From assembly GCA_026770705.1 (NCBI GenBank), contig JANJGN010000242.1:434001-498000 (forward strand): a stretch of 64,000 bases of DNA. Reading direction: 5' to 3'. The DNA comes from Isurus oxyrinchus (Eukaryota). Shown one piece after another: positions 1-64,000 of this stretch; the stretch's first letter is position 1, and each line of letters begins with the position of its first letter. Position numbers and translations under genes: made by a program. The notes under the pieces are model-generated. The model ran no database searches. It saw nothing but the letters and a program-made list of their open reading frames with translations, and was not told the DNA's origin.

Positions 1-200
1 AGACTTGCGGATGCTCCACAGTGTCCCCAGCTGCCGTTCCAGCTCTCAAACCCGAGATTCCAGGAGCTGCAGCTGGACACAATTCCTGCACACATGCTGG
101 ATCTGGGAACTGGAAATGTTCCCGGCTTCCTATATAGAGAACGAAGGGCACATCACGGCTTTGAGTTCTCTTGCCATGTTATATCCCTTTAAATTAAACC
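1..200 (-). mobile_element. Degenerate CR1-like LINE ORF1 fragment
   Basis: Homologous to ~20900-21080, which is contiguous with the VHVGTND esterase-type ORF1 remnant. Confidence 0.5.
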
Positions 201-552
201 TTTCAAATCAATTATCTTCAGGACCTTCTTTCGTGACCCTCATTACTTCAGAATATACAAACTACAACCAATAAAAAGACTTCAAAATAGAAGCGATTGA
301 AGTTGTAAATAGTTCACGACATTACCCACTACATGCCAGTCATTCCTGTCCCTTGTAGCCTCATTTGAATCAGCTCCCTTACCAATCTTTTAACTTGACT
401 ACTGTAGTTACAAAAATTAAAGAAAAATTAAAGAAAAAGACTTACCAGTTCAATTCCGACTGTGCACCAAATTGCAAGTACTCTCACTCACTCTGGTTGT
501 GTCTCACTCAGGATTAACCCACTCACCTGTTCCTGTGCAAGCACCATGCTCA

Positions 553-591
553 GATTTTTGTACAGCTCTCTCCGTGTTCTGGACCACTGTG
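553..591 (-). other. Second, duplicated 23-RSS behind S1
   Basis: CACAGTG (591-585), 23-nt spacer nearly identical to the proximal one, ACAAAAATC (561-553). Confidence 0.88.
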
Positions 592-613
592 TGTCTGTAA
601 TCCCACCATGTTC

Positions 614-652
614 AGGTTTTGTACAGCTCTCTCCGTGTTCTGTACCACTGTG
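614..652 (-). other. 23-RSS of S1 (proximal)
   Basis: CACAGTG (652-646), 23-nt spacer, ACAAAACCT (622-614). Confidence 0.92.
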
Positions 653-958
653 CTGTGCGCCGACTCAGTGCACAGTAATACACAGCGGATTCGCTCAGTT
701 GCAGTTTGGTGATACTTAACCAGCTGATTTTCTCGGCAGCATCGACAGAAGCAGAAATTCTCCCCCCGGCAGCGTTTTCTTTATTTTCCTCTCCTGAAGT
801 GTGTCTCTGAAGCAGATATTCTGGAGGCTGTCCTGGGGACTGACGATACCAGTGTACTGTGTACGGACAGAAACCTGAATATTCACAGCTTAAAGTAAGG
901 GTGTCACCGGCAGCAGAGGTTTGTTCAGGCGGATTTCGGGAAATTATGGAAGTGGAAT
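653..958 (-). CDS. TRDV: Supporting TCR-delta V exon S1 (leaderless, NAR-TCR-supporting V)
   Basis: Acceptor TTCTAG|AT at 959/958, phase 1. Open frame DSTSIISRNPPEQTSAAGDTLTLSCEYSGFCPYTVHWYRQSPGQPPEYLL...KLQLSESAVYYCALSRRT has the canonical C, WYRQ and YYC plus an extra CDR1 Cys. No leader exon found upstream. Followed by a 23-RSS. Confidence 0.93.
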
Positions 959-2429
959 CTAGAAGATATAGAAAAAGGACATTTTATTTTTGCTCAGCCA
1001 CTTTTTGACCAGGTGAATATGTCAATCGCGTGAATTGCTCTGCTTTCTGCAGTAATTTACTTGCTGGAAGCTTGTTTGAACCATGTTCACTCTTATGAAA
1101 ATATAATCAACTCGGGAATTAGATGATATCTTGTTTTACATGGCGAACTCTTCCGATTATTGCTGCACTGTCTGAATTGGTGTTGTGGGCAGATTCCATT
1201 GTAAGTTTCAAACGGGTAATGGATCTATACTGGAAATGTAAATAAAAATATAAAGCTATGGAGAAAATTCATGGGCAGTGTGAACAATTGGATTGCACTT
1301 TTAAAGGGTCAGCGCCTACACGAGGGGCCGAAGGTCATCTTTCCTTGCTGGATAATTCTGTGAGTTATGTTACATTCCAGTTTCTATTTTCCTTGGTGAG
1401 ACACAAACAGGAGGGAGCATTTCATGTTCAGCGAGGCAACCAATTTCCAACAAAAACGATTTGTTGGACAGGAACGCAACTGTGTTGCATGACTGTGCAC
1501 AACAATATCCAGCACAGACTGATGGGAATCGTCAGCACCAATTGGGCAAAACCGAGAGTGAGCATCAGTGGTCAACGGTTAATCATTTACTGCGGTTTAA
1601 AACTAATCAGGAATTTCTATCTGCCTTCTGCTCTATTTCTCAATGTTCTATCAATAGTGTCCTATTTCATGCAGATCAGCTTAATTTCAAATATATGCAA
1701 TTAATTTCGTTTTATTTCTTTAATTTCTCATTCCCTTTATTTCACATTTTATTTGTGCACTTTGCGCTTTTTTCAATCGTGCGAACTCGCCCCAAAATCT
1801 CTAAGTTGTCAGTTGGGCTCAGTCTGTTCAGTTTCCGCAGCAGTTTTACTGTTAATCACAGGGAACTGCCTCTTCTGGCTCTCTGACAATTTCAACGCTT
1901 TCCGCAGGTTGACTAATTCTCTCTCGGGTTCACTGGGCGGAGGTTTCTCTCAATTTTACATTATCGAAGAAGAAGAATGTGGAAGAGGAATGGACCATTC
2001 AGCCTGTGTATATAATCAATTCCAGCCTGACCCGACCCGAAACCTAACTGACCATTTCCACCCAGCTCACTGTGTTGGTCTTTTCCATTCTCCTCCTGCA
2101 TTTTCCAGTGTTCCACTAAATATATCAATACCAACTCCAACCTCTCCCTGTGGCAGCAGGTTCCACATTCTAAACTGCATTTGTTTCAATTCATTTGTCT
2201 TAAATGTTTTATTTGTTCTGTTAGTTACTGTCATTTGCTGACGGTTACTGATTTAGACTCAATTTGTCCAGAGTAATACCGTTCATTATTGAAAAAATTC
2301 TATGGATATCCCTCAAAACTCTGTTTTCCGGAAAAAAGACACCCAGCCTGTTCAATCTTCCCAGAGAGATGTCGATTGTTGCTGATTTCTTTTCTCAGGA
2401 GTTTAAGAAATCAGGGCAGATAATCCCAT

Positions 2430-2960
2430 CAATAGAAGCAGGAGCCGCCAGATCAGCTTTCATACCTCCTCAGCCACTCAGTAATATTCGGGCTGATTTA
2501 CAACCTCAAAATCACATTCACACCCTCTTCCCATACCCCTGATCCCTTCCGTGTCCGAAAACCTGACGAATATTCTCTTGAATGCACGCAGATTATGAAC
2601 ATCCAGAGCTCTCCGAATTACGAAATGCCACAGATTCACAACATTGGTTTTACTGAAGATATATCTTCCTTCTCAGATGACTCTTTATTCTGAAGCTGTA
2701 ACCCCGAGTTATATACGCCTCAGTCTGGGAAACGCCGGCCCAGAATCTGCCCTGTCAAAGCCCTTCAGAATATTTTATGTTTACATGAGATCACCTCTCA
2801 TTCTTCTAAACTCTAGGAAGTATAGACCGAGATGACTAAATCTCTTCCCATTGGACAATCCCTTCATCACAGGAATCAGTTTGATGAACCCTTGTTGCAC
2901 TCCTTCCAATGCAGATTGATCTCACTTCTGTAAGGAGAACAAAATTTTACATAGCATTTC
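2430..2960 (-). mobile_element. CR1-like LINE 3' fragment (ORF2 C-terminus)
   Basis: Paralogous copies translate to ALEGVQQRFIKLIP..LGLYFLEFRRMRGDL..TRGHSFRIK, typical of the CR1 ORF2 C-terminus. Decayed. Confidence 0.75.
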
Positions 2961-3878
2961 GGACTGGAGTCCAATTCAGTCATTTCCTCCATAAACCTCC
3001 CCCAAAACCGAGTCGGATTGTACATTGAAAGTTGGCTAGAAATCATCCAATCCTTCTCTCACTTTCGATTATTTTTTCCTTGCTGGATCTAAATGAGCAT
3101 TCTCCTTGTTTGTAATTGTTTCCTTCTGTCCCTATTCTCCTTTATAAGATTAATGCATTACCCTGACTCGCTCACTGCACTGTGTTGTTTCAATTCACAG
3201 TAATCAGGGATACAGATACATTACACCAATACCATCTCTCAAACATTTACATTCAAAATACAGAAGTGACTGCATTTCCAAACTTTCACATTTCGGTCTG
3301 AGAGTGGAAACTGAGGAAGGTGATTGGTTCTATGAAGACAATTGATAGAAATGGCGGCCACAATGTCAATAATTTCAGTCACTGATTGTCAAACAACAAA
3401 ATTCCATCTGGACCCACATCAGGATCTCTTATATCTGAAATCCCTTGTCTCACTCTCCCCATTTGCTCCCGGGTCAGGTACTGAACGAGCCGCTGCAGGT
3501 CTCCGAACTGCCCGCAATTGTGTTGAGTTTATTCACCCGGTACCCCATTCACATTGCGCGGCTCGGACTGCAATCTGCTGCCCAGGAGAGAGCTCTGTGA
3601 CCCCGCTCCCGGACACTAAGGGACAGATAGATCTCCCTCAGTCACAGTTAACACCGGGGGCTCAGTCCGGACTGTCGACAATCTCCGCTCATTAAAAGCG
3701 ATTCAGAGTGTGAGAGTCCGTGATTTTGATTTTGTCCCCGATGTGCCCGTTACAACAATAATGGTCCAGATTCCGCCAAATCCCACATCCCACCTAAACT
3801 ACAATAATCTCAATAATAAACTGACGGTGAACATTACACGGGACAGGCTGTAATCCAAAGGGTTTTGAAACTACATAC

Positions 3879-3931
3879 CGGCTGTGACAGTCACCACCGT
3901 CCCGGATCCATCCGCATAATCAGTTTCCCAC
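3879..3931 (-). CDS. NAR-TCR J segment A1
   Basis: WETDYADGSGTVVTVTA (IgNAR-like xGxGT motif), phase-1 donor GTATGT. 23-RSS at 3932-3970 (CACGATG, 23 nt, ACAACAACC). Confidence 0.9.
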
Positions 3932-4313
3932 CACGATGACTCCGCTCTCAGTCTCCCCGGTACAACAACCACCGACACCTCAACTTGCCGTCAAATCATC
4001 ATCAGACAGTAGAAACTGCCCAATTATTCAGCGGGTTAAAATAAATAAAAAATGTTCAATGTTTCAAAGTCTCTGTCGGTTCAAGCTGTTCTTTGCGAGG
4101 CCCTGAGCAATGAGTAAATGGTCCCGGGAACGAGATGCTTGCTTCATATAAACCGAGAAAAATATCAAAGAAAGAGAACTGAATGGTGGAAATTACAACG
4201 AAATTTAACCAGATTCCAGCGATAATAACATGAACCCGACAATTCACTATCAGAGCCCGGAGAACTTACATTTAAATTATACAGAGGTATTTGCTCAGGT
4301 CTCTCCTATTGTG

Positions 4314-4330
4314 ACTCCCCAACCTAACCA
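4314..4330 (-). other. NAR-TCR D segment A1 (12-D-12)
   Basis: TGGTTAGGTTGGGGAGT. 5' RSS CACAGTT-12-ATAAAATCC (4331-4358); 3' RSS CACAATA-12-GCAAATACC (4313-4286). Confidence 0.85.
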
Positions 4331-4723
4331 CACAGTTTTACAAGTCAGTATAAAATCCCCTGGGTACTTGGTGAGATCTGGGAATATTAGTTAAACACAG
4401 GGGACTGCGGTTTCCGGTTCCAGCTGTTAGACCAGGATCACATTTGGTGTTAGGGGTTTGTAACTGGTATCAGCCATTCTCAATCCCCATTCACTGACAC
4501 CAATCCCGGGAAAGACATCACCATCCGCACACACTCGGCATTTATAAAACTCAAGATGTTAACGGCAATAATCCAATCTCATTATAAACTAGACTGTGGG
4601 GCAGACGGTGTGAGGTGGAACTGTGGGGGTTTAACTGCAGATTAACTCCGCTTTTTCATTTGTTTCTGTGATAATCTGCAGTGAGAGTTTTTGTATCGCG
4701 GGAAGCCGAGACCCATCACTGTG

Positions 4724-5009
4724 CTGTACTCGTACTGAGCTTTACAGTAATAGGTGGCGGTGTCCTCAACTCTCACATCCCGAATTTCCAGCGAAAATGT
4801 CTTTTCTGCTTTATTCACCGACACAACAAATCTCCCCCCGCTGGAGATCCGCTCCCACTCTGTCCCGGTTTGGGTTTGTCTGAAGAAGTCCCCGCCCGTC
4901 AAAGGACGAGCGTAGAAACCACCATAGAAAACACAGGTGATGGTGAGAGACTGACACTCCTTCCTGGTCACCGCTGCCGGGGTCTGTACCACTGACTGAC
5001 TGAAATAGC
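4724..5009 (-). CDS. NAR-TCR V exon A1 (IgNAR-like V), intact
   Basis: Acceptor TTCCAG; (R)YFSQSVVQTPAAVTRKECQSLTITC...GDFFRQTQTGTEWERISSGGRFVVSVNKAEKTFSLEIRDVRVEDTATYYCKAQYEY. CDR2 region is short as in VNAR; extra FR1 Cys. RSS CACAGTG-22-ACAAAAACT at 4723-4686. Confidence 0.93.
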
Positions 5010-5157
5010 CTGGAAATTAAACAGAAAGATTTTAATGGACCATGAGAGCCGAACTGCAGAGCGGGGTTAAACCCCCAAACAGTGTCTGTAATTGCGATGG
5101 AGTCGGGCAGCTGTATGTTAAATCCACACAGTGTCGGTTTGTTTGATCGGTACTCAC

Positions 5158-5200
5158 GGGGTAAACAGACCCACAGGATGAAAACAAGGAGGATTCCCAT
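5158..5200 (-). CDS. Leader exon of V A1
   Basis: MGILLVFILWVCLP, 43 nt, phase-1 donor GTGAGT, splices in frame to 5009. Confidence 0.9.
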
Positions 5201-5225
5201 CGTTCTGCTGCCTGGAACTGAGGAT

Positions 5226-5326
5226 CTATATGACGGGGAGCTGGAGACTGCGGACTTGGACGGCACTGGGAGACTGGACCTCAGAGCTGGCCTGAAATAT
5301 TTTAGGGGGATCGAGTTGATTTGCAC
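5226..5326 (-). promoter_or_regulatory. Putative V promoter (octamer-like, CRE half-site, TATA-like)
   Basis: GTGCAAAT (one mismatch to ATGCAAAT) at 5326-5319; CGTCATATAG ~30 nt upstream of the ATG. Position conserved in the paralogues. Confidence 0.4.
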
Positions 5327-6194
5327 AGGGCAATTTCGCTGAGATCATTGATTTGCCGCACGGTTCCAGGGTACCTGGCTCAGTGTTAAGTGAATTAGAG
5401 ACAGAAGGAGGCTGCAATATTCCGACTCTACATTTGGATTGTAATCCGGATGTGAAAACCCCTCCCACAATACTCTGGTGCACAGGTGTGGGGGAGGGGA
5501 GCTTTTCTTTCTGCCAGTTGTGCTGCTGCCTCCTTTCCTTGCAGTGATGAGCAGGAAGGTCTTTGTATGTATTTGTGTTGGGTGGTATGTGTTAAAGGTG
5601 GAATGTGGTCCCAGGACACCGAGAGAATCCACCTGTCCCACTCCTATCCCAATATGCAGGAGATTGTTGCCTTGTTCTTGTCAATCCTGACGGGGTTACT
5701 GCTGTTTCGCAAAAGGAAATCACAAGGTTTGCTTTGAATACCCCTGCGAATTAGCCCCGCCAACACCGGAGTGTTCTTGAGCTATGAGCCCCACACGGGC
5801 TTCATTGATTAACTGGACCCCATACAATTAAACCAGTTGCCCCCCAAACCATTAACCAAAACTTATTACACTTGCAGCATTTCCAGTTCGGATAACATTT
5901 TGACGATCTGAAACGTTAGCTCTGATTCGCTCCCCCCTGAGAGGCATCCTAACCGGCTAACATTTACCTTTCCAGAATTTTCTGTTCTTTTATTTCAGAT
6001 TTGCAGCTTTGGGGATCTCATCTTTTCGATTATTGCATCGTGTGGGATTGGAATGTCACCCCTGCTGCATTTAACCTGTCTCTGAGCTGTGCTGATTATC
6101 TTTGTTCGATTCTAACGGCTCTAGTTCATTCGCTACTGCACGGAGGGAAACCTCGCACCTAGAGACTGGGAAAAATGGTTGTTTTAAACATTTG

Positions 6195-6420
6195 CTTTAT
6201 TCTTTCATGGGATGTGGGCGTCGCTGGTTTGTCAGCATTTATTGCCTTGCTCTAATTGCCCTTGTTCCAGGGTACTTAATAGTCAACCGCATTAATGTGG
6301 GCCCGGAGTCAGATGTAGGCCAGACTAAGTAAGGGCGGCAGATTTCCCTCCCTGAAGCACATAAGTGAAGCACTTTGGTTTATTAACGACAATCGGTAAT
6401 GGTTCAGTGGTCATCAATAG
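6195..6420. mobile_element. Shark-type LINE/SINE tail fragment
   Basis: TTATTC..ATGGGATGTGGGCGTCGCTGG..CAGCATTTATTGCC motif. Related copies at ~12275, 18750, 27050, 33150, 42290, 50570, 56590, 63075. Confidence 0.55.
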
Positions 6421-6829
6421 AATTGTAAATCCAGATTATTAGGAGAATTGATATTGCACTGTGAATCCAGATTTGGAGGGTCAGCGTGTCGTCCCTGACT
6501 TTTGAAATATTCTATCTTTGTCTTTCAGGAAGAATTGGTGAAGATTCAGGTTCTGAACATCTTTCAGAATGAAGGGGTTGTGAATTGCCCTGGATATCAC
6601 TGCACTGTGGTTTTTCACCATCCGCCGTCAGTTCTGTTTTACCACCTCCAATATCGCTTGGAAGATCTGAGATGTTCACTGAGTATCGGAGCTCAGTGCT
6701 GGGGTACATGTTTCCACATGTCCCAGTCATGGCGTCTGCTGTTTTACACGAAGGAAACGATACGGTTCCCTTAATATTGATGGAGCTCTTCAATTCGAAA
6801 TCGCCGATTGTTGCTGTGCTGGACACTGC

Positions 6830-7123
6830 CGGAATCAGACACACACGCCGCGCTCAGGCGCAGACACACACAACTTTAGCTATCGACCCTCTGCTGGACA
6901 CTGTCATATCCTCTCTCTCTCTCTCTCTCTCGTAGACACGCCCACACACGCACCTCATGCAATCTAACCACTGCTGGACACTGTCATGTTCACACACACA
7001 CACACATACACACAGACACACACACATTCAGATAATCGACCTTCTGCTCCACACAGCCGGAATCTCTCACACACACAGGCACACACACAAACACGCACGT
7101 TTAGCAAATTACCCTCGCATACA

Positions 7124-7165
<42 letters not shown>

Positions 7166-7385
7166 CAGAAACCTTTAGCAATCTACTGTCTGCTGGACAC
7201 GGTGATAATCACACACAAGCACATACACACACTCAAAAGTTTAGCTCTGCAGGACACTGGGATAATCACACACACACACACGCACGCACGCACACACCTT
7301 AAGCAATCTTCTGTAGAGTTTCATAATCTCACACACACACTTTTAGCAGTCTACCTTCTGCTGGACACAGCCGGAATCACACTCC
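6830..7385. repeat. Compound (CA)n/(CT)n microsatellite with CTGCTGGACACTG minisatellite units
   Basis: Direct inspection. Confidence 0.9.
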
Positions 7386-7399
7386 TTAACCGTTCTGCT

Positions 7400-7590
7400 T
7401 TTCGTTCAGCGAAGTGGCATAGGGGCTTTGTCACTGCACCAGTAACCCAGGTAATACCCCCCGTTCAAATCCCACCATGGCACTTGAATTTAACAGCTAT
7501 CTCGAATTACCTTCAGCGCGAAACCGCTCTTAAATGTCATGACAAAATCCATCTGGCTCGCAGATGGCTTGTCCGGCAGGGGACTCTAAA
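7400..7590 (+). mobile_element. Degenerate tRNA-derived SINE-like fragment
   Basis: GTGGC..TGTCACTGCACCAGTAACCCAG..GTTCAAATCCCACCATGG contains a B-box-like core. Recurs after each microsatellite block of the A and B cassettes. Confidence 0.45.
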
Positions 7591-8899
7591 CACTCAGCTA
7601 GTTAGAAGTGCAGACTTTCACTTGGCAGGGCTCTGTCATCAGCAGCGAGTCTACCGATCAGCTTTTATGCTCCCATCCAAATAATTTTGGAGTATAAAAT
7701 CAATTAATTATGGCCATACTCGGCATGTTGGTAAACATGGGTGCAGAGCGAATCAGAAATAAGGATTCATTTCCGCGACATTTCATCTGAAGTCAATTTG
7801 AGGAGTTGTAGGTTTCTGGTGAAAGGTCACAGACTGGGAACTTCATTCTCTTTCTGGTTATGCTTCCAGACTTTTGTTTTGGCGTTTCGAATTTGGTTAA
7901 CATTTTGCTGCGAGATACACGAGAGGAGGGAGGAATTTCACCCGCAGGGCAATCGCAGGCACATTCTTTTAGGTAACTATCTGGTCACATTTTGGGACGA
8001 GAATAAATATGCCCACATTGCGGACACTTCAGTTTAAGCACGGATTTTACTGTATAATTATATTAATGTTCTTTAAGAATCATCACACAACGGTACAAAA
8101 GAAACACGCAGGATCTCTCTCGGTTCCCTGGTACATCATCAGACAATGAAGCTTCCAACGTAGCAATTCATTTCCCCTTATATCTTAAACTTTACGTTCC
8201 CTTTTTTTAACATTTTCTTTGTGCTGTTTTGGCTTTTTGCAATCGTGGGAACTTGCCCCAGACTCTCTAAATTTTCGGTTGTGCTCAGCCTGTTCATTTC
8301 CGCAGTCCTTTTACTGTTACTCACTGGGAACTGCCTTCCGGCTCTGACAATTTGGACTCTTTCCGCTCATTAACTGATCCTCTCCTGGCTTCACTGGGTG
8401 GAGCTTTCCCTCAGTTTTACATTATCGAAGAAAAAGAATGCGGGGGAGAAATGTGCCATTCAACCTGTGTATATCATCAATTCCGGCCAAACCCCGCCAG
8501 GAATCTTATTGAACAATTACATCCAGCTCCCTGTGTTCTTCTGTTCGGTTCTCCCTTCTGCATTTTCAAGTGTTCCAATAAATATTCCAATACTGTCTCC
8601 AACCTCTCCCCGTGGCCGCAAGTTCCACATTCTGACCTGCCTTTGCTTCAATTCATTTGTCTTAAATGTTTTATTTGTTCTGTTATTTACTCTCATATGT
8701 TGACGGCTATTGCTTTAGACTCAGTGTGTCCAGACTAAAACCGGTCATTATTGAAAAGAATTCTGTGGATATTCTTCGTGGTTCTGTTTTCCAGAAAGAA
8801 GAGACTCAACCTCTTCAATCTTCCCAGCGAAATGTGGATTGCTGCTGATTTCTTAATTCAGGAGTGTAGGAAATCAAGGCAGAGAATCCAATCAATAGA

Positions 8900-9425
8900 A
8901 GCAGGAGCCCCCATATCACCTTTCAAACCTGCTCAGCCATTCAGTAATATCCGGGCTGATTTACAACCTCAATGTCACATTCCTGCACTCTCCCCATATC
9001 CATGAGCCCATTAATGTCCGAATAACTGGCGCATATTGCCTTGAATGCGCACAGATTAAGAACATCCACAGCACTCTGAGTTACGGAATGCCACCGATTC
9101 ACAACACTGGTTGTACTGAAGATATATTTTCCTTCTCAGATGACTCTTTATTCTGAAGCTGTGTCCCCGAGTTCTATACTCCTCAGTCTGGGGAAACTCC
9201 GGCCCAGAATCTGCCCTCTCAAAGCCATTCAGTATATTAGATATTTTCATGAGATCACCTCTTATGCTACAAAACTCTAGGAAATATAGACCGAGATTAC
9301 TCAATTTCTTTACATTGGTCAATCCCTTCATCTCAGGAATCAGTCTGATGAATCTTTGCTGCACTTCTTCCAATGCAGATTGATCTCCCTTCTGTAAGAG
9401 GAAGAAAACATTACACAGCATTTCG
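8900..9425 (-). mobile_element. CR1-like LINE 3' fragment
   Basis: ORF 9056-9421 ALEEVQQRFIRLIPEMKGL..LGLYFLE..RGDL..TRGHSFRIK. Confidence 0.8.
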
Positions 9426-10312
9426 AACTGGAGTCAATTTCAGCCCTTCCCTCCATAAAGCTCATTCACCACGGAGTCGGATTGTACTTTGAAAGGCGCC
9501 CAGAAATCATTCAACCCTTCTCCCCCTTGCGATTATTTTTTTTTTCTTTCTGGTTCTAAATGAGCATTCTCCTAGTTTGTAATTGTTCCCTTATGTTCCT
9601 CACTGTCTCACTGCACTGTGTAGCTTATTCACAGTAATCAGAAATACATATACATTTCAGCAATCCCATCTCTCAAACATTTATTCGTCACAATAGATGA
9701 GTGTCTGCAGTTCCAAATTTTCACATTTCGGTTTGAGGGCGGAAAAGGAGGAGAGTGTTTGGTTCTTTGGAGACAATTGAAAGAAACGGCAGGTGCATTG
9801 TTACTAATTTTAGTCACTGATTTTTCAATAATAAAACTCCACCTGGACCCACAGTAGGGTGTCTTATATCTGAGGACCCTTTTGTCACTCTGCCGTTTGT
9901 CTCCCGGGTAAGTTATTGAACGAGCCGCTGCAGGTTTCCGAATAGGCCGCAGTTTATTGAGTTTATTCACCCGGTGCCTCATTGATATTGCGCGGCAAAT
10001 ACTGCAATCTGTTGCCCAGGAGGGGGCTCTGTGACCCAGCTCCCGGGCTCTAAGGGACAGACAGAGCTCCCTCGGTCACAGTTAACACCGGGAGTGTGGT
10101 CCGGATTGTCGACAATCTGCACTTATTTAGAGCGATTCAGAGTGTGAGGGTCCGTGATGCTGATCATGTCCCCGATGTGCGCGTTGATCCAATAATGGTC
10201 CAGATTCCATCATCTCCCACATCCCACCCAAACACCGCTGATATCAATAATAAACTGACGGTGAACATTAACCGGGATAGTCTGTAACCCGGCGAGGTTT
10301 GGATTTACTTAG

Positions 10313-10369
10313 CGGCTGTGACAATCACCACCGTACCGGACCCATCCACAGAATCATATTTATAACCCA
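10313..10369 (-). pseudogene. NAR-TCR J segment B1, splice donor lost
   Basis: GYKYDSVDGSGTVVIVTA. Intact CACAGTG-23-ACAACAACC (10370-10408), but donor is CTAAGT instead of GTAAGT. Confidence 0.88.
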
Positions 10370-10751
10370 CACAGTGACACCGCACTCAGTGTCCCCTGTA
10401 CAACAACCTTCAACACCTCAATCTGCTGGGAAGTCATCATCAGACCGTTGAAAATGCCCAATTATTCAGCGGATTTAAATAAATAAACAATATTCACCAT
10501 TTCAAAGTCTCTGTTGTTTCAAACTGTTGTTGGTAAGGCCCTGAGCTCTGAGTAAATTGTCCCGGTAACAAGATATTCGCTTCCTAAAAACCGAGAAAAA
10601 TATGAAAGAAAGATAACAGAATAATGGAAATTACAGTGAATTGTTACCAGATTACAGCGATAATAACATCAACCCGACAATTCACTATCCATGCCCAGAT
10701 AACTTATATTGTGATCATTCAGAGGTATTTTCTCAGGTCTCTCCCACTGTG

Positions 10752-11252
10752 ACTGTCCCAAAATAATGCTGCAGTAATATCTGGACTGAGCTTTACAGTA
10801 ATAGGTGGCGCTGCCATCAATTCTCACATCCCGAATTTCCAGCGAAAATGTCTTTTCTGCTTTATTCGCCGACGCAACAAATATCCCCCCGCTGGAGATC
10901 CGCCCCCGCTCTGTCCCGGTCTGGGTTCATTTGAAGAAATCCCCGCCCGTCAAACGACGAGCGAAAAAAATCACCACCGAACACACAGGTGATGGTGAGA
11001 GACTAACACTCCTTCCTGGTCACCGCTGCCGGGTTCTGTGTCACTGACTGGCTGAAAGAGCCGAGGAATTAAACAGAGAGAGTTTGATGGACATTCAGAG
11101 CCGAACCACAGAGCGGGGTTAAAACCCCAGACAGTGTCTGCAATTGGGATGGACTCGGGCAGCTTTATATTCAATCCAAACAATGTCGGTTTCTTTGATC
11201 GGTACTCACGGGGTAAACAGACACACAGGTTGAAAACAAGGAGGATTCCCAT
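10752..11252 (-). pseudogene. Germline-joined NAR-TCR leader-VD pseudogene B1
   Basis: Leader 11210-11252 intact; acceptor AG>CG; TAG in FR1; +1 frameshift in CDR1 T-run; TGA in FR2. V runs directly into D (TTATTTTGGGACAGT, 10752-10766), then a 12-RSS (heptamer 10745-10751). Confidence 0.9.
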
Positions 11253-12909
11253 CGTTCGGCTGCCTGGAGCTGAGGCTTTATATGACGGGGAGCTGGAGAC
11301 TGCAGCCCTGGATTGCTCTGGGAGAACGGACCTCAGAGCTCGGACTTCTAGGGGGATCGAGTTCATTTGCACAGGGCAGTTTCGCTGAGAGTCATTGTTA
11401 TGCCGCAGGCTTCCCGGATCGCTGGTTAAGTTTTATGTGAATAAGAGACAGGTTTATGAAATTAGGCTGCAATTTTCAGACTCTACATTTGGATTGTGAT
11501 CCGGATGTGAAAGCCCCTCCCACAATACTCTGGTGGACGGGTGTGGGGGAGGGGGAGAGCTTTTCTTTCTGCCAGTGACGAACTGGGAGATCGGTGCATG
11601 TATTTGTGGTGTTTGTCAAAGGTGGAACGTGGTCCAAGGACACCAGGTGAATCGCCCTGTTCCGGTCTTTTCCCAATATTCCGGAGATTGTTGCCTGGTT
11701 CTTGTGACCCCGGACAGGTATCTGCTGTTTCGCAAAAGGAAATCACAAGGTTTGCTTTAAATACCCCTAGGACCGCCCGTCTGCCAACACAGGAGTGACC
11801 TTGAGCTATGAGACCCACACGGGCTTCATTGATTAACCGGACCCCGTACAATTAAACCACTTCCCCCAAAACCATTGACCAAAACTTATTTCACTTGCAG
11901 CATTTCCAGTTCGGATAAAATTTTACCGATCTGAAACGTTACCTCTGATTCTCTCTCCACTGAGAAGCATCCTAACCGGCTAAGCTTTACTTTCCCAGAA
12001 TGTTCTGTTCTTTTATTTCAGATTTGCAGTATCTCTGGTTTTCGGCATTTCGATTATTGCATCGTGTGGGAGTGGATTGGAACCCATGCTGTGTTTAACT
12101 TGTCTCTGAGCTGTGCTGATTATATTTGATCGATTCTAACGCCTCCTGTTCTTTGGCCTGTGCACGGGGGAGGGGGGGCGAGGGAGGGGATGGGGGGGGG
12201 GGGGGGGGGGGTCGGTGGCGGGAGGGTACTTCGCACTGAGAGACTTGGAAAAAATTGTTGTTTTAAACATTTGTTTTATTCTTTCGTGGGATGTGGGCGT
12301 CGCTGGTTGGTCAGCATTTATTGCCCTGCTCTTATTGCCCTTGTTCAAGGGCATTTAAGAGTCAAGCGCATTGAGGTGGGCCCGGAGTCTGATGTAGGCC
12401 AGACCAGGTAAGGGCAGTAGGTGTCCCTCCCTGAAGCACATTAGTGAAGCAGGAGGGTTTATTAACGGAAATCGGTAATGGTTTAGTGGTCATCATTAGA
12501 ATTGCAAATCTACATTATTAGGAGAATTGATGTTGCGCAGTGAATCCAGGATTGGAGAGTCAGCGTGTCTTTCAGGATCAGCCGCTGATTTTTGAAATAT
12601 TCTATCTTTGTCTTTCAGGAAGAAATGGCAAAGATTCAGGTTCTGAACATCTTTCAGAATGAAGGGGTTGTGAATTGCCTTCGATATCACTGCACTGTGG
12701 TTACTCACCATCTTCCCTCAGTTCTGTTTTACCACCTCCAATATCGCTTGGAAGCTCTGAGCTGTTCACTGAGTATCGGAGCTCGGTGCTGGGGTACATG
12801 TTTCCAAATGTCCCAGTCATGGCGTCTGCTGTTTTACACGAAAAAAACGATACGGTTCCCTTAATATTGATAGAGCCCTTCAATTCGATATCTCGTTTAT
12901 TGGTGTGCT

Positions 12910-13477
12910 GGACACTGCCGGATGCACACACGCACGCCGCACTCAGGTGCAGACACACACACGCATACACACACAACTTTAGCTATCTCCCCTCTGCTGG
13001 ACACTGTCATAACCTTTCTCTCTCTCTCTCTCTCAGACACACACACACACCTTAAGCAATCTAACCACTGCTGGACACTGTCATAATCACAAACACACAC
13101 ACATACACACAAACACACACACACACACACACACATACACACATTTAGATAATCCACCTTCTGCTGGACACTGCCGGAATCTCTCTCACACACACGCACT
13201 CAAACACACATACACACACACACCTTTAGCAAACTACCCTCGCATGGACACACACACACACACACAAACCTTTAGCAATCTGCCTTCTGCTGCACACTGT
13301 GATAATCACACACACACACACAAACGCACACACTTTACGAAATCTACCATCTGCTGCAGAGTGCCATAATCACACACACAAACCTTTTGCAATTCACCTT
13401 CTGATGGACATGCCGGAAGCACTCACAAACACACACACACATTTAGATAATTCAATTTCTGCTGGACACTGCCTGCA

Positions 13478-13508
<31 letters not shown>

Positions 13509-13770
13509 CACACACACACACACTTTAGCAAGCTACCATCGCTTACACACACAAACCTTAAGCAATCTGCCGTCTGCTGGACACTGTGATAATCACATAC
13601 ACACACGCACACACATACAAACTTTTAGCTCTGCTGGACACTGTGATAATCACACACACACACACGCACACACATTAAGCAATCTACCCTCTGCTGTAAA
13701 GTGTCATAATCTCACACACACACTTTCAGCAATTTAACTTCTGCTGGACACTGCCGGTATCACACTCATT
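12910..13770. repeat. Compound CA/CT microsatellite-minisatellite block
   Basis: Direct inspection. Confidence 0.9.
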
Positions 13771-15299
13771 AACCGTTCTGCTTTTCCTTCTGCGAAGTGT
13801 GATGCGGTGGCGTAGGGGCCTTGTCACTGCACCAGTAACCCAGGGTAATATCCCAAGTTCAAACCCCGCCATAGCGCTTGAATTTAATAATAATCTTGAA
13901 TTACCTTCAGCGGGAAACCGCTGTTAACTGTCATGAAAAAAACTAACTGGCTCGCAGATGGCTTGTCCTGCAGGGGTCTCTAAACACGCAGCTAGTTAGA
14001 AATGCTGACTCTCACTTGGCAGGGCTCTGTCATCAGCAGCGAGTCCACATATCAGCTTTTATGCTCCCATCCAAATAATTTTGGAGTATAAAAACAGATA
14101 ATTATGGCCATAATCGGCAAGTTGGTAAACATGGCAGAGCGAATCAGAAATAAGAATTCATTTCCGTGACATTTCATCTGAACCAAATTTGAGGTGTTGG
14201 AAAATTCTGGTGAAAGGTCACAGGCTGGAAACTTCGTTCTCTTTCTGGTTATGCTTCCAGGCATTACTTTTTGTGTTTCGAATTTGGATAACATTTTGCT
14301 GGGAGATACAAGAGAGGAGGGGGGCATATCACCCGCAAGGCAATCGCAGGCGCATTCTTTTAGGATCAATTTAGTCACATTTTGGGATGAGAATACATAT
14401 GCCCACATTGCGGACATTTCACTTTAAGCACGGATTTTACTGTATAATTATATTAATGTTCTTTAAGAATCATCACACAACGGTACAAAAGAAACACGCA
14501 GGATCTCTCTCGGTTCCCTGGTACAACATCAGACAATAAAGTTCCCAACGTAGCAATTCATTTCCCCTTAATTTTTAAACTTTACGTTCCCCTTTTTTCA
14601 CATTTTCTTTGTGCTGTTTTGTCTTTTTGCAATCGTGGGAACTTGCCCCAAACTCTCTAAGTTGTCTGTTCGGCTCAGCCTGTTCAGTTTCCGCAGTCGT
14701 ATTACTGTTACTCACTGGGAACTGCGTCTTCCGGCTCTCTGACAATTCGTGCTCTTTCCGCTCATTAACTGATCCCCTCCCGGTTTCACTGGGTGGAGAT
14801 TTCTGTCAGTTTTACATTATCGAGGAAGAGGAATGCGCAGGGGAAATGGGCCATTCAACCTGTGCATATCATCACTTCCGGCCAAACCCCACCAGGAATC
14901 TCATTGACAATTTGTATCCAGTTTCCTGTGTTGCTCTGTTCTGTTCTCCCTCCTGTTTGTTGAAGTGTTCCACTAAATATATCAATACTGTCTCCAACCT
15001 CTCCCCGTGGCAGCAACTTCCACATTCTGACCTGCCTTTGTTTCAATTAATTTGTCTTAAATGTTTTATTTGTTCTGTTATTTACTATCATATGTTGACG
15101 GCTATTGCTTTAGACTCAGTGTGTCCAGACTGACACCGTCCATTATTGACAAGATTTCTATGGATATTCCTCTTGGTTTTGTTTTCCAGAAAAAAGAGAC
15201 CAAGCCTGTTCAATATTCCTACAGAGATGTGGATTGTTGCTGATTTCTTTACTCAGGAGTGTAAGAAATCAGGGCAGAGAATCCAATCAATAGAAGCAG

Positions 15300-15820
15300 G
15301 AGCCGCCATATCACCTTTCAAACCTGCTCAGCCATTCAGTAATATCCGGGCTGATTTACAACCTCAGTGTCACATTCCCGCACTCTCCCCAGATCCCTGA
15401 TCCCTTCACTGTCCGAAAAACTGATTAATATACTCTTGAATGCTCACAGATTATGAACACCCCTATCTCTCTGAGTTACGGAATACCACAGATTCACAAC
15501 AACGGTTCTGCTGAAGATATGTTTTCCTTCTCAGATGACTCTTTATTCTGAAGCTGTGACCCCGAGTTCTATACTCCTCAGTCTGGGGAGACACCGACCC
15601 AGAATCTGCCCTGTCAAAGCCCTTCAGTATATTAGATGTTTTCATGAGATCACCATTCATTCTACTAATCTCTAGGAAATATAGACCGAGACGACACAAT
15701 CTCTTCCCAAAGGTCAATCCCTTCACCTCAGGAAGCACTCTGATGAATCTTTGCAGCACTTCTTTCAATGCAGATTGATCTCCCTTCTGTAAGGGGAAGA
15801 AAGCTATACACAGCATTTCG
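15300..15820 (-). mobile_element. CR1-like LINE 3' fragment
   Basis: ORF 15463-15816, same CR1 ORF2 C-terminal motifs. Confidence 0.8.
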
Positions 15821-16705
15821 AACTGGAGTTTATTTCAGCCCTTCCCTCCATAAAGCTCATTCACCACGGAGTCGGATTGTACTTTGAAAGGCGCCCAGAA
15901 ATCATCCAACCCTTCTCCCACTTTCGATTATTTTTTATCTTTCTGGTTCTGAATGAGCATTCTCCTAGTTTGTAATTGTTCCCTTATGTTCCTCACTCTC
16001 TAACTGCACTGTGTTGCTTATTCACAGTATTCAGGAATACAGATACGTTTCAGCAATCCCATCTCTCAAACATTTATTTTTCATGTTAGATGAGTATCTG
16101 CAGTTCCAAACTTTTAAATTTCGGTCTGAGGGCGGAAAAGGGGAAGAGTGTTTGGTTCTATGGAGACAATTGAAAGAAATGGCAGGTGCATTGCTACTAA
16201 ATTTAGTCACTGATTTTCCAATAAGATAATTCCACCTGAAACACATTAGGGTGTTTTATATCTGAAGTCCCTTTCGTCACTCTCCCGTTTTTCTCCCAGG
16301 TGAGTCATTGAACGAGCCTCTGCAGGTTTCCGATATGCCGCAGTTTGTTCAGTTTATTGACCCGGTGCCTCATTCATGTTGCGCGGCTCATACTGCAATC
16401 TGCTGCCCAGGAGGGAGCTCTATGACCCCGCTCCCGTGTTCTAAGGGACAGATAGAGCTCCCTCGGTCACAGTTAACACCGGGAGTGCGGTCTGGATTGT
16501 CGATAATCTGCACTCATTAAAAGCGACTCAGATTGTGAGAGTTCGTGATGTTGATGTTATCCCCGATGTGCCCGTTGATGCAATAATTGTCCAGATCCAG
16601 TCAACTACCACATCCCACCCAAACCCTCCACTGATATCAATAATAAACTGACGGTGAACATTACCCGGGATAGTCTGTAACCCGGCGGGCTTTGAAGTTT
16701 CTTAG

Positions 16706-16761
16706 CGGCTGTGACAATCACCGCCGTCCCGGATCCATACACAGAATCATATTTATAATCA
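16706..16761 (-). pseudogene. NAR-TCR J segment C1 (dead heptamer and donor)
   Basis: DYKYDSVYGSGTAVIVTA; heptamer AACAGTG (16762-16768); donor CTAAGA. Confidence 0.87.
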
Positions 16762-17143
16762 AACAGTGGCACCGCTCTCGGTGTCCGCGGTACAACAACC
16801 ATCGACACCTCAATCTGCTGGGAAGTCATCATCAGACAGTTGAAACTGCGCAATTATTCAGCCGATTTAAATAAATAAACAATATTCATCATTTTAAAGT
16901 CTCGGTTGTTTCAAACTGTTGTTTGTAAGGCACTGAGCTGTGAGTAAATGGTCCCGGGAACGAGATATTCTCTTCATAAAAACCGAGAAAATTATGAAAG
17001 AAAGATAACAGAATGATTTAAACTACAATGCAATGTAACTAAATTACTGCGATAATAACATCAACCCGACAATTCACTATCCGGGCTCGGAGAATTTATA
17101 TTGTGATCGTTCAGAGGTATTTGCTCAGGTCTCTCCCACTGTG

Positions 17144-17642
17144 ACTGTCCCAAAATAATGTTGCCGTAGTATCTGTACTGAGCATTACAGTATTAGGTGG
17201 TGCTGCCTTCAACACTCACATCCCGAATTCCCAGCGAAAATGTCTTTTCTGCTTTATTCACCGACACAGCAAATTTCCCACCGCTGGAGATCCGCTCCCG
17301 CTCTTTCCCGGTCTGGGTTTGTCTGAAGAAATCCCCGCCCGTCAAAGGACGGGCGAAAAAACCACCAGAGAAAACACAGGTAATGGTGAGAGATTGACAT
17401 TCCTTCCTGATCACCGCTGCGGGAGTCTGCACCACTGACTGACCGACAGTGCCTGGAAGTTAAACAGAAGGAGTTTATGGAGCATCAGAGCCGAACCAGA
17501 GAACGAGGTTAAACCCCCAGACAGTGTCTGTAATTGGGATGGACTCGGCCAGCTTTATATTAAATCCCCACAATGTCGGTTTGTCTGATCGGTATTCAAG
17601 GGGTAACCAGACACACAGGGTGAAAACAAGGAGGATTCCATT
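17144..17642 (-). pseudogene. Germline-joined NAR-TCR leader-VD pseudogene C1
   Basis: Leader in-frame ATG lost (AAT) and donor GT>TT; V exon from 17452; TAA at 17193-17195 in the YYC motif. V fused to D, 12-RSS heptamer at 17137-17143. Confidence 0.9.
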
Positions 17643-19544
17643 CGTTCGGCTGCCTGGAGCTGATTGTTTATATGACGGGAAGCTGGGGACTGCAGCCCTG
17701 GACTGCACTGGGAGACCGGACCTCAGTGCTGGGCTGAAATATTTTAGGGGGATCGAGTTGATTGGCACAGGGCAGTGTCGCTGAGATTGTTGATTTGCTG
17801 CACGGATCCCGGGTTGCTGGCTTAGTTTAGTGTGAATAAGAGAAAGGTTTATAAAAGGAGGCTGCAATTTCCTGACTCTACATTTGGATTGTGATCCGGA
17901 TGTGAAAGCCCCTCCCACAATACTCTGGGGTACAGGGGTGGGGGGAGGGGAGATTTTCTTTCTGCCAGTTGGGCTGCCGCATTCCTTACCCCGCAGTGAT
18001 GAACTAGGAGGTTGATGCATGTGCTGTACTGGGTGGTGGTTGTTTAAGGTGGAACGTGGGCCCAGGACGCAAGGAAAATTCCCCCTCCCCGCTCTTACTC
18101 CAATATTGCGGAGATTGTTTAACATCGTCCTGAAAGGGCTGGCGGGACCTCAGTTCGACTCCTGATCTGAAGTTCGGCGCCTCAGACCCGCCATCTTCCC
18201 TGGCCCAGCAACCGGGGAAAGGTTAGAATATGAAGTAGCCCAGTGACATTACCAATATCCTGGTAGGTCTGCACAACATGCACATAAACTAGTTATGGTT
18301 AGTTCAGTTCGCTGCATTGCGAGCTTGTCGTTCGGAAAAATGTAACAACACTGGTTCTATTGGGGTTCTGGCTGAGGCAGGCTTGTGGCCTTCCTGCTCC
18401 TGCGGGTGGAAGGCAATTGTAAAGCAAAGCTAACAGGAAAGCAACTCAGGGTGAAGCAACTGCAGAAAATCGGCCATTGGCGGAGCAGACATGAAATAAT
18501 ACAAAAAACCAACTCCCCTCGTCATTGAAACAATTGCTTCCCATACCAGTTCTGCGGCGGATTACAGACAAAATGATGCTTCATGTCAGCTCTGTTTGAT
18601 TTCCAGGTGGGGGACATTCAGAATTTCCGTTTGAACCGACACAGTTTGAAAAGACACCCGGAAGGGCAATGGACTTTGAGGAAACACTGTGCTTGGAGCT
18701 TGCTTTAAAGTTCACATTCACTGCTTTCTGTTCTGCAAAATGGGTTCTTTTTATTCGTTCACGCAACGTGCGCTTCGCTGGCAGGGCCAGTATTTATTGC
18801 CCATCCCTAGCTGCCTTTGAGAAGGTGGTGGTGAGCTGCCTTCTTGTCCACTGCAGACCCTGTCGTTTAAGAGCACCCGCTGTGCTGTTTGGGAGGCAGC
18901 TCCAGGATTTTGACATAATGGCAGCAGAGGAAAGGCTTCGAACTCACGATGCTGAGTGACTCTAAGCTGTTAAGAATTATCTCTTACCCAGCAACAGCAA
19001 CACTCGCCCAAATAAGCCCTATGACAAGGCCGAGGTCAAAGACTTCATAAACCTGACACCGGTGTTAGGAAAAATGCTGCGCAGCATTGAGGGCAGGGGC
19101 AAAAAGACCATTAAGGGGCGAAAGGGACATTGAAACAGCAACACACCTCACAAAAAGGGCCGACCGCACGTCACATAGACATGGACGATTATTTGACCTT
19201 GAGCAGATAAAATCACAATTTTTTCTGCATGTTCGGCCAATTGGTGAGTATTTTTAATGTAATTAAAATCCGGCTTTGAGGCTACTACAGAGTGTAAAGT
19301 ACTGTTTAAAATAAACATGTGCATGTGTAGTGCAGTATAAACGTAATTAAAACAAATAGGGATATGGTCTGGAATAGTGTTAACAAAGACAGGGCTGGTG
19401 TGATTTTAATAAATATCGGGTCTAATTCAGTAATCACTGAGGCGAGGCCTGTAATGAAACATGTAGAAATGGCATCGAGTGCAACAGGGAACTTGTTTAG
19501 AGCAGCCAGAACGAAGACAGGACCCCACGAAATCTAAATAGAGT

Positions 19545-19760
19545 GAAGAGTAGTGTTTTAAGTTCCTCCTTCCGGTTCAGCTCTTGATTTTCAAGTGCCT
19601 TTGGAAAGTTCTCTAAGTGTTCCACGGTAAAGACAGACACAAAATACTTGTGCAACGCCTCTGTGATTTCCTTGCCTTCTATTATCAATTCCCGAAGTAC
19701 ACTACCGAGAAGACTAACACTAGCTTTAATCAATATTTCATTCTTTAAATATCTGTTGAA
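19545..19760 (-). mobile_element. CR1-like LINE ORF2 internal fragment
   Basis: ELIIEGKEITEALHKYFVSVFTVE resembles the CR1 'LNxYFxSVFT' motif. Confidence 0.75.
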
Positions 19761-20099
19761 ATTCTTACTCCCTAATTTTTGAAATATTCTACTTTTGTCT
19801 TTCAGGAAGAAATGGCGAAGATTCGGTTTCTGAACATCTTTCAGAATGAAGGGGTTGTGAATTGCCCTGGATATCACTGCACTGTGTTATCTCGCCAACC
19901 TGCGTCAATTCTGTTTTACCACCTCCAATATCGCTTGGAAGCTCTGAGATGTTCATTCATCATTGGAGCTGGGTGATGGCGTACATTGTTCCACATGTCC
20001 TAGTCATAGCGTCTGCTGTTTTACACGAAGAAAACTAAACGGTTCCCTTAATATTGATGGAGCCCTTGAGTTCGACATCGCCGTTTGCTGCTGTGCCGG

Positions 20100-20114
20100 A
20101 CACTTCCAGTATCA

Positions 20115-20173
<59 letters not shown>

Positions 20174-20288
20174 ATTTAGCAATCTATCCACTGCTGGGCA
20201 CAGTCATAATCACACACACACAGACAAACACACAAACACAAATACGCACACCTTTAGCCATCTACTTTCTGCTGGACACTGCTGGAAA

Positions 20289-20364
<76 letters not shown>

Positions 20365-20365
20365 C
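20100..20365. repeat. (CT)n(CA)n microsatellite block
   Basis: Direct inspection. Confidence 0.9.
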
Positions 20366-21080
20366 GGAGTCATCCAGAGATTACAACCCGAGAGGTCTTG
20401 CTTTTTAGTCTACTGCCTAACTCCCTGAATTCTTGATGCAAAACATCGTCGTCCTTTCGAACAATGTCATTGGTACCAACATGTACCATCACCTCTTCCT
20501 TATCGCCTTTCAGGATGCCATGCAGCCGTTCAGTGACATCCAGCACTGGCACCAGGGAGGCAACACACCATCCTAGAGACACGTTGACGGCTGCAGTAGC
20601 GCCTATCTGTTCCCCTGACTACAGAATCACCTAATACTATTGCTCTTCCTCTCTTTCTCCCGTCCTGAACTTACTGGCTCCTTTTACAGCCAGAAGCTTG
20701 GCTCTGTCTGCACTCCCTGGAGGAACCAGCGCACTCATCAGCCTCAAAAATGGAATACAAATTTGCGTGCGGAACCCCAAAGGGCTCCTAATCTACCTGC
20801 CTGTTTCTCCTGAGTTACCTAGGACTACCCATTCCCTACATTCCTCAAGTCTCTTCAGCTGCAGTGTGACCACCTCTGTAAATGTGCTATCCTAGATGCT
20901 CTCAGACGCACGGATGCTCTACAGTGTCCCCATCCGCTGTTCCATCTCTGAAACCCGAGATTCAGGACACAATTCCTGAACACATGCTGGTTCTGAGTAC
21001 TGGAAATGTTCCCGGCTTCCTACATGGAGAATGAGGAGCACATCACGGCTTTGAGCTCTCTTGTCATCTTATATCCCTTT
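20365..21080 (-). mobile_element. CR1-like LINE ORF1 remnant (SGNH/esterase type)
   Basis: DVTERLHGILKG..VMVHVGTNDI..EFRELGSRLKSKTSRVVISG. Confidence 0.8.
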
Positions 21081-21500
21081 AAATTAAACCTATTAAATCA
21101 ATTACCCTCGGGCCCTTCTTTCCTGATCCTCGTTACAGCAGAAGGTACAAACTACAAACCACAAACAGACCTTAAACTAGAAGCAATTACAGTCGTAAAT
21201 ACTTCCCGACTTTACCCACTACCTACCAGTCATTTCTTTCCCTTGTAGCCTCTAACGCTGTAGCCTCTAACGCTGTAGCAGGTCAAGGACACACTCAGAA
21301 GATTTAAGAAGTTGGATAGCAGAGATTCAATGTAGAGAGCACCTCCTCCCCTCTGCGCCGAATTCCCACTGTGCACCAAATTACCAATAGCCACACTCAC
21401 TCTGGCTGTGTGTCACTCAGGATGTGTTCACTCACTTTTTCGTGTGCAAGCACCATGCGCAGGTTTTTGTACAGCTCTCTCCGTGTTCTGTACCACTGTG

Positions 21501-21801
21501 CGCCGACTCAGTGCACAGTAATACACAGCGGAATCTGTCAGTTGTAGTTTGGAGATATTAAACCGGCTGATTTTCTCGGCAGCATCGATAGAAGCAGAAA
21601 TTCTTCCCCCGGCAGCATTTTCTTTATTTTCCTCTCCTGAAGTGTGTCTCTGAAGCAGATATTCCGGAGCCTGTCCTGGGGACTGACGATACCAGTGTAC
21701 TGTGTACGGACAGAACCCTGAATATTCACAGCTTAAAGTAACGCTGTCACCGGCAGCAGAGGTTTGTTCAGGCGGATTTCGGGAAATTATGGAACTGGAA
21801 T
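21501..21801 (-). CDS. TRDV: Supporting TCR-delta V exon S2
   Basis: DSSSIISRNPPEQTSAAGDSVTLSCEYSGFCPYTVHWYRQSPGQAPEYLL...LQLTDSAVYYCALSR; open and leaderless. Consensus CACAGTG-23-ACAAAAACC at 21500-21462. Confidence 0.94.
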
Positions 21802-23279
21802 CTAGAGGATATAGAAAAGGGACATTTTATTCATGTTCAGCCACTGCTTGATCAGGTGAATATGTCAATCGCGTACATAGCTCTGCTTTCTGCAGTAATT
21901 TTACTTGCTGGAAGCCTGTTTGAACCGTGTTCACTCTTATGAAAATATAATCAACTCGGGAATTAGATGATATCTTGTTTTACATGGCGAACTCTTCCGA
22001 TCAGTACTGCACTGTCTGAAATGGTGTTGGGGACAGATTCCATTGTAACTTTCAAACGAGTAATGGATCTATACTGGAAATGTAAATAAAAATATAAAGC
22101 TATGGAGAAACTTCACGGGCAGTGTGAACAATTGGATTGCACTTTTAAAGGGTCAGCGCCTACACGAGGGGCTGAATGTCATCATTCCGTGCTGGATAAT
22201 TCTGTGAGTTATGTTACATTCCAGTTTCTATTTTCCTTAATGAGACACAAACACGAGGGAGCATTTCATGTTCAACGAGGCAACCAATTTCCAACAAAAA
22301 CGATTTGTTGGACAGGAACACAACTGTGTTGCATGACTGTGCACTGCAATATCCAGCACAGACTGATGAGAATCGTCAGCACCGATTGGGCAAAACCGAG
22401 AGTGAGCATCAGTGGTCAACGGTTAATCATTTACTGCGGTTTAAAACTAATCAGGAATTTCTATCTGCCTTCTGCTCTATTTCTCAATGTTCTATCAATA
22501 GTGTCCTATTTCATGCAGATCAGCTTAATTTCAAATATATGCAATTAATTTCATTTTATTTCTTTAATTTCACATTTCCTTTATTTCACATTTTATTTGT
22601 GCTCTATGCGGTTTTTTCAATCGTGCGAACTCGCCCTAAAATCTCTCAGTTGTCAGTTGGGCTCAGTCTGTTCAATTTCCGCAGCGGTTTTACTGTTAAT
22701 CACTCGGAACTGCCTCTTCTGGCTCTCTGACAATTTCAACGCTTTCAGCAGGTTGACAATTTCTCTCTCGGGTTCACTGGGCGGAGGTTTCTCTCAATTT
22801 TACATTATCGAGGAAGAAGAATGTTGAAGACGAATGGGCCTTTCAGCCTGTGTGTATAATCAATTCCAGCCTGACCCGACCCGACACCTAACTGACCATT
22901 TCCATCCAGCTCCGTGTGTTGGTCTATTCCATTCTCCCTCCTGAATTTTCTAGTGTTCCACTAAATATATCAATACCAACTCCAACCTCTCCCTGTGGCA
23001 GCAAGTTCCACATTCTAAACTACATTTGTTTCAATTCATTTGTCTTAAATGTTTTATTTGTTCTGTTAGTTACTGTCATATGCTGACGGCTACTGATTTA
23101 GACTCAATTTGTCCAGAATAATACCGTTCATTATTGAAAAAATTCTATGGATATCCGTCAAAACTCTGTTTTCCGGAAAAAAGACACCCAGCCTGTTCAA
23201 TCTTCCCAGAAAGATGTCGATTGTGCTGATTTCTTTACTCAGGAGTTTAAGAAATCAGGGCAGATAATCCCATCAATAG

Positions 23280-23805
23280 AAGCAGGAGCCGCCAGATCAC
23301 CTTTCATACCTCCTCAGCCACTCAGTAATATCCGGGCTGATTTACAACCTCAACATCACATTCATACCCTCTTCCCATACCCCTGATCCCTTCAGTGTCC
23401 GAAAACCTGACGAATATTCTCTTGAATGCACGCAGATTATGAACATCCAGAGATCTCCGAATTACGGAATGCCACAGATTCACAACATTGTTTTTACTGA
23501 AGATATATCTTCCTTCTCAGATGACTCTTTATTCTGAAGCTGTAACCCCGAGTTATATACGCCTCAGTCTGGGAAACACCGGCCCAGAATCTACCCTGTC
23601 AAAGCCCTTCAGAATATTTTATGTTTTCATGAGATCACCTCTCTTTCTTCTAAACTCTAGGAAGTATAGAACGAGATGACTAAATATCTTTCCATTGGAC
23701 AATCCCTTCATCACAGGAATCAGTTTGATGAATCTTTGTTGCACTCCTTCCAATGCAGATTGATCTCTCTTCTGTAAGGAGACCAAAATTTTACATAGCA
23801 TTTCG
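23280..23805 (-). mobile_element. CR1-like LINE 3' fragment
   Basis: Paralogue of 2430-2960. Confidence 0.75.
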
Positions 23806-24722
23806 GACTGGAGTCCAATTCAGTCATTTCCTCCATAAACCTCCCCCAAAATCGAATCGGACTGTACATTGAAAGTTGGCTAGAAATCATCCAATCCTTC
23901 TCTCACTTTCGATTATTTTTTCCTTGCTGGATCTAAATGAGCATTCTCCTTGTTTGTAATTGTTTCCTTCTGTCCCTATTCTCCTTTATAAGATTAATGC
24001 ATTACCCTGACTCGCTCACTGCACTGCGTTGTTTCAATTCACAGTAATCAGGGATACAGATACATTACACCAATCCCATCCCTCAAACATTTACATTCAA
24101 TATAGAGAAGTGACTGCAGTTCCAACCTTTTACATTTCGATCTGAGAGTGGAAACGGAGGAAAGTGATTGCTTCTATGAAGACAACTGAAAGGAATGGCG
24201 GGGACAATGACAATAATTGCAGTCACTGATTGTCAAACAATAGAATTTCATCTGGACCCACATCAGGATCTCTTATATCTGAAATCCCTTGTGTCACTCT
24301 CCCCTTTTGCTCCCGGGTCAGGTCTGGAACGAGCCGCTGCAGGTATCCGAACTGGCCGCAGTTGTGTTGAGATTATTCACCCGGTATCTCATTCACGTTG
24401 CGCGGCTCGGACAGCAATCTGCTGCCCAGGAGAGAGCTCTGTGACCCCGCTCCCGGGCACTAAGGGACACATAGATCTCCCTCAGTCACAGTTAACACCG
24501 GGGGTTCAGTCCGGAGTGTCGACAATCTCCACTCATTAAAAGCGATTCAGAGTGTGAGAGTCCGTGATGTTGATATTGCCCCCGATGTGCCCGTTAGAAC
24601 AATAATGGTCCAGATTCCGCCAAATCCCACATCCCACGTAAATTACACTAATCTCAATAATAAACTGACGGTGAACATTACCCTGGACAGGCTGTAACCC
24701 GGCGGGGTTTGGAACTACTTAC

Positions 24723-24775
24723 CGGCTGTGACAGACACCACCGTCCCGGATCCATCCGCATAATCAGTTTCCCAC
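24723..24775 (-). CDS. NAR-TCR J segment A2
   Basis: WETDYADGSGTVVSVTA, donor GTAAGT; RSS CACGATG-23-ACAACAACC (24776-24814). Confidence 0.9.
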
Positions 24776-25156
24776 CACGATGACACCGCTCTCAGTCTCC
24801 CCGGTACAACAACCACCGACACGTCAACTTGCCGGCAAATCATCATCAGACAGTAGAAACTGCCCAATTATTCAGCCGTTTAAAATAAATAAAAATGTTC
24901 AATGTTTCAAAGACTCTATCGGTTCAAACTGTTCTTTGTGAGGCCCTGAGCTCTGAGTAAATGATCCCGGGAACGAGGTGCTCGCTTCATATAAACCGAG
25001 AAAAATATCAAAGAAAGAGAACTGAATGGTGGAAATTACAATGAAATGTAACCAGATTCCAGCGATAATAACATGAAACCGACTATTCACTATCCAGGCC
25101 CGGAGAATTTATATTGTGATCGTAGACAGGTATTTGCTCGGATCTCTCCCACTGTG

Positions 25157-25171
25157 ACTGTCCCAAAATAA
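25157..25171 (-). other. NAR-TCR D segment A2 (12-D-12)
   Basis: TTATTTTGGGACAGT, open in all three frames. 5' RSS CACAGCG-12-ATAAAATCC (25172-25199); 3' RSS CACAGTG-12-GCAAATACC (25156-25129). Confidence 0.9.
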
Positions 25172-25564
25172 CACAGCGTTACAAGTCGGTATAAAATCCC
25201 CCGGGTACTTGGTGAGACCTGGGCACTTTAGTTAAACAACGGGCACTGCGGTTCCCGGTTCCAGGTGTTAGACCAGGATCACATCTGGTGTTAGGAGTTT
25301 GTAACTGGGCTCAATCATTCCCAACCCCATTCACTGACACCAATCCCGGGAAAGACATCACCATCCGCAAACACTCGGCATTTATAAAACTCAAGACGTT
25401 AACGGCAATAATCCAATCTCATTATAAACTAGACTGTGGAGCAGACGGTGTGAGGCGGAACTGTGGGGGGTTTAACTGCAGATTAACTCCACTGTTTCAT
25501 TTGTTTCTGTGATAATCTGCAGTGAGAGTTTTTGTATCGTGGGAAACCGAGGCCCATCATTGTG

Positions 25565-25854
25565 AGATTTGTATCTGTACTGAGCTTTACAGTAATAGGT
25601 GGCGGTGTCTTCAACTCTCACATCCCGAATTTCCAGCGAAAATGTCTTTTCTGCTTTATTCACCGACACAACAAATCTCCCCCCGCTGGAGATCCGCTCC
25701 CGCTCTGTCCCGGTTTGGGTTTGTCTGAAGAAGTCCCCGCCCGTCAATGGACGAGCGAAGAAACCACCATAGAAAACACAGGTGATGGTGAGAGACTGAC
25801 ACTCCTTCCTGGTCACCGCTGCCGGGGTCTGTACCACTGACTGACTGAAATAGC
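25565..25854 (-). CDS. NAR-TCR V exon A2, intact
   Basis: Open V ending YYCKAQYRYKS; RSS CACAATG-22-ACAAAAACT (25564-25527). Confidence 0.93.
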
Positions 25855-26002
25855 CTGTAAATTAAACAGAAAGATTTTAATGGACCATGAGAGCCGAACT
25901 GCAGAGCGGGGTTAAACCCCCAAACAGTGTCTGTAATTGCGATGGAGTCGGGCAGCTGTATGTTAAATCCACACAGTGTCGGTTTGTTTGATCGGTACTC
26001 AC

Positions 26003-26045
26003 GGGGTAAACAGACCCACAGGATGTAAACAAGGAGGATTCCCAT
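26003..26045 (-). CDS. Leader exon of V A2
   Basis: MGILLVYILWVCLP, donor GTGAGT. Confidence 0.9.
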
Positions 26046-27679
26046 CGTTCTGCTGCCTGGAACTGAGGATCTATATGACGGGGAGCTGGAGACTGCGGAC
26101 TTGGACGGCACTGGGAGACTGGACCTCAGAGCTGGCCTGAAATATTTTAGGGGGATCGAGTTGATTTGCACAGGGCAATTTCGCTGAGATCATTGATTTG
26201 CCGCACGGTTCCAGGGTACCTGGCTCAGTGTTAAGTAAATTAGAGAGAGGTTTATGAAGGAGGCTGCAATATTCCGACTCTACATTTGGATTGTAATCCG
26301 GATGTGAAAGCCCCTCCCACAATACTCTGGTGCACAGGTGTGGGGGAGGGGAGCTTTTCTTTCTGCCAGTTGTGCTGCTGCCTCCTTTCCTAGCAGTGAT
26401 GAGCAGGAAGGTCTTTGTAAGTATTTGTGTTGGGTGGTATGTGTTAAAGGTGGAATGTGGTCCCAGGACATCGAGAGAATCCCCCTGTCCCACTCCTATC
26501 CCAATATGCAGGAGATTGTTGCCTTGTTCTTGTCAATCCTGACGGGGTTACTGCTGTTTCGCAAAAGGAAATCACAAGGTTTGCTTTGAATACCCCTGCG
26601 AATTAGCCCCGCCAACACCGGAGTGTTCTTGAGCTATGAGCCCCACACGGGCTTCATTGATTAACTGGACCCCGTACAATTAAACCAGTTGCCCCCCCCC
26701 AAACCATTAACCAAAACTTATTACACTTGCAGCATTTCCAGTTCGGATAACATTTTACCGATCTGAAACGTTAGCTCTGATTCTCTCCCCCCTGAGATGC
26801 ATCCTAACCGGCTAACATTTACCTTTCCAGAATTTTCTGTTCTTTTATTTCAGATTTGCAGCTTTGGGGATCTCATCTTTTCGATTATTGCATCGTGTGG
26901 GATTGGAATGTCACCCCTGCTGCATTTAACCTGTCTCTGAGCTGTGCTGATTATCTTTGTTCGATTCTAACGGCTCTAGTTCATTCGCCACTGCACGGAG
27001 GGAAACCTCGCACCTAGAGACTGGGAAAAATGGTTGTTTTAAACATTTGCTTTATTCTTTCATGGGATGTGGGCGTCGCTGGTTTGTCAGCATTTATTGC
27101 CTTGCTCTAATTGCCCTTGTTCCAGGGTACTTAATAGTCAACCGCATTAATGTGGGCCCGGAGTCAGATGTAGGCCAGACTAAGTAAGGGCGGCAGATTT
27201 CCCTCCCTGAAGCACATAAGTGAAGCACTTTGGTTTATTAACGACAATCGGTAATGGTTCAGTGGTCATCATTAGAATTGTAAATCCAGATTATTAGGAG
27301 AATTGATATTGCACTGTGAATCCAGATTTGGAGGGTCAGCGTGTCTTCCAGGGTTAGCCCCTGACTTTTGAAATATTCTATCTTTGTCTTTCAGGAAGAA
27401 TTGGTGAAGATTCAGGTTCTGAACATCTTTCAGAATGAAGGGGTTGTGAATTGCCCTGGATATCACTGCACTGTGGTTTTTCACCATCCGCCGTCAGTTC
27501 TGTTTTACTACCTCCAATATCGCTTGGAAGATCTGAGATGTTCACTGAGTATCGGAGCTCGGTGCTGGGGTACATGTTTCCACATGTCCCAGTCATGGCG
27601 TCTGCTGTTTTACACGAAGGAAACGATACGGTTCCCTTAATATTGATAGAGCCCTTCAATTCGAAATCGCCGATTGTTG

Positions 27680-27773
27680 CTGTGCTGGACACTGCCGGAA
27701 TCAGACACACACGCCGCGCTCAGGCGCAGACACACACAACTTTAGCTATCGACCCTCTGCTGGACACTGTCAT

Positions 27774-27814
<41 letters not shown>

Positions 27815-28255
27815 GACACGCCCACACACGCACCTCATGCAATCTAACCACTGCTGGACACTGTCATGTTCACAAACACACACACATACACACAGACACA
27901 CACACATTCAGATAATCGACCTTCTGCTCCACACAGCCGGAATCTCTCACACACACAGGCACACACACAAACACGCATGTTTAGCAAATTACCCTCGCAT
28001 ACACACACATACACACACACACACACACGCACACACAGAAACCTTTAGCAACCTACTGTCTGCTGGACACGGTGATAATCACACACAAGCACATACACAC
28101 ACTCAAAAGTTTAGCTCTGCAGGACACTGGGATAATCACACACACACACACGCACGCACGCACACACCTTAAGCAATCTTCTGTAGAGTTTCATAATCTC
28201 TCACACACACTTTTAGCAGTCTACCTTCTGCTGGACACAGCCGGAATCACACTCC
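27680..28255. repeat. Compound CA/CT microsatellite-minisatellite block
   Basis: Direct inspection. Confidence 0.9.
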
Positions 28256-29769
28256 TTAACCGTTCTGCTTTTCGTTCAGCGAAGTGGCATAGGGGCTTTG
28301 TCACTGCACCAGTAACCCAGGTAATAACCCCCGTTCAAATCCCACCATGGCACTTGAATTTAACAGCTATCTCGAATTACCTTCAGCGCGAAACCGCTCT
28401 TAAATGTCATGACAAAATCCATCTGGCTCGCAGATGGCTTGTCCGGCAGGGGACTCTAAACACTCAGCTAGTTAGAAGTGCAGACTCTCACTTGGCAGGG
28501 CTCTGTCATCAGCAGCGAGTCTACCGATCAGCTTTTATGCTCCCATCCAAATAATTTTGGAGTATAAAATCAATTAATTATGGCCATACTCGGCATGTTG
28601 GTAAACATGGGTGCAGAGCGAATCAGAAATAAGGATTCATTTCCGCGACATTTCATCTGAAGTCAATTTGAGGAGTTGTAGGTTTCTGGTGAAAGGTCAC
28701 AGACTGGGAACTTCATTCTCTTTCTGGTTATGCTTCCAGACTTTTGTTTTGGCGTTTCGAATTTGGTTAACATTTTGCTGCGAGATACACGAGAGGAGGG
28801 AGGAATTTCACCCGCAGGGCAATCGCAGGCACATTCTTTTAGGTAACTATCTGGTCACATTTTGGGACGAGAATAAATATGCCCACATTGCGGACACTTC
28901 AGTTTAAGCACGGATTTTACTGTATAGTTATATTAATGTTCTTTAAGAATCATCACACAACGGTACAAAAGAAACACGCAGGATCTGTCTCGGTTCCCTG
29001 GTACATCATCAGACAATGAAGCTCCCAACGTAGCAATTCATTTCTCCTTATATCTTAAACTTACGTTCCCTTTTTTTCACATTTTCTTTGTGCTGTTTTG
29101 GCTTTTTGCAATCGGGGAAACTTGCCCCAGACTCTCTAAATTTTCGGTTGTGCTCAGCCTGTTCATTTCCGCAGTCCTTTTACTGTTACTCACTGGGAAC
29201 TGCCTTCCGGCTCTGACAATTTGGACTCTCTCCGCTCATTAACTGATCCTCTCCTGGCTTCACTGGGTGGAGCTTTCCCTCAGTTTTACATTATCGAAGA
29301 AAAAGAATGTGGAGGGGAAATGTGCCATTCAACCTGTGTATATCATCAATTCCGGCCAAACCCCGCCAGGAATCTTATTGAACAATTACATCCAGCTCCC
29401 TGTGTTCTTCTGTTCGGTTCTCCCTTCTGCATTTTCAAGTGTACCAATAAATCTTCCAATACTGTCTCCAACCTCTCCCCGTGGCCGCAAGTTCCACATT
29501 CTGACCTGCCTTTGCTTCAATTCATTTGTCTTAAATGTTTTATTTGTTCTGTCATTTACTCTCATATGTTGACGGCTATTGCTTTAGACTCAGTGTGTCC
29601 AGACTAAAACCGGTCATTATTGAAAAAATTCTGTGGATATTCTTCGTGGTTCTCTTTTCCAGAAAGAAGAGACTCAACCTCTTCAATCTTCCCAGCGAAA
29701 TGTGGATTGCTGCTGATTTCTTTATTCAGGAGTGTAGGAAATCAAGGCAGAGAATCCAATCAATAGAAG

Positions 29770-30290
29770 CAGGAGCCCCCATATCACCTTTCAAACCTGC
29801 TCAGCTATTCAGTAATATCCGGGCTGATTTACAACCTCAATGTCACATTCCTGCACTCTCCCCATATCCATGAGCCCATTAATGTCCGAATAACTGGCGC
29901 ATATTGCCTTGAATGCACACAGATTAAGAACATCCACAGCTCTCTGAGTTACGGAATGCCACCAATTCACAACAGTGGTTGTACTGAAGATATATTTTCC
30001 TTCTCAGATGACTCTTTATTCTGAAGCTGTGTCCCCGAGTTCTATACTCCTCAGTCTGGGGAAACTCCGGCAAAGAATCTGCCCTCTCAAAGCCATTCAG
30101 TATATTAGATATTTTCATGAGATCACCTCTTATGCTACTAAACTCTAGGAAATATAGACCGAGATGACTCAATTTCTTTACATTGGTCAATCCCTTCATC
30201 TCAGGAATCAGTCTGATGAATCTTTGCTGCACTTCTTCCAATGCAGATTGATCTCCCTTCTGTAAGTGGAAGAAAACATTACACAGCATT
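29770..30290 (-). mobile_element. CR1-like LINE 3' fragment
   Basis: ORF 29924-30289. Confidence 0.78.
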
Positions 30291-31180
30291 TCGAACTGGA
30301 GTCAATTTCAGCCCTTCCCTCCATAAAGCTCATTCACCACGGAGTCGGATTGTACTTTGAAAGGCGCCCAGAAATCATTCAACCCTTCTCCCCGTTTCGA
30401 TTATTTTTTTTTTCTTTCTGGTTCTGAATGAGCATTCTCCTAGTTTGTAATTGTTCCCTTATGTTCCTCACTGTCTCACTGCACTGTGTAGCTTATTCAA
30501 AGTAATCAGAAATACAGATACATTTCAGCAATCCCATCTCTCAAACATTTATTAGTCACAATAGATGAGTGTCTGCAGTTCCATATTTTCACATTTGGGT
30601 CTGAGGGCGGAAAAGGAGGAGAGTGTTTGGTTCTATGAAGACAATTGAAAGAAACGGCAGGTGCATTGTTACTAATTTTAGTCACTGATTTTCCAATAAT
30701 AAAACTCCACCTGGACCCACAGTAGGGTGTCTTATATCTGAAGTCCCTTTTGTCACTCTGCCGTTTGTCTCCCGGGTAAGTTATTGAACGAGCCGCTGCA
30801 GGTTTCCGAATAGGCCGCAGTTTATTGAGTTTATTCACCCGGTGCCTCATTGATATTGCGCGGCACATACTGCAATCTGTTGCTCAGGACGGGGCTCTGT
30901 GACCCAGTTCCCGGGCTCTAAGGGACAGACAGAGCTCCCTCGGTCACAGTTAACACCGGGAGTGTGGTCCGGATTGTCGACAAACTGCACTTATTTAGAG
31001 CGATTCAGAGTGTGAGAGTCCGTGATGTTGATCATGTCCCCGATGTGCGCGTTGATCCAATAATGGTCCAGATTCCATCATCTCCCACATCCCACCCAAA
31101 CACCGCTGATATCAATAATAAACTGACGGTGAACATTACCCGGGATAGTCTGTAACCCGGCGAGGTTTGGATTTACTTAG

Positions 31181-31237
31181 CGGCTGTGACAATCACCACC
31201 GTACCGGACCCATCCACAGAATCATATTTATAACCCA
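31181..31237 (-). pseudogene. NAR-TCR J segment B2, splice donor lost
   Basis: GYKYDSVDGSGTVVIVTA; intact 23-RSS (heptamer 31238-31244); donor CTAAGT. Confidence 0.88.
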
Positions 31238-31619
31238 CACAGTGACACCGCACTCTGTGTCCCCTGTACAACAACCTTCGACACCTCAATCTGCTGGGAG
31301 GTCATCATCAGACCGTAGAAAATGCCCAATTATTCAATGTATTTAAATAAATAAACAATATTCACCATTTCAAAGTCTCTGTTGTTTCAATCTGTTGTTG
31401 TTAAGACCCTGAGCTCTGAGTAAATGGTCCCGGTAACGAGATATTCGCTTCCTAATAACCGAGAAAAATATGAAAGAAAGATACCAGAATAATGGAAATT
31501 ACAGTGAATTGTTACCAGATTACAGAGATAATAACATCAACCCGACAATTCACTATCCATGCCCAGATAATTTATATTGCGATCGTTCAAAGGTATTCTC
31601 TCAGGTCTCTCCCACTGTG

Positions 31620-32120
31620 ACTGTCCCAAAATAATGCTACAGTAATATCTGGACTGAGTTTTACAGTAATAGGTGGCGCTGGCATCAATTCTCACATCCC
31701 GAATTTCCAGCGAAAATATCTTTTCTGCTTTATTCGCCGACACAACAAATATCCTCCCTCTGGAGATCCGCCCCCGCTCTGTCCCGGTCTGGGTTCGTTT
31801 GAAGAAATCCCCGCCCGTCAAACGACGAGCAAAAAAAATCACCACAGAACACACAGGTGATGGTGAGAGACTGACACTCCTTCCTGGTCACCGCTGCCGG
31901 GTTCTGTGTCACTGACTGACTGAAAGAGCCTGGAAATTAAACAGAGAGAGTTTCATGGACCATCAGAGCCGAACCACAGAGCGGGGTTAAAACCCCAGAC
32001 AGTGTCTGTAATTGGGATGGACTCGGGCAGCTTTATATTCAATCCACACAATGTCGGTTTGTTTGATCGGTACTCACGGGGTAAACAGACACATAGGTTG
32101 AAAACAAGGAGGATTCCCAT
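31620..32120 (-). pseudogene. Germline-joined NAR-TCR leader-VD pseudogene B2
   Basis: Leader 32078-32120 and acceptor (31930/31929) intact; +1 frameshift in CDR1 T-run. Junction YYCKTQSRYYCSIILGQ, then 12-RSS heptamer at 31613-31619. Confidence 0.9.
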
Positions 32121-33779
32121 CGTTCGGCTGCCTGGAGCTGAGGCTTTATATGACGGGGAGCTGGAGACTGCAGCCCTGGACTGCACTGGGAGAACGGACC
32201 TCAGAAGTCGGACTTCTAGGGGCATCGAGTTCATTTGCACAGGGCAGTTTCGCTGAGAGTCATTGTTATGCCGCAGGCTTCCCGGGTCGCTGGTTAAGTT
32301 TTGTGTGAATAAGAGACAGGTTTCTGAAATTAGGCTGCAATTTTCAGACTCTACATTTGGATTGTGATCCGGATGTGAAAGCCCCTCCCACAATACTCTG
32401 ATGGACGGGTGTGGGGGAGGGGGAGAGCTTTTCTTTCTGCCAGTGACGAACTGGGAGACCGGTGCATGTATTTATATTGGGTGGTCTTTGTTAAAGGTGG
32501 AATGTGGTCCCAGGACATCAGGAGAATCGCCCTGTCCCGCTCTTTTCCCAATATTCCGGAGATTGTTGCCTGGTTCTTGTGACCCTGGACAGGTATCTAC
32601 TGTTTCGCAAAAGGAAATCACAAGGTTTGCTTTAAATACCTCTAGGACCGCCCCTCTGCCAACACAGGAGTGACCTTGAGCTATGAGCCCCACACGGGCT
32701 TCATTGATTAACCGGACCCCGTACAATTAAACCACTTCCCCCAAAACCATTGACCAAAACTTATTTCACTTGCAGCATTTCCAGTTCGGATAAAATTTTA
32801 CCGATCTGAAACGTTAGCTCTGATTCTCTCTCCACTGAGAAGCATCCGAACCGGCTAAGCTTTACTTTCCCAGAATTTTCTGTTCTTTTATTTCAGATTT
32901 GCAATATCTCTGGTTTTCGGCATTTCGATTATTGCATCGTGTGGGAGTGGATTGGAACCCCTCCTGTGTTTAACTTGTCTCTGAGCTGTGCTGATTATAT
33001 TTGATCGATTCTAACGCCTCCTGTTCTTTGGCCTGTGCACGGGGGCGGGGGGGGGGGGGCGAGGGAGGGGATGGGGGGTGGGGGTTGTCGGTGGCGGGAG
33101 GGTACTTCGCACCGAGAGACTTGGAAAAAATGGTTGTTTTAAACATTTGTTTTATTCTTTCATGGGATGTGGGCGTCGCTGGTTGGTCAGCATTTATTGC
33201 CCTGCTCTTATTGCCCTTGTTCAAGGGCATTTAAGAGTCAAGCGCATTGAGGTGTGCCCGGAGTCTGATGTAGGCCAGACCAGGTAAGGGCAGTAGATGT
33301 CCCTCCCTGAAGCACATTAGTGAAGCAGGAGGGTTTATTAACGGAAATCGGTAATGGTTTAGTGGTCATCATTAGAATTGCAAATCTACATTATTAGGAG
33401 AATTGATGTTGCGCAGTGAATGCAGGATTGGAGAGTCAGCGTGTCTTTCAGGATCAGCCGCTGATTTTTGAAATATTCTATCTTTGTCTTTCAGGAAGAA
33501 ATGGCGAAGATTCAGGTTCTGAACATCTTTCAGAATGAAGGGGTTGTGAATTGCCTTCGATATCACTGCACTGTTGTTACTCACCATCTTCCGTCAGTTC
33601 TGTTTTACCACCTCCAATATCGCTTGGAAGCTCTGAGCTGTTCCCTGAGTATCGGAGCTCGGTGCTGGGGTACATGTTTCACATGTCCCAGTCATGCCGT
33701 CTGCTGTTTTATACGAAAAAAAACGATACGGTTCCCTTAATATTGATAGAGCGCTTCAATTCGATATCTCGTTTATTGG

Positions 33780-33987
33780 TGTGCTGGACACTGCCGGATG
33801 CACACACGCACGCCGCATTCAGGTGCAGACACACACATGCACACACACACAACTTTAGCTATCTCCCCTCTGCTGGACACTGTCATAACCTGTCTCTCTC
33901 TCTCTCTCTCAGACACACACACACACACCTTAAGCAATCTAACCACTGCTGGACACTGTCATAATCACAAACACACACACATGCATA

Positions 33988-34032
<45 letters not shown>

Positions 34033-34640
34033 ACATTTAGATAATCTACCTTCTGCTGGACACTGCCGAAATCTCTCTCACACAAACGCACACAAACACA
34101 CATACACACACACACACACACATTTAGCAAACTACCCTCGCATGGACACACACACACACAAACCTTTAGCAATCTGCCTTCTGCTGCACACTGTGATAAT
34201 CACACACACACACACAAACGCACACACTTTACGCAATCTACCATCTGCTGCAGAGTGCCATAATCACACACACACACCTTTTGCAATTCACCTTCTGATG
34301 GACATGCCGGAAGCACTCACAGACACACAGACACACATTTAGATAATTTAACTTCTGCTGGACACTGCCTCAATCTCTCTCTCTCACACACGCACACACA
34401 CACACACACACACACAAACCTTAAACAATCTGCCGTCTGCTGGACACTGTGATAATCACACACACACACACGCACACACACATACAAACTTTTAGCTCTG
34501 CTGGACACTGTGATAATCACACACACACACACGCACACACACCTTAAGCAATCTACTCTCTGCTGTAGAGTGTCATAATCTCACACACACACTTTTAGCA
34601 ATTTAACTTCTGCTGGACACTGCCGGAATCACACTCCTGA
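33780..34640. repeat. Compound CA/CT microsatellite-minisatellite block
   Basis: Direct inspection. Confidence 0.9.
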
Positions 34641-36169
34641 ACCATTCTGCTTTTCCTTCTGCGAAGTGAGATCCGGTGGCGTAGGGGCCTTGTCACTGCA
34701 CCAGTAACCCAGGGTAATATCCCCGGTTCAAAACCCGCCATAGCACTTAAATTTAATAATTATCTTGAATTACCTTCAGCGGGAAACCGCTGTTAACTGT
34801 CATGAAAGAAACTAACTGGCTCGCAAATGGCTTGTCCTGCAGGGGTCTCTAAACACGCAGCTAGTTAGAAATGCTGACTCTCACTTGGCAGGGCTCTGTC
34901 ATCAGCAGCGAGTCTACATATCAGCTTTTATGCTCCCATCCAAATAATTTTGGAGTATAAAAACAGATAATTATGGCCATAATCGGCAAGTTGGTAAACA
35001 TGGCAGAGCGAATCAGAAATAAGAATTCATTTCCGTGACATTTCATCTGAACCAAATTTGAGGTGTTGGAAAATTCTGGTGAAAGGTCACAGGCTGGAAA
35101 CTTCGTTCTCTTTCTGGTTATGCTTCCAGGCATTACTTTTTGTGTTTCGAATTTGGTTAACATTTTGCTGGGAGATACAAGAGAGGAGGGGGGCATATCA
35201 CCCGCAAGGCAATCGCAGGCGCATTGTTTTAGGATCAATTTAGTCACATTTTGGGACGAGAATACATATGCCCACATTGCGGACATTTCACTTTAAGCAC
35301 GGATTTTACTGTATAATTATATTAATGTTCTTTAAGAATCATCACACAACGGTACAAAAGAAACACGCAGGATCTCTCTCGGTTCCCTGGTACAACATCA
35401 GACAATGAAGCTCCCAACGTAGCAATTCATTTCCCCTTAATTTTTAAATTTTACGTTCCCCTTTTTTCACATTTTCTTTGTGCTGTTTTGTCTTTTTGCA
35501 ATCGTGGGAACTTGCCCCAAACTCTCTAAGCTGTCTGTTGGGCTCAGCCTGTTCAGTTTCCGCAGTCGTATTACTGTTACTCACTGGGAACTGCGTCTTC
35601 CGGCTCTCTGACAATTCGTGCTCTTTCCGCTCATTAACTGATCCCCTCCCGGGTTCACCGGGTGGAGATTTCTCTCAGTTTTACATTATCGAGGAAGAGG
35701 AATGCGGAGGGGAAATGGGCCATACAACCTGTGTACATCATCAATTCCGGTCAAACCCCACCAGGAATCTTATTGACCATTTACATCCAGTTCCCTGTGT
35801 TGCTCTGTTCCGTTCTCCCTCCTGTTTGTTGAAGTGTTCCACTAAATATATCAATACTGTCTCCAACCTCTCCCCGTGGCAGCAACTTCCACATTCTGAC
35901 CTGCCATTGTTTCAATTAATTTGTCGTAAATGTTTTATTTGTTCTGTTATTTACTATCATATGTTGACGGCTATTGCTTCAGACTCAGTGTGTCCAGACT
36001 GACACCGTCCATTATTGACAAGATTTCTATGGATATTCCTCTTGGTTTTGTTTTCCAGAAAAAAGAGACCCAGCCTGTTCAATATTCCTACAGAGATGTG
36101 GATTGTTGCTGATTTCTTTACTCAGGAGTGCAAGAAATCAGGGCAGAGAATCCAATCAATACAAGCAGA

Positions 36170-36690
36170 AGCCCACATCTCACCTTTCAAACCTGCTCAG
36201 CCATTCAGTAATATCCGGGCTGATTTACAACCTGAATGTCACATTCCCGCACTCTCCCCAGATCCCTGATCCCTTTACTGTCCGAAAACCTGATTAATAT
36301 ACTCTTGAATGCTCACAGATTATGAACACCCATATCTCTCTGAGTTACGGAATACCACAGATTCACAACAACGGTTCTGCTGAAGATATGTTTTCCTTCT
36401 CAGATGACTCTTTATTCTGAAGCTGTGACCCCGAGTTCTATACTCCTCAGTCTGGGGAGACACCGACCCAGAATCTGCCCTGTCAAAGCCCTTCAGTATA
36501 TTAGATGTTTTCATGAGATCACCATTCATTCTTCTAAACTCTAGGAAATATAGACCGGACGACACAATCTCTTCTCATTGGTCAATCCCTTCACCTCAGG
36601 AAGCAGTCTGATGACTCTTTGCTGCACTCCTTCCAATGCACGTTGATCTCCCTTCTGCAAGAGGAAGAAAGCTATACACAGCATTTCGAA
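36170..36690 (-). mobile_element. CR1-like LINE 3' fragment
   Basis: ORF 36320-36565. Confidence 0.75.
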
Positions 36691-37573
36691 CTGGAGTCTA
36701 TTTCAGCCCTTCCCTCCATAAAGCTTATTCACCACGGAGTCGGATTGTACTTTGAAAGGCGCACAGAAATCATCCAACCCTTCTCCCCCTTTCGATTATT
36801 TTTTATCTTTCTGGTTCTAAATGAGCATCCTCCTATTTTGTAATTGTTCCCTTATGTTCCTCACGCTCTCACTGCACTGCGTAGCTTATTCACAGTAAGC
36901 AGGAATACCGATACATTTCAGCAATCCCATCTCTCAAACATTTATTTTTCATGATAGATGAGTATCTGCAGTTCCATACTTTTACATTTCAGTATGAGGG
37001 CGGAAAAGGGGAAGAGTGTTTGGTTCTATGGAGACAATTGAAAGAAATGGCAGGTGCATTGCTACTAAATTTAGTCACTGATTTTCCAATGATAAAATTC
37101 CACCTGGACCCACATTAGGGTGTCTTATATCTGAAGTCCCTTTTGTCACTCTCCCGTTTTTCTCCTGGGTGAGTTATTGAACGAGCCTCTGCAGGTTTCC
37201 GATATGCCGCAGTTTGTTCAGTTTATTGACGCGGTGCCTCATTCATGTTGCGCGGCTCATACTGCAATCTGCTGCCCAGGAGGGAGCTCTATGACCCCGC
37301 TCCCGGGTTCTAAGGGACAGACAGAGCTCCCTCGGTCACAGTTAACACCGGGAGTGGGGTCCGCATTGTCGACAATCTGCACTCATTAAAAGCGACTCAG
37401 ATTGTGAGAGTTCGTGATGTTGATGTTATCCCCGATGTGCCCGTTGATGCAATAATGGTCCAGATCCAGTCAACTACCACATCCCACCCAAACCCTCCAC
37501 TGATATCAATAATAAACTGACGGTGAACATTACCGGGATAGTCTGTAACCCGGCGGGCTTTGAAGTTTCTTAG

Positions 37574-37629
37574 CGGCTGTGACAATCACCAGCGTCCCGG
37601 ATCCATACACAGAATCATATTTATAATCA
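37574..37629 (-). pseudogene. NAR-TCR J segment T (C-type; dead heptamer and donor)
   Basis: DYKYDSVYGSGTLVIVTA; heptamer AACAGTG (37630-37636); donor CTAAGA. Confidence 0.87.
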
Positions 37630-38011
37630 AACAGTGGCACCGCTCTCGCTGTCCGCGGTACAACAACTCTTGACACCTCAATCTGCTGGGAAGTCATCAT
37701 CAGACAGTTGAAACTGCGCAATTATTCAGCGGATTTAAATAAATAAACAATATTCATCATTTTAAAGTCTCGGTTGTTTCAAACTGTTGTTTGTAAGGCC
37801 TTGAGCTCTGAGTAAATGGTCCCGGGAACGAGATATTCTCTTCATAAAAACCGAGAAAATTATGAAAGAAAGATAACAGAATGATTTGAACTACAATGCA
37901 AAGTAACTAAATTACAGCGATAATAACATCAACCCGACAATTCACTATCCGGGCTCGGAGAATTTATATTGTGATCGTTCAGAGGTATTTGCTCAGGTCT
38001 CTCCCACTGTG

Positions 38012-38319
38012 ACTGTCCCAAAATAATGTTGCCGTAGTATCTGTACTGAGCATTACAGTAATAGGTGGTGCTGCCTTCAACTCTCACATCCCGAATTCCC
38101 AGCGAAAATGTCTTTTCTGCTTTATTCACCGACACAGCAAATCTCCCTCCGCTGGAGATCCGCTCCCGCTCTGTCCCGGTGGGGTTTGTCTGAAGAAATT
38201 CCCGTCCGTCAAAGGACGAGCGTAGAAACCACCATAGAAATCATAGGTGATGGTGAGAGACTGACACACCTTCCAGGTCACCGCTGCCGTGTTCTGTGTC
38301 ACTGACTGTCTGAAAGAGC
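38012..38319 (-). pseudogene. Leaderless germline-joined VD pseudogene T
   Basis: Acceptor at 38320/38319; 1-nt deletion in FR2; junction YYCNAQYRYYGNIILGQ; 12-RSS heptamer 38005-38011. The leader intron is truncated at ~38381 and abuts a LINE fragment. Confidence 0.88.
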
Positions 38320-38389
38320 CTGGAAATTACACAGAGAGCCTTTAATGGACCATCAGAGCCGGACCACAGAACGGGGTTAAAATAAATTC

Positions 38390-38910
38390 AGGAGCCCCCA
38401 TATCACCTTTCAAACCTGCTCGGCCATTCAGTAATATCCGGGCTGATTTACAACCTCAATGTCACATTCCCGCACTCGCCCCATATCCCTGATCCCTTTA
38501 CTGTCCGAAAACCTGGCGAATATTCTCTTGAATGCACACCGATTATGAACACCCACAGCTCTCCGAGTTACGGAATGCCACAGATTCACAACAATGGTTG
38601 TACTGAACATATAGTTTCCTTCTCAGAAAACTCTTTATTCTGAAGCTGTAACCCCGAGTTATACAGTCCTCAGTCTGGGAAACACCGGCCCAGGATCTGC
38701 CCTGTCAAAGCCCTTCAGAATATTTTATGTTTTCATGAGATCGTCTCTCATTCTTCTAAACTCTAGGAAGTATAGACCGAGACAACCAAATCTCATCCAA
38801 TTGGACAATCCCTTCATCACTGGAATCAGTTTGATGAACCTTTGCTGCACTCCTTCCAATGCACATTGATCTCTCTTCTGTATGGAGACCAAAATTTTAC
38901 ACAGCATGTC
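38390..38910 (-). mobile_element. CR1-like LINE 3' fragment
   Basis: ORF 38725-38907. Confidence 0.75.
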
Positions 38911-39436
38911 GGACTGGAGGAGATTTCAGTCCTTTCCTCCATAAACATCCCCCAACACCGGGTCGAATTGTATATTGAAAGGTGCCCAGAAATCACCCAA
39001 TCATTCTCTCCCTTTCGAGTATTTTTTTCTTGCTGGTTCAAAATGAGCATTCTCCTTGTTTGTAATTGTTCCCTTATGGCCCTCCTCTCCTTTATAAGAT
39101 TAATGCATCATCCTCACTCGCTCACTGTACTGTGTTGTTTCAATTCACAGTAATCAGGGATACAGATAAATTACACCAATCCCATCTCCCAAACATTTAC
39201 ATTCAATATAGGGAAGTGACTGCAGTTCCAAACTTTCCCGTTTCGGTCTGAGAGTGGAAACGGAAGAAAGTGATTGATTATGTGAAGCCAATTGATAGAA
39301 ATGGCGGCGACGATGTCACTAATTTCAGTCACTGATTGTCAAATATTAAAATTTCATCTGGAAGCACATCAGGATCTCTTTAAACTGAAGTCACTTGTGT
39401 CACTCTCCCGTTTTTCGCCCGGGTCAGATATTGAAC

Positions 39437-39506
39437 GACCCGCTGCAGGTATCCGAACTGGCTGCAGTTGTGACCCGCTGCAGGTATCCGAACTGGCTGC
39501 AGTTGT
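39437..39506. repeat. 35-bp tandem duplication
   Basis: GACCCGCTGCAGGTATCCGAACTGGCTGCAGTTGT twice; single copy in the paralogues. Confidence 0.85.
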
Positions 39507-39861
39507 GTTGCGTTTATTCACCTGGTGCCTCATCCACATTGTGCGGCTCGGACTGCAATATGCTGCCCTGGAGAAAGCTCTGTGACCCCGCTCTCGGGCT
39601 CTAAGGGACAGATATTTATCCCTCGGTCACAGTTAACTCCGGGAGTGCAGTCCGGACTCTCGACAATCTCCGCTCATTGAAAACGATTCAGTGTGAGAGT
39701 CCGTGATGCTGATGTTGTCTCCGATGTGCCCGTTACAACAATAATGGCCCAGATTCCGCCAAACTCCACATCCCACCTAAACCACACTAATCTCAATAAT
39801 AAACTGCAGGTGAACATTACACTGGACAGGCTGTAACCCGTCGAGGTTTGGAGCTACTTCC

Positions 39862-39914
39862 CGGCTCTGAAAGTCACCACCGTCCCGGATCCATCCGCAT
39901 AATCAGTTTCCCAC
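39862..39914 (-). pseudogene. NAR-TCR J segment H, splice donor lost
   Basis: WETDYADGSGTVVTFRA; CACAGTG-23-ACAACAACC (39915-39953); donor GGAAGT. Confidence 0.88.
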
Positions 39915-40296
39915 CACAGTGACACCGCTCTCAGTGATCCCGGTACAACAACCAACGACACATCAAGGTGCCGGCAAATCATCATCAGACAGTAGAAACT
40001 GCCCAATTATTCAGCGGATTTAAATAAATAAAAAATGTTCAATGTTTCAAAGTCTCTGTCGGTTCAAACTGTTCTTTCTGAGGCCCTGAGCTCTGAGTAA
40101 ATGATCCCCGGAACGAGATGCTCGCTTCAAATAAACCGAGAAAAATATTAAAGAAAGGTAACTGAATGGTGGAAATTACAACGAAATTTAACCAGTTTCC
40201 AGCGATAATAACATGAACCCGACAGTTCACTCTCCGGGCCTGGAGAATTTGTATTGTGATCTCAGAGAGGTATTTGCTCGGGTCTCTCCCACTGTG

Positions 40297-40312
40297 AGTT
40301 TCCCAACCCCCA
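40297..40312 (-). other. NAR-TCR D segment H (12-D-12)
   Basis: TGGGGGTTGGGAAACT between two consensus CACAGTG heptamers (40290-40296, 40313-40319) with 12-nt spacers. Confidence 0.9.
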
Positions 40313-40705
40313 CACAGTGTTATAAGTCATTATAAAATCCCCCGGGTACTTGGTGATATCTGGGCACATTAGTTCAACACCGGGGACTGCGGTTCCCGGT
40401 TCCAGCTGTTAGACCAGGATCACATTTGGTGTTAGTGGTTTGTAACTGGGATCAGCCATTCCCAATCCCCATTCACTGACACCAATCCCAGGAAAGACAT
40501 CACCATCCGCACGCACTCGGCTGTTTTGAAACTCAAGATGTTAACTGCAATAATCCAATCTCATTATAAACTAGACTGTGGGGCAGACAGTGTGAGGCGG
40601 AACTGTAAGGGTTTAACTGCAGATTAAATCCGCTTTTTCATTTGTTTCTGTGATAATCTGCAGTGAGAGTTTTTGTATCGCGGGAAACTGAGGCCCATCA
40701 CTGTG

Positions 40706-41185
40706 TTTTCGGTACTCGTACTGAGCTTTACAGTAATAGGTGGCGGTGTCTTCAACTCTCACGTCCCGAATTTCCAGCGAAAAGGTCTTTTCTGCTTTAT
40801 TTACCGATTCAACAAATCTCCCTCCGCTGGACATCCGCTCCCGCTCTTTCCCGGTCTGGGTTTGTCTGAAGAAATCCACGCCCGTCAAAGGACGGGCGAA
40901 AAAACCACCAGAGAAAACACAGGTCATGGTGAGAGACTGACACTCCTTCCTGATCACAGCTGCGGGAGTCTGCACCACTGACTGACCGACAGTGCCTGGA
41001 AGTTAAACAGAAAGAGTTTATGGAGCATCAGAGCCGAACCAGAGAACGGGGTTAAACCCCCAGACAGTGTCTGTAATTGGGATGGACTCGGCCAGCTTTA
41101 TATTAAATCCCCACAATGTCGGTTTGTTTGATCGGTATTCAAGGGGTAACCAGACACACAGGGTGAAATCAAGGAGGATTCCATT
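40706..41185 (-). pseudogene. NAR-TCR V H: open V exon (40706-40995) with RSS but defective leader
   Basis: V open to YYCKAQYEYRK; CACAGTG-22-ACAAAAACT (40705-40668). Leader 41143-41185 lacks an in-frame ATG and has a TT donor. Confidence 0.87.
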
Positions 41186-43089
41186 CGTTCGGCTGCCTGG
41201 AGCTGATTGTTTATATGACGGGAAGCTGGGGACTGCAGCCCTGGACTGCACTGGGAGACCGGACCTCAGTGCTGGGCTGAAATATTTTAGGGGGATCGAG
41301 TTAATTGGCACAGGGCGGTGTCGCTGAGATTGTTGATTTGCTGCACGGATCCCGGGTTGCTGGCTTAGTTTAGTGTGAATAAGAGAAAGGTTTATAAAAG
41401 GAGGCTGCAATTTCCTGACTCTACATTGGATTGTGATCCGGATGTGAAAGCCCCTCCCACAATACTCTGGGGTACAGGGGTGGGGGGAGGGGAGATTTTC
41501 TTTCTGCCAGTTGGGCTGCCGCATTCCTTACCCCGCAGTGATGAACTAGGAGGTTGATGCATGTGCTGTACTGGGTGGTGGTTGTTTAAGGTGGAACGTG
41601 GGCCCAGGACGCAAGGAAAATTCCCCCTCCCCGCTTTTACTCCAATATTGCGGAGATTGTTTAACATCGTCCTGAAAGGGCTGGCGGGACCTCAGTTCGA
41701 CTCCTGATCTGAAGTTCGGCGCCTCAGACCCGGCATCTTCCCTGGCCCAGCAACCGGGGAAAGGTTAGAATATGAAGTAGCCCAGTGACATTACCAATAT
41801 CTTGGTAGGTCTGCACAACATGCACATAAACTAGTTATGGTTAGTTCAGTTCGCTGGATTGCGAGCTTGTCGTTCGGAAAAATGTAACAGCACTGGTTCT
41901 ATTGGGGTTCTGGCTGAGGTAGGCTTGTGGCCTTCCTGCTCCTGCGGGTGGAAGGCAATGGTAAAGCAAAGCTAACAGGAAAGCAACTCAGGGTGAAGCA
42001 ACTGCAGAAAATCGGCCATTGGCGGAGCAGACATGAAATAATGCAAAGAACAAACTCCCCTCGTCATTGAAACAATTGCTTCCCATACCAGCTCTGCGGC
42101 GGATTACAGACAAAATGATGCTTCATGTCAGCTCTGTTTGATTTCCAGGTTGGGGACATTCAGAATTTCCGATTGAACCGACACAGTTTGAAAAGACACC
42201 CGGAAGGGCAATGGACTTTGAGGAAACACTGTGCTTGGAGCTTGCTTTAAAGTTCACATTCATTGCTTTCTGTTCTGCAAAATGGGTTCTTTTTATTCGT
42301 TCACGCAATGTGCGCTTCGCTGGGAGGGCCAGTATTTATTGCCCATCCCTAGCTGCCTTTGAGAAGGTGGTGGTGAGCTGCCTTCTTGTCCACTGCAGAC
42401 CCTGTCGTTTAAGAGCACCCGCTGTGCTGTTTGGGAGGCAGTTCCAGGATTTTGACATAATGGCAGCAGAGGAAAGGCGATATGTTTCGAACTCACGATG
42501 CTGAGTGACTCTGGGTGTTAAGAATTATCTCTTACCCAGCAACAGCAACACTCGCCCAAATAAGCCCTATGACAAGGCTGAGGTCAAAGACTTCATAAAC
42601 CTGACACCGGTGTTAGGAAAAATGCTGCGCAGCATTGAGGGCAGGGGCAAAAAGACCATTAAGGGGCGAAAGGGACATTGAAACAGCAACACACCTCACA
42701 AATAGGGCCGACCGCACGTCACATAGACATGGGCGATTATTTGACCTTCAGCAGATAAAATCACAATTTTTTCCTCATGTTCGGCCAATTGGTGAGTATT
42801 TTTAATGTAATTAAAATCCGGCTTTGAGGCTACTACAGAGTGTAAAGTACTGTTTAAAATAAACATGTGCATGTGTAGTGCAGTATAAACGTAATTAAAA
42901 CAAATAGGGATATGGTCTGGAATAGTGTTAACAAAGACAGGGCTGGTGTGATTTTAATAAATATCGGGTCTAATTCAGTAATCACTGAGGCGAGGCCTGT
43001 AGTGAAACATGTAGAAATGGCATCGAGTGCAACAGGGAAATTGTTTAGAGCAGCCAGAACGAAGACAGGACCCCACGAAATCTAAATAG

Positions 43090-43310
43090 AGTGGAGAGTA
43101 GTGTTTTAAGTTCCTCCTTCCGGTTCAGCTCTTGAGTTTCAAGTGTCTTTGGAAAGTTCTCTAAGTGTTCCACGGTAAAGACAGACACAAAATACTTGTG
43201 CAACGCCTCTGTGATTTCCTGGCCTTCTATTATCAATTCCCGAAGTACACTACGGAGAAGACTAACACTAGCTTTAATCAATATTTCATTCTTTAAATAT
43301 CTGTTGAAAT
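43090..43310 (-). mobile_element. CR1-like LINE ORF2 internal fragment
   Basis: Paralogue of 19545-19760. Confidence 0.75.
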
Positions 43311-43639
43311 TCTTACTCCCTAATTTTTGAAATATTCTACTTTTGTCTTTCAGGAAGAAATGGCGAAGATTCGGTTTCTGAACATCTTTCAGAATGAAGG
43401 GGTTGTGAATTGCCCTGGATATCACTGCACTGTGATATCTCGCCAACCTGCGTCAATTCTGTTTTACCACCTCCAATATCGCTTGGAAGCTCTGAGATGT
43501 TCATTCATCATTGGAGCTGGGTGATGGGGTACATTGTTCCACATGTCCTAGTCATGGCGTCTGCTGTTTTACACGAAGAAAACTAAACGGTTCCCTTAAT
43601 ATTGATGGAGCCCTTTAGTTCGAAATCGCCGTTTGCTGC

Positions 43640-43662
43640 TGTGCCGGACACTTCCAGTATCA

Positions 43663-43721
<59 letters not shown>

Positions 43722-43837
43722 TTAGCAATCTATCCTCTGCTGGACACAGTCATAATCACACACACACAGACAAACACACAAACACAAACACGCACAACTT
43801 TAGCCAACTACTTTCTGCTGGACACTGCTGGAAACTT

Positions 43838-43911
<74 letters not shown>

Positions 43912-43915
43912 ACTC
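43640..43915. repeat. (CT)n(CA)n microsatellite block
   Basis: Direct inspection. Confidence 0.9.
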
Positions 43916-44630
43916 GGAGTCATCCAGAGATTACAACCCGAGAGGTCTTGCTTTTTAGTCTACTGCCTAACTCCCTGAATTCTTGATGCAAAACATCGTC
44001 GTCCTTTCGAACAATGTCATTGGTACCAACATGTACCATCACCTCTTCCTTATCCCCTTTCAGGATGCCATGCAGCCGTTCAGTGACATCCAGACACTGG
44101 CACCAGGGAGGCAACACACCATCCTAGAGACACGTTGACGGCTACAGTAGCGCCTATCTGTTCCCCTGACTACAGAATCACCTAATACTATTGCTCTTCC
44201 TCTCTTTCTCCCGTCCTGAACTTACTGGCTCCTTTTACAGCCAGAAGCTTGGCTCTGTCTGCACTCCCTGGAGGAACCAGCGCACTCATCAGCCTCAAAA
44301 ATGGAATACAAATTTGCGTGCGGAACCCCAAAGGGCTCCTAATCTACCTGCCTGTTTCTCCTTAGTTACCTAGGACTACCCATTCCCTACATTCCTCAAG
44401 TCTCTTCAGCTGCAGTGTGACCACCTCTGCAAATGTGCTATCCTAGATGCTCTCAGACTCACGGATGCTCTACAGTGTCCCCATCCGCTGTTCCAGCTCT
44501 GAAACCCGAGATTCAGGACACAATTCCTGAACACATGCTGGTTCTGGGTACTGGAAATGTTCCCGGCTTCCTACATGGAGAATGAGGAGCACATCACGGC
44601 TTTGAGCTCTCTTGTCATCTTATATCCCTT
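43915..44630 (-). mobile_element. CR1-like LINE ORF1 remnant
   Basis: ORF 43920-44117 with VHVGTNDI. Confidence 0.8.
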
Positions 44631-45036
44631 TAAATTAAACCTATTAAATCAATTACCCTCGGGCCCTTCTTTCCTGATCCTCGTTACAGCAGAAGGTACA
44701 AATTACAAACCACAAACAGACCTTAAACTAGAAGCAATTACAGTCGTAAATACTTCCCGACTTTACCCACTACCTACCAGTCATTTCTTTCCCTTGTAGC
44801 CTCTAACGCTGTAGCAGGTCAAGGACACACTCAGAAGATTTAAGAAGTTGGATAGCAGAGATCCAATGTAGAGAGCACCTCCTCCCCTCTGCGCCGAATT
44901 CCCACTGTGCACCAAATTACCAATAGCCACACTCACTCTGGCTGTGTGTCACTCAGGATGTGTTCACTCACTGTTTCGTGTGCAAGCACCATGCGCAGGT
45001 TTTTGTACAGCTCTCTCCGTGTTCTGTACCACTGTG

Positions 45037-45337
45037 CGCCGACTCAGTGCACAGTAATACACAGCGGAATCTGTCAGTTGTAGTTTGGAGATATTAAACC
45101 GGCTGATTTTCTCGGCAGCATCGATAGAAGCAGAAATTCTTCCCCCGGCAGCATTTTCTTTATTTTCCTCTCCTGAAGTGTGTCTCTGAAGCAGATATTC
45201 CGGAGCCTGTCCTGGGGACTGACGATACCAGTGTACTGTGTACGGACAGAACCCTGAATATTCACAGCTTAAAGTAACGCTGTCACCGGCAGCAGAGGTT
45301 TGTTCAGGCGGATTTCGGGAAATTATGGAACTGGAAT
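45037..45337 (-). CDS. TRDV: Supporting TCR-delta V exon S3
   Basis: Essentially identical to S2; consensus 23-RSS at 45036-44998. Confidence 0.94.
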
Positions 45338-46809
45338 CTAGAGGATATAGAAAAGGGACATTTTATTCATGTTCAGCCACTGCTTGACCAGGTGAATATG
45401 TCAATCGCGTACATAGCTCTGCTTTCTGCAGTAATTTTACTTGCTGGAAGCCTGTTTGAACCGTGTTCACTCTTATGAAAATATAATCAAGTCGGGAATT
45501 AGATGATATCTTGTTTTACATGGCGAACTCTTCCGATCAGTACTGCACTGTCTGAAATGGTGTTGGGGACAGATTCCATTGTAACTTTCAAACGAGTAAT
45601 GGATCTATACTGGAAATGTAAATAAAAATATAAAGCTATGGAGAAAATTCATGGGCAGTGTGAACAATTGGATTGCACTTTTAAAGGGTCAGCGCCTACC
45701 GGAGATGCCGAAGGTCATCTTTCCATGCTGGTTAATTCTGTGAGTTATGTTACATTCCAGTTTCTATTTTCCTTAATGAGACACAAACACGAGGGAGCAT
45801 TTCATGTTCAACGAGGCAACCAATTCCCAACAAAAACGATTTGTTGGACAGGAACACAACTGTGTTGCATGACTGTGCACTGCAATATCCAGCACAGACT
45901 GATGGGAATCGTCAGCACCGATTGGGCAAAACCGAGAGTGAGCATCAATGGACAACGGTTAATCATTTACTGCGGTTTAAAACTAATCAGGAATTTCTAT
46001 CTGCCTTCTGCTCTATTTCTCAATGTTCTATCAATAGTGTCCTATTTCATGCAGATCAGCTTAATTTCAAATATATGCAATTAATTTCATTTTATTTCTT
46101 TAATTTCACATTCCCTTTATTTCACATTTTATTTGTGCTCTATGCGGTTTTTTCAATCGTGCGAACTCGCCCTAAAATCTCTAAGTTGTCAGCTGGGCTC
46201 AGTCTGTTCAGTTTCCGCAGTGGTTTTACTGTTAATCACTCGGAACTGCCTCTTCTGGCTCTCTGACAATTTCAACGCTTTCAGCAGGTTGACTAATTCT
46301 CTCTCGGGTTCACTGGGCGGAGGTTTCTCTCAATTTTACATTATCGAGGAAGAAGCATGTTGAAGACGAATGGGCCTTTCAGCCTGTGTGTATAATCAAT
46401 TCCAGCCTGATCCGACCCGAAACCTAACTGACCATTTCCATCCAGCTCCGTGTGTTGGTCTATTCTATTCTCCCTCCTGAATTTTCCAGTGTTCCACTAA
46501 ATATATCACTACTACCTCCAACCTCTCAGCAAGTTCCACATTCTGACCTGCCTTTGTTTAAATTCATTTGTCTTAAATGTTCAATTTGTTCTGACAGTTA
46601 CTGTCATATGTTGACAGCTACTGCTTTAAACTCAATTTGTCCAGACTAAAACCTTTCATTACTGAAAAAATTTCTATGGATCTTCCTCTTAGTTCTGTTT
46701 TCCGGAAAAAACAGACCCAGCCTGTCCAATCTGCCCAGAGAGATGTGGATTGTTGCTGATTTCTTTACTCAGGAGTGTAAGAAATCAAGGCAGAGAATCC
46801 AATCAATAG

Positions 46810-47330
46810 AAGAAGGAGCCTTCAGATCATCTTTCAAACCTGCTCAGGCACTCAGTAATATCCGGGCTGATTTACAACCTCAACATCACATTCACGCGCC
46901 CTTCCCATACCCCTGATCCCTTCAGTGTCCGAAAACGTGACGAATATTCTCTTGAATGCACGCAGATTATGAACATCCAGATCTCTCTGATTTACGGAAT
47001 GCCACAAATTATCAACAATGGATGTACTGAAGATATATTTTCCTTCTCAGATGACTCTTTATTCTCAAGCTGTAACCCCAAGTTATGTACTCCTCAGTCT
47101 GGGAAATTCCGGCCCAGAATCTGCCCTTTCAAAGCCCTTCAGAATATTTTATGTTTTCAAGAGATCGTCTCTCATTCTTCTAAACTCTGGGATGTATAGA
47201 CCGAGACGACTAAATCTCTTCCCATTGGACAATGCTTTCATCACAGGAATCAGTTTGATGAATCTTTGTTGCACTCATTCCAATGGAGATTGATCTCTCT
47301 TCTGTAAAGAGACCATATTTTACACAGCAT
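46810..47330 (-). mobile_element. CR1-like LINE 3' fragment
   Basis: Paralogue of 2430-2960. Confidence 0.7.
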
Positions 47331-48245
47331 TTCGGACTGGATTCCATTTCAGTCCTTTCCTCCTTAAACCTCCATCAAAACTGATTCGGATTGTGCATTG
47401 AAAAGCGCTCAGAAATCATCCAATCCTTCTCTCCCTTTCGATTATTTTTTTCTTGCTGGTTCTGAATGACCATTATCCTTGTTTGTAATTGTTCCCTTAT
47501 GGCCGTCCTCTCCTTTATGAGATTAATGCATCATCCTAACTCGCTCACCGCACTGTGTTGTTTCAATTCACAGTAATCAGGGATACAGATAAGTTACACC
47601 AATCCCATCTCTCAAACATTTACATTCCATATAGAGAAGTGGCTGCAGTTCCAAACTTTCACATTTCGGTCTGAGAGTGGAAACGCAGGAAAGTGATTGG
47701 TTATGTGAAGCCAATTGATAGAAATGGCGGGGAGAATTTCACTAATTTCAGTCACTGATTGTCAAACAATAAAATTTCATCTGGACCCACATCAGGATCT
47801 CTTATATCTGAAATCACTCGTGTCATTCTCCCGTTTTTCGCCCCGGTCAGGTGTTGAACGACCCGCTGCTGCAGGTATCTGAACTGGCCGCAGTTGTGTT
47901 GAGTTTATTCACCCGGTACCTCGTTCACAATGCGCGGCTCGGACCGCAATCTGCTGCCCAGGAGAGAGCTCTGTGCCCCCGCTCTAAGGGACATTTAGAT
48001 CTCCCTCGGTCACAGCAACACTGGGAGTGCAGTCCGGACTCTCGACAATCTCCACTCATTAAAAGCGATTCAGAGTGTGAGAGTCCGAGATGTTTATATT
48101 GTCCCCGATGTGCCCGTTACAACACTAATGGTCCAGAGTCCGCCAAATCCCACATCCCACCTAAACTACACTAATCTCAATAATAAACTGACGGTGAACA
48201 TTACATAGGACAGGCTGTAACCCGGCGGGGTTTGGAACTACTTAC

Positions 48246-48298
48246 CGGCTGTGACAGACACCACCGTCCCGGATCCATCCGCATAATAAGTTTCCCAC
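48246..48298 (-). CDS. NAR-TCR J segment A3 (coding and donor intact; RSS heptamer mutated)
   Basis: WETYYADGSGTVVSVTA, donor GTAAGT; heptamer CAGGATG (48299-48305) has lost the invariant CAC. Confidence 0.85.
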
Positions 48299-48679
48299 CA
48301 GGATGACACCGCTCTCAGTCTCCCCGGTACAACAACCACCGACACGTCAACTTGCCGGCAAATCATCATCAGACAGTAGAAACTGCCCAATTATTCAGCC
48401 GTTTAAAATAAATAAAAATGTTCAATGTTTCAAAGACTCTATCGGTTCAAACTGTTCTTTGTGAGGCCCTGAGCTCTGAGTAAATGATCCCGGGAACGAG
48501 GTGCTCGCTTCATATAAACCGAGAAAAATATCAAAGAAAGAGAACTGAATGGTGGAAATTACAATGAAATGTAACCAGATTCCAGCGATAATAACATGAA
48601 ACCGACAATTCACTATCCGAGCCCGGAGAATTTATATTGTGATCGTAGACAGGTATTCGCTCGGATCTCTCCCACTGTG

Positions 48680-48694
48680 ACTGTCCCAAAATAA
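48680..48694 (-). other. NAR-TCR D segment A3 (12-D-12)
   Basis: TTATTTTGGGACAGT; heptamers at 48673-48679 and 48695-48701, 12-nt spacers. Confidence 0.9.
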
Positions 48695-49087
48695 CACAGC
48701 GTTACAAGTCGGTATAAAATCCCCCGGGTACTTGGTGAGACCTGGGCACTTTAGTTAAACAACGGGCACTGCGGTTCCCGGTTCCAGGTGTTAGACCAGG
48801 ATCACATCTGGTGTTAGGAGTTTGTAACTGGGTTCTGCCATTCCCAATCCCCCTTCACTGACACCAATCCCAGGAAAGGCATCACCATCCGCAAACACTC
48901 GGCATTTATAAAACTCAAGACGTTAACGGCAATAATCCAATCTCATTATAAACTAGACTGTGGGGCAGACGGTGTGAGGCGGAACTGTGGGGGTTTAACT
49001 GCAGATTAACTCCACTGTTTCATTTGTTTCTGTGATAATCTGCAGTGAGAGTTTTTGTATCGCGGGAAGCCGAGAACCATCATTGTG

Positions 49088-49377
49088 AGATTTGTATCTG
49101 TACTGAGCTTTACAGTAATAGGTGGCGGTGTCTTCAACTCTCACATCCCGAATTTCCAGCGAAAATGTCTTTTCTGCTTTATTCACCGACACAACAAATC
49201 TCTCCCCGCTGGAGATCCGCTCCCGCTCTGTCCCGGTTTGGGTTTGTCTGAAGAAATCCCCGCCCGTCAAAGAAAGAGCGAAGAAACCACCATAGAAAAC
49301 ACAGGTGATGGTGAGAGACTGACACTCCTTCCTGGTCACCGCTGCCGGGGTCTGTACCACTGACTGACTGAAATAGC
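49088..49377 (-). CDS. NAR-TCR V exon A3, intact
   Basis: Open V (CDR1 FYGGFFALSLTG) ending YYCKAQYRYKS; CACAATG-22-ACAAAAACT (49087-49050). Confidence 0.93.
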
Positions 49378-49525
49378 CTGTAAATTAAACAGAAAGCTTT
49401 TAATAGACCATGAGAGCCGAACAACAGAGCGGGGTTAAACCCCCAAACAGTGTCTGTAATTGCGATGGAGTCGGGCAGCTGTATGTTAAATCCACACAGT
49501 GTTGGTTTGTTTGATCGGTACTCAC

Positions 49526-49568
49526 GGGGTAAACAGACCCACAGGATGAAAACAAGGAGGATTCCCAT
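49526..49568 (-). CDS. Leader exon of V A3
   Basis: MGILLVFILWVCLP, donor GTGAGT. Confidence 0.9.
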
Positions 49569-51199
49569 CGTTCTGCTGCCTGGAACTGAGGATCTATATG
49601 ACGGGGAGCTGGAGACTGCGGACTTGGACGGCACTGGGAGACTGGACCGCAGAGCTGGGCTGAAATATTTTAGGGGGATCGAGTTGATTTGCACAGGGCA
49701 ATTTCGCTGAGATCATTGATTTGCCGCACGGTTCCAGGGTACCTGGCTCAGTGTTAAGTAAATTAGAGACAGGTTTATGAAGGAGGCTGCAATATTCCGA
49801 CTCTACATTTGGATTGTAATCCGGATGTGAAAGCCCCTCCCACAATACTCTGGTGCACAGGTGTGGGGGAGGGGAGCTTTTCTTTCTGCCAGTTGTGCTG
49901 CTGCCTCCTTTCCTAGCAGTGATGAGCAGGAAGGTCTTTGTATGTATTTGTGTTGGGTGGTATGTGTTAAAGGTGGAATGTGGTCCCAGGACATCGAGAG
50001 AATCCCCGTGTCCCACTCCTATCCCAATATGCAGGAGATTGTTGCCTTGTTCTTGTCAATCCTGACGGGGTTACTGCTGTTTCGCAAAAGGAAATCACAA
50101 GGTTTGCTTTGAATACCCCTGCGAATTAGCCCCGCCAACACCGGAGTGTTCTTGAGCTATGAGCCCCACACGGGCTTCATTGATTAACTGGACCCCGTAC
50201 AATTAAACCAGTTGCCCCCCAAACCATTAACCAAAACTTATTACACTTGCAGCATTTCCAGTTCGGATAACATTTTACCGATCTGAAACGTTAGCTCTGA
50301 TTCTCTCCCCCCTGAGAGGCATCCTAACCGGCTAACATTTACCTTTCCAGAATTTTCTGTTCTTTTATTTCAGATTTGCAGCTTTGGGGATCTCATCTTT
50401 TCGATTATTGCATCGTGTGGGATTGGAATGTCACCCCTGCTGCATTTAACCTGTCTCTGAGCTGTGCTGATTATCTTTGTTCGATTCTAACGGCTCTAGT
50501 TCATTCGCCACTGCACGGAGGGACACCTCGCACCTAGAGACTGGGAAAAATGGTTGTTTTAAACATTTGCTTTATTCTTTCATGGGATGTGGGCGTCGCT
50601 GGTTTGTCAGCATTTATTGCCTTGCTCTAATTGCCCTTGTTCCAGGGTACTTAATAGTCAACCGCATTAATGTGGGCCCGGAGTCAGATGTAGGCCAGAC
50701 TAAGTAAGGGCGGCAGATTTCCCTCCCTGAAGCACATAAGTGAAGCACTTTGGTTTATTAACGACAATCGGTAATGGTTCAGTGGTCATCATTAGACTTG
50801 TAAATCCAGATTATTAGGAGAATTGATATTGCACTGTGAATCCAGATTTGGAGGGTCAGCGTGTCTTCCAGGGTTAGCCCCTGACTTTTGAAATATTCTA
50901 TCTTTGTCTTTCAGGAAGAATTGGTGAAGATTCAGGATCTGAACATCTTTCAGAATGAAGGGGTTGTGAATTGCCCTGGATATCACTGCACTGTGGTTTT
51001 TCACCATCCGCCGTCAGTTCTGTTTTACCACCTCCAATATGGCTTGGAAGATCTGAGATGTTCACTGAGTATCGGAGCTCGGTGCTGGGGTACATGTTTC
51101 CACATGTCCCAGTCATGGCGTCTGCTGTTTTACACGAAGGAAACGATACGGTTCCCTTAATATTGATAGAGCCCTTCAATTCGAAATCGCCGATTGTTG

Positions 51200-51293
51200 C
51201 TGTGCTGGACACTGCCGGAATCAGACACACACGCCGCGCTCAGGCGCAGACACACACAACTTTAGCTATCGATCCTCTGGTGGACACTGTCAT

Positions 51294-51330
<37 letters not shown>

Positions 51331-51775
51331 GACACGCCCACACACGCACCTCATGCAGTCTAACCACTGCTGGACACTGTCATGTTCACAAACACACACA
51401 CATACACACAGACACACACACATTCAGATAATCGACCTTCTGCTCCACAGAGCCGGAATCTCTCACACACACAGGCACACACACAAACACGCATGTTTAG
51501 CAAATTACCCTCGCATACACACACATACACACACACACACACACACACGCACACACAGAAACCTTTAGCAATCTACTGTCTGCTGGACACGGTGATAATC
51601 ACACACAAGCACATACACACACTCAAAAGTTTAGCTCTGCAGGACACTGGGATAATCACACACACACACACGCACGCACGCACACACCTTAAGCAATCTT
51701 CTGTAGAGTTTCATAATCTCACACACACACTTTTAGCAGTCTACCTTCTGCTGGACACAGCCGGAATCACACTCC
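51200..51775. repeat. Compound CA/CT microsatellite-minisatellite block
   Basis: Direct inspection. Confidence 0.9.
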
Positions 51776-53289
51776 TTAACCGTTCTGCTTTTCGTTCAGC
51801 GAAGTGGCATAGGGGCTTTGTCACTGCACCAGTAACCCAGGTAATAACCCCCGTTCAAATCCCACCATGGCACTTGAATTTAACAGCTATCTCGAATTAC
51901 CTTCAGCGGGAAACCGCTCTTAAATGTCATGACAAAATCCATCTGGCTCGCAGATGGCTTGTCCGGCAGGGGACTCTAAACACTCAGCTAGTTAGAAGTG
52001 CAGACTCTCACTTGGCAGGGCTCTGTCATAAGCAGCGTGTCTACCGATCAGCTTTTATGCTCCCATCCAAATAATTTTGGAGTATAGAATCACTTAATTA
52101 TGGCCATACTCGGCATGTTGGTAAACATGGGTGCAGAGCGAATCAGAAATAAGGATTCATTTCCGGGACATTTCATCTGAAGTCGATTTGAGGAGTTGTA
52201 GGTTTCTGGTGAAAGGTCACAGACTGGGAACTTCATTCTCTTTCTGGTTATGCTTCCAGACTTTTGTTCTGGCGTTTCGAATTTGGTTAACATTTTGCTG
52301 CGAGATACACGAGAGGAGGGAGGAATTTCACCCGCAGGGCAATTGCAGGCGCATTCTTTTTGGTAACTATTTGGTCACATTTTGGGACGAGAATAAGTAT
52401 GCCCACATTGCGGACACTTCAGTTTAAGCACGGATTTTACTGTATAATTATATTAATGTTCTTTAAGAATCATCACACAACGGTACAAAAGAAACACGCA
52501 GGATCTCTCTCGGTTCCCTGGTACATCATCAGACAATGAAGCTTCCAACGTAGCAATTCATTTCCCCTTATATCTTAAACTTTACGTTCCCTTTTTTTCA
52601 CATTTTCTTTTTGCTGTTTTGGCTTTTTGCAATCGTGGGAACTTGCCCCAGACTCTCTAAATTTTCGGTTGTGCTCAGCCTGTTCATTTCCGCAGTCCTT
52701 TTACTGTTACTCACTGGGAACTGCCTTCCGGCTCTGACAATTTGGACTCTTTCCGCTCATTAACTGATCCTCTCCTGGGTTCACTGGGTGGAGTTTTCCC
52801 TCAGTTTTACATTATCGAAGTAATAGAATGCGGGGGAGAAATGTGCCATTCAACCTGTGTATATCATCAATTCCGGCCAAACCCCGCCAGGAATCTTATT
52901 GAACAATTACATCCAGCTCCCTGTGTTCTTCTGTTCGGTTCTCCCTTATGCATTTTCAAGTGTACCAATAAATATTCCAATACTGTCTCCAACCTCTCCC
53001 CGTGGCCGCAAGTTCCACATTCTGACCTGCCTTTGCTTCAATTCATTTGTCTTAAATGTTTTATTTGTTCTATTATTTACTCTCATATGTTGACGGCTAT
53101 TGCTTTAGACTCAGTGTGTCCAGACTAAAACCGGTCATTATTGAAAAGAATTCTGTGGATATTCTTCGTGGTTCTGTTTTCCGGAAAGAAGAGACTCAAC
53201 GTCTTCAATCTTCCCAGAGAGATGTGGATTGCTGCTGATTTCTTTATTCAGGAGTGTAGGAAATCAAGGCAGAGAATCCAGTCAATAGA

Positions 53290-53810
53290 AGCAGGAGCCC
53301 CCATATCAGCTTTCAAACCTGCTCAGCCATTCAGTAATATCCGGGCTGATTTACAACCTCAATGTCACATTCCTGCACTCTCCCCATATCCATGAGCCCA
53401 TTAATGTCCGAATAACTGGCGCATATTGCCTTGAATGCACACAGATTAAGAACATCCACAGCTCTCTGAGTTACGGAATGCCACCGATTCACAACAGTGG
53501 TTGTACTGAAGATACATTTTCCTTCTCAGATGACTCTTTATTCTGAAGCTGTGACCCCGAGTTCTATACTCCTCAGTCTGGGGAAACTCTGGCCCACAAT
53601 CTGCCTTGTCAAAGCCATTCAGTATATTAAATATTTTCATGAGATCACCTCTTATGCTACTAAACTCGAGGAAATATAGACCGAGATGACTCAATTTCTT
53701 TACATTGGTCAATCCCTTCATCTCAGGAATCAGTCTGATGAATCTTTGCTGCACTTCTTCCAATGCAAATTGATCTCCCTTCTGTAAGTGGAAGAAAACA
53801 TTACACAGTA
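53290..53810 (-). mobile_element. CR1-like LINE 3' fragment
   Basis: ORF 53446-53763. Confidence 0.78.
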
Positions 53811-54617
53811 TTTCGAACTGGAGTCAATTTCAGCCCTTCCCTCCATAAAGCTCATTCACCACGGAGTCAGATTGTACTTGTTTGTAATTGTTCCCTTATG
53901 TTCCTCACTGTCACACTGCACTGTGTAGCTTATTCACAGTAATCAGAAATACAGATACATTTCAGCAATCCCATCTCTCAAACATTTATTAGTCACAATA
54001 GATGAGTATCTGCTGTTCCAAATTTTCACATTTCGGTCTGAGGGCAGAAAAGGAGGAGAGTGTTTGGTTCTATGAAGACAATTGAAAGAAACGGCAGGTG
54101 CATTGTTACTAATTTTAGTCACTGATTTTCCAATAATAAAACTCCACCTGGACCCACAGTAGGGTGTCTTATATCTGAAGTCCCTTTTGTCACTCTGCCG
54201 TTTGTCTCCCGGGTGAGTTATTGAACGAGCCGCTGCAGGTTTCCGAATAGGCCGCAGTTTATTGAGTTTATTCACCCGGAGCCTCATTGATATTGCGCGG
54301 CACATACTGCAATCGGTTGCCCAGGAGGGGGCTCTGTGACCCAGCTGACGGGCTCTACGGGACAGGTCGAGCGTCCTCGGTCACAGTTAACACCGGGAGT
54401 GTGGTCTAGATTGTCGACAATCTGCACTTATTTAGAGCGATTCAGAGTGTGAGATTCCGTGATGTTGATGATGTCCCCGATGTGCGCGTTGATCCAATAA
54501 TGGTCCAGATTCCATCATCTCCCACATCCCACCCAAACACCGCTGATATCAATAATAAACTGACGGTGAACATTACCCGGGATAGTCTGTAACCCGGAGA
54601 GGTTTGGATTTACTTAG

Positions 54618-54674
54618 CGGCTGTGACAATCACCACCGTACTGGACCCATCCACAGAACCATATTTATAACCCA
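54618..54674 (-). pseudogene. NAR-TCR J segment B3, splice donor lost
   Basis: GSG>GSS; intact 23-RSS (heptamer 54675-54681); donor CTAAGT. Confidence 0.87.
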
Positions 54675-55053
54675 CACAGTGACACCGCACTCAGTGTCCC
54701 CTGTACAACAACCTTCGACACCTCAATCTGCTGGGAAGTCATCATCAGAACGTAGAAAATGCCCCAATTATTCAGCGGATTTAAATAAACAATATTCACC
54801 ATTTCAAAGTCTCTGTTGTTTCAAACTGTTGTTGTTAAGGCCCTGAGCTCTGAGTAAATGGTCCCGGTAACGAGATATTCGCTTCCCAAAAACCGAGAAA
54901 AATATGAAAGAAAGATACCAGAATAATGGAAATTACAGTGAATTGTTACCAGATTGCAGCGATAATAACATCAACCCGACAATTCACTATCCGGGCCCAG
55001 ATAATTTATATTGTGATCGTTCAGAGGTAATTTCTCAGGTCTCTCCCACTGTG

Positions 55054-55554
55054 ACTGTCCCAAAATAATGCTGCAGTAATATCTGGACTGAGCTTGACAG
55101 TAATAGGTGGCGCTGCCATCAATTCTCACATCCCGAATTTCCAGCGAAAATGTCTTTTCTGCTTTATTCGCGGGCGCAACAAATATCCCCCCGCCGGAGT
55201 TCCGCCCCCGCTCTGTCCCGGTCAGGGTTCGTTTGAAGAAATCCCCGCCCGTCAAACGACGAGCGAAAAAAATCACCAACGAACACACAGGTGATGGTGA
55301 GAGACTAACACTCGTTCCTGGTCACCGCTGCCGGGTTCTGTGTCACTGACTGGCTGAAAGAGCCTGGAAATTAAACAGAGAGAGTTTGATGGACCATCAG
55401 AGCCGAACCACAGAGCGGGGTTAAAACCCCAGACAGTGTCTGTAATAGGGATGGACTCGGGCAGCTTTATATTCAATCCACACAATGTCGGTTGGTTTGA
55501 TCGGTGCTCACGGGGTAAACAGACACACAGGTTGAAAACAAGGAGGATTCCCAT
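55054..55554 (-). pseudogene. Germline-joined NAR-TCR leader-VD pseudogene B3
   Basis: Leader 55512-55554; V from 55363; TAG in FR1 and +1 frameshift; junction YYCQAQSRYYCSIILGQ; 12-RSS heptamer 55047-55053. Confidence 0.9.
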
Positions 55555-57219
55555 CGTTCGGCTGCCTGGAGCTGAGGCTTTATATGACGGGGAGCTGGAG
55601 ACTGCAGCCCTGGACTGCACTGGGAGAACGGACCTCAGAGCTAGGACCTCTAGGGGGATCGAGTTCATTTGCACAGAGCAGTTTCGCTGAGAGTCATTGT
55701 TATGCCGCAGGCTTCCAGGGTCGCTGGTTAAGTTTTGTGTGAATAAGAGACAGGTTTCTGAAATTAGGCTGCAATTTTCAGACTCTACATTTGGATTGTG
55801 ATCCGGATGTGAAAGCCCCTCCCACAATACTCTGGTGGACGGGTGTGGGGGAGGGGGAGAGCTTTTCTTTCTGCCAGTGACGAACTGGGAGACCGGTGCA
55901 TGTATTTGTATTGGGTGGTGTTTGTCAAAGGTGGAACGTGGTCCAAGGACACCAGGTGAATCGCCCTGTTCCGGTCTTTTCCCAATATTCCGGAGATTGT
56001 TGCCTGGTTCTTGTGACCCTGGACAGGTATCTGCTGTTTCGCAAAAGGAAATCACAAGGTTTGCTTTAAATACCCCTAGGACCGCCCCTCTGCCAACACA
56101 GGAGTGACCTTGAGCTATGAGACCCACACGGGCTTCATTGATTAACCGGACCCCGTACAATTAAACCACTTCCCCCAAAACCATTGACCAAAACTTATTT
56201 CACTTGCAGCATTTCCAGTTCGGATAAAATTTTACCGATCTGAAACGTTACCTCTGATTCTCTCTCCACTGAGAAGCATCCTGACCGGATAAGCTTTACT
56301 TTCCCAGAATTTCCTGTTCTTTTATTTCAGATTTGCAGTATCTCTGGTTTTCGGCATTTCGATTATTGCATCGTGTGGGAGTGGATTGGAACCCCTGCTG
56401 TGTTTAACTTGTCTCTGAGCTGTGCTGATTATATTTGAACGATTCTAACGCCTCCTGTTCTTTGGCCTGTGCACGGGGGAGGGGGGGGGGGGCGAGGGAG
56501 GGGATGGGGGGGTGGGGGGGGGGGGTCGGTGGCGGGAGGGTACTTCGCACCGAGAGACTTGGCAAAAATTGTTGTTTTAAACATTTGCTTTATTCTTTCA
56601 TGGGATGTGGGCGTCGCTGGTTGGTCGCATTTATTGCCCTGCTCTTATTGCCCTTGTTCAAGGGCATTTAAGAGTCAAGCGCATTGAGGTGGGCCCGGAG
56701 TCTGATGTAGGCCAGACCAGGTAAGGGCAGTAGATGTCCCTCCCTGAAGCACATTAGTGAAGCAGGAGGGTTTATTAACGGAAATCGGCAATGGTTTAGT
56801 GGTCATCATTAGAATTGCAAATCCACATTATTAGGAGAATTGATGTTGCGCAGTGAATCCGGGATTGGAGAGTCAGCGTGTCTTTCAGGATCAGCCGCTG
56901 ACGTTTGAAATATTCAATCTTTGTCTTTCAGGAAGAAATGGCGAAGATTCGGGTTCTGAACATCTTTCAGAATGAAGGGGTTGTGAATTGCCTTCGATAT
57001 CACTGCACTGTGGTTACTCACCATCTTCCCTCAGTTCTGTTTTACCACCTCCAATATCGCTTGGAAGCTCTGAGCTGTTCACTGAGTATCGGAGCTCGGT
57101 GCTGGGGTACATGTTTCCACATGTCCCAGTCATGGCGTCTGCTGTTTTACACGAAAAAAACGATACGGTTCCCTTAATATTGATAGAGCCCTTCAATTCG
57201 ATATCTCGTTTATTGGTGT

Positions 57220-57423
57220 GCTGGACACTGCCGGATGCACACATGCACGCCGCACTCAGGTGCAGACACACACACGCATACACACACAACTTTAGCTATC
57301 TCCCCTCTGCTGGACTCTGTCATAACCTTTCTCTCTCTCTCTCTCTCAGACACACACACACACACCTTAAGCAATCTAACCACTGCTGGACACTGTCATA
57401 ATCACAAACACACACACATACAC

Positions 57424-57465
<42 letters not shown>

Positions 57466-57802
57466 ACATTTAGATAATCTACCTTCTGCTGGACACTGCC
57501 GGAATCTCTCTCACACACACGCACACAAACACACATACACACACACACCTTTAGCAAACTACCCTCGCATGGACACACACACACACACACAAACCTTTAG
57601 CAATCTGCCTTCTGCTGCACACTGTGATAATCACACACACACACACAAACGCACACACTTTACGAAATCTACCATCTGCTGCAGAGTGCCATAGTCACAC
57701 ACACAAACCTTTTGCAATTCACCTTCTGATGGACATGCCGGAAGCACGCACAGACACACACACACATTTAGATAATTTAACTTCTGCTGGACACTGCCTG
57801 CA

Positions 57803-57850
<48 letters not shown>

Positions 57851-58095
57851 TTTAGCAAGCTACCGTCGCTTACACACACAAACCTTAAGCAATCTGCCGT
57901 CTGCTGGACACTGTGATAATCACACACACACACGCACACACATACAAACTTTTAGCTCTGCTGGACACTGTGATAATCACACACACACACACGCACACAC
58001 ATTAAGCAATCTACCCTCTGCTGTAGAGTGTCATAATCTCACACACACACTTTCAGCAATTTAACTTCTGCTGGACACTGCCGGTATCACACTTC
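57220..58095. repeat. Compound CA/CT microsatellite-minisatellite block
   Basis: Direct inspection. Confidence 0.9.
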
Positions 58096-59619
58096 TTAAC
58101 CGTTCTGCTTTTCCTTCTGCGAAGTGTGATGCGGTGGCGCAGGGGCCTTGTCACTGCACCAGTAACCCAGGGTAATATCCCAAGTTCAAACCCCGCCATA
58201 GCACTTGAATTTAAAAATAATCTTGAATTACCTTCAGCGGGAAACCGCTGTTAACTGTCATGAAAAAAACTAACTGGCTCGCAGATGGCTTGTCCTGCAG
58301 GGGTCTCTAAACATGCAGCTAGTTAGAAATGCTGACTCTCAGTTGGCAGGGCTCTGTCATCAGCAGCGAGGCTACATATCAGCTTTTATGCTCCCATTCA
58401 AATAATTTTGGAGTATAAAAACAGATAATTATGGCCATAATCGGCAAGTTGGTAAACATGGCAGAGCGAATCAGAAATAAGAATTCATTTCCTTGACATT
58501 TCATCTGAACCAAATTTGAGGTGTTGGAAAATTCTGGTGAAAGGTCACAGGCTGGAAACTTCGTTCTCTTTCTGGTTATGCTTCCAGGCTTTTCATTTGG
58601 TGTTTCGAATTCGGATAACATTTTGCTGGGAGATACAAGAGAGGAGGGGGGCATATCACCCGCAGGGCAATCGTAGGCGCATTGTTTTAGGATCAATTTA
58701 GTCACATTTTGGGACGAGAATAAATATGCCCACATTGCGGACATTTCACTTTAAGCACGGATTTTACTGTATAATTATATTAATGTTCTTTAAGAATCAT
58801 CACACAACGGTACAAAAGAAACACGCAGGATCTCTCTCGGTTCCCTGGTACAACATCAGACAATGAAGCTCCCAACGTAGCAATTCATTTCCCCTTAATT
58901 TTTAAACTTTACGTTCCCTTTTTTTCACATTTTCATTGTGCTGTTTTGTCTTTTTGCAATCGTGCGAACTTGCCCCAAACTCTCTAAGTTGTCTGTTGGG
59001 CTCAGCCTGTTCAGTTTCCGCAGTGGTTTTTACTGTTACTCACTGGGAACTGCCGCTTCCGGCTCTCTGACAATTCATGCTCTTTCCGCTCATTAACTGA
59101 TCCTCTCCCGGGTTCACTGGGTGGAGATTTCTCTCAGTTTTACATTATCGAGGAAGAGGAATGCGGAGGGGAAATGGGCCATTCAACCTGTGTATATCAT
59201 CACTTCCGGTCAAACCCCACCAGGAATCTTATTGACCATTTACATCCAGTTCCCTGTGTTGTTCTGTTCCGTTCTCCCTCCTGCATTTTCAAGTGTTCCA
59301 CTAAATATATCAGTACTGTCTCCAACCTTTCCCCGTGGCAGCAACTTCCACATTCTGACCTGCCTTTGTTTCAATTAATTTGTCTTAAGTGTTTTATTTG
59401 TTCTGTTATTTACTATCATATGTTCAAGGCTATTGCTTTAGTCTCAGTGTGTCCAGACTGACACCGTCCTTTATTGACAAGATTTCTATGGATATTCCTC
59501 TTGGTTTTGTTTTCCAGAAAAAGGAGACCCAGCCTGTTCAATATTCCTAGATAGATATGGATTGTTGCTGATTTCTTTACTCAGGAGTGTAAGAAATCAG
59601 GGCAGAGAATCCAATCAAT

Positions 59620-60145
59620 AGAAGCAGAGGCCCACATATCACCTTTCAAACCTGCTCAGCCATTCAGTAATATCCGGGCTGATTTACAACCACCAGGTCA
59701 CATTCCCGCACTCTCCCCAGATCCCTGATCCCTTTACTGTCCGAAAACCTGGTTAATATACTCTTGAATGCACACAGATTATGAACACCCATATCTCTCT
59801 GAGTTACGGAATGCCACAGATTCACAACAACGGTTCTGCTGAAGATATTTTTTCCGTCTCAGATGACTCTTCATTCTGAAGCTGTGACTCCGAGTTCTAT
59901 ACTCCTCAGTCTGGGGAGACACCGACCCAGAATCTGCCCTGTCAAAGCCCTTCAGTATATTAGATGTGTTCATGAGATCACCATTCATTCTTCTAAACTC
60001 TAGGAAATATAGACCGAGACGTCACAATCTCTTCTCATTGGTCAATCCCTTCAACTCAGGAAGCAGTCTGATGAATCTTTGCTGCACTTCTTTCAATGCA
60101 GATTGATCTCCCTTCTGTCAGGGGAAGAAAGCTTTACACAGCATT
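59620..60145 (-). mobile_element. CR1-like LINE 3' fragment
   Basis: ORF 59779-59988. Confidence 0.75.
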
Positions 60146-61034
60146 TCGAACTGGAGTCTGTTTCAGCCCTTCCCTCCATAAAGCTCATTCACCACGGAGT
60201 CGGATTGTACTTTGAACGGCGCCCAGAAATCATCCAACCCTTCTCCCCCTTTCGATTATTTTTTAGCTTTCTGGTTCTGAATGAGCATTCTCCTAGTTTG
60301 TAATTGTTCCCTTATGTTCCTCATGCTCTCACTGCACTGTGTTGCTTATTCACAGTATTCAGGAATACAGATGCATTTCAGCAATCCCATCTCTCAAACA
60401 TTTATTTTTCATGTTAGATGAGTATCTGCATTTCCAAACTTTTACATTTCGGTCTGAGGGCCGAAAAGGGGAAGAGTGTTTGGTTCTTTGGAGACAATTG
60501 AAAGAAATGGCAGGTGCATTGCTACTAATTTTAGTCACTGATTTTCCAATAATATAATTCCACCTGGACCCACATTAGGGTGTCTTATATCTGAATTCCC
60601 TTTTGTCACTCTCCCGTTTTTCTCCTGGGTGAGTTATTGAACGAGCCTCTGCAGGTTTCCGATAGGCCGCAGTTTGTTCAGTTTATTGACCCGGTGCCTC
60701 ATTCATGTTGCGCGGCTCATACTGCAATCTGCTGCCCAGGAGGGAGCTCTATGACCCCGCTCCCGTGTTCTAAGGGACAGATAGAGCTCCATCGGTCACG
60801 GTTAACACCGGGAGTGGGGTCTGGATTGTCGATAATCTGCACTCATTAGAAGCGACTCAGATTGTGAGAGTTCGTGATGTTGATGTTATCCCCGATGTGC
60901 CCGTTGATGCAATAATTGTCCAGATCCAGTCAACTACCACATCCCACCCAAACCCTCCACTGATATCAATAATAAACTGACGGTGAACATTACCCGGGAT
61001 AGTCTGTAACCCGGCGGGCTTTGAAGTTGCTTAG

Positions 61035-61090
61035 CGGCTGTGACAATCACCGCCGTCCCGGATCCATACACAGAATCATATTTATAATCA
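61035..61090 (-). pseudogene. NAR-TCR J segment C3 (dead heptamer and donor)
   Basis: DYKYDSVYGSGTAVIVTA; heptamer AACAGTG (61091-61097); donor CTAAGC. Confidence 0.87.
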
Positions 61091-61472
61091 AACAGTGGCA
61101 CCGCTCTCAGTGTCCGCGGTACAACAACCATCGACACCTCAATCTGCTGGGAAGTCATCATCAGACAGTTGAAACTGCGCAATTATTCAGCGGATTTAAA
61201 TAAATAAACAATATTCATCATTTTAAAGTCTCGGTTGTTTCAAACTGTTGTTTGTAAGGCACTGAGCTGTGAGTAAATGGTCCCGGGAACGAGATATTCT
61301 CTTCATAAAAACCGAGAAAATTATGAAAGAAAGATAACAGAATGATTTAAACTACAATGCAATGTAACTAAATTACTGCGATAATAACATCAACCCGACA
61401 ATTCACTATCCGGGCTCGGAGAATTTATATTGTGATCGTTCAGAGGTATTTGCTCAGGTCTCTCCCACTGTG

Positions 61473-61971
61473 ACTGTCCCAAAATAATGTTGCCGTAGTA
61501 TCTGTACTGAGCATTACAGTAATAGGTGGTGCTGCCTTCAACTCTCACATCCCGAATTCCCAGCGAAAATGTCTTTTCTGCTTTATTCACCGACACAGCA
61601 AATCTCCCTCCGCTGGAGATCCGCTCCCGCTCTTTCCCGGTCTGGGTTTGTCTGAAGAAATCCCCGCCCGTCAAAGGACGGGCGAAAAAACCACCAGAGA
61701 AAACACAGGTAATGGTGAGAGACTGACACTCCTTCCTGATCACCGCTGCGGGAGTCTGCACCACTGACTGACCGACAGTGCCTGGAAGTTAAACAGAAAG
61801 AGTTTATGGAGCATCAGAGCCGAACCAGAGAACGGGGTTAAACCCCCAGACAGTGTCTGTAATTGGGATGGACTCGGCCAGCTTTATATTAAATCCCCAC
61901 AATGTCGGTTTGTCTGATCGGTATTCAAGGGGTAACCAGACACACAGGGTGAAAACAAAGAGGATTCCATT
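61473..61971 (-). pseudogene. Germline-joined NAR-TCR VD gene C3: open VD exon (61473-61781), defective leader
   Basis: VD open through YYCNAQYRYYGNIILGQ; 12-RSS CACAGTG-12-GCAAATACC (heptamer 61466-61472). Leader 61929-61971 has no in-frame ATG and a TT donor. Confidence 0.88.
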
Positions 61972-63879
61972 CGTTCGGCTGCCTGGAGCTGATTGTTTAT
62001 ATGACGGGAAGCTGGAGACTGCAGCCCTGGACTGCACTGGGAGACCGGACCTCAGTGCTGGGCTGAAATATTTTAGGGGGATCGAGTTGATTGGCACAGG
62101 GCGGTGTCGCTGAGATTGTTGATTTGCTGCACGGATCCCGGGTTGCTGGCTTAGTTTAGTGTGAATAAGAGAAAGGTTTATAAAAGGAGGCTGCAATTTT
62201 CTGACTCTACATTTGGATTGTGATCCGGATGTGAAAGCCCCTCCCACAATACTCTGGGGTACAGGGGTGGGGGGAGGGGAGATTTTCTTTCTGCCAGTTG
62301 GGCTGCCGCATTCCTTACCCCGCAGTGATGAACTAGGAGGTTGATGCATGTGCTGTACTGGGTGGTGGTTGTTTAAGGTGGAACGTGGGCCCAGGACGCA
62401 AGGAAAATTCCCCCTCCCCGCTCTTACTCCAGTATTGCGGAGATTGTTTAACATCATCCTGAAAGGGCTGGCGGGACCTCAGTTCGACTCCTGATCTGAA
62501 GTTCGGCGCCTCAGACCCGGCATCTTCCCTGGCCCAGCAACCGAGGAAAGGTTAGAATATGAAGTAGCCCAGTGACATTACCAATATCTTGGTAGGTCTG
62601 CACAACATGCACATAAACTAGTTATGGTTAGTTCAGTTCGCTGGATTGCGAGCTTGTCGTTCGGAAAAATGTAACAGCACTGGTTCTATTGGGGTTCTGC
62701 CTGAGGCAGTCTTGTGGCCTTCCTGCTCCTGCGGGTGGAAGGCAATTGTAAAGCAAAGCTAACAAGAAAGCAACTGCAGAAGCAACTGCAGAAAATCGGC
62801 CATTGGCGGAGCAGACAAAAAAATAATGCAAAGAACAAACTCCCCTCGTCATTGAAACAATTGCTTCCCATACCAGCTCTGCGGCGGATTACAGACAAAT
62901 GATGCTTCATGTCAGCTCTGTTTGATTTCCAGCTTGGGGACATTCAGAACTTCCGTTTGAACCGACACAGTTTGAAAAGACACCCGGAAGGGCAATGGAC
63001 TTTGGGGAAACACTGTGCTTGCAGCTTGCTTTAAAGTTCACATTCACTGCTTTCTGTTCTGAAAAAATGGGTTCTTTTTATTCGTTCACGCAATGTGGGC
63101 TTCGCTGGCAGGGCCAGTATTTATTGCCCATCCCTAGCTGCCTTTGAGAAGGTGGTGGTGAGCTGCCTTCTTGTCCACTGCAGACCCTGTCGTGTAAGAG
63201 CACCTGCTGTGCTGTTTGGGAGGCAGTTCCAGGATTTTGACCTAGTGGCAGCAGAGGAAAGGCGATATGTTTCGAACTCACGATGCTGAGTGATTCTGAG
63301 GTGTTAAGAATTATCTCTTACCCAGCAACAGCAACACTCGTCCCAATAAGCCCTATGACAAGGCCGAGGTCAAAGACTTCATAAACCTGCCTGCGCTGTT
63401 AGGGGAAATGCTGCGCAGAATTGAGGGCAGGGGCGGAAAGACCGTTAAGGGGCGAAAGGGACATTGAAACAGCTGCACATCTCACAAATAGGGCCGACAG
63501 CACGTCACATAGACGTGGCCGATTATTTGACCTTCAGCCGATGAAATCACAATTTTTTCTGCATGTCCGGCCAGTTGGTGAGTATTTTTTAATGTAATTG
63601 AAATGCGGCTTTGAGGCTACCACAGAGTGTAAAGTACTGTTTAAAATGAACATGTGCATGTCTAGTGCAGTATAAAAGTAATTAATATAAATAGGGATAT
63701 GGTCTGGAATGGTGTTAACAAAGACAGGGCTGGTGTGATATTAATAAATATCGGGTCTAATTCAGTAATCACTGAGGCGAGGCCTGTAGTGAAACATGTA
63801 GAAATGGCATCGTGTGCAACAGGGAACTTGATTAGAGCAGCCAGAACGAAGACAGGACCCCACGAAATCTAAATCGAGT

Positions 63880-64000
63880 CAAGAGTAGTGTTTTAAGTTC
63901 CTCCTTCCGGTTCAGCTCTTGATTTTCAAGTGCCTTTGGAAAGTTCTCTAAGTGTTCCACGGTAAAGACAGACACAAAATACTTGTGCAATGCCTCTGTG
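63880..64000 (-). mobile_element. CR1-like LINE ORF2 internal fragment (runs off the window)
   Basis: Paralogue of 19545-19660. Confidence 0.7.

Follow-up and report, generated by a model that had tools for sequence, protein, structure and literature searches.

What receptor does this stretch of shark DNA encode, which of its cassettes could still be used, and how did six of its ten NAR cassettes come to lack the spacer between V and D? The window, i.e., the whole 64,000-nucleotide stretch from Isurus oxyrinchus that was analysed, contains 10 NAR V, 10 J and three leaderless supporting V-delta (S) exons (Table 1). Their order on the minus strand, C3-B3-A3-S3, H-T-B2-A2-S2, C1-B1-A1-S1, is the one claimed in a preliminary description of this DNA, and its figure of three to four NAR V-D-J cassettes per supporting V-delta also held, with 3, 4 and 3 in the successive units (10 cassettes and three S, all on the minus strand). 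A tblastn search with an S query (E<=1) returned three S exons only, the remaining 11 matches being NAR V exons. The array in full spans 27 cassettes in nine units, a copy number taken from one assembly, and the window holds part of it. Our main reading, with a probability of about 0.8, is that the array lies just upstream of the TCR-delta D-J-C segments in inverted orientation, and that six of the ten NAR cassettes stem from one inherited V-to-D join, likely made by RAG in germ cells.

Table 1. Receptor elements of the window (window coordinates)
Element	Position	Strand	Details
S1 supporting V-delta exon	653..958	-	leaderless; CDR1 Cys (SGFC); 23-RSS at 652, nonamer one A short; further RSS copy at about 591-553
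A1 intact split NAR cassette	3879..5200	-	leader 5200-5158; V 5009-4724; 22-bp-spacer RSS 4723; D 4330-4314 with 12/12 RSS; J 3931-3879, donor GT
B1 V-D joined	10313..11252	-	junction 10776-10767; acceptor TCG, +1 frameshift, stops, J donor CT
C1 V-D joined, H/T chimera	16706..17641	-	junction 17168-17159; dead leader, stop at YYC, J heptamer AAC, donor CT
S2 supporting V-delta exon	21501..21801	-	open; consensus 23-RSS at 21500
A2 intact split NAR cassette	24723..26045	-	15-nt D 25171-25157, the D present in joined copies
B2 V-D joined	31181..32120	-	junction 31644-31635; +1 frameshift, stops, J donor CT
T V-D joined	37574..38381	-	junction 38036-38027; leader deleted, -1 frameshift, J heptamer AAC, donor CT
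H split cassette	39862..41184	-	open V, consensus at all four heptamers; dead leader, J donor GG
S3 supporting V-delta exon	45037..45337	-	open; consensus 23-RSS at 45036
A3 split cassette	48246..49568	-	leader/ORF/donor intact; J heptamer CAGGATG, CAC lost
B3 V-D joined	54618..55554	-	junction 55078-55069; +1 frameshift, stops, J donor CT
C3 V-D joined in frame, H/T chimera	61035..61970	-	junction 61497-61488, CNAQYRYYGNIILGQ; dead leader, J heptamer AAC, donor CT

The identity of the array as NAR-TCR is supported by its predicted exons and signals. The best PDB match of the A1 V exon is a VNAR (E=4e-19), and VNARs make up most of the top rows. The NAR V of A1-A3 have a leader (MGILLVFILWVCLP, followed by GT), a cysteine in the a-b loop (RKECQSL) and no WYRK Trp (GDFFRQ), while the supporting V carries its CDR1 cysteine in the motif SGFCPY. 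No leader-like ATG..GT exon above a hydropathy of 2.0 was detected within 1.5 kb of S1-S3, the A1/A2 controls reaching 2.9-3.4. NAR V, D and J are flanked by an RSS set of 22-23/12-12/23, with one D per cassette. The NAR-TCR described in nurse and elephant shark (PMC1845163, PMC5931798, PMC3149040) likewise lies in the TCR-delta locus and pairs a leaderless supporting V-delta that has a CDR1 Cys with an IgNAR-like V that possesses a leader and an a-b loop Cys but no WYRK Trp; both V domains are somatically rearranged there, and the same two separate rearrangements are predicted from the DNA here. The preliminary description had the J spliced in frame, in phase 1, to the leaderless S through an Asp, and the A1 J donor (GT) and S are indeed predicted to read ...VTVTA-D-STSII.... 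No Ig constant exon follows J within the array, the exon next to J being S. An IgNAR or Ig cluster identity was ruled out, there being no constant exon and one D; the IgNAR cluster has three D and a J spliced to Ig constant exons (PMC4279169), whereas the array has one D with S next.

The D-delta, J-delta and C-delta segments had been expected toward lower coordinates, which proved to be the wrong side: neither strand yielded a TCR J over the 110 kb below the window, and D-J-C-delta is located on the plus strand, 92-121 kb above the window end. There, a D with a 12/23 RSS (C242:590155-590172) is followed by J's and by a C at C242 616.9-619.4k, whose TM exon has the TCR-delta constant as its best match; a J-alpha array and a second C, probably C-alpha, come further on, also on the plus strand. 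Since D-J-C sits at higher coordinates and on the plus strand, the array is inverted relative to it and S would join by inversion. From signal orientation alone, we infer that an inversion of 111-155 kb would bring S to D-delta/J-delta, a layout that would retain the upstream units after rearrangement. The idea that C242 is an alternate haplotype of the D-J-C locus at 29.9 Mb on C26 was discarded, the identity being 84-93%.

Within each A cassette, V-D-J joining would proceed by deletion, after which the NAR J would be spliced to S; the working units would be A1-S1, A2-S2 and, doubtfully, A3-S3, each giving a two-V delta chain. The earlier claim that only the proximal cassette is intact is correct for A1 and A2, but not for A3, where leader, ORF and donor are present and the J heptamer has lost its CAC, which makes D-J joining doubtful. 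All seven distal cassettes of the window have disabling lesions, and leader, ORF and donor occur together in none of the 17 distal cassettes of the array (C, H and T are without a working leader, B is frameshifted). In the window, then, only the cassette adjoining each S is predicted to work, with A3 in doubt. As a general rule the claim is not supported, given that in five clusters on C26 the intact split cassette is the distal one. It is very improbable that joined or distal cassettes of the array are still used, for instance by bringing V-D with its intact 12-RSS to the proximal J, or as conversion donors. The D 3' RSS of C and T are identical to that of A2, the V-D frame is open in C3 and in three of four T array copies, and A cassettes with differing D segments, one of them H-like (C242:504k), hint at exchange; however, the lack of any complete distal cassette stands against such use, as does a dN/dS of 1.36 (95% 0.78-2.68) for B/C/T versus 0.50 (0.23-1.16) for A, although the intervals overlap and the pairs are non-independent. 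Contigs (the only data used) from six runs of guessed type, five RNA and one DNA, consisted of repeat-dominated fragments with no splice joint and are uninformative either way, both for window positions 600-5400 (X5, X6) and for a C26 cluster (X4, X8, X9, X17); no transcribed or somatically rearranged A or S turned up.

The 393-bp spacer from the V heptamer to the D 5' heptamer is present in four of the ten cassettes and absent from B1-3, C1, C3 and T. These six have lost both spacer signals with no RSS remnant, retain the full 15-nt D, and share one V-(7-10 nt)-D junction; the distance from YYC to the D RSS is 49 nt in 13/13 joined copies of the array versus 401-474 in 45 split cassettes. On its V side, the junction matches split V ends for 24-27 nt, and the heptamers of split V begin at 22-32. 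This leaves 7-10 unmatched junction bases, including one possible P base, of which 0-10 may be untemplated depending on the ancestral V end; they are at most candidate marks of hairpin or TdT processing. An ordinary deletion in a dead cassette, rather than RAG, would fit with the pseudogene state of all six joined copies in the window, with the other deletions known in the array (the T leader, the H/T fusion) and with the single event seen in the window's joined family. Nevertheless, we consider it improbable: the right breakpoint coincides with the edge of the D heptamer, the left one lies 0-8 nt from the edge of V, the ends share no sequence, and additional bases separate them. A random deletion would place both breakpoints there with a probability of roughly 3e-4. 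Moreover, the genome contains further junctions of the same geometry, at least five V-D and two V-D-J types, many of them retrieved with a joined query. The joined cassettes look like a RAG coding joint, made likely in germ cells. Shark Ig genes are an established case of germline joining by RAG (PMC2193156, PMC4279169), and their germline-joined light chains bear little trace of TdT (PMC2193156).

The junction recurs in DNA contigs of a second species (organism B, run X16), where a joint 4316-4734 has inserted letters that are the reverse complement of the window junction; thus, it was inherited. Blood is a common DNA source and tandem repeats can be mis-assembled, so that the assembly might have captured joins made somatically in lymphocytes, or might have generated the repeats as an artefact. 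This is scarcely credible, however, for a single junction common to that species and to 13 array copies with flanks differing by up to 11%, and for window units that are mutually 92-95% identical, each with its own lesions. Two pairs made up of a unit outside and a unit inside the window are 98-99% identical.

As to the order of events, the preliminary description supposed that distal copies decayed before the whole block was amplified, which agrees with the J donor, dead in all six joined cassettes of the window and CT in 13/13 joined array copies, and with the B frameshift in 6/6 B array copies. All 13 carry both join and dead donor, so either event may have come first. Its suggestion that the NAR part was multiplied without S is borne out by B, C and T, whose homology to the J-to-S intron reaches no further than base 2183 of 2921 and does not cover the last ~740 bp before the S acceptor; no S remnants were found between cassettes. 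The flanks of B and T are 89% identical, and the join is therefore older than the B-T split. C agrees with H at 25/28 diagnostic sites as far as V column 148 and with T at 22/22 from column 164, and unit lengths differ by 2693 bp, the H-T distance being 2676; by its sequence, C is a chimera produced by deletion between H and T. The 3' flank of H is 87% identical to A, and a recent origin of H by C-by-A recombination was rejected on that ground. In the history that we propose, NAR cassettes would have been duplicated without S; B and T would go back to one duplicate that underwent V-D joining and loss of its J donor; the H-T-B-A-S unit would then have been amplified; and a deletion running from the H V exon into the T V exon would have created C and, with it, a shorter unit, C-B-A-S. 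In the window, the joined copies are pseudogenes that have travelled with the intact A-S pair, and the array shows birth-and-death of NAR cassettes around that fixed pair.

Compared with known systems, as portrayed in the passages available, the array differs from the NAR-TCR described in nurse and elephant shark in having 3-4 NAR cassettes per supporting V, 6/10 of them germline V-D joined, and an inverted position relative to D-J-C. In cartilaginous fish, the Ig genes that are joined in the germline (VD-J, VDJ, VJ; IgM1gj, NS4 light chains) similarly show excised RSS and trimmed coding ends, are fixed in populations, and have split relatives alongside and some pseudogenes among them (PMC2193156, PMC4279169); unlike these, the window genes are TCR-delta NAR cassettes with 7-10 unmatched junction bases, and all their joined copies are dead. 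The array also resembles marsupial TCR-mu with its V-mu-j, i.e., a three-domain delta-derived chain, tandem clusters and a germline-joined V (PMC7615758, PMC3457774). In TCR-mu, however, the joined V is the supporting V and is attributed to retrotransposition, whereas here it is the outer NAR V that was joined, in situ and without loss of its leader intron, and the supporting V is still predicted to rearrange. A 2023 paper names marsupial TCR-mu as the only TCR with a germline-joined V. Titles and term passages of the literature gave nothing on germline-joined NAR-TCR or on several NAR cassettes per supporting V, although older nurse shark work may describe the layout, and one supplementary file of PMC3964593 has no NAR-TCR term. 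An inherited V-D join in a shark TCR-delta array, present in two species, would mean that RAG has acted in germ cells on TCR as well as Ig loci; inherited junctions are datable.

As the joined copies of the window are dead, their functional weight is limited, and the functional question rests with intact-looking copies elsewhere. Among 101 cassettes examined elsewhere in the genome, 49 are V-D or V-D-J joined, some of them intact-looking. It is conceivable, though we hold it somewhat unlikely, that sharks use germline RAG joining to build fixed TCR parts, with V-D-J joined exons serving as internal domains of a TCR-delta with at least three V domains, or as invariant NAR-TCR where the leader survives. 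V-D-J joined NAR exons sit between the intact distal cassette and S and have lost their own leader; on C26, 10 of 14 such leaderless exons keep acceptor, frame and donor, and dN/dS is 0.38 (0.21-0.70) among five V-D-J joined copies with a common leader stop.

Self-comparison of the window resolved cassettes with a period of 6.4 kb (79-88% identity), several of which lie within each unit of 21-23.5 kb (94-96% identity), the repeat structure proposed in the preliminary description. Queries from the first unit recovered 10 V, 10 J, 9 leaders and 3 S exons in the window, all on the minus strand and exactly in the order claimed. The array is real and its NAR-TCR identity correct, the unit agreeing with NAR-TCR on every DNA feature tested: the A1 V, nearest to shark VNAR structures, has a leader and the a-b loop Cys and lacks the WYRK Trp, the S exon lacks a leader and has the CDR1 Cys, and the A1 J is predicted from DNA to splice in frame to S1, as described. 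PMC1845163 gives these same leader, Cys and Trp features for the V and supporting V of NAR-TCR. The closest named proteins were shark gene models (S 87% identical to a Cetorhinus model). The whole array holds 27 NAR cassettes and 9 S exons, with 1, 4, 4, 3, 4, 3, 3, 3 and 1 cassettes per S unit plus one cassette without S. The unit number rests on the assembly sequence; since the three window units are only 92-95% identical over A plus S, an assembly duplicate is argued against. In raw DNA reads of another sample (run X23), V and S depth across window positions 600-5400 was 37-57 where the genome was sampled at ~0.38x, which corresponds to some 100-150 related copies per genome and agrees with the matches in the assembly. 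The 23-RSS of S1 is duplicated in tandem with both nonamers imperfect; S2 and S3 have a single consensus RSS, 5 nt being absent at the coding end.

The preliminary description missed an inherited V-D join in 6 of the 10 cassettes (B1, B2, B3, C1, C3 and T), all six disabled, in which a 393-bp stretch, spanning V heptamer to D 5' heptamer, is absent. After the V end come 10 bases and then an entire A2/A3-type D (15 nt) with its 3' 12-RSS, and all 13 joined array copies have an identical 49-nt distance and a J donor changed from GT to CT. Split V ends match the junction over 24-27 nt, so that 3-8 nt are trimmed and 7-10 unmatched. For a random deletion striking both borders, p is ~3e-4; the value is rough and refers to a single event, which came to light without use of a joined query. 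The same junction occurs in DNA contigs from run X16, labelled as a different organism, when these are aligned on split A1. As it is common to the 13 array copies and the second organism, the join is inherited and predates the divergence of the two species. The joined cassettes resemble the shark germline-joined Ig genes of PMC2193156 and PMC4279169, a likeness that suggests RAG as the maker. A literature search, with the primary NAR-TCR papers outside it, found no paper on germline-joined NAR-TCR or the array's NAR/S layout (comparison literature: PMC12227049, PMC6795676, PMC3457774, PMC5931798, PMC3149040, PMC10787021).

B, C and T are homologous to the A J-to-S intron up to a point ~740 bp before S, and no S remnant was found between cassettes of the array; both support the claim that the NAR part multiplied without S. 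Lesions common to copies likewise place decay before amplification, as had been proposed. Pairwise dN/dS (codon bootstrap) over nine B/C/T copies was 1.36 (0.78-2.68), and over eight A copies it was 0.50 (0.23-1.16). The upstream part of C is H-like (96-98% identity, 25/28 sites), its downstream part is T-like (96%, 22/22 sites) and the two unit types differ in length by the H-T distance, which makes H-T-B-A-S the earlier unit, from which C-B-A-S arose by deletion. NAR cassettes would thus have been duplicated without S, the distal copies would have decayed before the H-T-B-A-S unit was amplified, and an H/T deletion would have given C and the shorter unit.

That only proximal cassettes are intact stood in part. 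In the window, A1 and A2 each combine a leader and an open V with a GT donor and four signals that keep CAC, and 7/7 distal cassettes are disabled; but A3, with the same leader, open V and donor, has its J heptamer changed to CAGGATG, and CAC loss usually blocks RAG cutting. Leader, frame and donor occur together in 8/9 proximal and 0/17 distal cassettes of the whole array. The claim does not hold as a general rule: on C26, another contig of this genome, five clusters (30.06, 31.16, 35.94, 37.91 and 38.77 Mb) have the intact split cassette in distal position. Proximal (A) cassettes, C242:504202 among them, differ in the combination of V end and D that they carry, and one of these D segments resembles that of H, a pattern that points to exchange between cassettes in the germline.

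All V matches on C26 and on C242, which holds the window at 434001-498000, were annotated with their neighbours (150 of 641 candidates scored; contigs C140, C151, C152, C210 and C301 set aside as possible duplicates, 2 fragments dropped). The 101 V exons comprised 45 split, 34 V-D joined (in 3 of which a V end may be joined straight to a 12-RSS with no D between), 15 V-D-J joined and 7 unclassified. Where a 12-spacer signal directly follows a V end and a D is not evident, a hybrid joint or a heptamer-to-heptamer deletion may be responsible. On C26, leader, frame and donor are all in order in 13/20 V-D joined cassettes; in 7 of the 13, a stop directly preceding the RSS would need removal by trimming. 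Three V-D joined C26 cassettes, with a leader and an open frame, a GT donor, good 12/23 signals and an S downstream, would need just one NAR rearrangement.

In the five C26 clusters, 1-3 V-D-J joined exons lie between the intact split cassette and S, and some S exons look broken near the acceptor. The 14 V-D-J joined exons on C26 comprise 10 that are open and keep acceptor and donor but lack a functional leader, 1 intact exon that has its leader, and 3 interrupted by a stop. Five copies with a common leader stop gave dN/dS 0.38 (0.21-0.70), which gene conversion could mimic. The V-D-J junctions of the C26 exons also occur in run X16 and in NCBI gene models, which are predictions and not transcripts (Carcharodon P0006, P0012, P0014; Cetorhinus P0029). 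Two clusters with three joined exons are candidates for chains with several V domains. In P0009 (Heterodontus), P0002 (Callorhinchus) and P0006, which are gene models only, a single supporting V is likewise preceded by 2-3 NAR V domains.

Coordinates of features on contigs C242 and C26 and in the window
Feature	Sequence	Position	Strand	Signals or labels
NAR-TCR array	C242	~380k to 549k
Tandem 23-RSS of S1	window	553-652
A cassette with mixed V end and D	C242	504202
D segment	C242	590155-590172	plus	5' 12-RSS, 3' 23-RSS
C exon	C242	616927	plus
Second TCR TM exon	C242	752k
V end directly at 12-spacer signal	C26	29987234, 30013670, 30036280
V-D joined cassettes with S downstream	C26	31103547, 38700397, 29842339		L041, L042, L045
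Intact split cassette, three V-D-J joined exons, S	C26	37.894-37.915 Mb, 38.750-38.769 Mb		L063-L067
Second D-J-C-delta locus	C26	29.90-29.93 Mb		L027-L030
Scattered NAR-S pairs	C26	23-40 Mb	both

D-delta, J-delta and C-delta had been expected at lower coordinates, and this direction was wrong: the 110 kb below the window yielded no J, and D-J-C lies above the window on the plus strand. A C-exon query gave two matches in the genome; the TM exon of the C242 match is most similar to TCR-delta constant, and ordinary V's, the D and J's lie between it and the array. Beyond C-delta, J's on the plus strand are numerous (two 10-kb samples gave 14 and 8 rows), and the second TM exon, probably C-alpha, also lies there. 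As the signals of S face the same way as the 5' signal of D, S would join D-delta/J-delta by inversion, whereby its NAR cassette stays upstream. The second locus is 84-93% identical to C242:590-619k, so that C-delta appears to be present twice in the genome.

Follow-up and report, generated by a model that had tools for sequence, protein, structure and literature searches.

Six NAR-TCR cassettes of Isurus oxyrinchus with V already joined to D in the germ line, probably through a single recombinase-type event

The stretch of Isurus oxyrinchus DNA analysed here, 64,000 nt long and hereafter called the window, contains 10 NAR-TCR V-D-J cassettes, all on the minus strand and spread over three copies of a super-repeat of 21–23.5 kb. 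On the minus strand the unit order is 5'-C-B-A-supporting Vdelta-3'; the super-repeat copies are 95–96% identical, and B and C are about 88% identical. The D core TTATTTTGGGACAGT was found eight times in the window, always on the minus strand: at 10752, 17144, 31620, 38012, 55054 and 61473, where V and D are joined, and at 25157 and 48680. About 0.26 matches would be expected by chance and none of 100 shuffles gave eight. Two further unjoined cassettes with other D sequences, having their J at 3892 and 39875, were identified in addition to the eight noticed originally. No TCR constant region was found within the window, and the best explanation for the whole is that it is a piece of the shark TCR-delta region with tandem NAR-TCR units.

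The best solved-structure matches of the V exon of cassette A2 are VNAR domains (E from 7e-19 to 1e-13). This exon exceeds the Pfam V-set cut-off, and the exon of the joined cassette C3 falls just below it (24.2 bits, cut-off 26 bits). All cassettes encode ..RKECQSL.., with a Cys in the a-b loop, and ..FFRQ.. where WYRQ is expected. The hallmarks of NAR-TCR V segments are a Cys within the a-b loop and a lack of the canonical Trp of the WYRK motif (PMC1845163), and this agreement, together with the VNAR structure matches, supports the NAR-TCR identity of the cassettes.

Cassette A2 (24723..26045, minus strand) is unjoined, with a V exon at 25854-25565 carrying a 23-RSS, a D at 25157-25171 between 12-RSSs and a J at 24775-24723 with the donor GTAAGT. 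Its V frame is open, and it is apparently functional and the nearest parent-like form in the array. A3 (48246..49568, minus strand) has the same D as the joined copies, an open V frame, the donor GTAAGT and the J heptamer CATCCTG, and A1 (3879..5200, minus strand) has a different D, TGGTTAGGTTGGGGAGT. A 23-RSS composed of CACAATG, a 22-nt spacer and ACAAAAACT closes the V of the cassettes at 25157 and 48680; after about 390 bp come the 5' D 12-RSS (GGATTTTAT, 12 nt, CGCTGTG), the D and its 3' 12-RSS. Spacer lengths were computed for the 3' side of D (12 bp) and for J (23 bp), and were obtained by reading the sequence for V (22 nt) and the 5' side of D (12 nt). Downstream of A2 lies a supporting TCR-delta V (21431..21826, minus strand) that is leaderless and has a splice acceptor, a Cys in CDR1 and its own 23-RSS; further copies were located at 44967-45362 and 615-983. 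These three, the only ones in the window, all follow A cassettes, and none was found behind B or C.

A1-A3 each have a leader of their own, and their V, D and J are separate, with 23/12-12/23 signals. The six B and C cassettes are without the V-RSS and the 5' D-RSS, and in C1-C3 the leader is dead or missing. The canonical, doubly rearranging NAR-TCR cassette has an IgNAR-like V, a leader of its own, a single D and a single J, and its supporting V-delta is leaderless with a CDR1 Cys (Criscitiello et al., 2006, as summarised in PMC1845163). As far as that summary describes it, A1-A3 fully fit this arrangement, whereas B and C are without the V-RSS, the 5' D-RSS, the supporting V and the J donor. 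Cassette A would be a working, fully split V-D-J cassette, spliced to the leaderless supporting V-delta. The remaining unjoined cassette, X (39862..41184, minus strand; J donor GGAAGT), is a mosaic pseudogene: its dead leader and V 5' half are of the C type, and its V 3' half, RSSs, D and J resemble those of A. Its V exon clusters with C1 and C3 (99/99) and its D-J part with the A cassettes.

For the six joined cassettes, of types B and C, the original prediction held that V reads directly into D, that the V 23-RSS, the spacer of about 390 bp and the 5' D 12-RSS are missing, and that the 3' D 12-RSS and a downstream J persist. All of this was borne out: the V tail is followed by a 10-nt insert and then by D, the three elements are absent in comparison with the split forms at 25157 and 48680, and CACAGTG, 12 nt and a nonamer are present in all six, with the J and its 23-bp-spacer RSS about 375 bp downstream. 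The retention of the leader intron, also predicted, held for five of the six copies and failed for C2 (38012), which has no leader whatever. The V tail of the joined copies reads ..TATTACTGT AAxxCT CAGTxCAGATAy directly before the insert. In B1 the insert, TACTGCAGCA, occupies 10767..10776 of the minus strand, between V tail and D, and the other five joined cassettes have homologous inserts at 17159-17168, 31635-31644, 38027-38036, 55069-55078 and 61488-61497 (minus strand). B3 has the same sequence as B1, B2 has TACTGTAGCA and C1-C3 have TACGGCAACA. The motif TACKGCARCA is confined, within the window, to the junctions, and the inserts of B and C differ at 2 of 10 positions, which matches the 11–14% divergence of their flanks. 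The first TAC of the insert may be V-encoded, and about 7 of the 10 bases are clearly foreign to typical V tails.

The D core and 3' 12-RSS of B1 lie at 10724..10766 of the minus strand (D 10752-10766, heptamer 10751-10745, nonamer 10732-10724), and the same module is found in the other five joined cassettes. The longest invariant run among the six copies is 37 nt, comprising D, heptamer and spacer. On the D side the deletion boundary is base-exact, all 15 nt of D being identical to A2 and A3, and on the V side it lies at most 6 nt from the heptamer. The comparison of the junctions with A2, proposed originally, gave a V tail (CAGTACAGATAC) matching the joined copies and an identical D. By inspection, no palindrome longer than 1 nt was found at either flank of the insert and the signature of P nucleotides or a hairpin was not seen.

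Lesions were found in each joined cassette. B1 (10313..11252, minus strand; leader ATG 11252, V-D exon 11061-10752, J coding 10369-10313) has lost the V acceptor AG (CTCGGC) and has a TAG stop (TGT TAG), a +1 T frameshift past Cys23 and the J donor CTAAGT instead of GTAAGT. B2 (31181..32120, minus strand; V-D exon 31929-31620, J coding 31237-31181) has an intact leader and splice sites, yet stops follow from a +1 T frameshift, and its J donor reads CTAAGT. B3 (54618..55554, minus strand; V-D exon 55363-55054, J coding 54674-54618) shows a TAG stop, a +1 frameshift and the J donor CTAAGT. In C1 (16706..17641, minus strand; V-D exon 17452-17144, J coding 16761-16706) the leader ATG is out of place by 1 nt, the leader donor reads TTGAAT instead of GTGAGT and a TAA stop interrupts the YYC motif, with the J heptamer CACTGTT and the J donor CTAAGA. 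C2 (37574..38319, minus strand; V-D exon 38319-38012, J coding 37629-37574) is without leader or promoter, its upstream DNA being unrelated to that of the other cassettes and its V exon a mosaic; it has a frameshift from a 1-nt deletion, Cys23 replaced by Tyr and the J donor CTAAGA. C3 (61035..61970, minus strand; V-D exon 61781-61473, J coding 61090-61035) is the sole joined copy with an open V-D exon, a frame of 102 codons ending in ..YYCNAQYRYYGNIILGQ, and shows a shifted leader ATG, a lost leader donor (TTGAAT), the J heptamer CACTGTT and the J donor CTAAGC. The J splice donor is thus changed from GT to CT in 6/6 joined copies, whereas A1-A3 have GTAAGT or GTATGT. Since this donor is lost in all six, further lesions are present in each and no supporting V-delta accompanies them, all six joined copies are, judged from their sequence, pseudogenes with no predicted receptor-coding function today.

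In the 610-column partition from the D 3' RSS to the region downstream of J, a branch supported at 100/100 has the six joined copies on one side. Together with the homologous junctions, kept throughout at a mutual divergence of 2–14%, this branch sustains the original claim of one ancestral join that was later duplicated. The V exons of B and C diverge by 0.13-0.14 and their non-coding flanks by 0.11-0.15, whereas between A1 and A2 the V exon diverges by 0.028 and the flanks by 0.07-0.09; the joined V exons drift neutrally, at the non-coding rate. Pure neutral decay, on the other hand, does not predict that D and its 3' RSS should be the longest invariant block of dead copies. On the V side the history is more blurred than on the D-J side. 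The V-exon trees are discordant, the joined six as one clade being rejected (p-AU 0.009) and X falling with C, and this indicates that V exons were shuffled by recombination or gene conversion.

On balance these data fit, with good probability, a single RAG-type V-D join in the germ line as the ancestor of B and C, with loss of the J donor, neutral drift and triplication of the unit, and with copies that are dead. In one cassette, recombination in the germ line between the V 23-RSS and the 5' D 12-RSS would have removed about 440 bp, in which both signals and the spacer lay. In the coding joint that remained, a V tail a few bases short would be followed by 7-10 bases of uncertain origin and by the complete D. 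The J splice donor would already have been lost before the duplication into B and C, which have presumably drifted neutrally since, and the whole C-B-A unit would have been triplicated later. A RAG-type join is preferred to retroposition because the RSS borders delimit the deletion and the leader intron has survived; the retention of this intron, of the D 3' RSS and of an unjoined J agrees with the original argument against retroposition. The further proposal that RAG had acted in germ cells is upheld as regards the loss of the V-RSS and the 5' D-RSS and a deletion near the heptamer borders, like that of a coding joint; RAG as the agent, acting in germ-line cells, is what we infer from this pattern. 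Two observations count against a RAG join, the P-nucleotide or hairpin signature not seen and the 7-10 unexplained bases, which would be unusual for germline joins.

A rather doubtful extension of the RAG-type reading is that the joined cassettes are not inert, D and the 3' 12-RSS being kept for use, and, separately, that a TdT-like activity joined RAG if the 7-10 bases are true N additions. The module of D and 3' 12-RSS could serve in thymocyte recombination, e.g., by competing for a downstream working J, or, alternatively, could have acted as donor in the germline exchange that produced the mosaics X and C2. True N additions at the junction would mean a TdT-like activity beside RAG in the germ line, unlike the germline-joined Ig genes of sharks.

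The V-D interval could also have been removed without RAG, when replication slippage or end joining produced an ordinary deletion and inserted a small filler. A filler of 10 nt is typical of NHEJ repair, the lack of a visible P-nucleotide signature would suit such an event and the array is rich in deletions and mosaics, such as the leader loss of C2 and cassette X. However, both endpoints lie at signal borders, exact to the base at D and within 6 nt of the heptamer at V, for which we estimate a chance of about 1e-4 with random endpoints within a few hundred bases, and the two removed signals are a legal 12/23 pair. This explanation is considered unlikely.

The original prediction had implicitly taken the joined copies as working genes, partly pre-assembled, that would yield a semi-invariant NAR domain after a D-to-J join alone. 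The D 3' 12-RSS intact in 6/6, within the most conserved block, the canonical J 23-RSS of B1-B3, the open 102-codon frame of C3 and a white shark gene model (P0015) in which a B/C-type J (KYDSVDGSGT) is spliced to its own supporting V are in line with it. Nevertheless this did not stand and is very improbable: besides the J donor gone in all six, the further damage in each and the absence of a downstream supporting V, the B type is frameshifted in 3/3 copies, two of them with a TAG stop, the C type either has its ATG shifted and its leader donor lost or is leaderless, together with the J heptamer CACTGTT, and the V exons diverge at the non-coding rate. One open frame among six is an expected remnant of neutral decay.

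The prediction that the joints are germline was supported by the six copies, 2–14% apart, sharing homologous junctions, and by a contig from a second organism spanning one joint. This contig (organism B, run X10; 331 nt) runs without gaps over 37949-38178, through the C2 joint, and the region is covered by contigs of four runs, three of them from a second organism and from three different studies; no RNA run covers it. A somatic lymphocyte rearrangement or an assembly artefact captured in the reference might be suspected in such a highly repetitive region, but six loci with a homologous joint that has substitutions of its own, the coverage by four runs and the gap-free contig make this extremely unlikely. 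The argument from sequence, indirect but strong, is that the joint is inherited. Hardly credible is likewise that a reverse-transcribed or otherwise re-inserted lymphocyte sequence gave the joint, for which the marsupial V-mu-j is a precedent as a pre-joined TCR V (PMC7615758), or that the split form derives from an ancestral joined one. The joined cassettes are colinear with the split cassette in leader intron, promoter region, D 3' RSS, D-J spacer and unjoined J, and a split V with the same 23-RSS is present in the bamboo shark (P0004, P0006), which indicates that the split form is older.

Germline joining by RAG is a familiar peculiarity of shark antibody genes. The Ig clusters of cartilaginous fish include germline VJ-joined light chains and VD-J or VDJ-joined heavy-chain clusters, whose joints show little sign of TdT or N addition (Lee et al., 2000, PMC2193156). 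As in these clusters, just the signals and spacer between two segments have apparently been lost in inherited DNA with the leader intron kept, the split form appears ancestral, the joined copies have been duplicated since and germ-cell RAG is the likely agent. In contrast, the locus here is NAR-TCR within TCR-delta, 7-10 junction bases are not explained by the flanks and all copies appear dead, whereas several joined shark Ig genes are expressed. No description of germline joining in NAR-TCR was found in the searchable papers. A signal-bounded V-D joint in this TCR-delta/NAR-TCR region would mean that the germline recombinase activity of shark Ig also reached a TCR locus, and the joined copies would represent a dated, duplicated fossil of a germline join beside its split parent form. 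With six dead copies from one event that add nothing to the receptor repertoire, its practical weight in the window is limited.

The marsupial V-mu-j, a complete and presumably retrotransposed VDJ exon, is functional and invariant (PMC7615758). The joined cassettes resemble it as a pre-assembled V in a TCR that likewise has three domains, and differ in joining V and D alone, in retaining introns and the other RSSs and in being pseudogenes. A retroposed origin of the V-mu-j type, intronless and with a fully joined VDJ exon, was discarded, as the leader intron is present in 5/6 copies and the J is separate and RSS-flanked. The partially germline-joined VH of the opossum (Wang and Miller, 2012, cited in PMC5931798 and PMC7615758), by its title recombining and transcribed, seems similar in its partial V-D join with a 3' signal left for J joining; it belongs to mammalian IgH, and the copies described here, unlike what that title reports, are without sign of use. 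Finally, the order of V to D before D to J, included in the original prediction, is just what a VD-J configuration means; nor is it remarkable in sharks, whose Ig segments follow no fixed joining order (PMC2435157).

Comparison of the window with itself revealed a super-repeat of 21–23.5 kb present in three copies with 95–96% identity. On the minus strand, the order of the unit is a joined C cassette, a joined B cassette (B and C being about 88% identical), a split A cassette and a leaderless supporting TCR-delta V. The NAR-type cassettes were ten and not eight, including two further unjoined ones with different D sequences, whose J are located at 3892 (A1) and 39875 (X). Only three supporting TCR-delta V were identified (615–983, 21431–21826 and 44967–45362), each behind an A cassette and with a splice acceptor in the correct phase, the CDR1 cysteine and a 23-RSS; no remnants of it were detected behind B and C by blastn or tblastn. 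The V domains belong to the IgNAR type, their top solved-structure matches being VNARs (E ~1e-18). They also present the published NAR-TCR hallmarks, which are an a-b-loop Cys and the lack of the WYRQ tryptophan (PMC1845163), here replaced by FFRQ. Because of these matches and hallmarks, the A cassettes with their own supporting V can be classified as canonical NAR-TCR units. They are apparently functional and have non-canonical signals: the J heptamer is CATCGTG in A1 and A2 (3932–3938 and 24776–24782) and CATCCTG in A3 (48299–48305), with the critical coding-proximal triplet altered, and the D 3' heptamer of A1 is CACAATA (4307–4313). Recombination of A3 may be poor.

The D core, 15 nt long (TTATTTTGGGACAGT), was found at eight places in the window, always on the minus strand, with about 0.26 occurrences expected by chance. 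At the split sites, 25157 and 48680, a V with a 23-RSS is followed by about 390 bp, a 5' D 12-RSS, the D and a 3' 12-RSS. At the six joined sites, namely 10752, 31620 and 55054 (B1, B2 and B3) and 17144, 38012 and 61473 (C1, C2 and C3), the D is preceded by an IgNAR-like V end. Its tail reads ..TATTACTGT..CAGTxCAGATAy and ten extra bases stand before the D, these being TACTGCAGCA in B1 and B3, TACTGTAGCA in B2 and TACGGCAACA in C1–C3. The 3' D 12-RSS has been retained in all six, and roughly 375 bp downstream they have a J that is still separate and whose RSS carries a 23-bp spacer. The original prediction was accurate in its description of the joint. The signals deleted in the joined copies form a legal 12/23 pair. 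At its D end the deletion is base-exact, the joined copies having the same D sequence as A2 and A3, and at its V end it lies at most 6 nt from the heptamer. The V tails of relatives (..YRYY|T-heptamer) suggest that the V may encode the insert's first TAC, in which case about seven bases would be unexplained. Within the window, neither a second D nor a templated source of the insert was found, its motif being confined to the junctions, and P nucleotides were not seen at the joint.

In a 610-column partition running from the D 3' RSS through the J into the downstream region, a branch with 100/100 support separated the six joined copies from the four split ones. In addition, all the inserts have the same length and those of B and C differ at 2 of 10 positions, which matches the divergence of the flanks. 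Both the branch and the homology of the inserts point to a single ancestral join. The split form is the older one, because bamboo shark V segments carry the same 23-RSS. A somatic or assembly origin of the joints is made very unlikely by the divergence between copies and by a 331-nt contig of run X10 from a second organism (organism B), which aligns without gaps to 37949–38178, across the C2 joint. The presence of the leader intron, of the D-J spacer and of an unjoined J excludes an origin from cDNA. With these origins set aside and the deletion bounded by recombination signals, a RAG-type germline join is the best explanation, RAG being the agent that we infer. The reading as a RAG-type germline joint of single origin, which had been proposed from the sequence, was supported. 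The order of events would be one ancestral V-D join, then the B/C duplication and, lastly, the triplication of the whole unit. The same type of germline joining has been described for shark Ig genes, whose joints show little sign of TdT (PMC2193156), whereas seven to ten bases are unexplained in the joint of the window.

The six joined cassettes had been presented as genes, but every one of them has lost its J splice donor, GT having become CT, with GTAAGT or GTATGT retained in A1–A3, and each copy bears further lesions. A +1 T frameshift past Cys23 occurs in B1, B2 and B3, together with a TAG stop in B1 and B3 and the loss of the V acceptor in B1. In C1 and C3 the start codon is displaced by one base and the leader donor GTGAGT has become TTGAAT, C1 having also a TAA stop in YYC. 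C2 lacks leader and promoter, has a 1-nt deletion and carries Tyr instead of Cys23. The J heptamer of C1–C3 is CACTGTT, altered at the coding-proximal base. All six copies are, as far as their sequence indicates, pseudogenes and decayed relics. The V-D frame is open in C3 only, where it ends in ..YYCNAQYRYYGNIILGQ, and one open frame out of six would be the expected leftover of neutral decay. This reading is supported by the divergence of the V exon between B and C (0.13–0.14), which equals that of their non-coding flanks (0.11–0.15), the values between A1 and A2 being 0.028 for the V exon and 0.07–0.09 for the flanks. Since the donor lesion is common to B and C, the joined cassette was probably dead already when it was duplicated. 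The stretch was found in no RNA run.

The longest run invariant among the six joined copies, of 37 nt, corresponds exactly to the D, the 3' heptamer and the 12-nt spacer (in the region 10724–10768 of B1 and at the five homologous sites). Two more invariant blocks of 32–33 nt, one in the D-J spacer (GGATAGTGAATTGTCGGGTTGATGTTATTATC) and the other below the J (TAATGTTCACCGTCAGTTTATTATTGATATCAG), may have a regulatory role or be tracts of conversion. Since such blocks exist, the 37-nt run may be due to heterogeneous rates or to gene conversion.

For the V exon a single joined clade was rejected (p-AU 0.009), and V exons have been shuffled among cassettes. The V exon of X is C-type in its 5' half and A-type in its 3' half, and that of C2 is also a mosaic. 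Cassette X is present in unit 2 alone (X and C2 span 37574–41184), and the two look like reciprocal mosaics in which C-type V halves are combined with A/B-type ones, as unequal crossing-over or gene conversion within the V exon might produce. Some 1.5 kb separate the J of X from the C2 V-D exon downstream, which is leaderless but keeps its splice acceptor, so that the layout is that of a J with a supporting V behind it. Both cassettes are dead: the leader of X is dead and its J donor reads GGAAGT, and C2 is frameshifted. Between them, at 38606–38873, there is a very high-copy interspersed repeat with a summed contig depth of 20–100 times that of its flanks in all four runs and both organisms, and loose contig ends are numerous at 38726–38778.

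The six joints belong to the known class of germline-joined antigen-receptor segments of sharks, and this appears to be the first such case in a TCR locus. No description of germline joining in NAR-TCR was found in the literature searched, although an earlier mention is possible. In NCBI, 13 elasmobranch species have many gene models (P0005–P0075; about 234 aa) that resemble pre-joined NAR-TCR chains, in which a leader is joined to a NAR V, a J and a supporting V. Their names include 'T cell receptor alpha chain MC.7.G5-like', 'immunoglobulin gamma-1 heavy chain-like' and 'DSCAM-like'. Most of them read through translated RSS letters (..THSD.., ..AVSLWW..) and are cryptic-splice artefacts of prediction. 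The Cetorhinus model P0005 (L-NAR V-J-supporting V) was rejected as a germline VDJ join, its CDR3 holding a translated J-RSS (..VSLWW..). A few models have no RSS letters and may be true germline-joined VDJ exons, namely P0009, P0018 and P0022 of Carcharodon (white shark) and P0020 of Cetorhinus (basking shark). In P0009, two NAR V domains are stacked. At the protein level there are two further leads, which are no more than that: P0001, an ENA ORF with a tail resembling V, a few codons and a 12-RSS, and the white shark model P0015. Finally, two joints were observed in organism-B contigs, 38012>40718 in run X12 and 40297>40718 in run X5, with 18 nt between in each. From the V tail to the D 3' RSS, their minus-strand letters are AGGTACAACATTGGTTAA (X12) and AGATACGGATGGGGCAGT (X5). 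The V tail of the X12 joint matches QYRYNI of P0015, a hint that organism B may be the white shark. Both joints resemble additional V-D joined cassettes whose junction or D letters differ, a tentative reading given the short contigs and their placement on paralogues.
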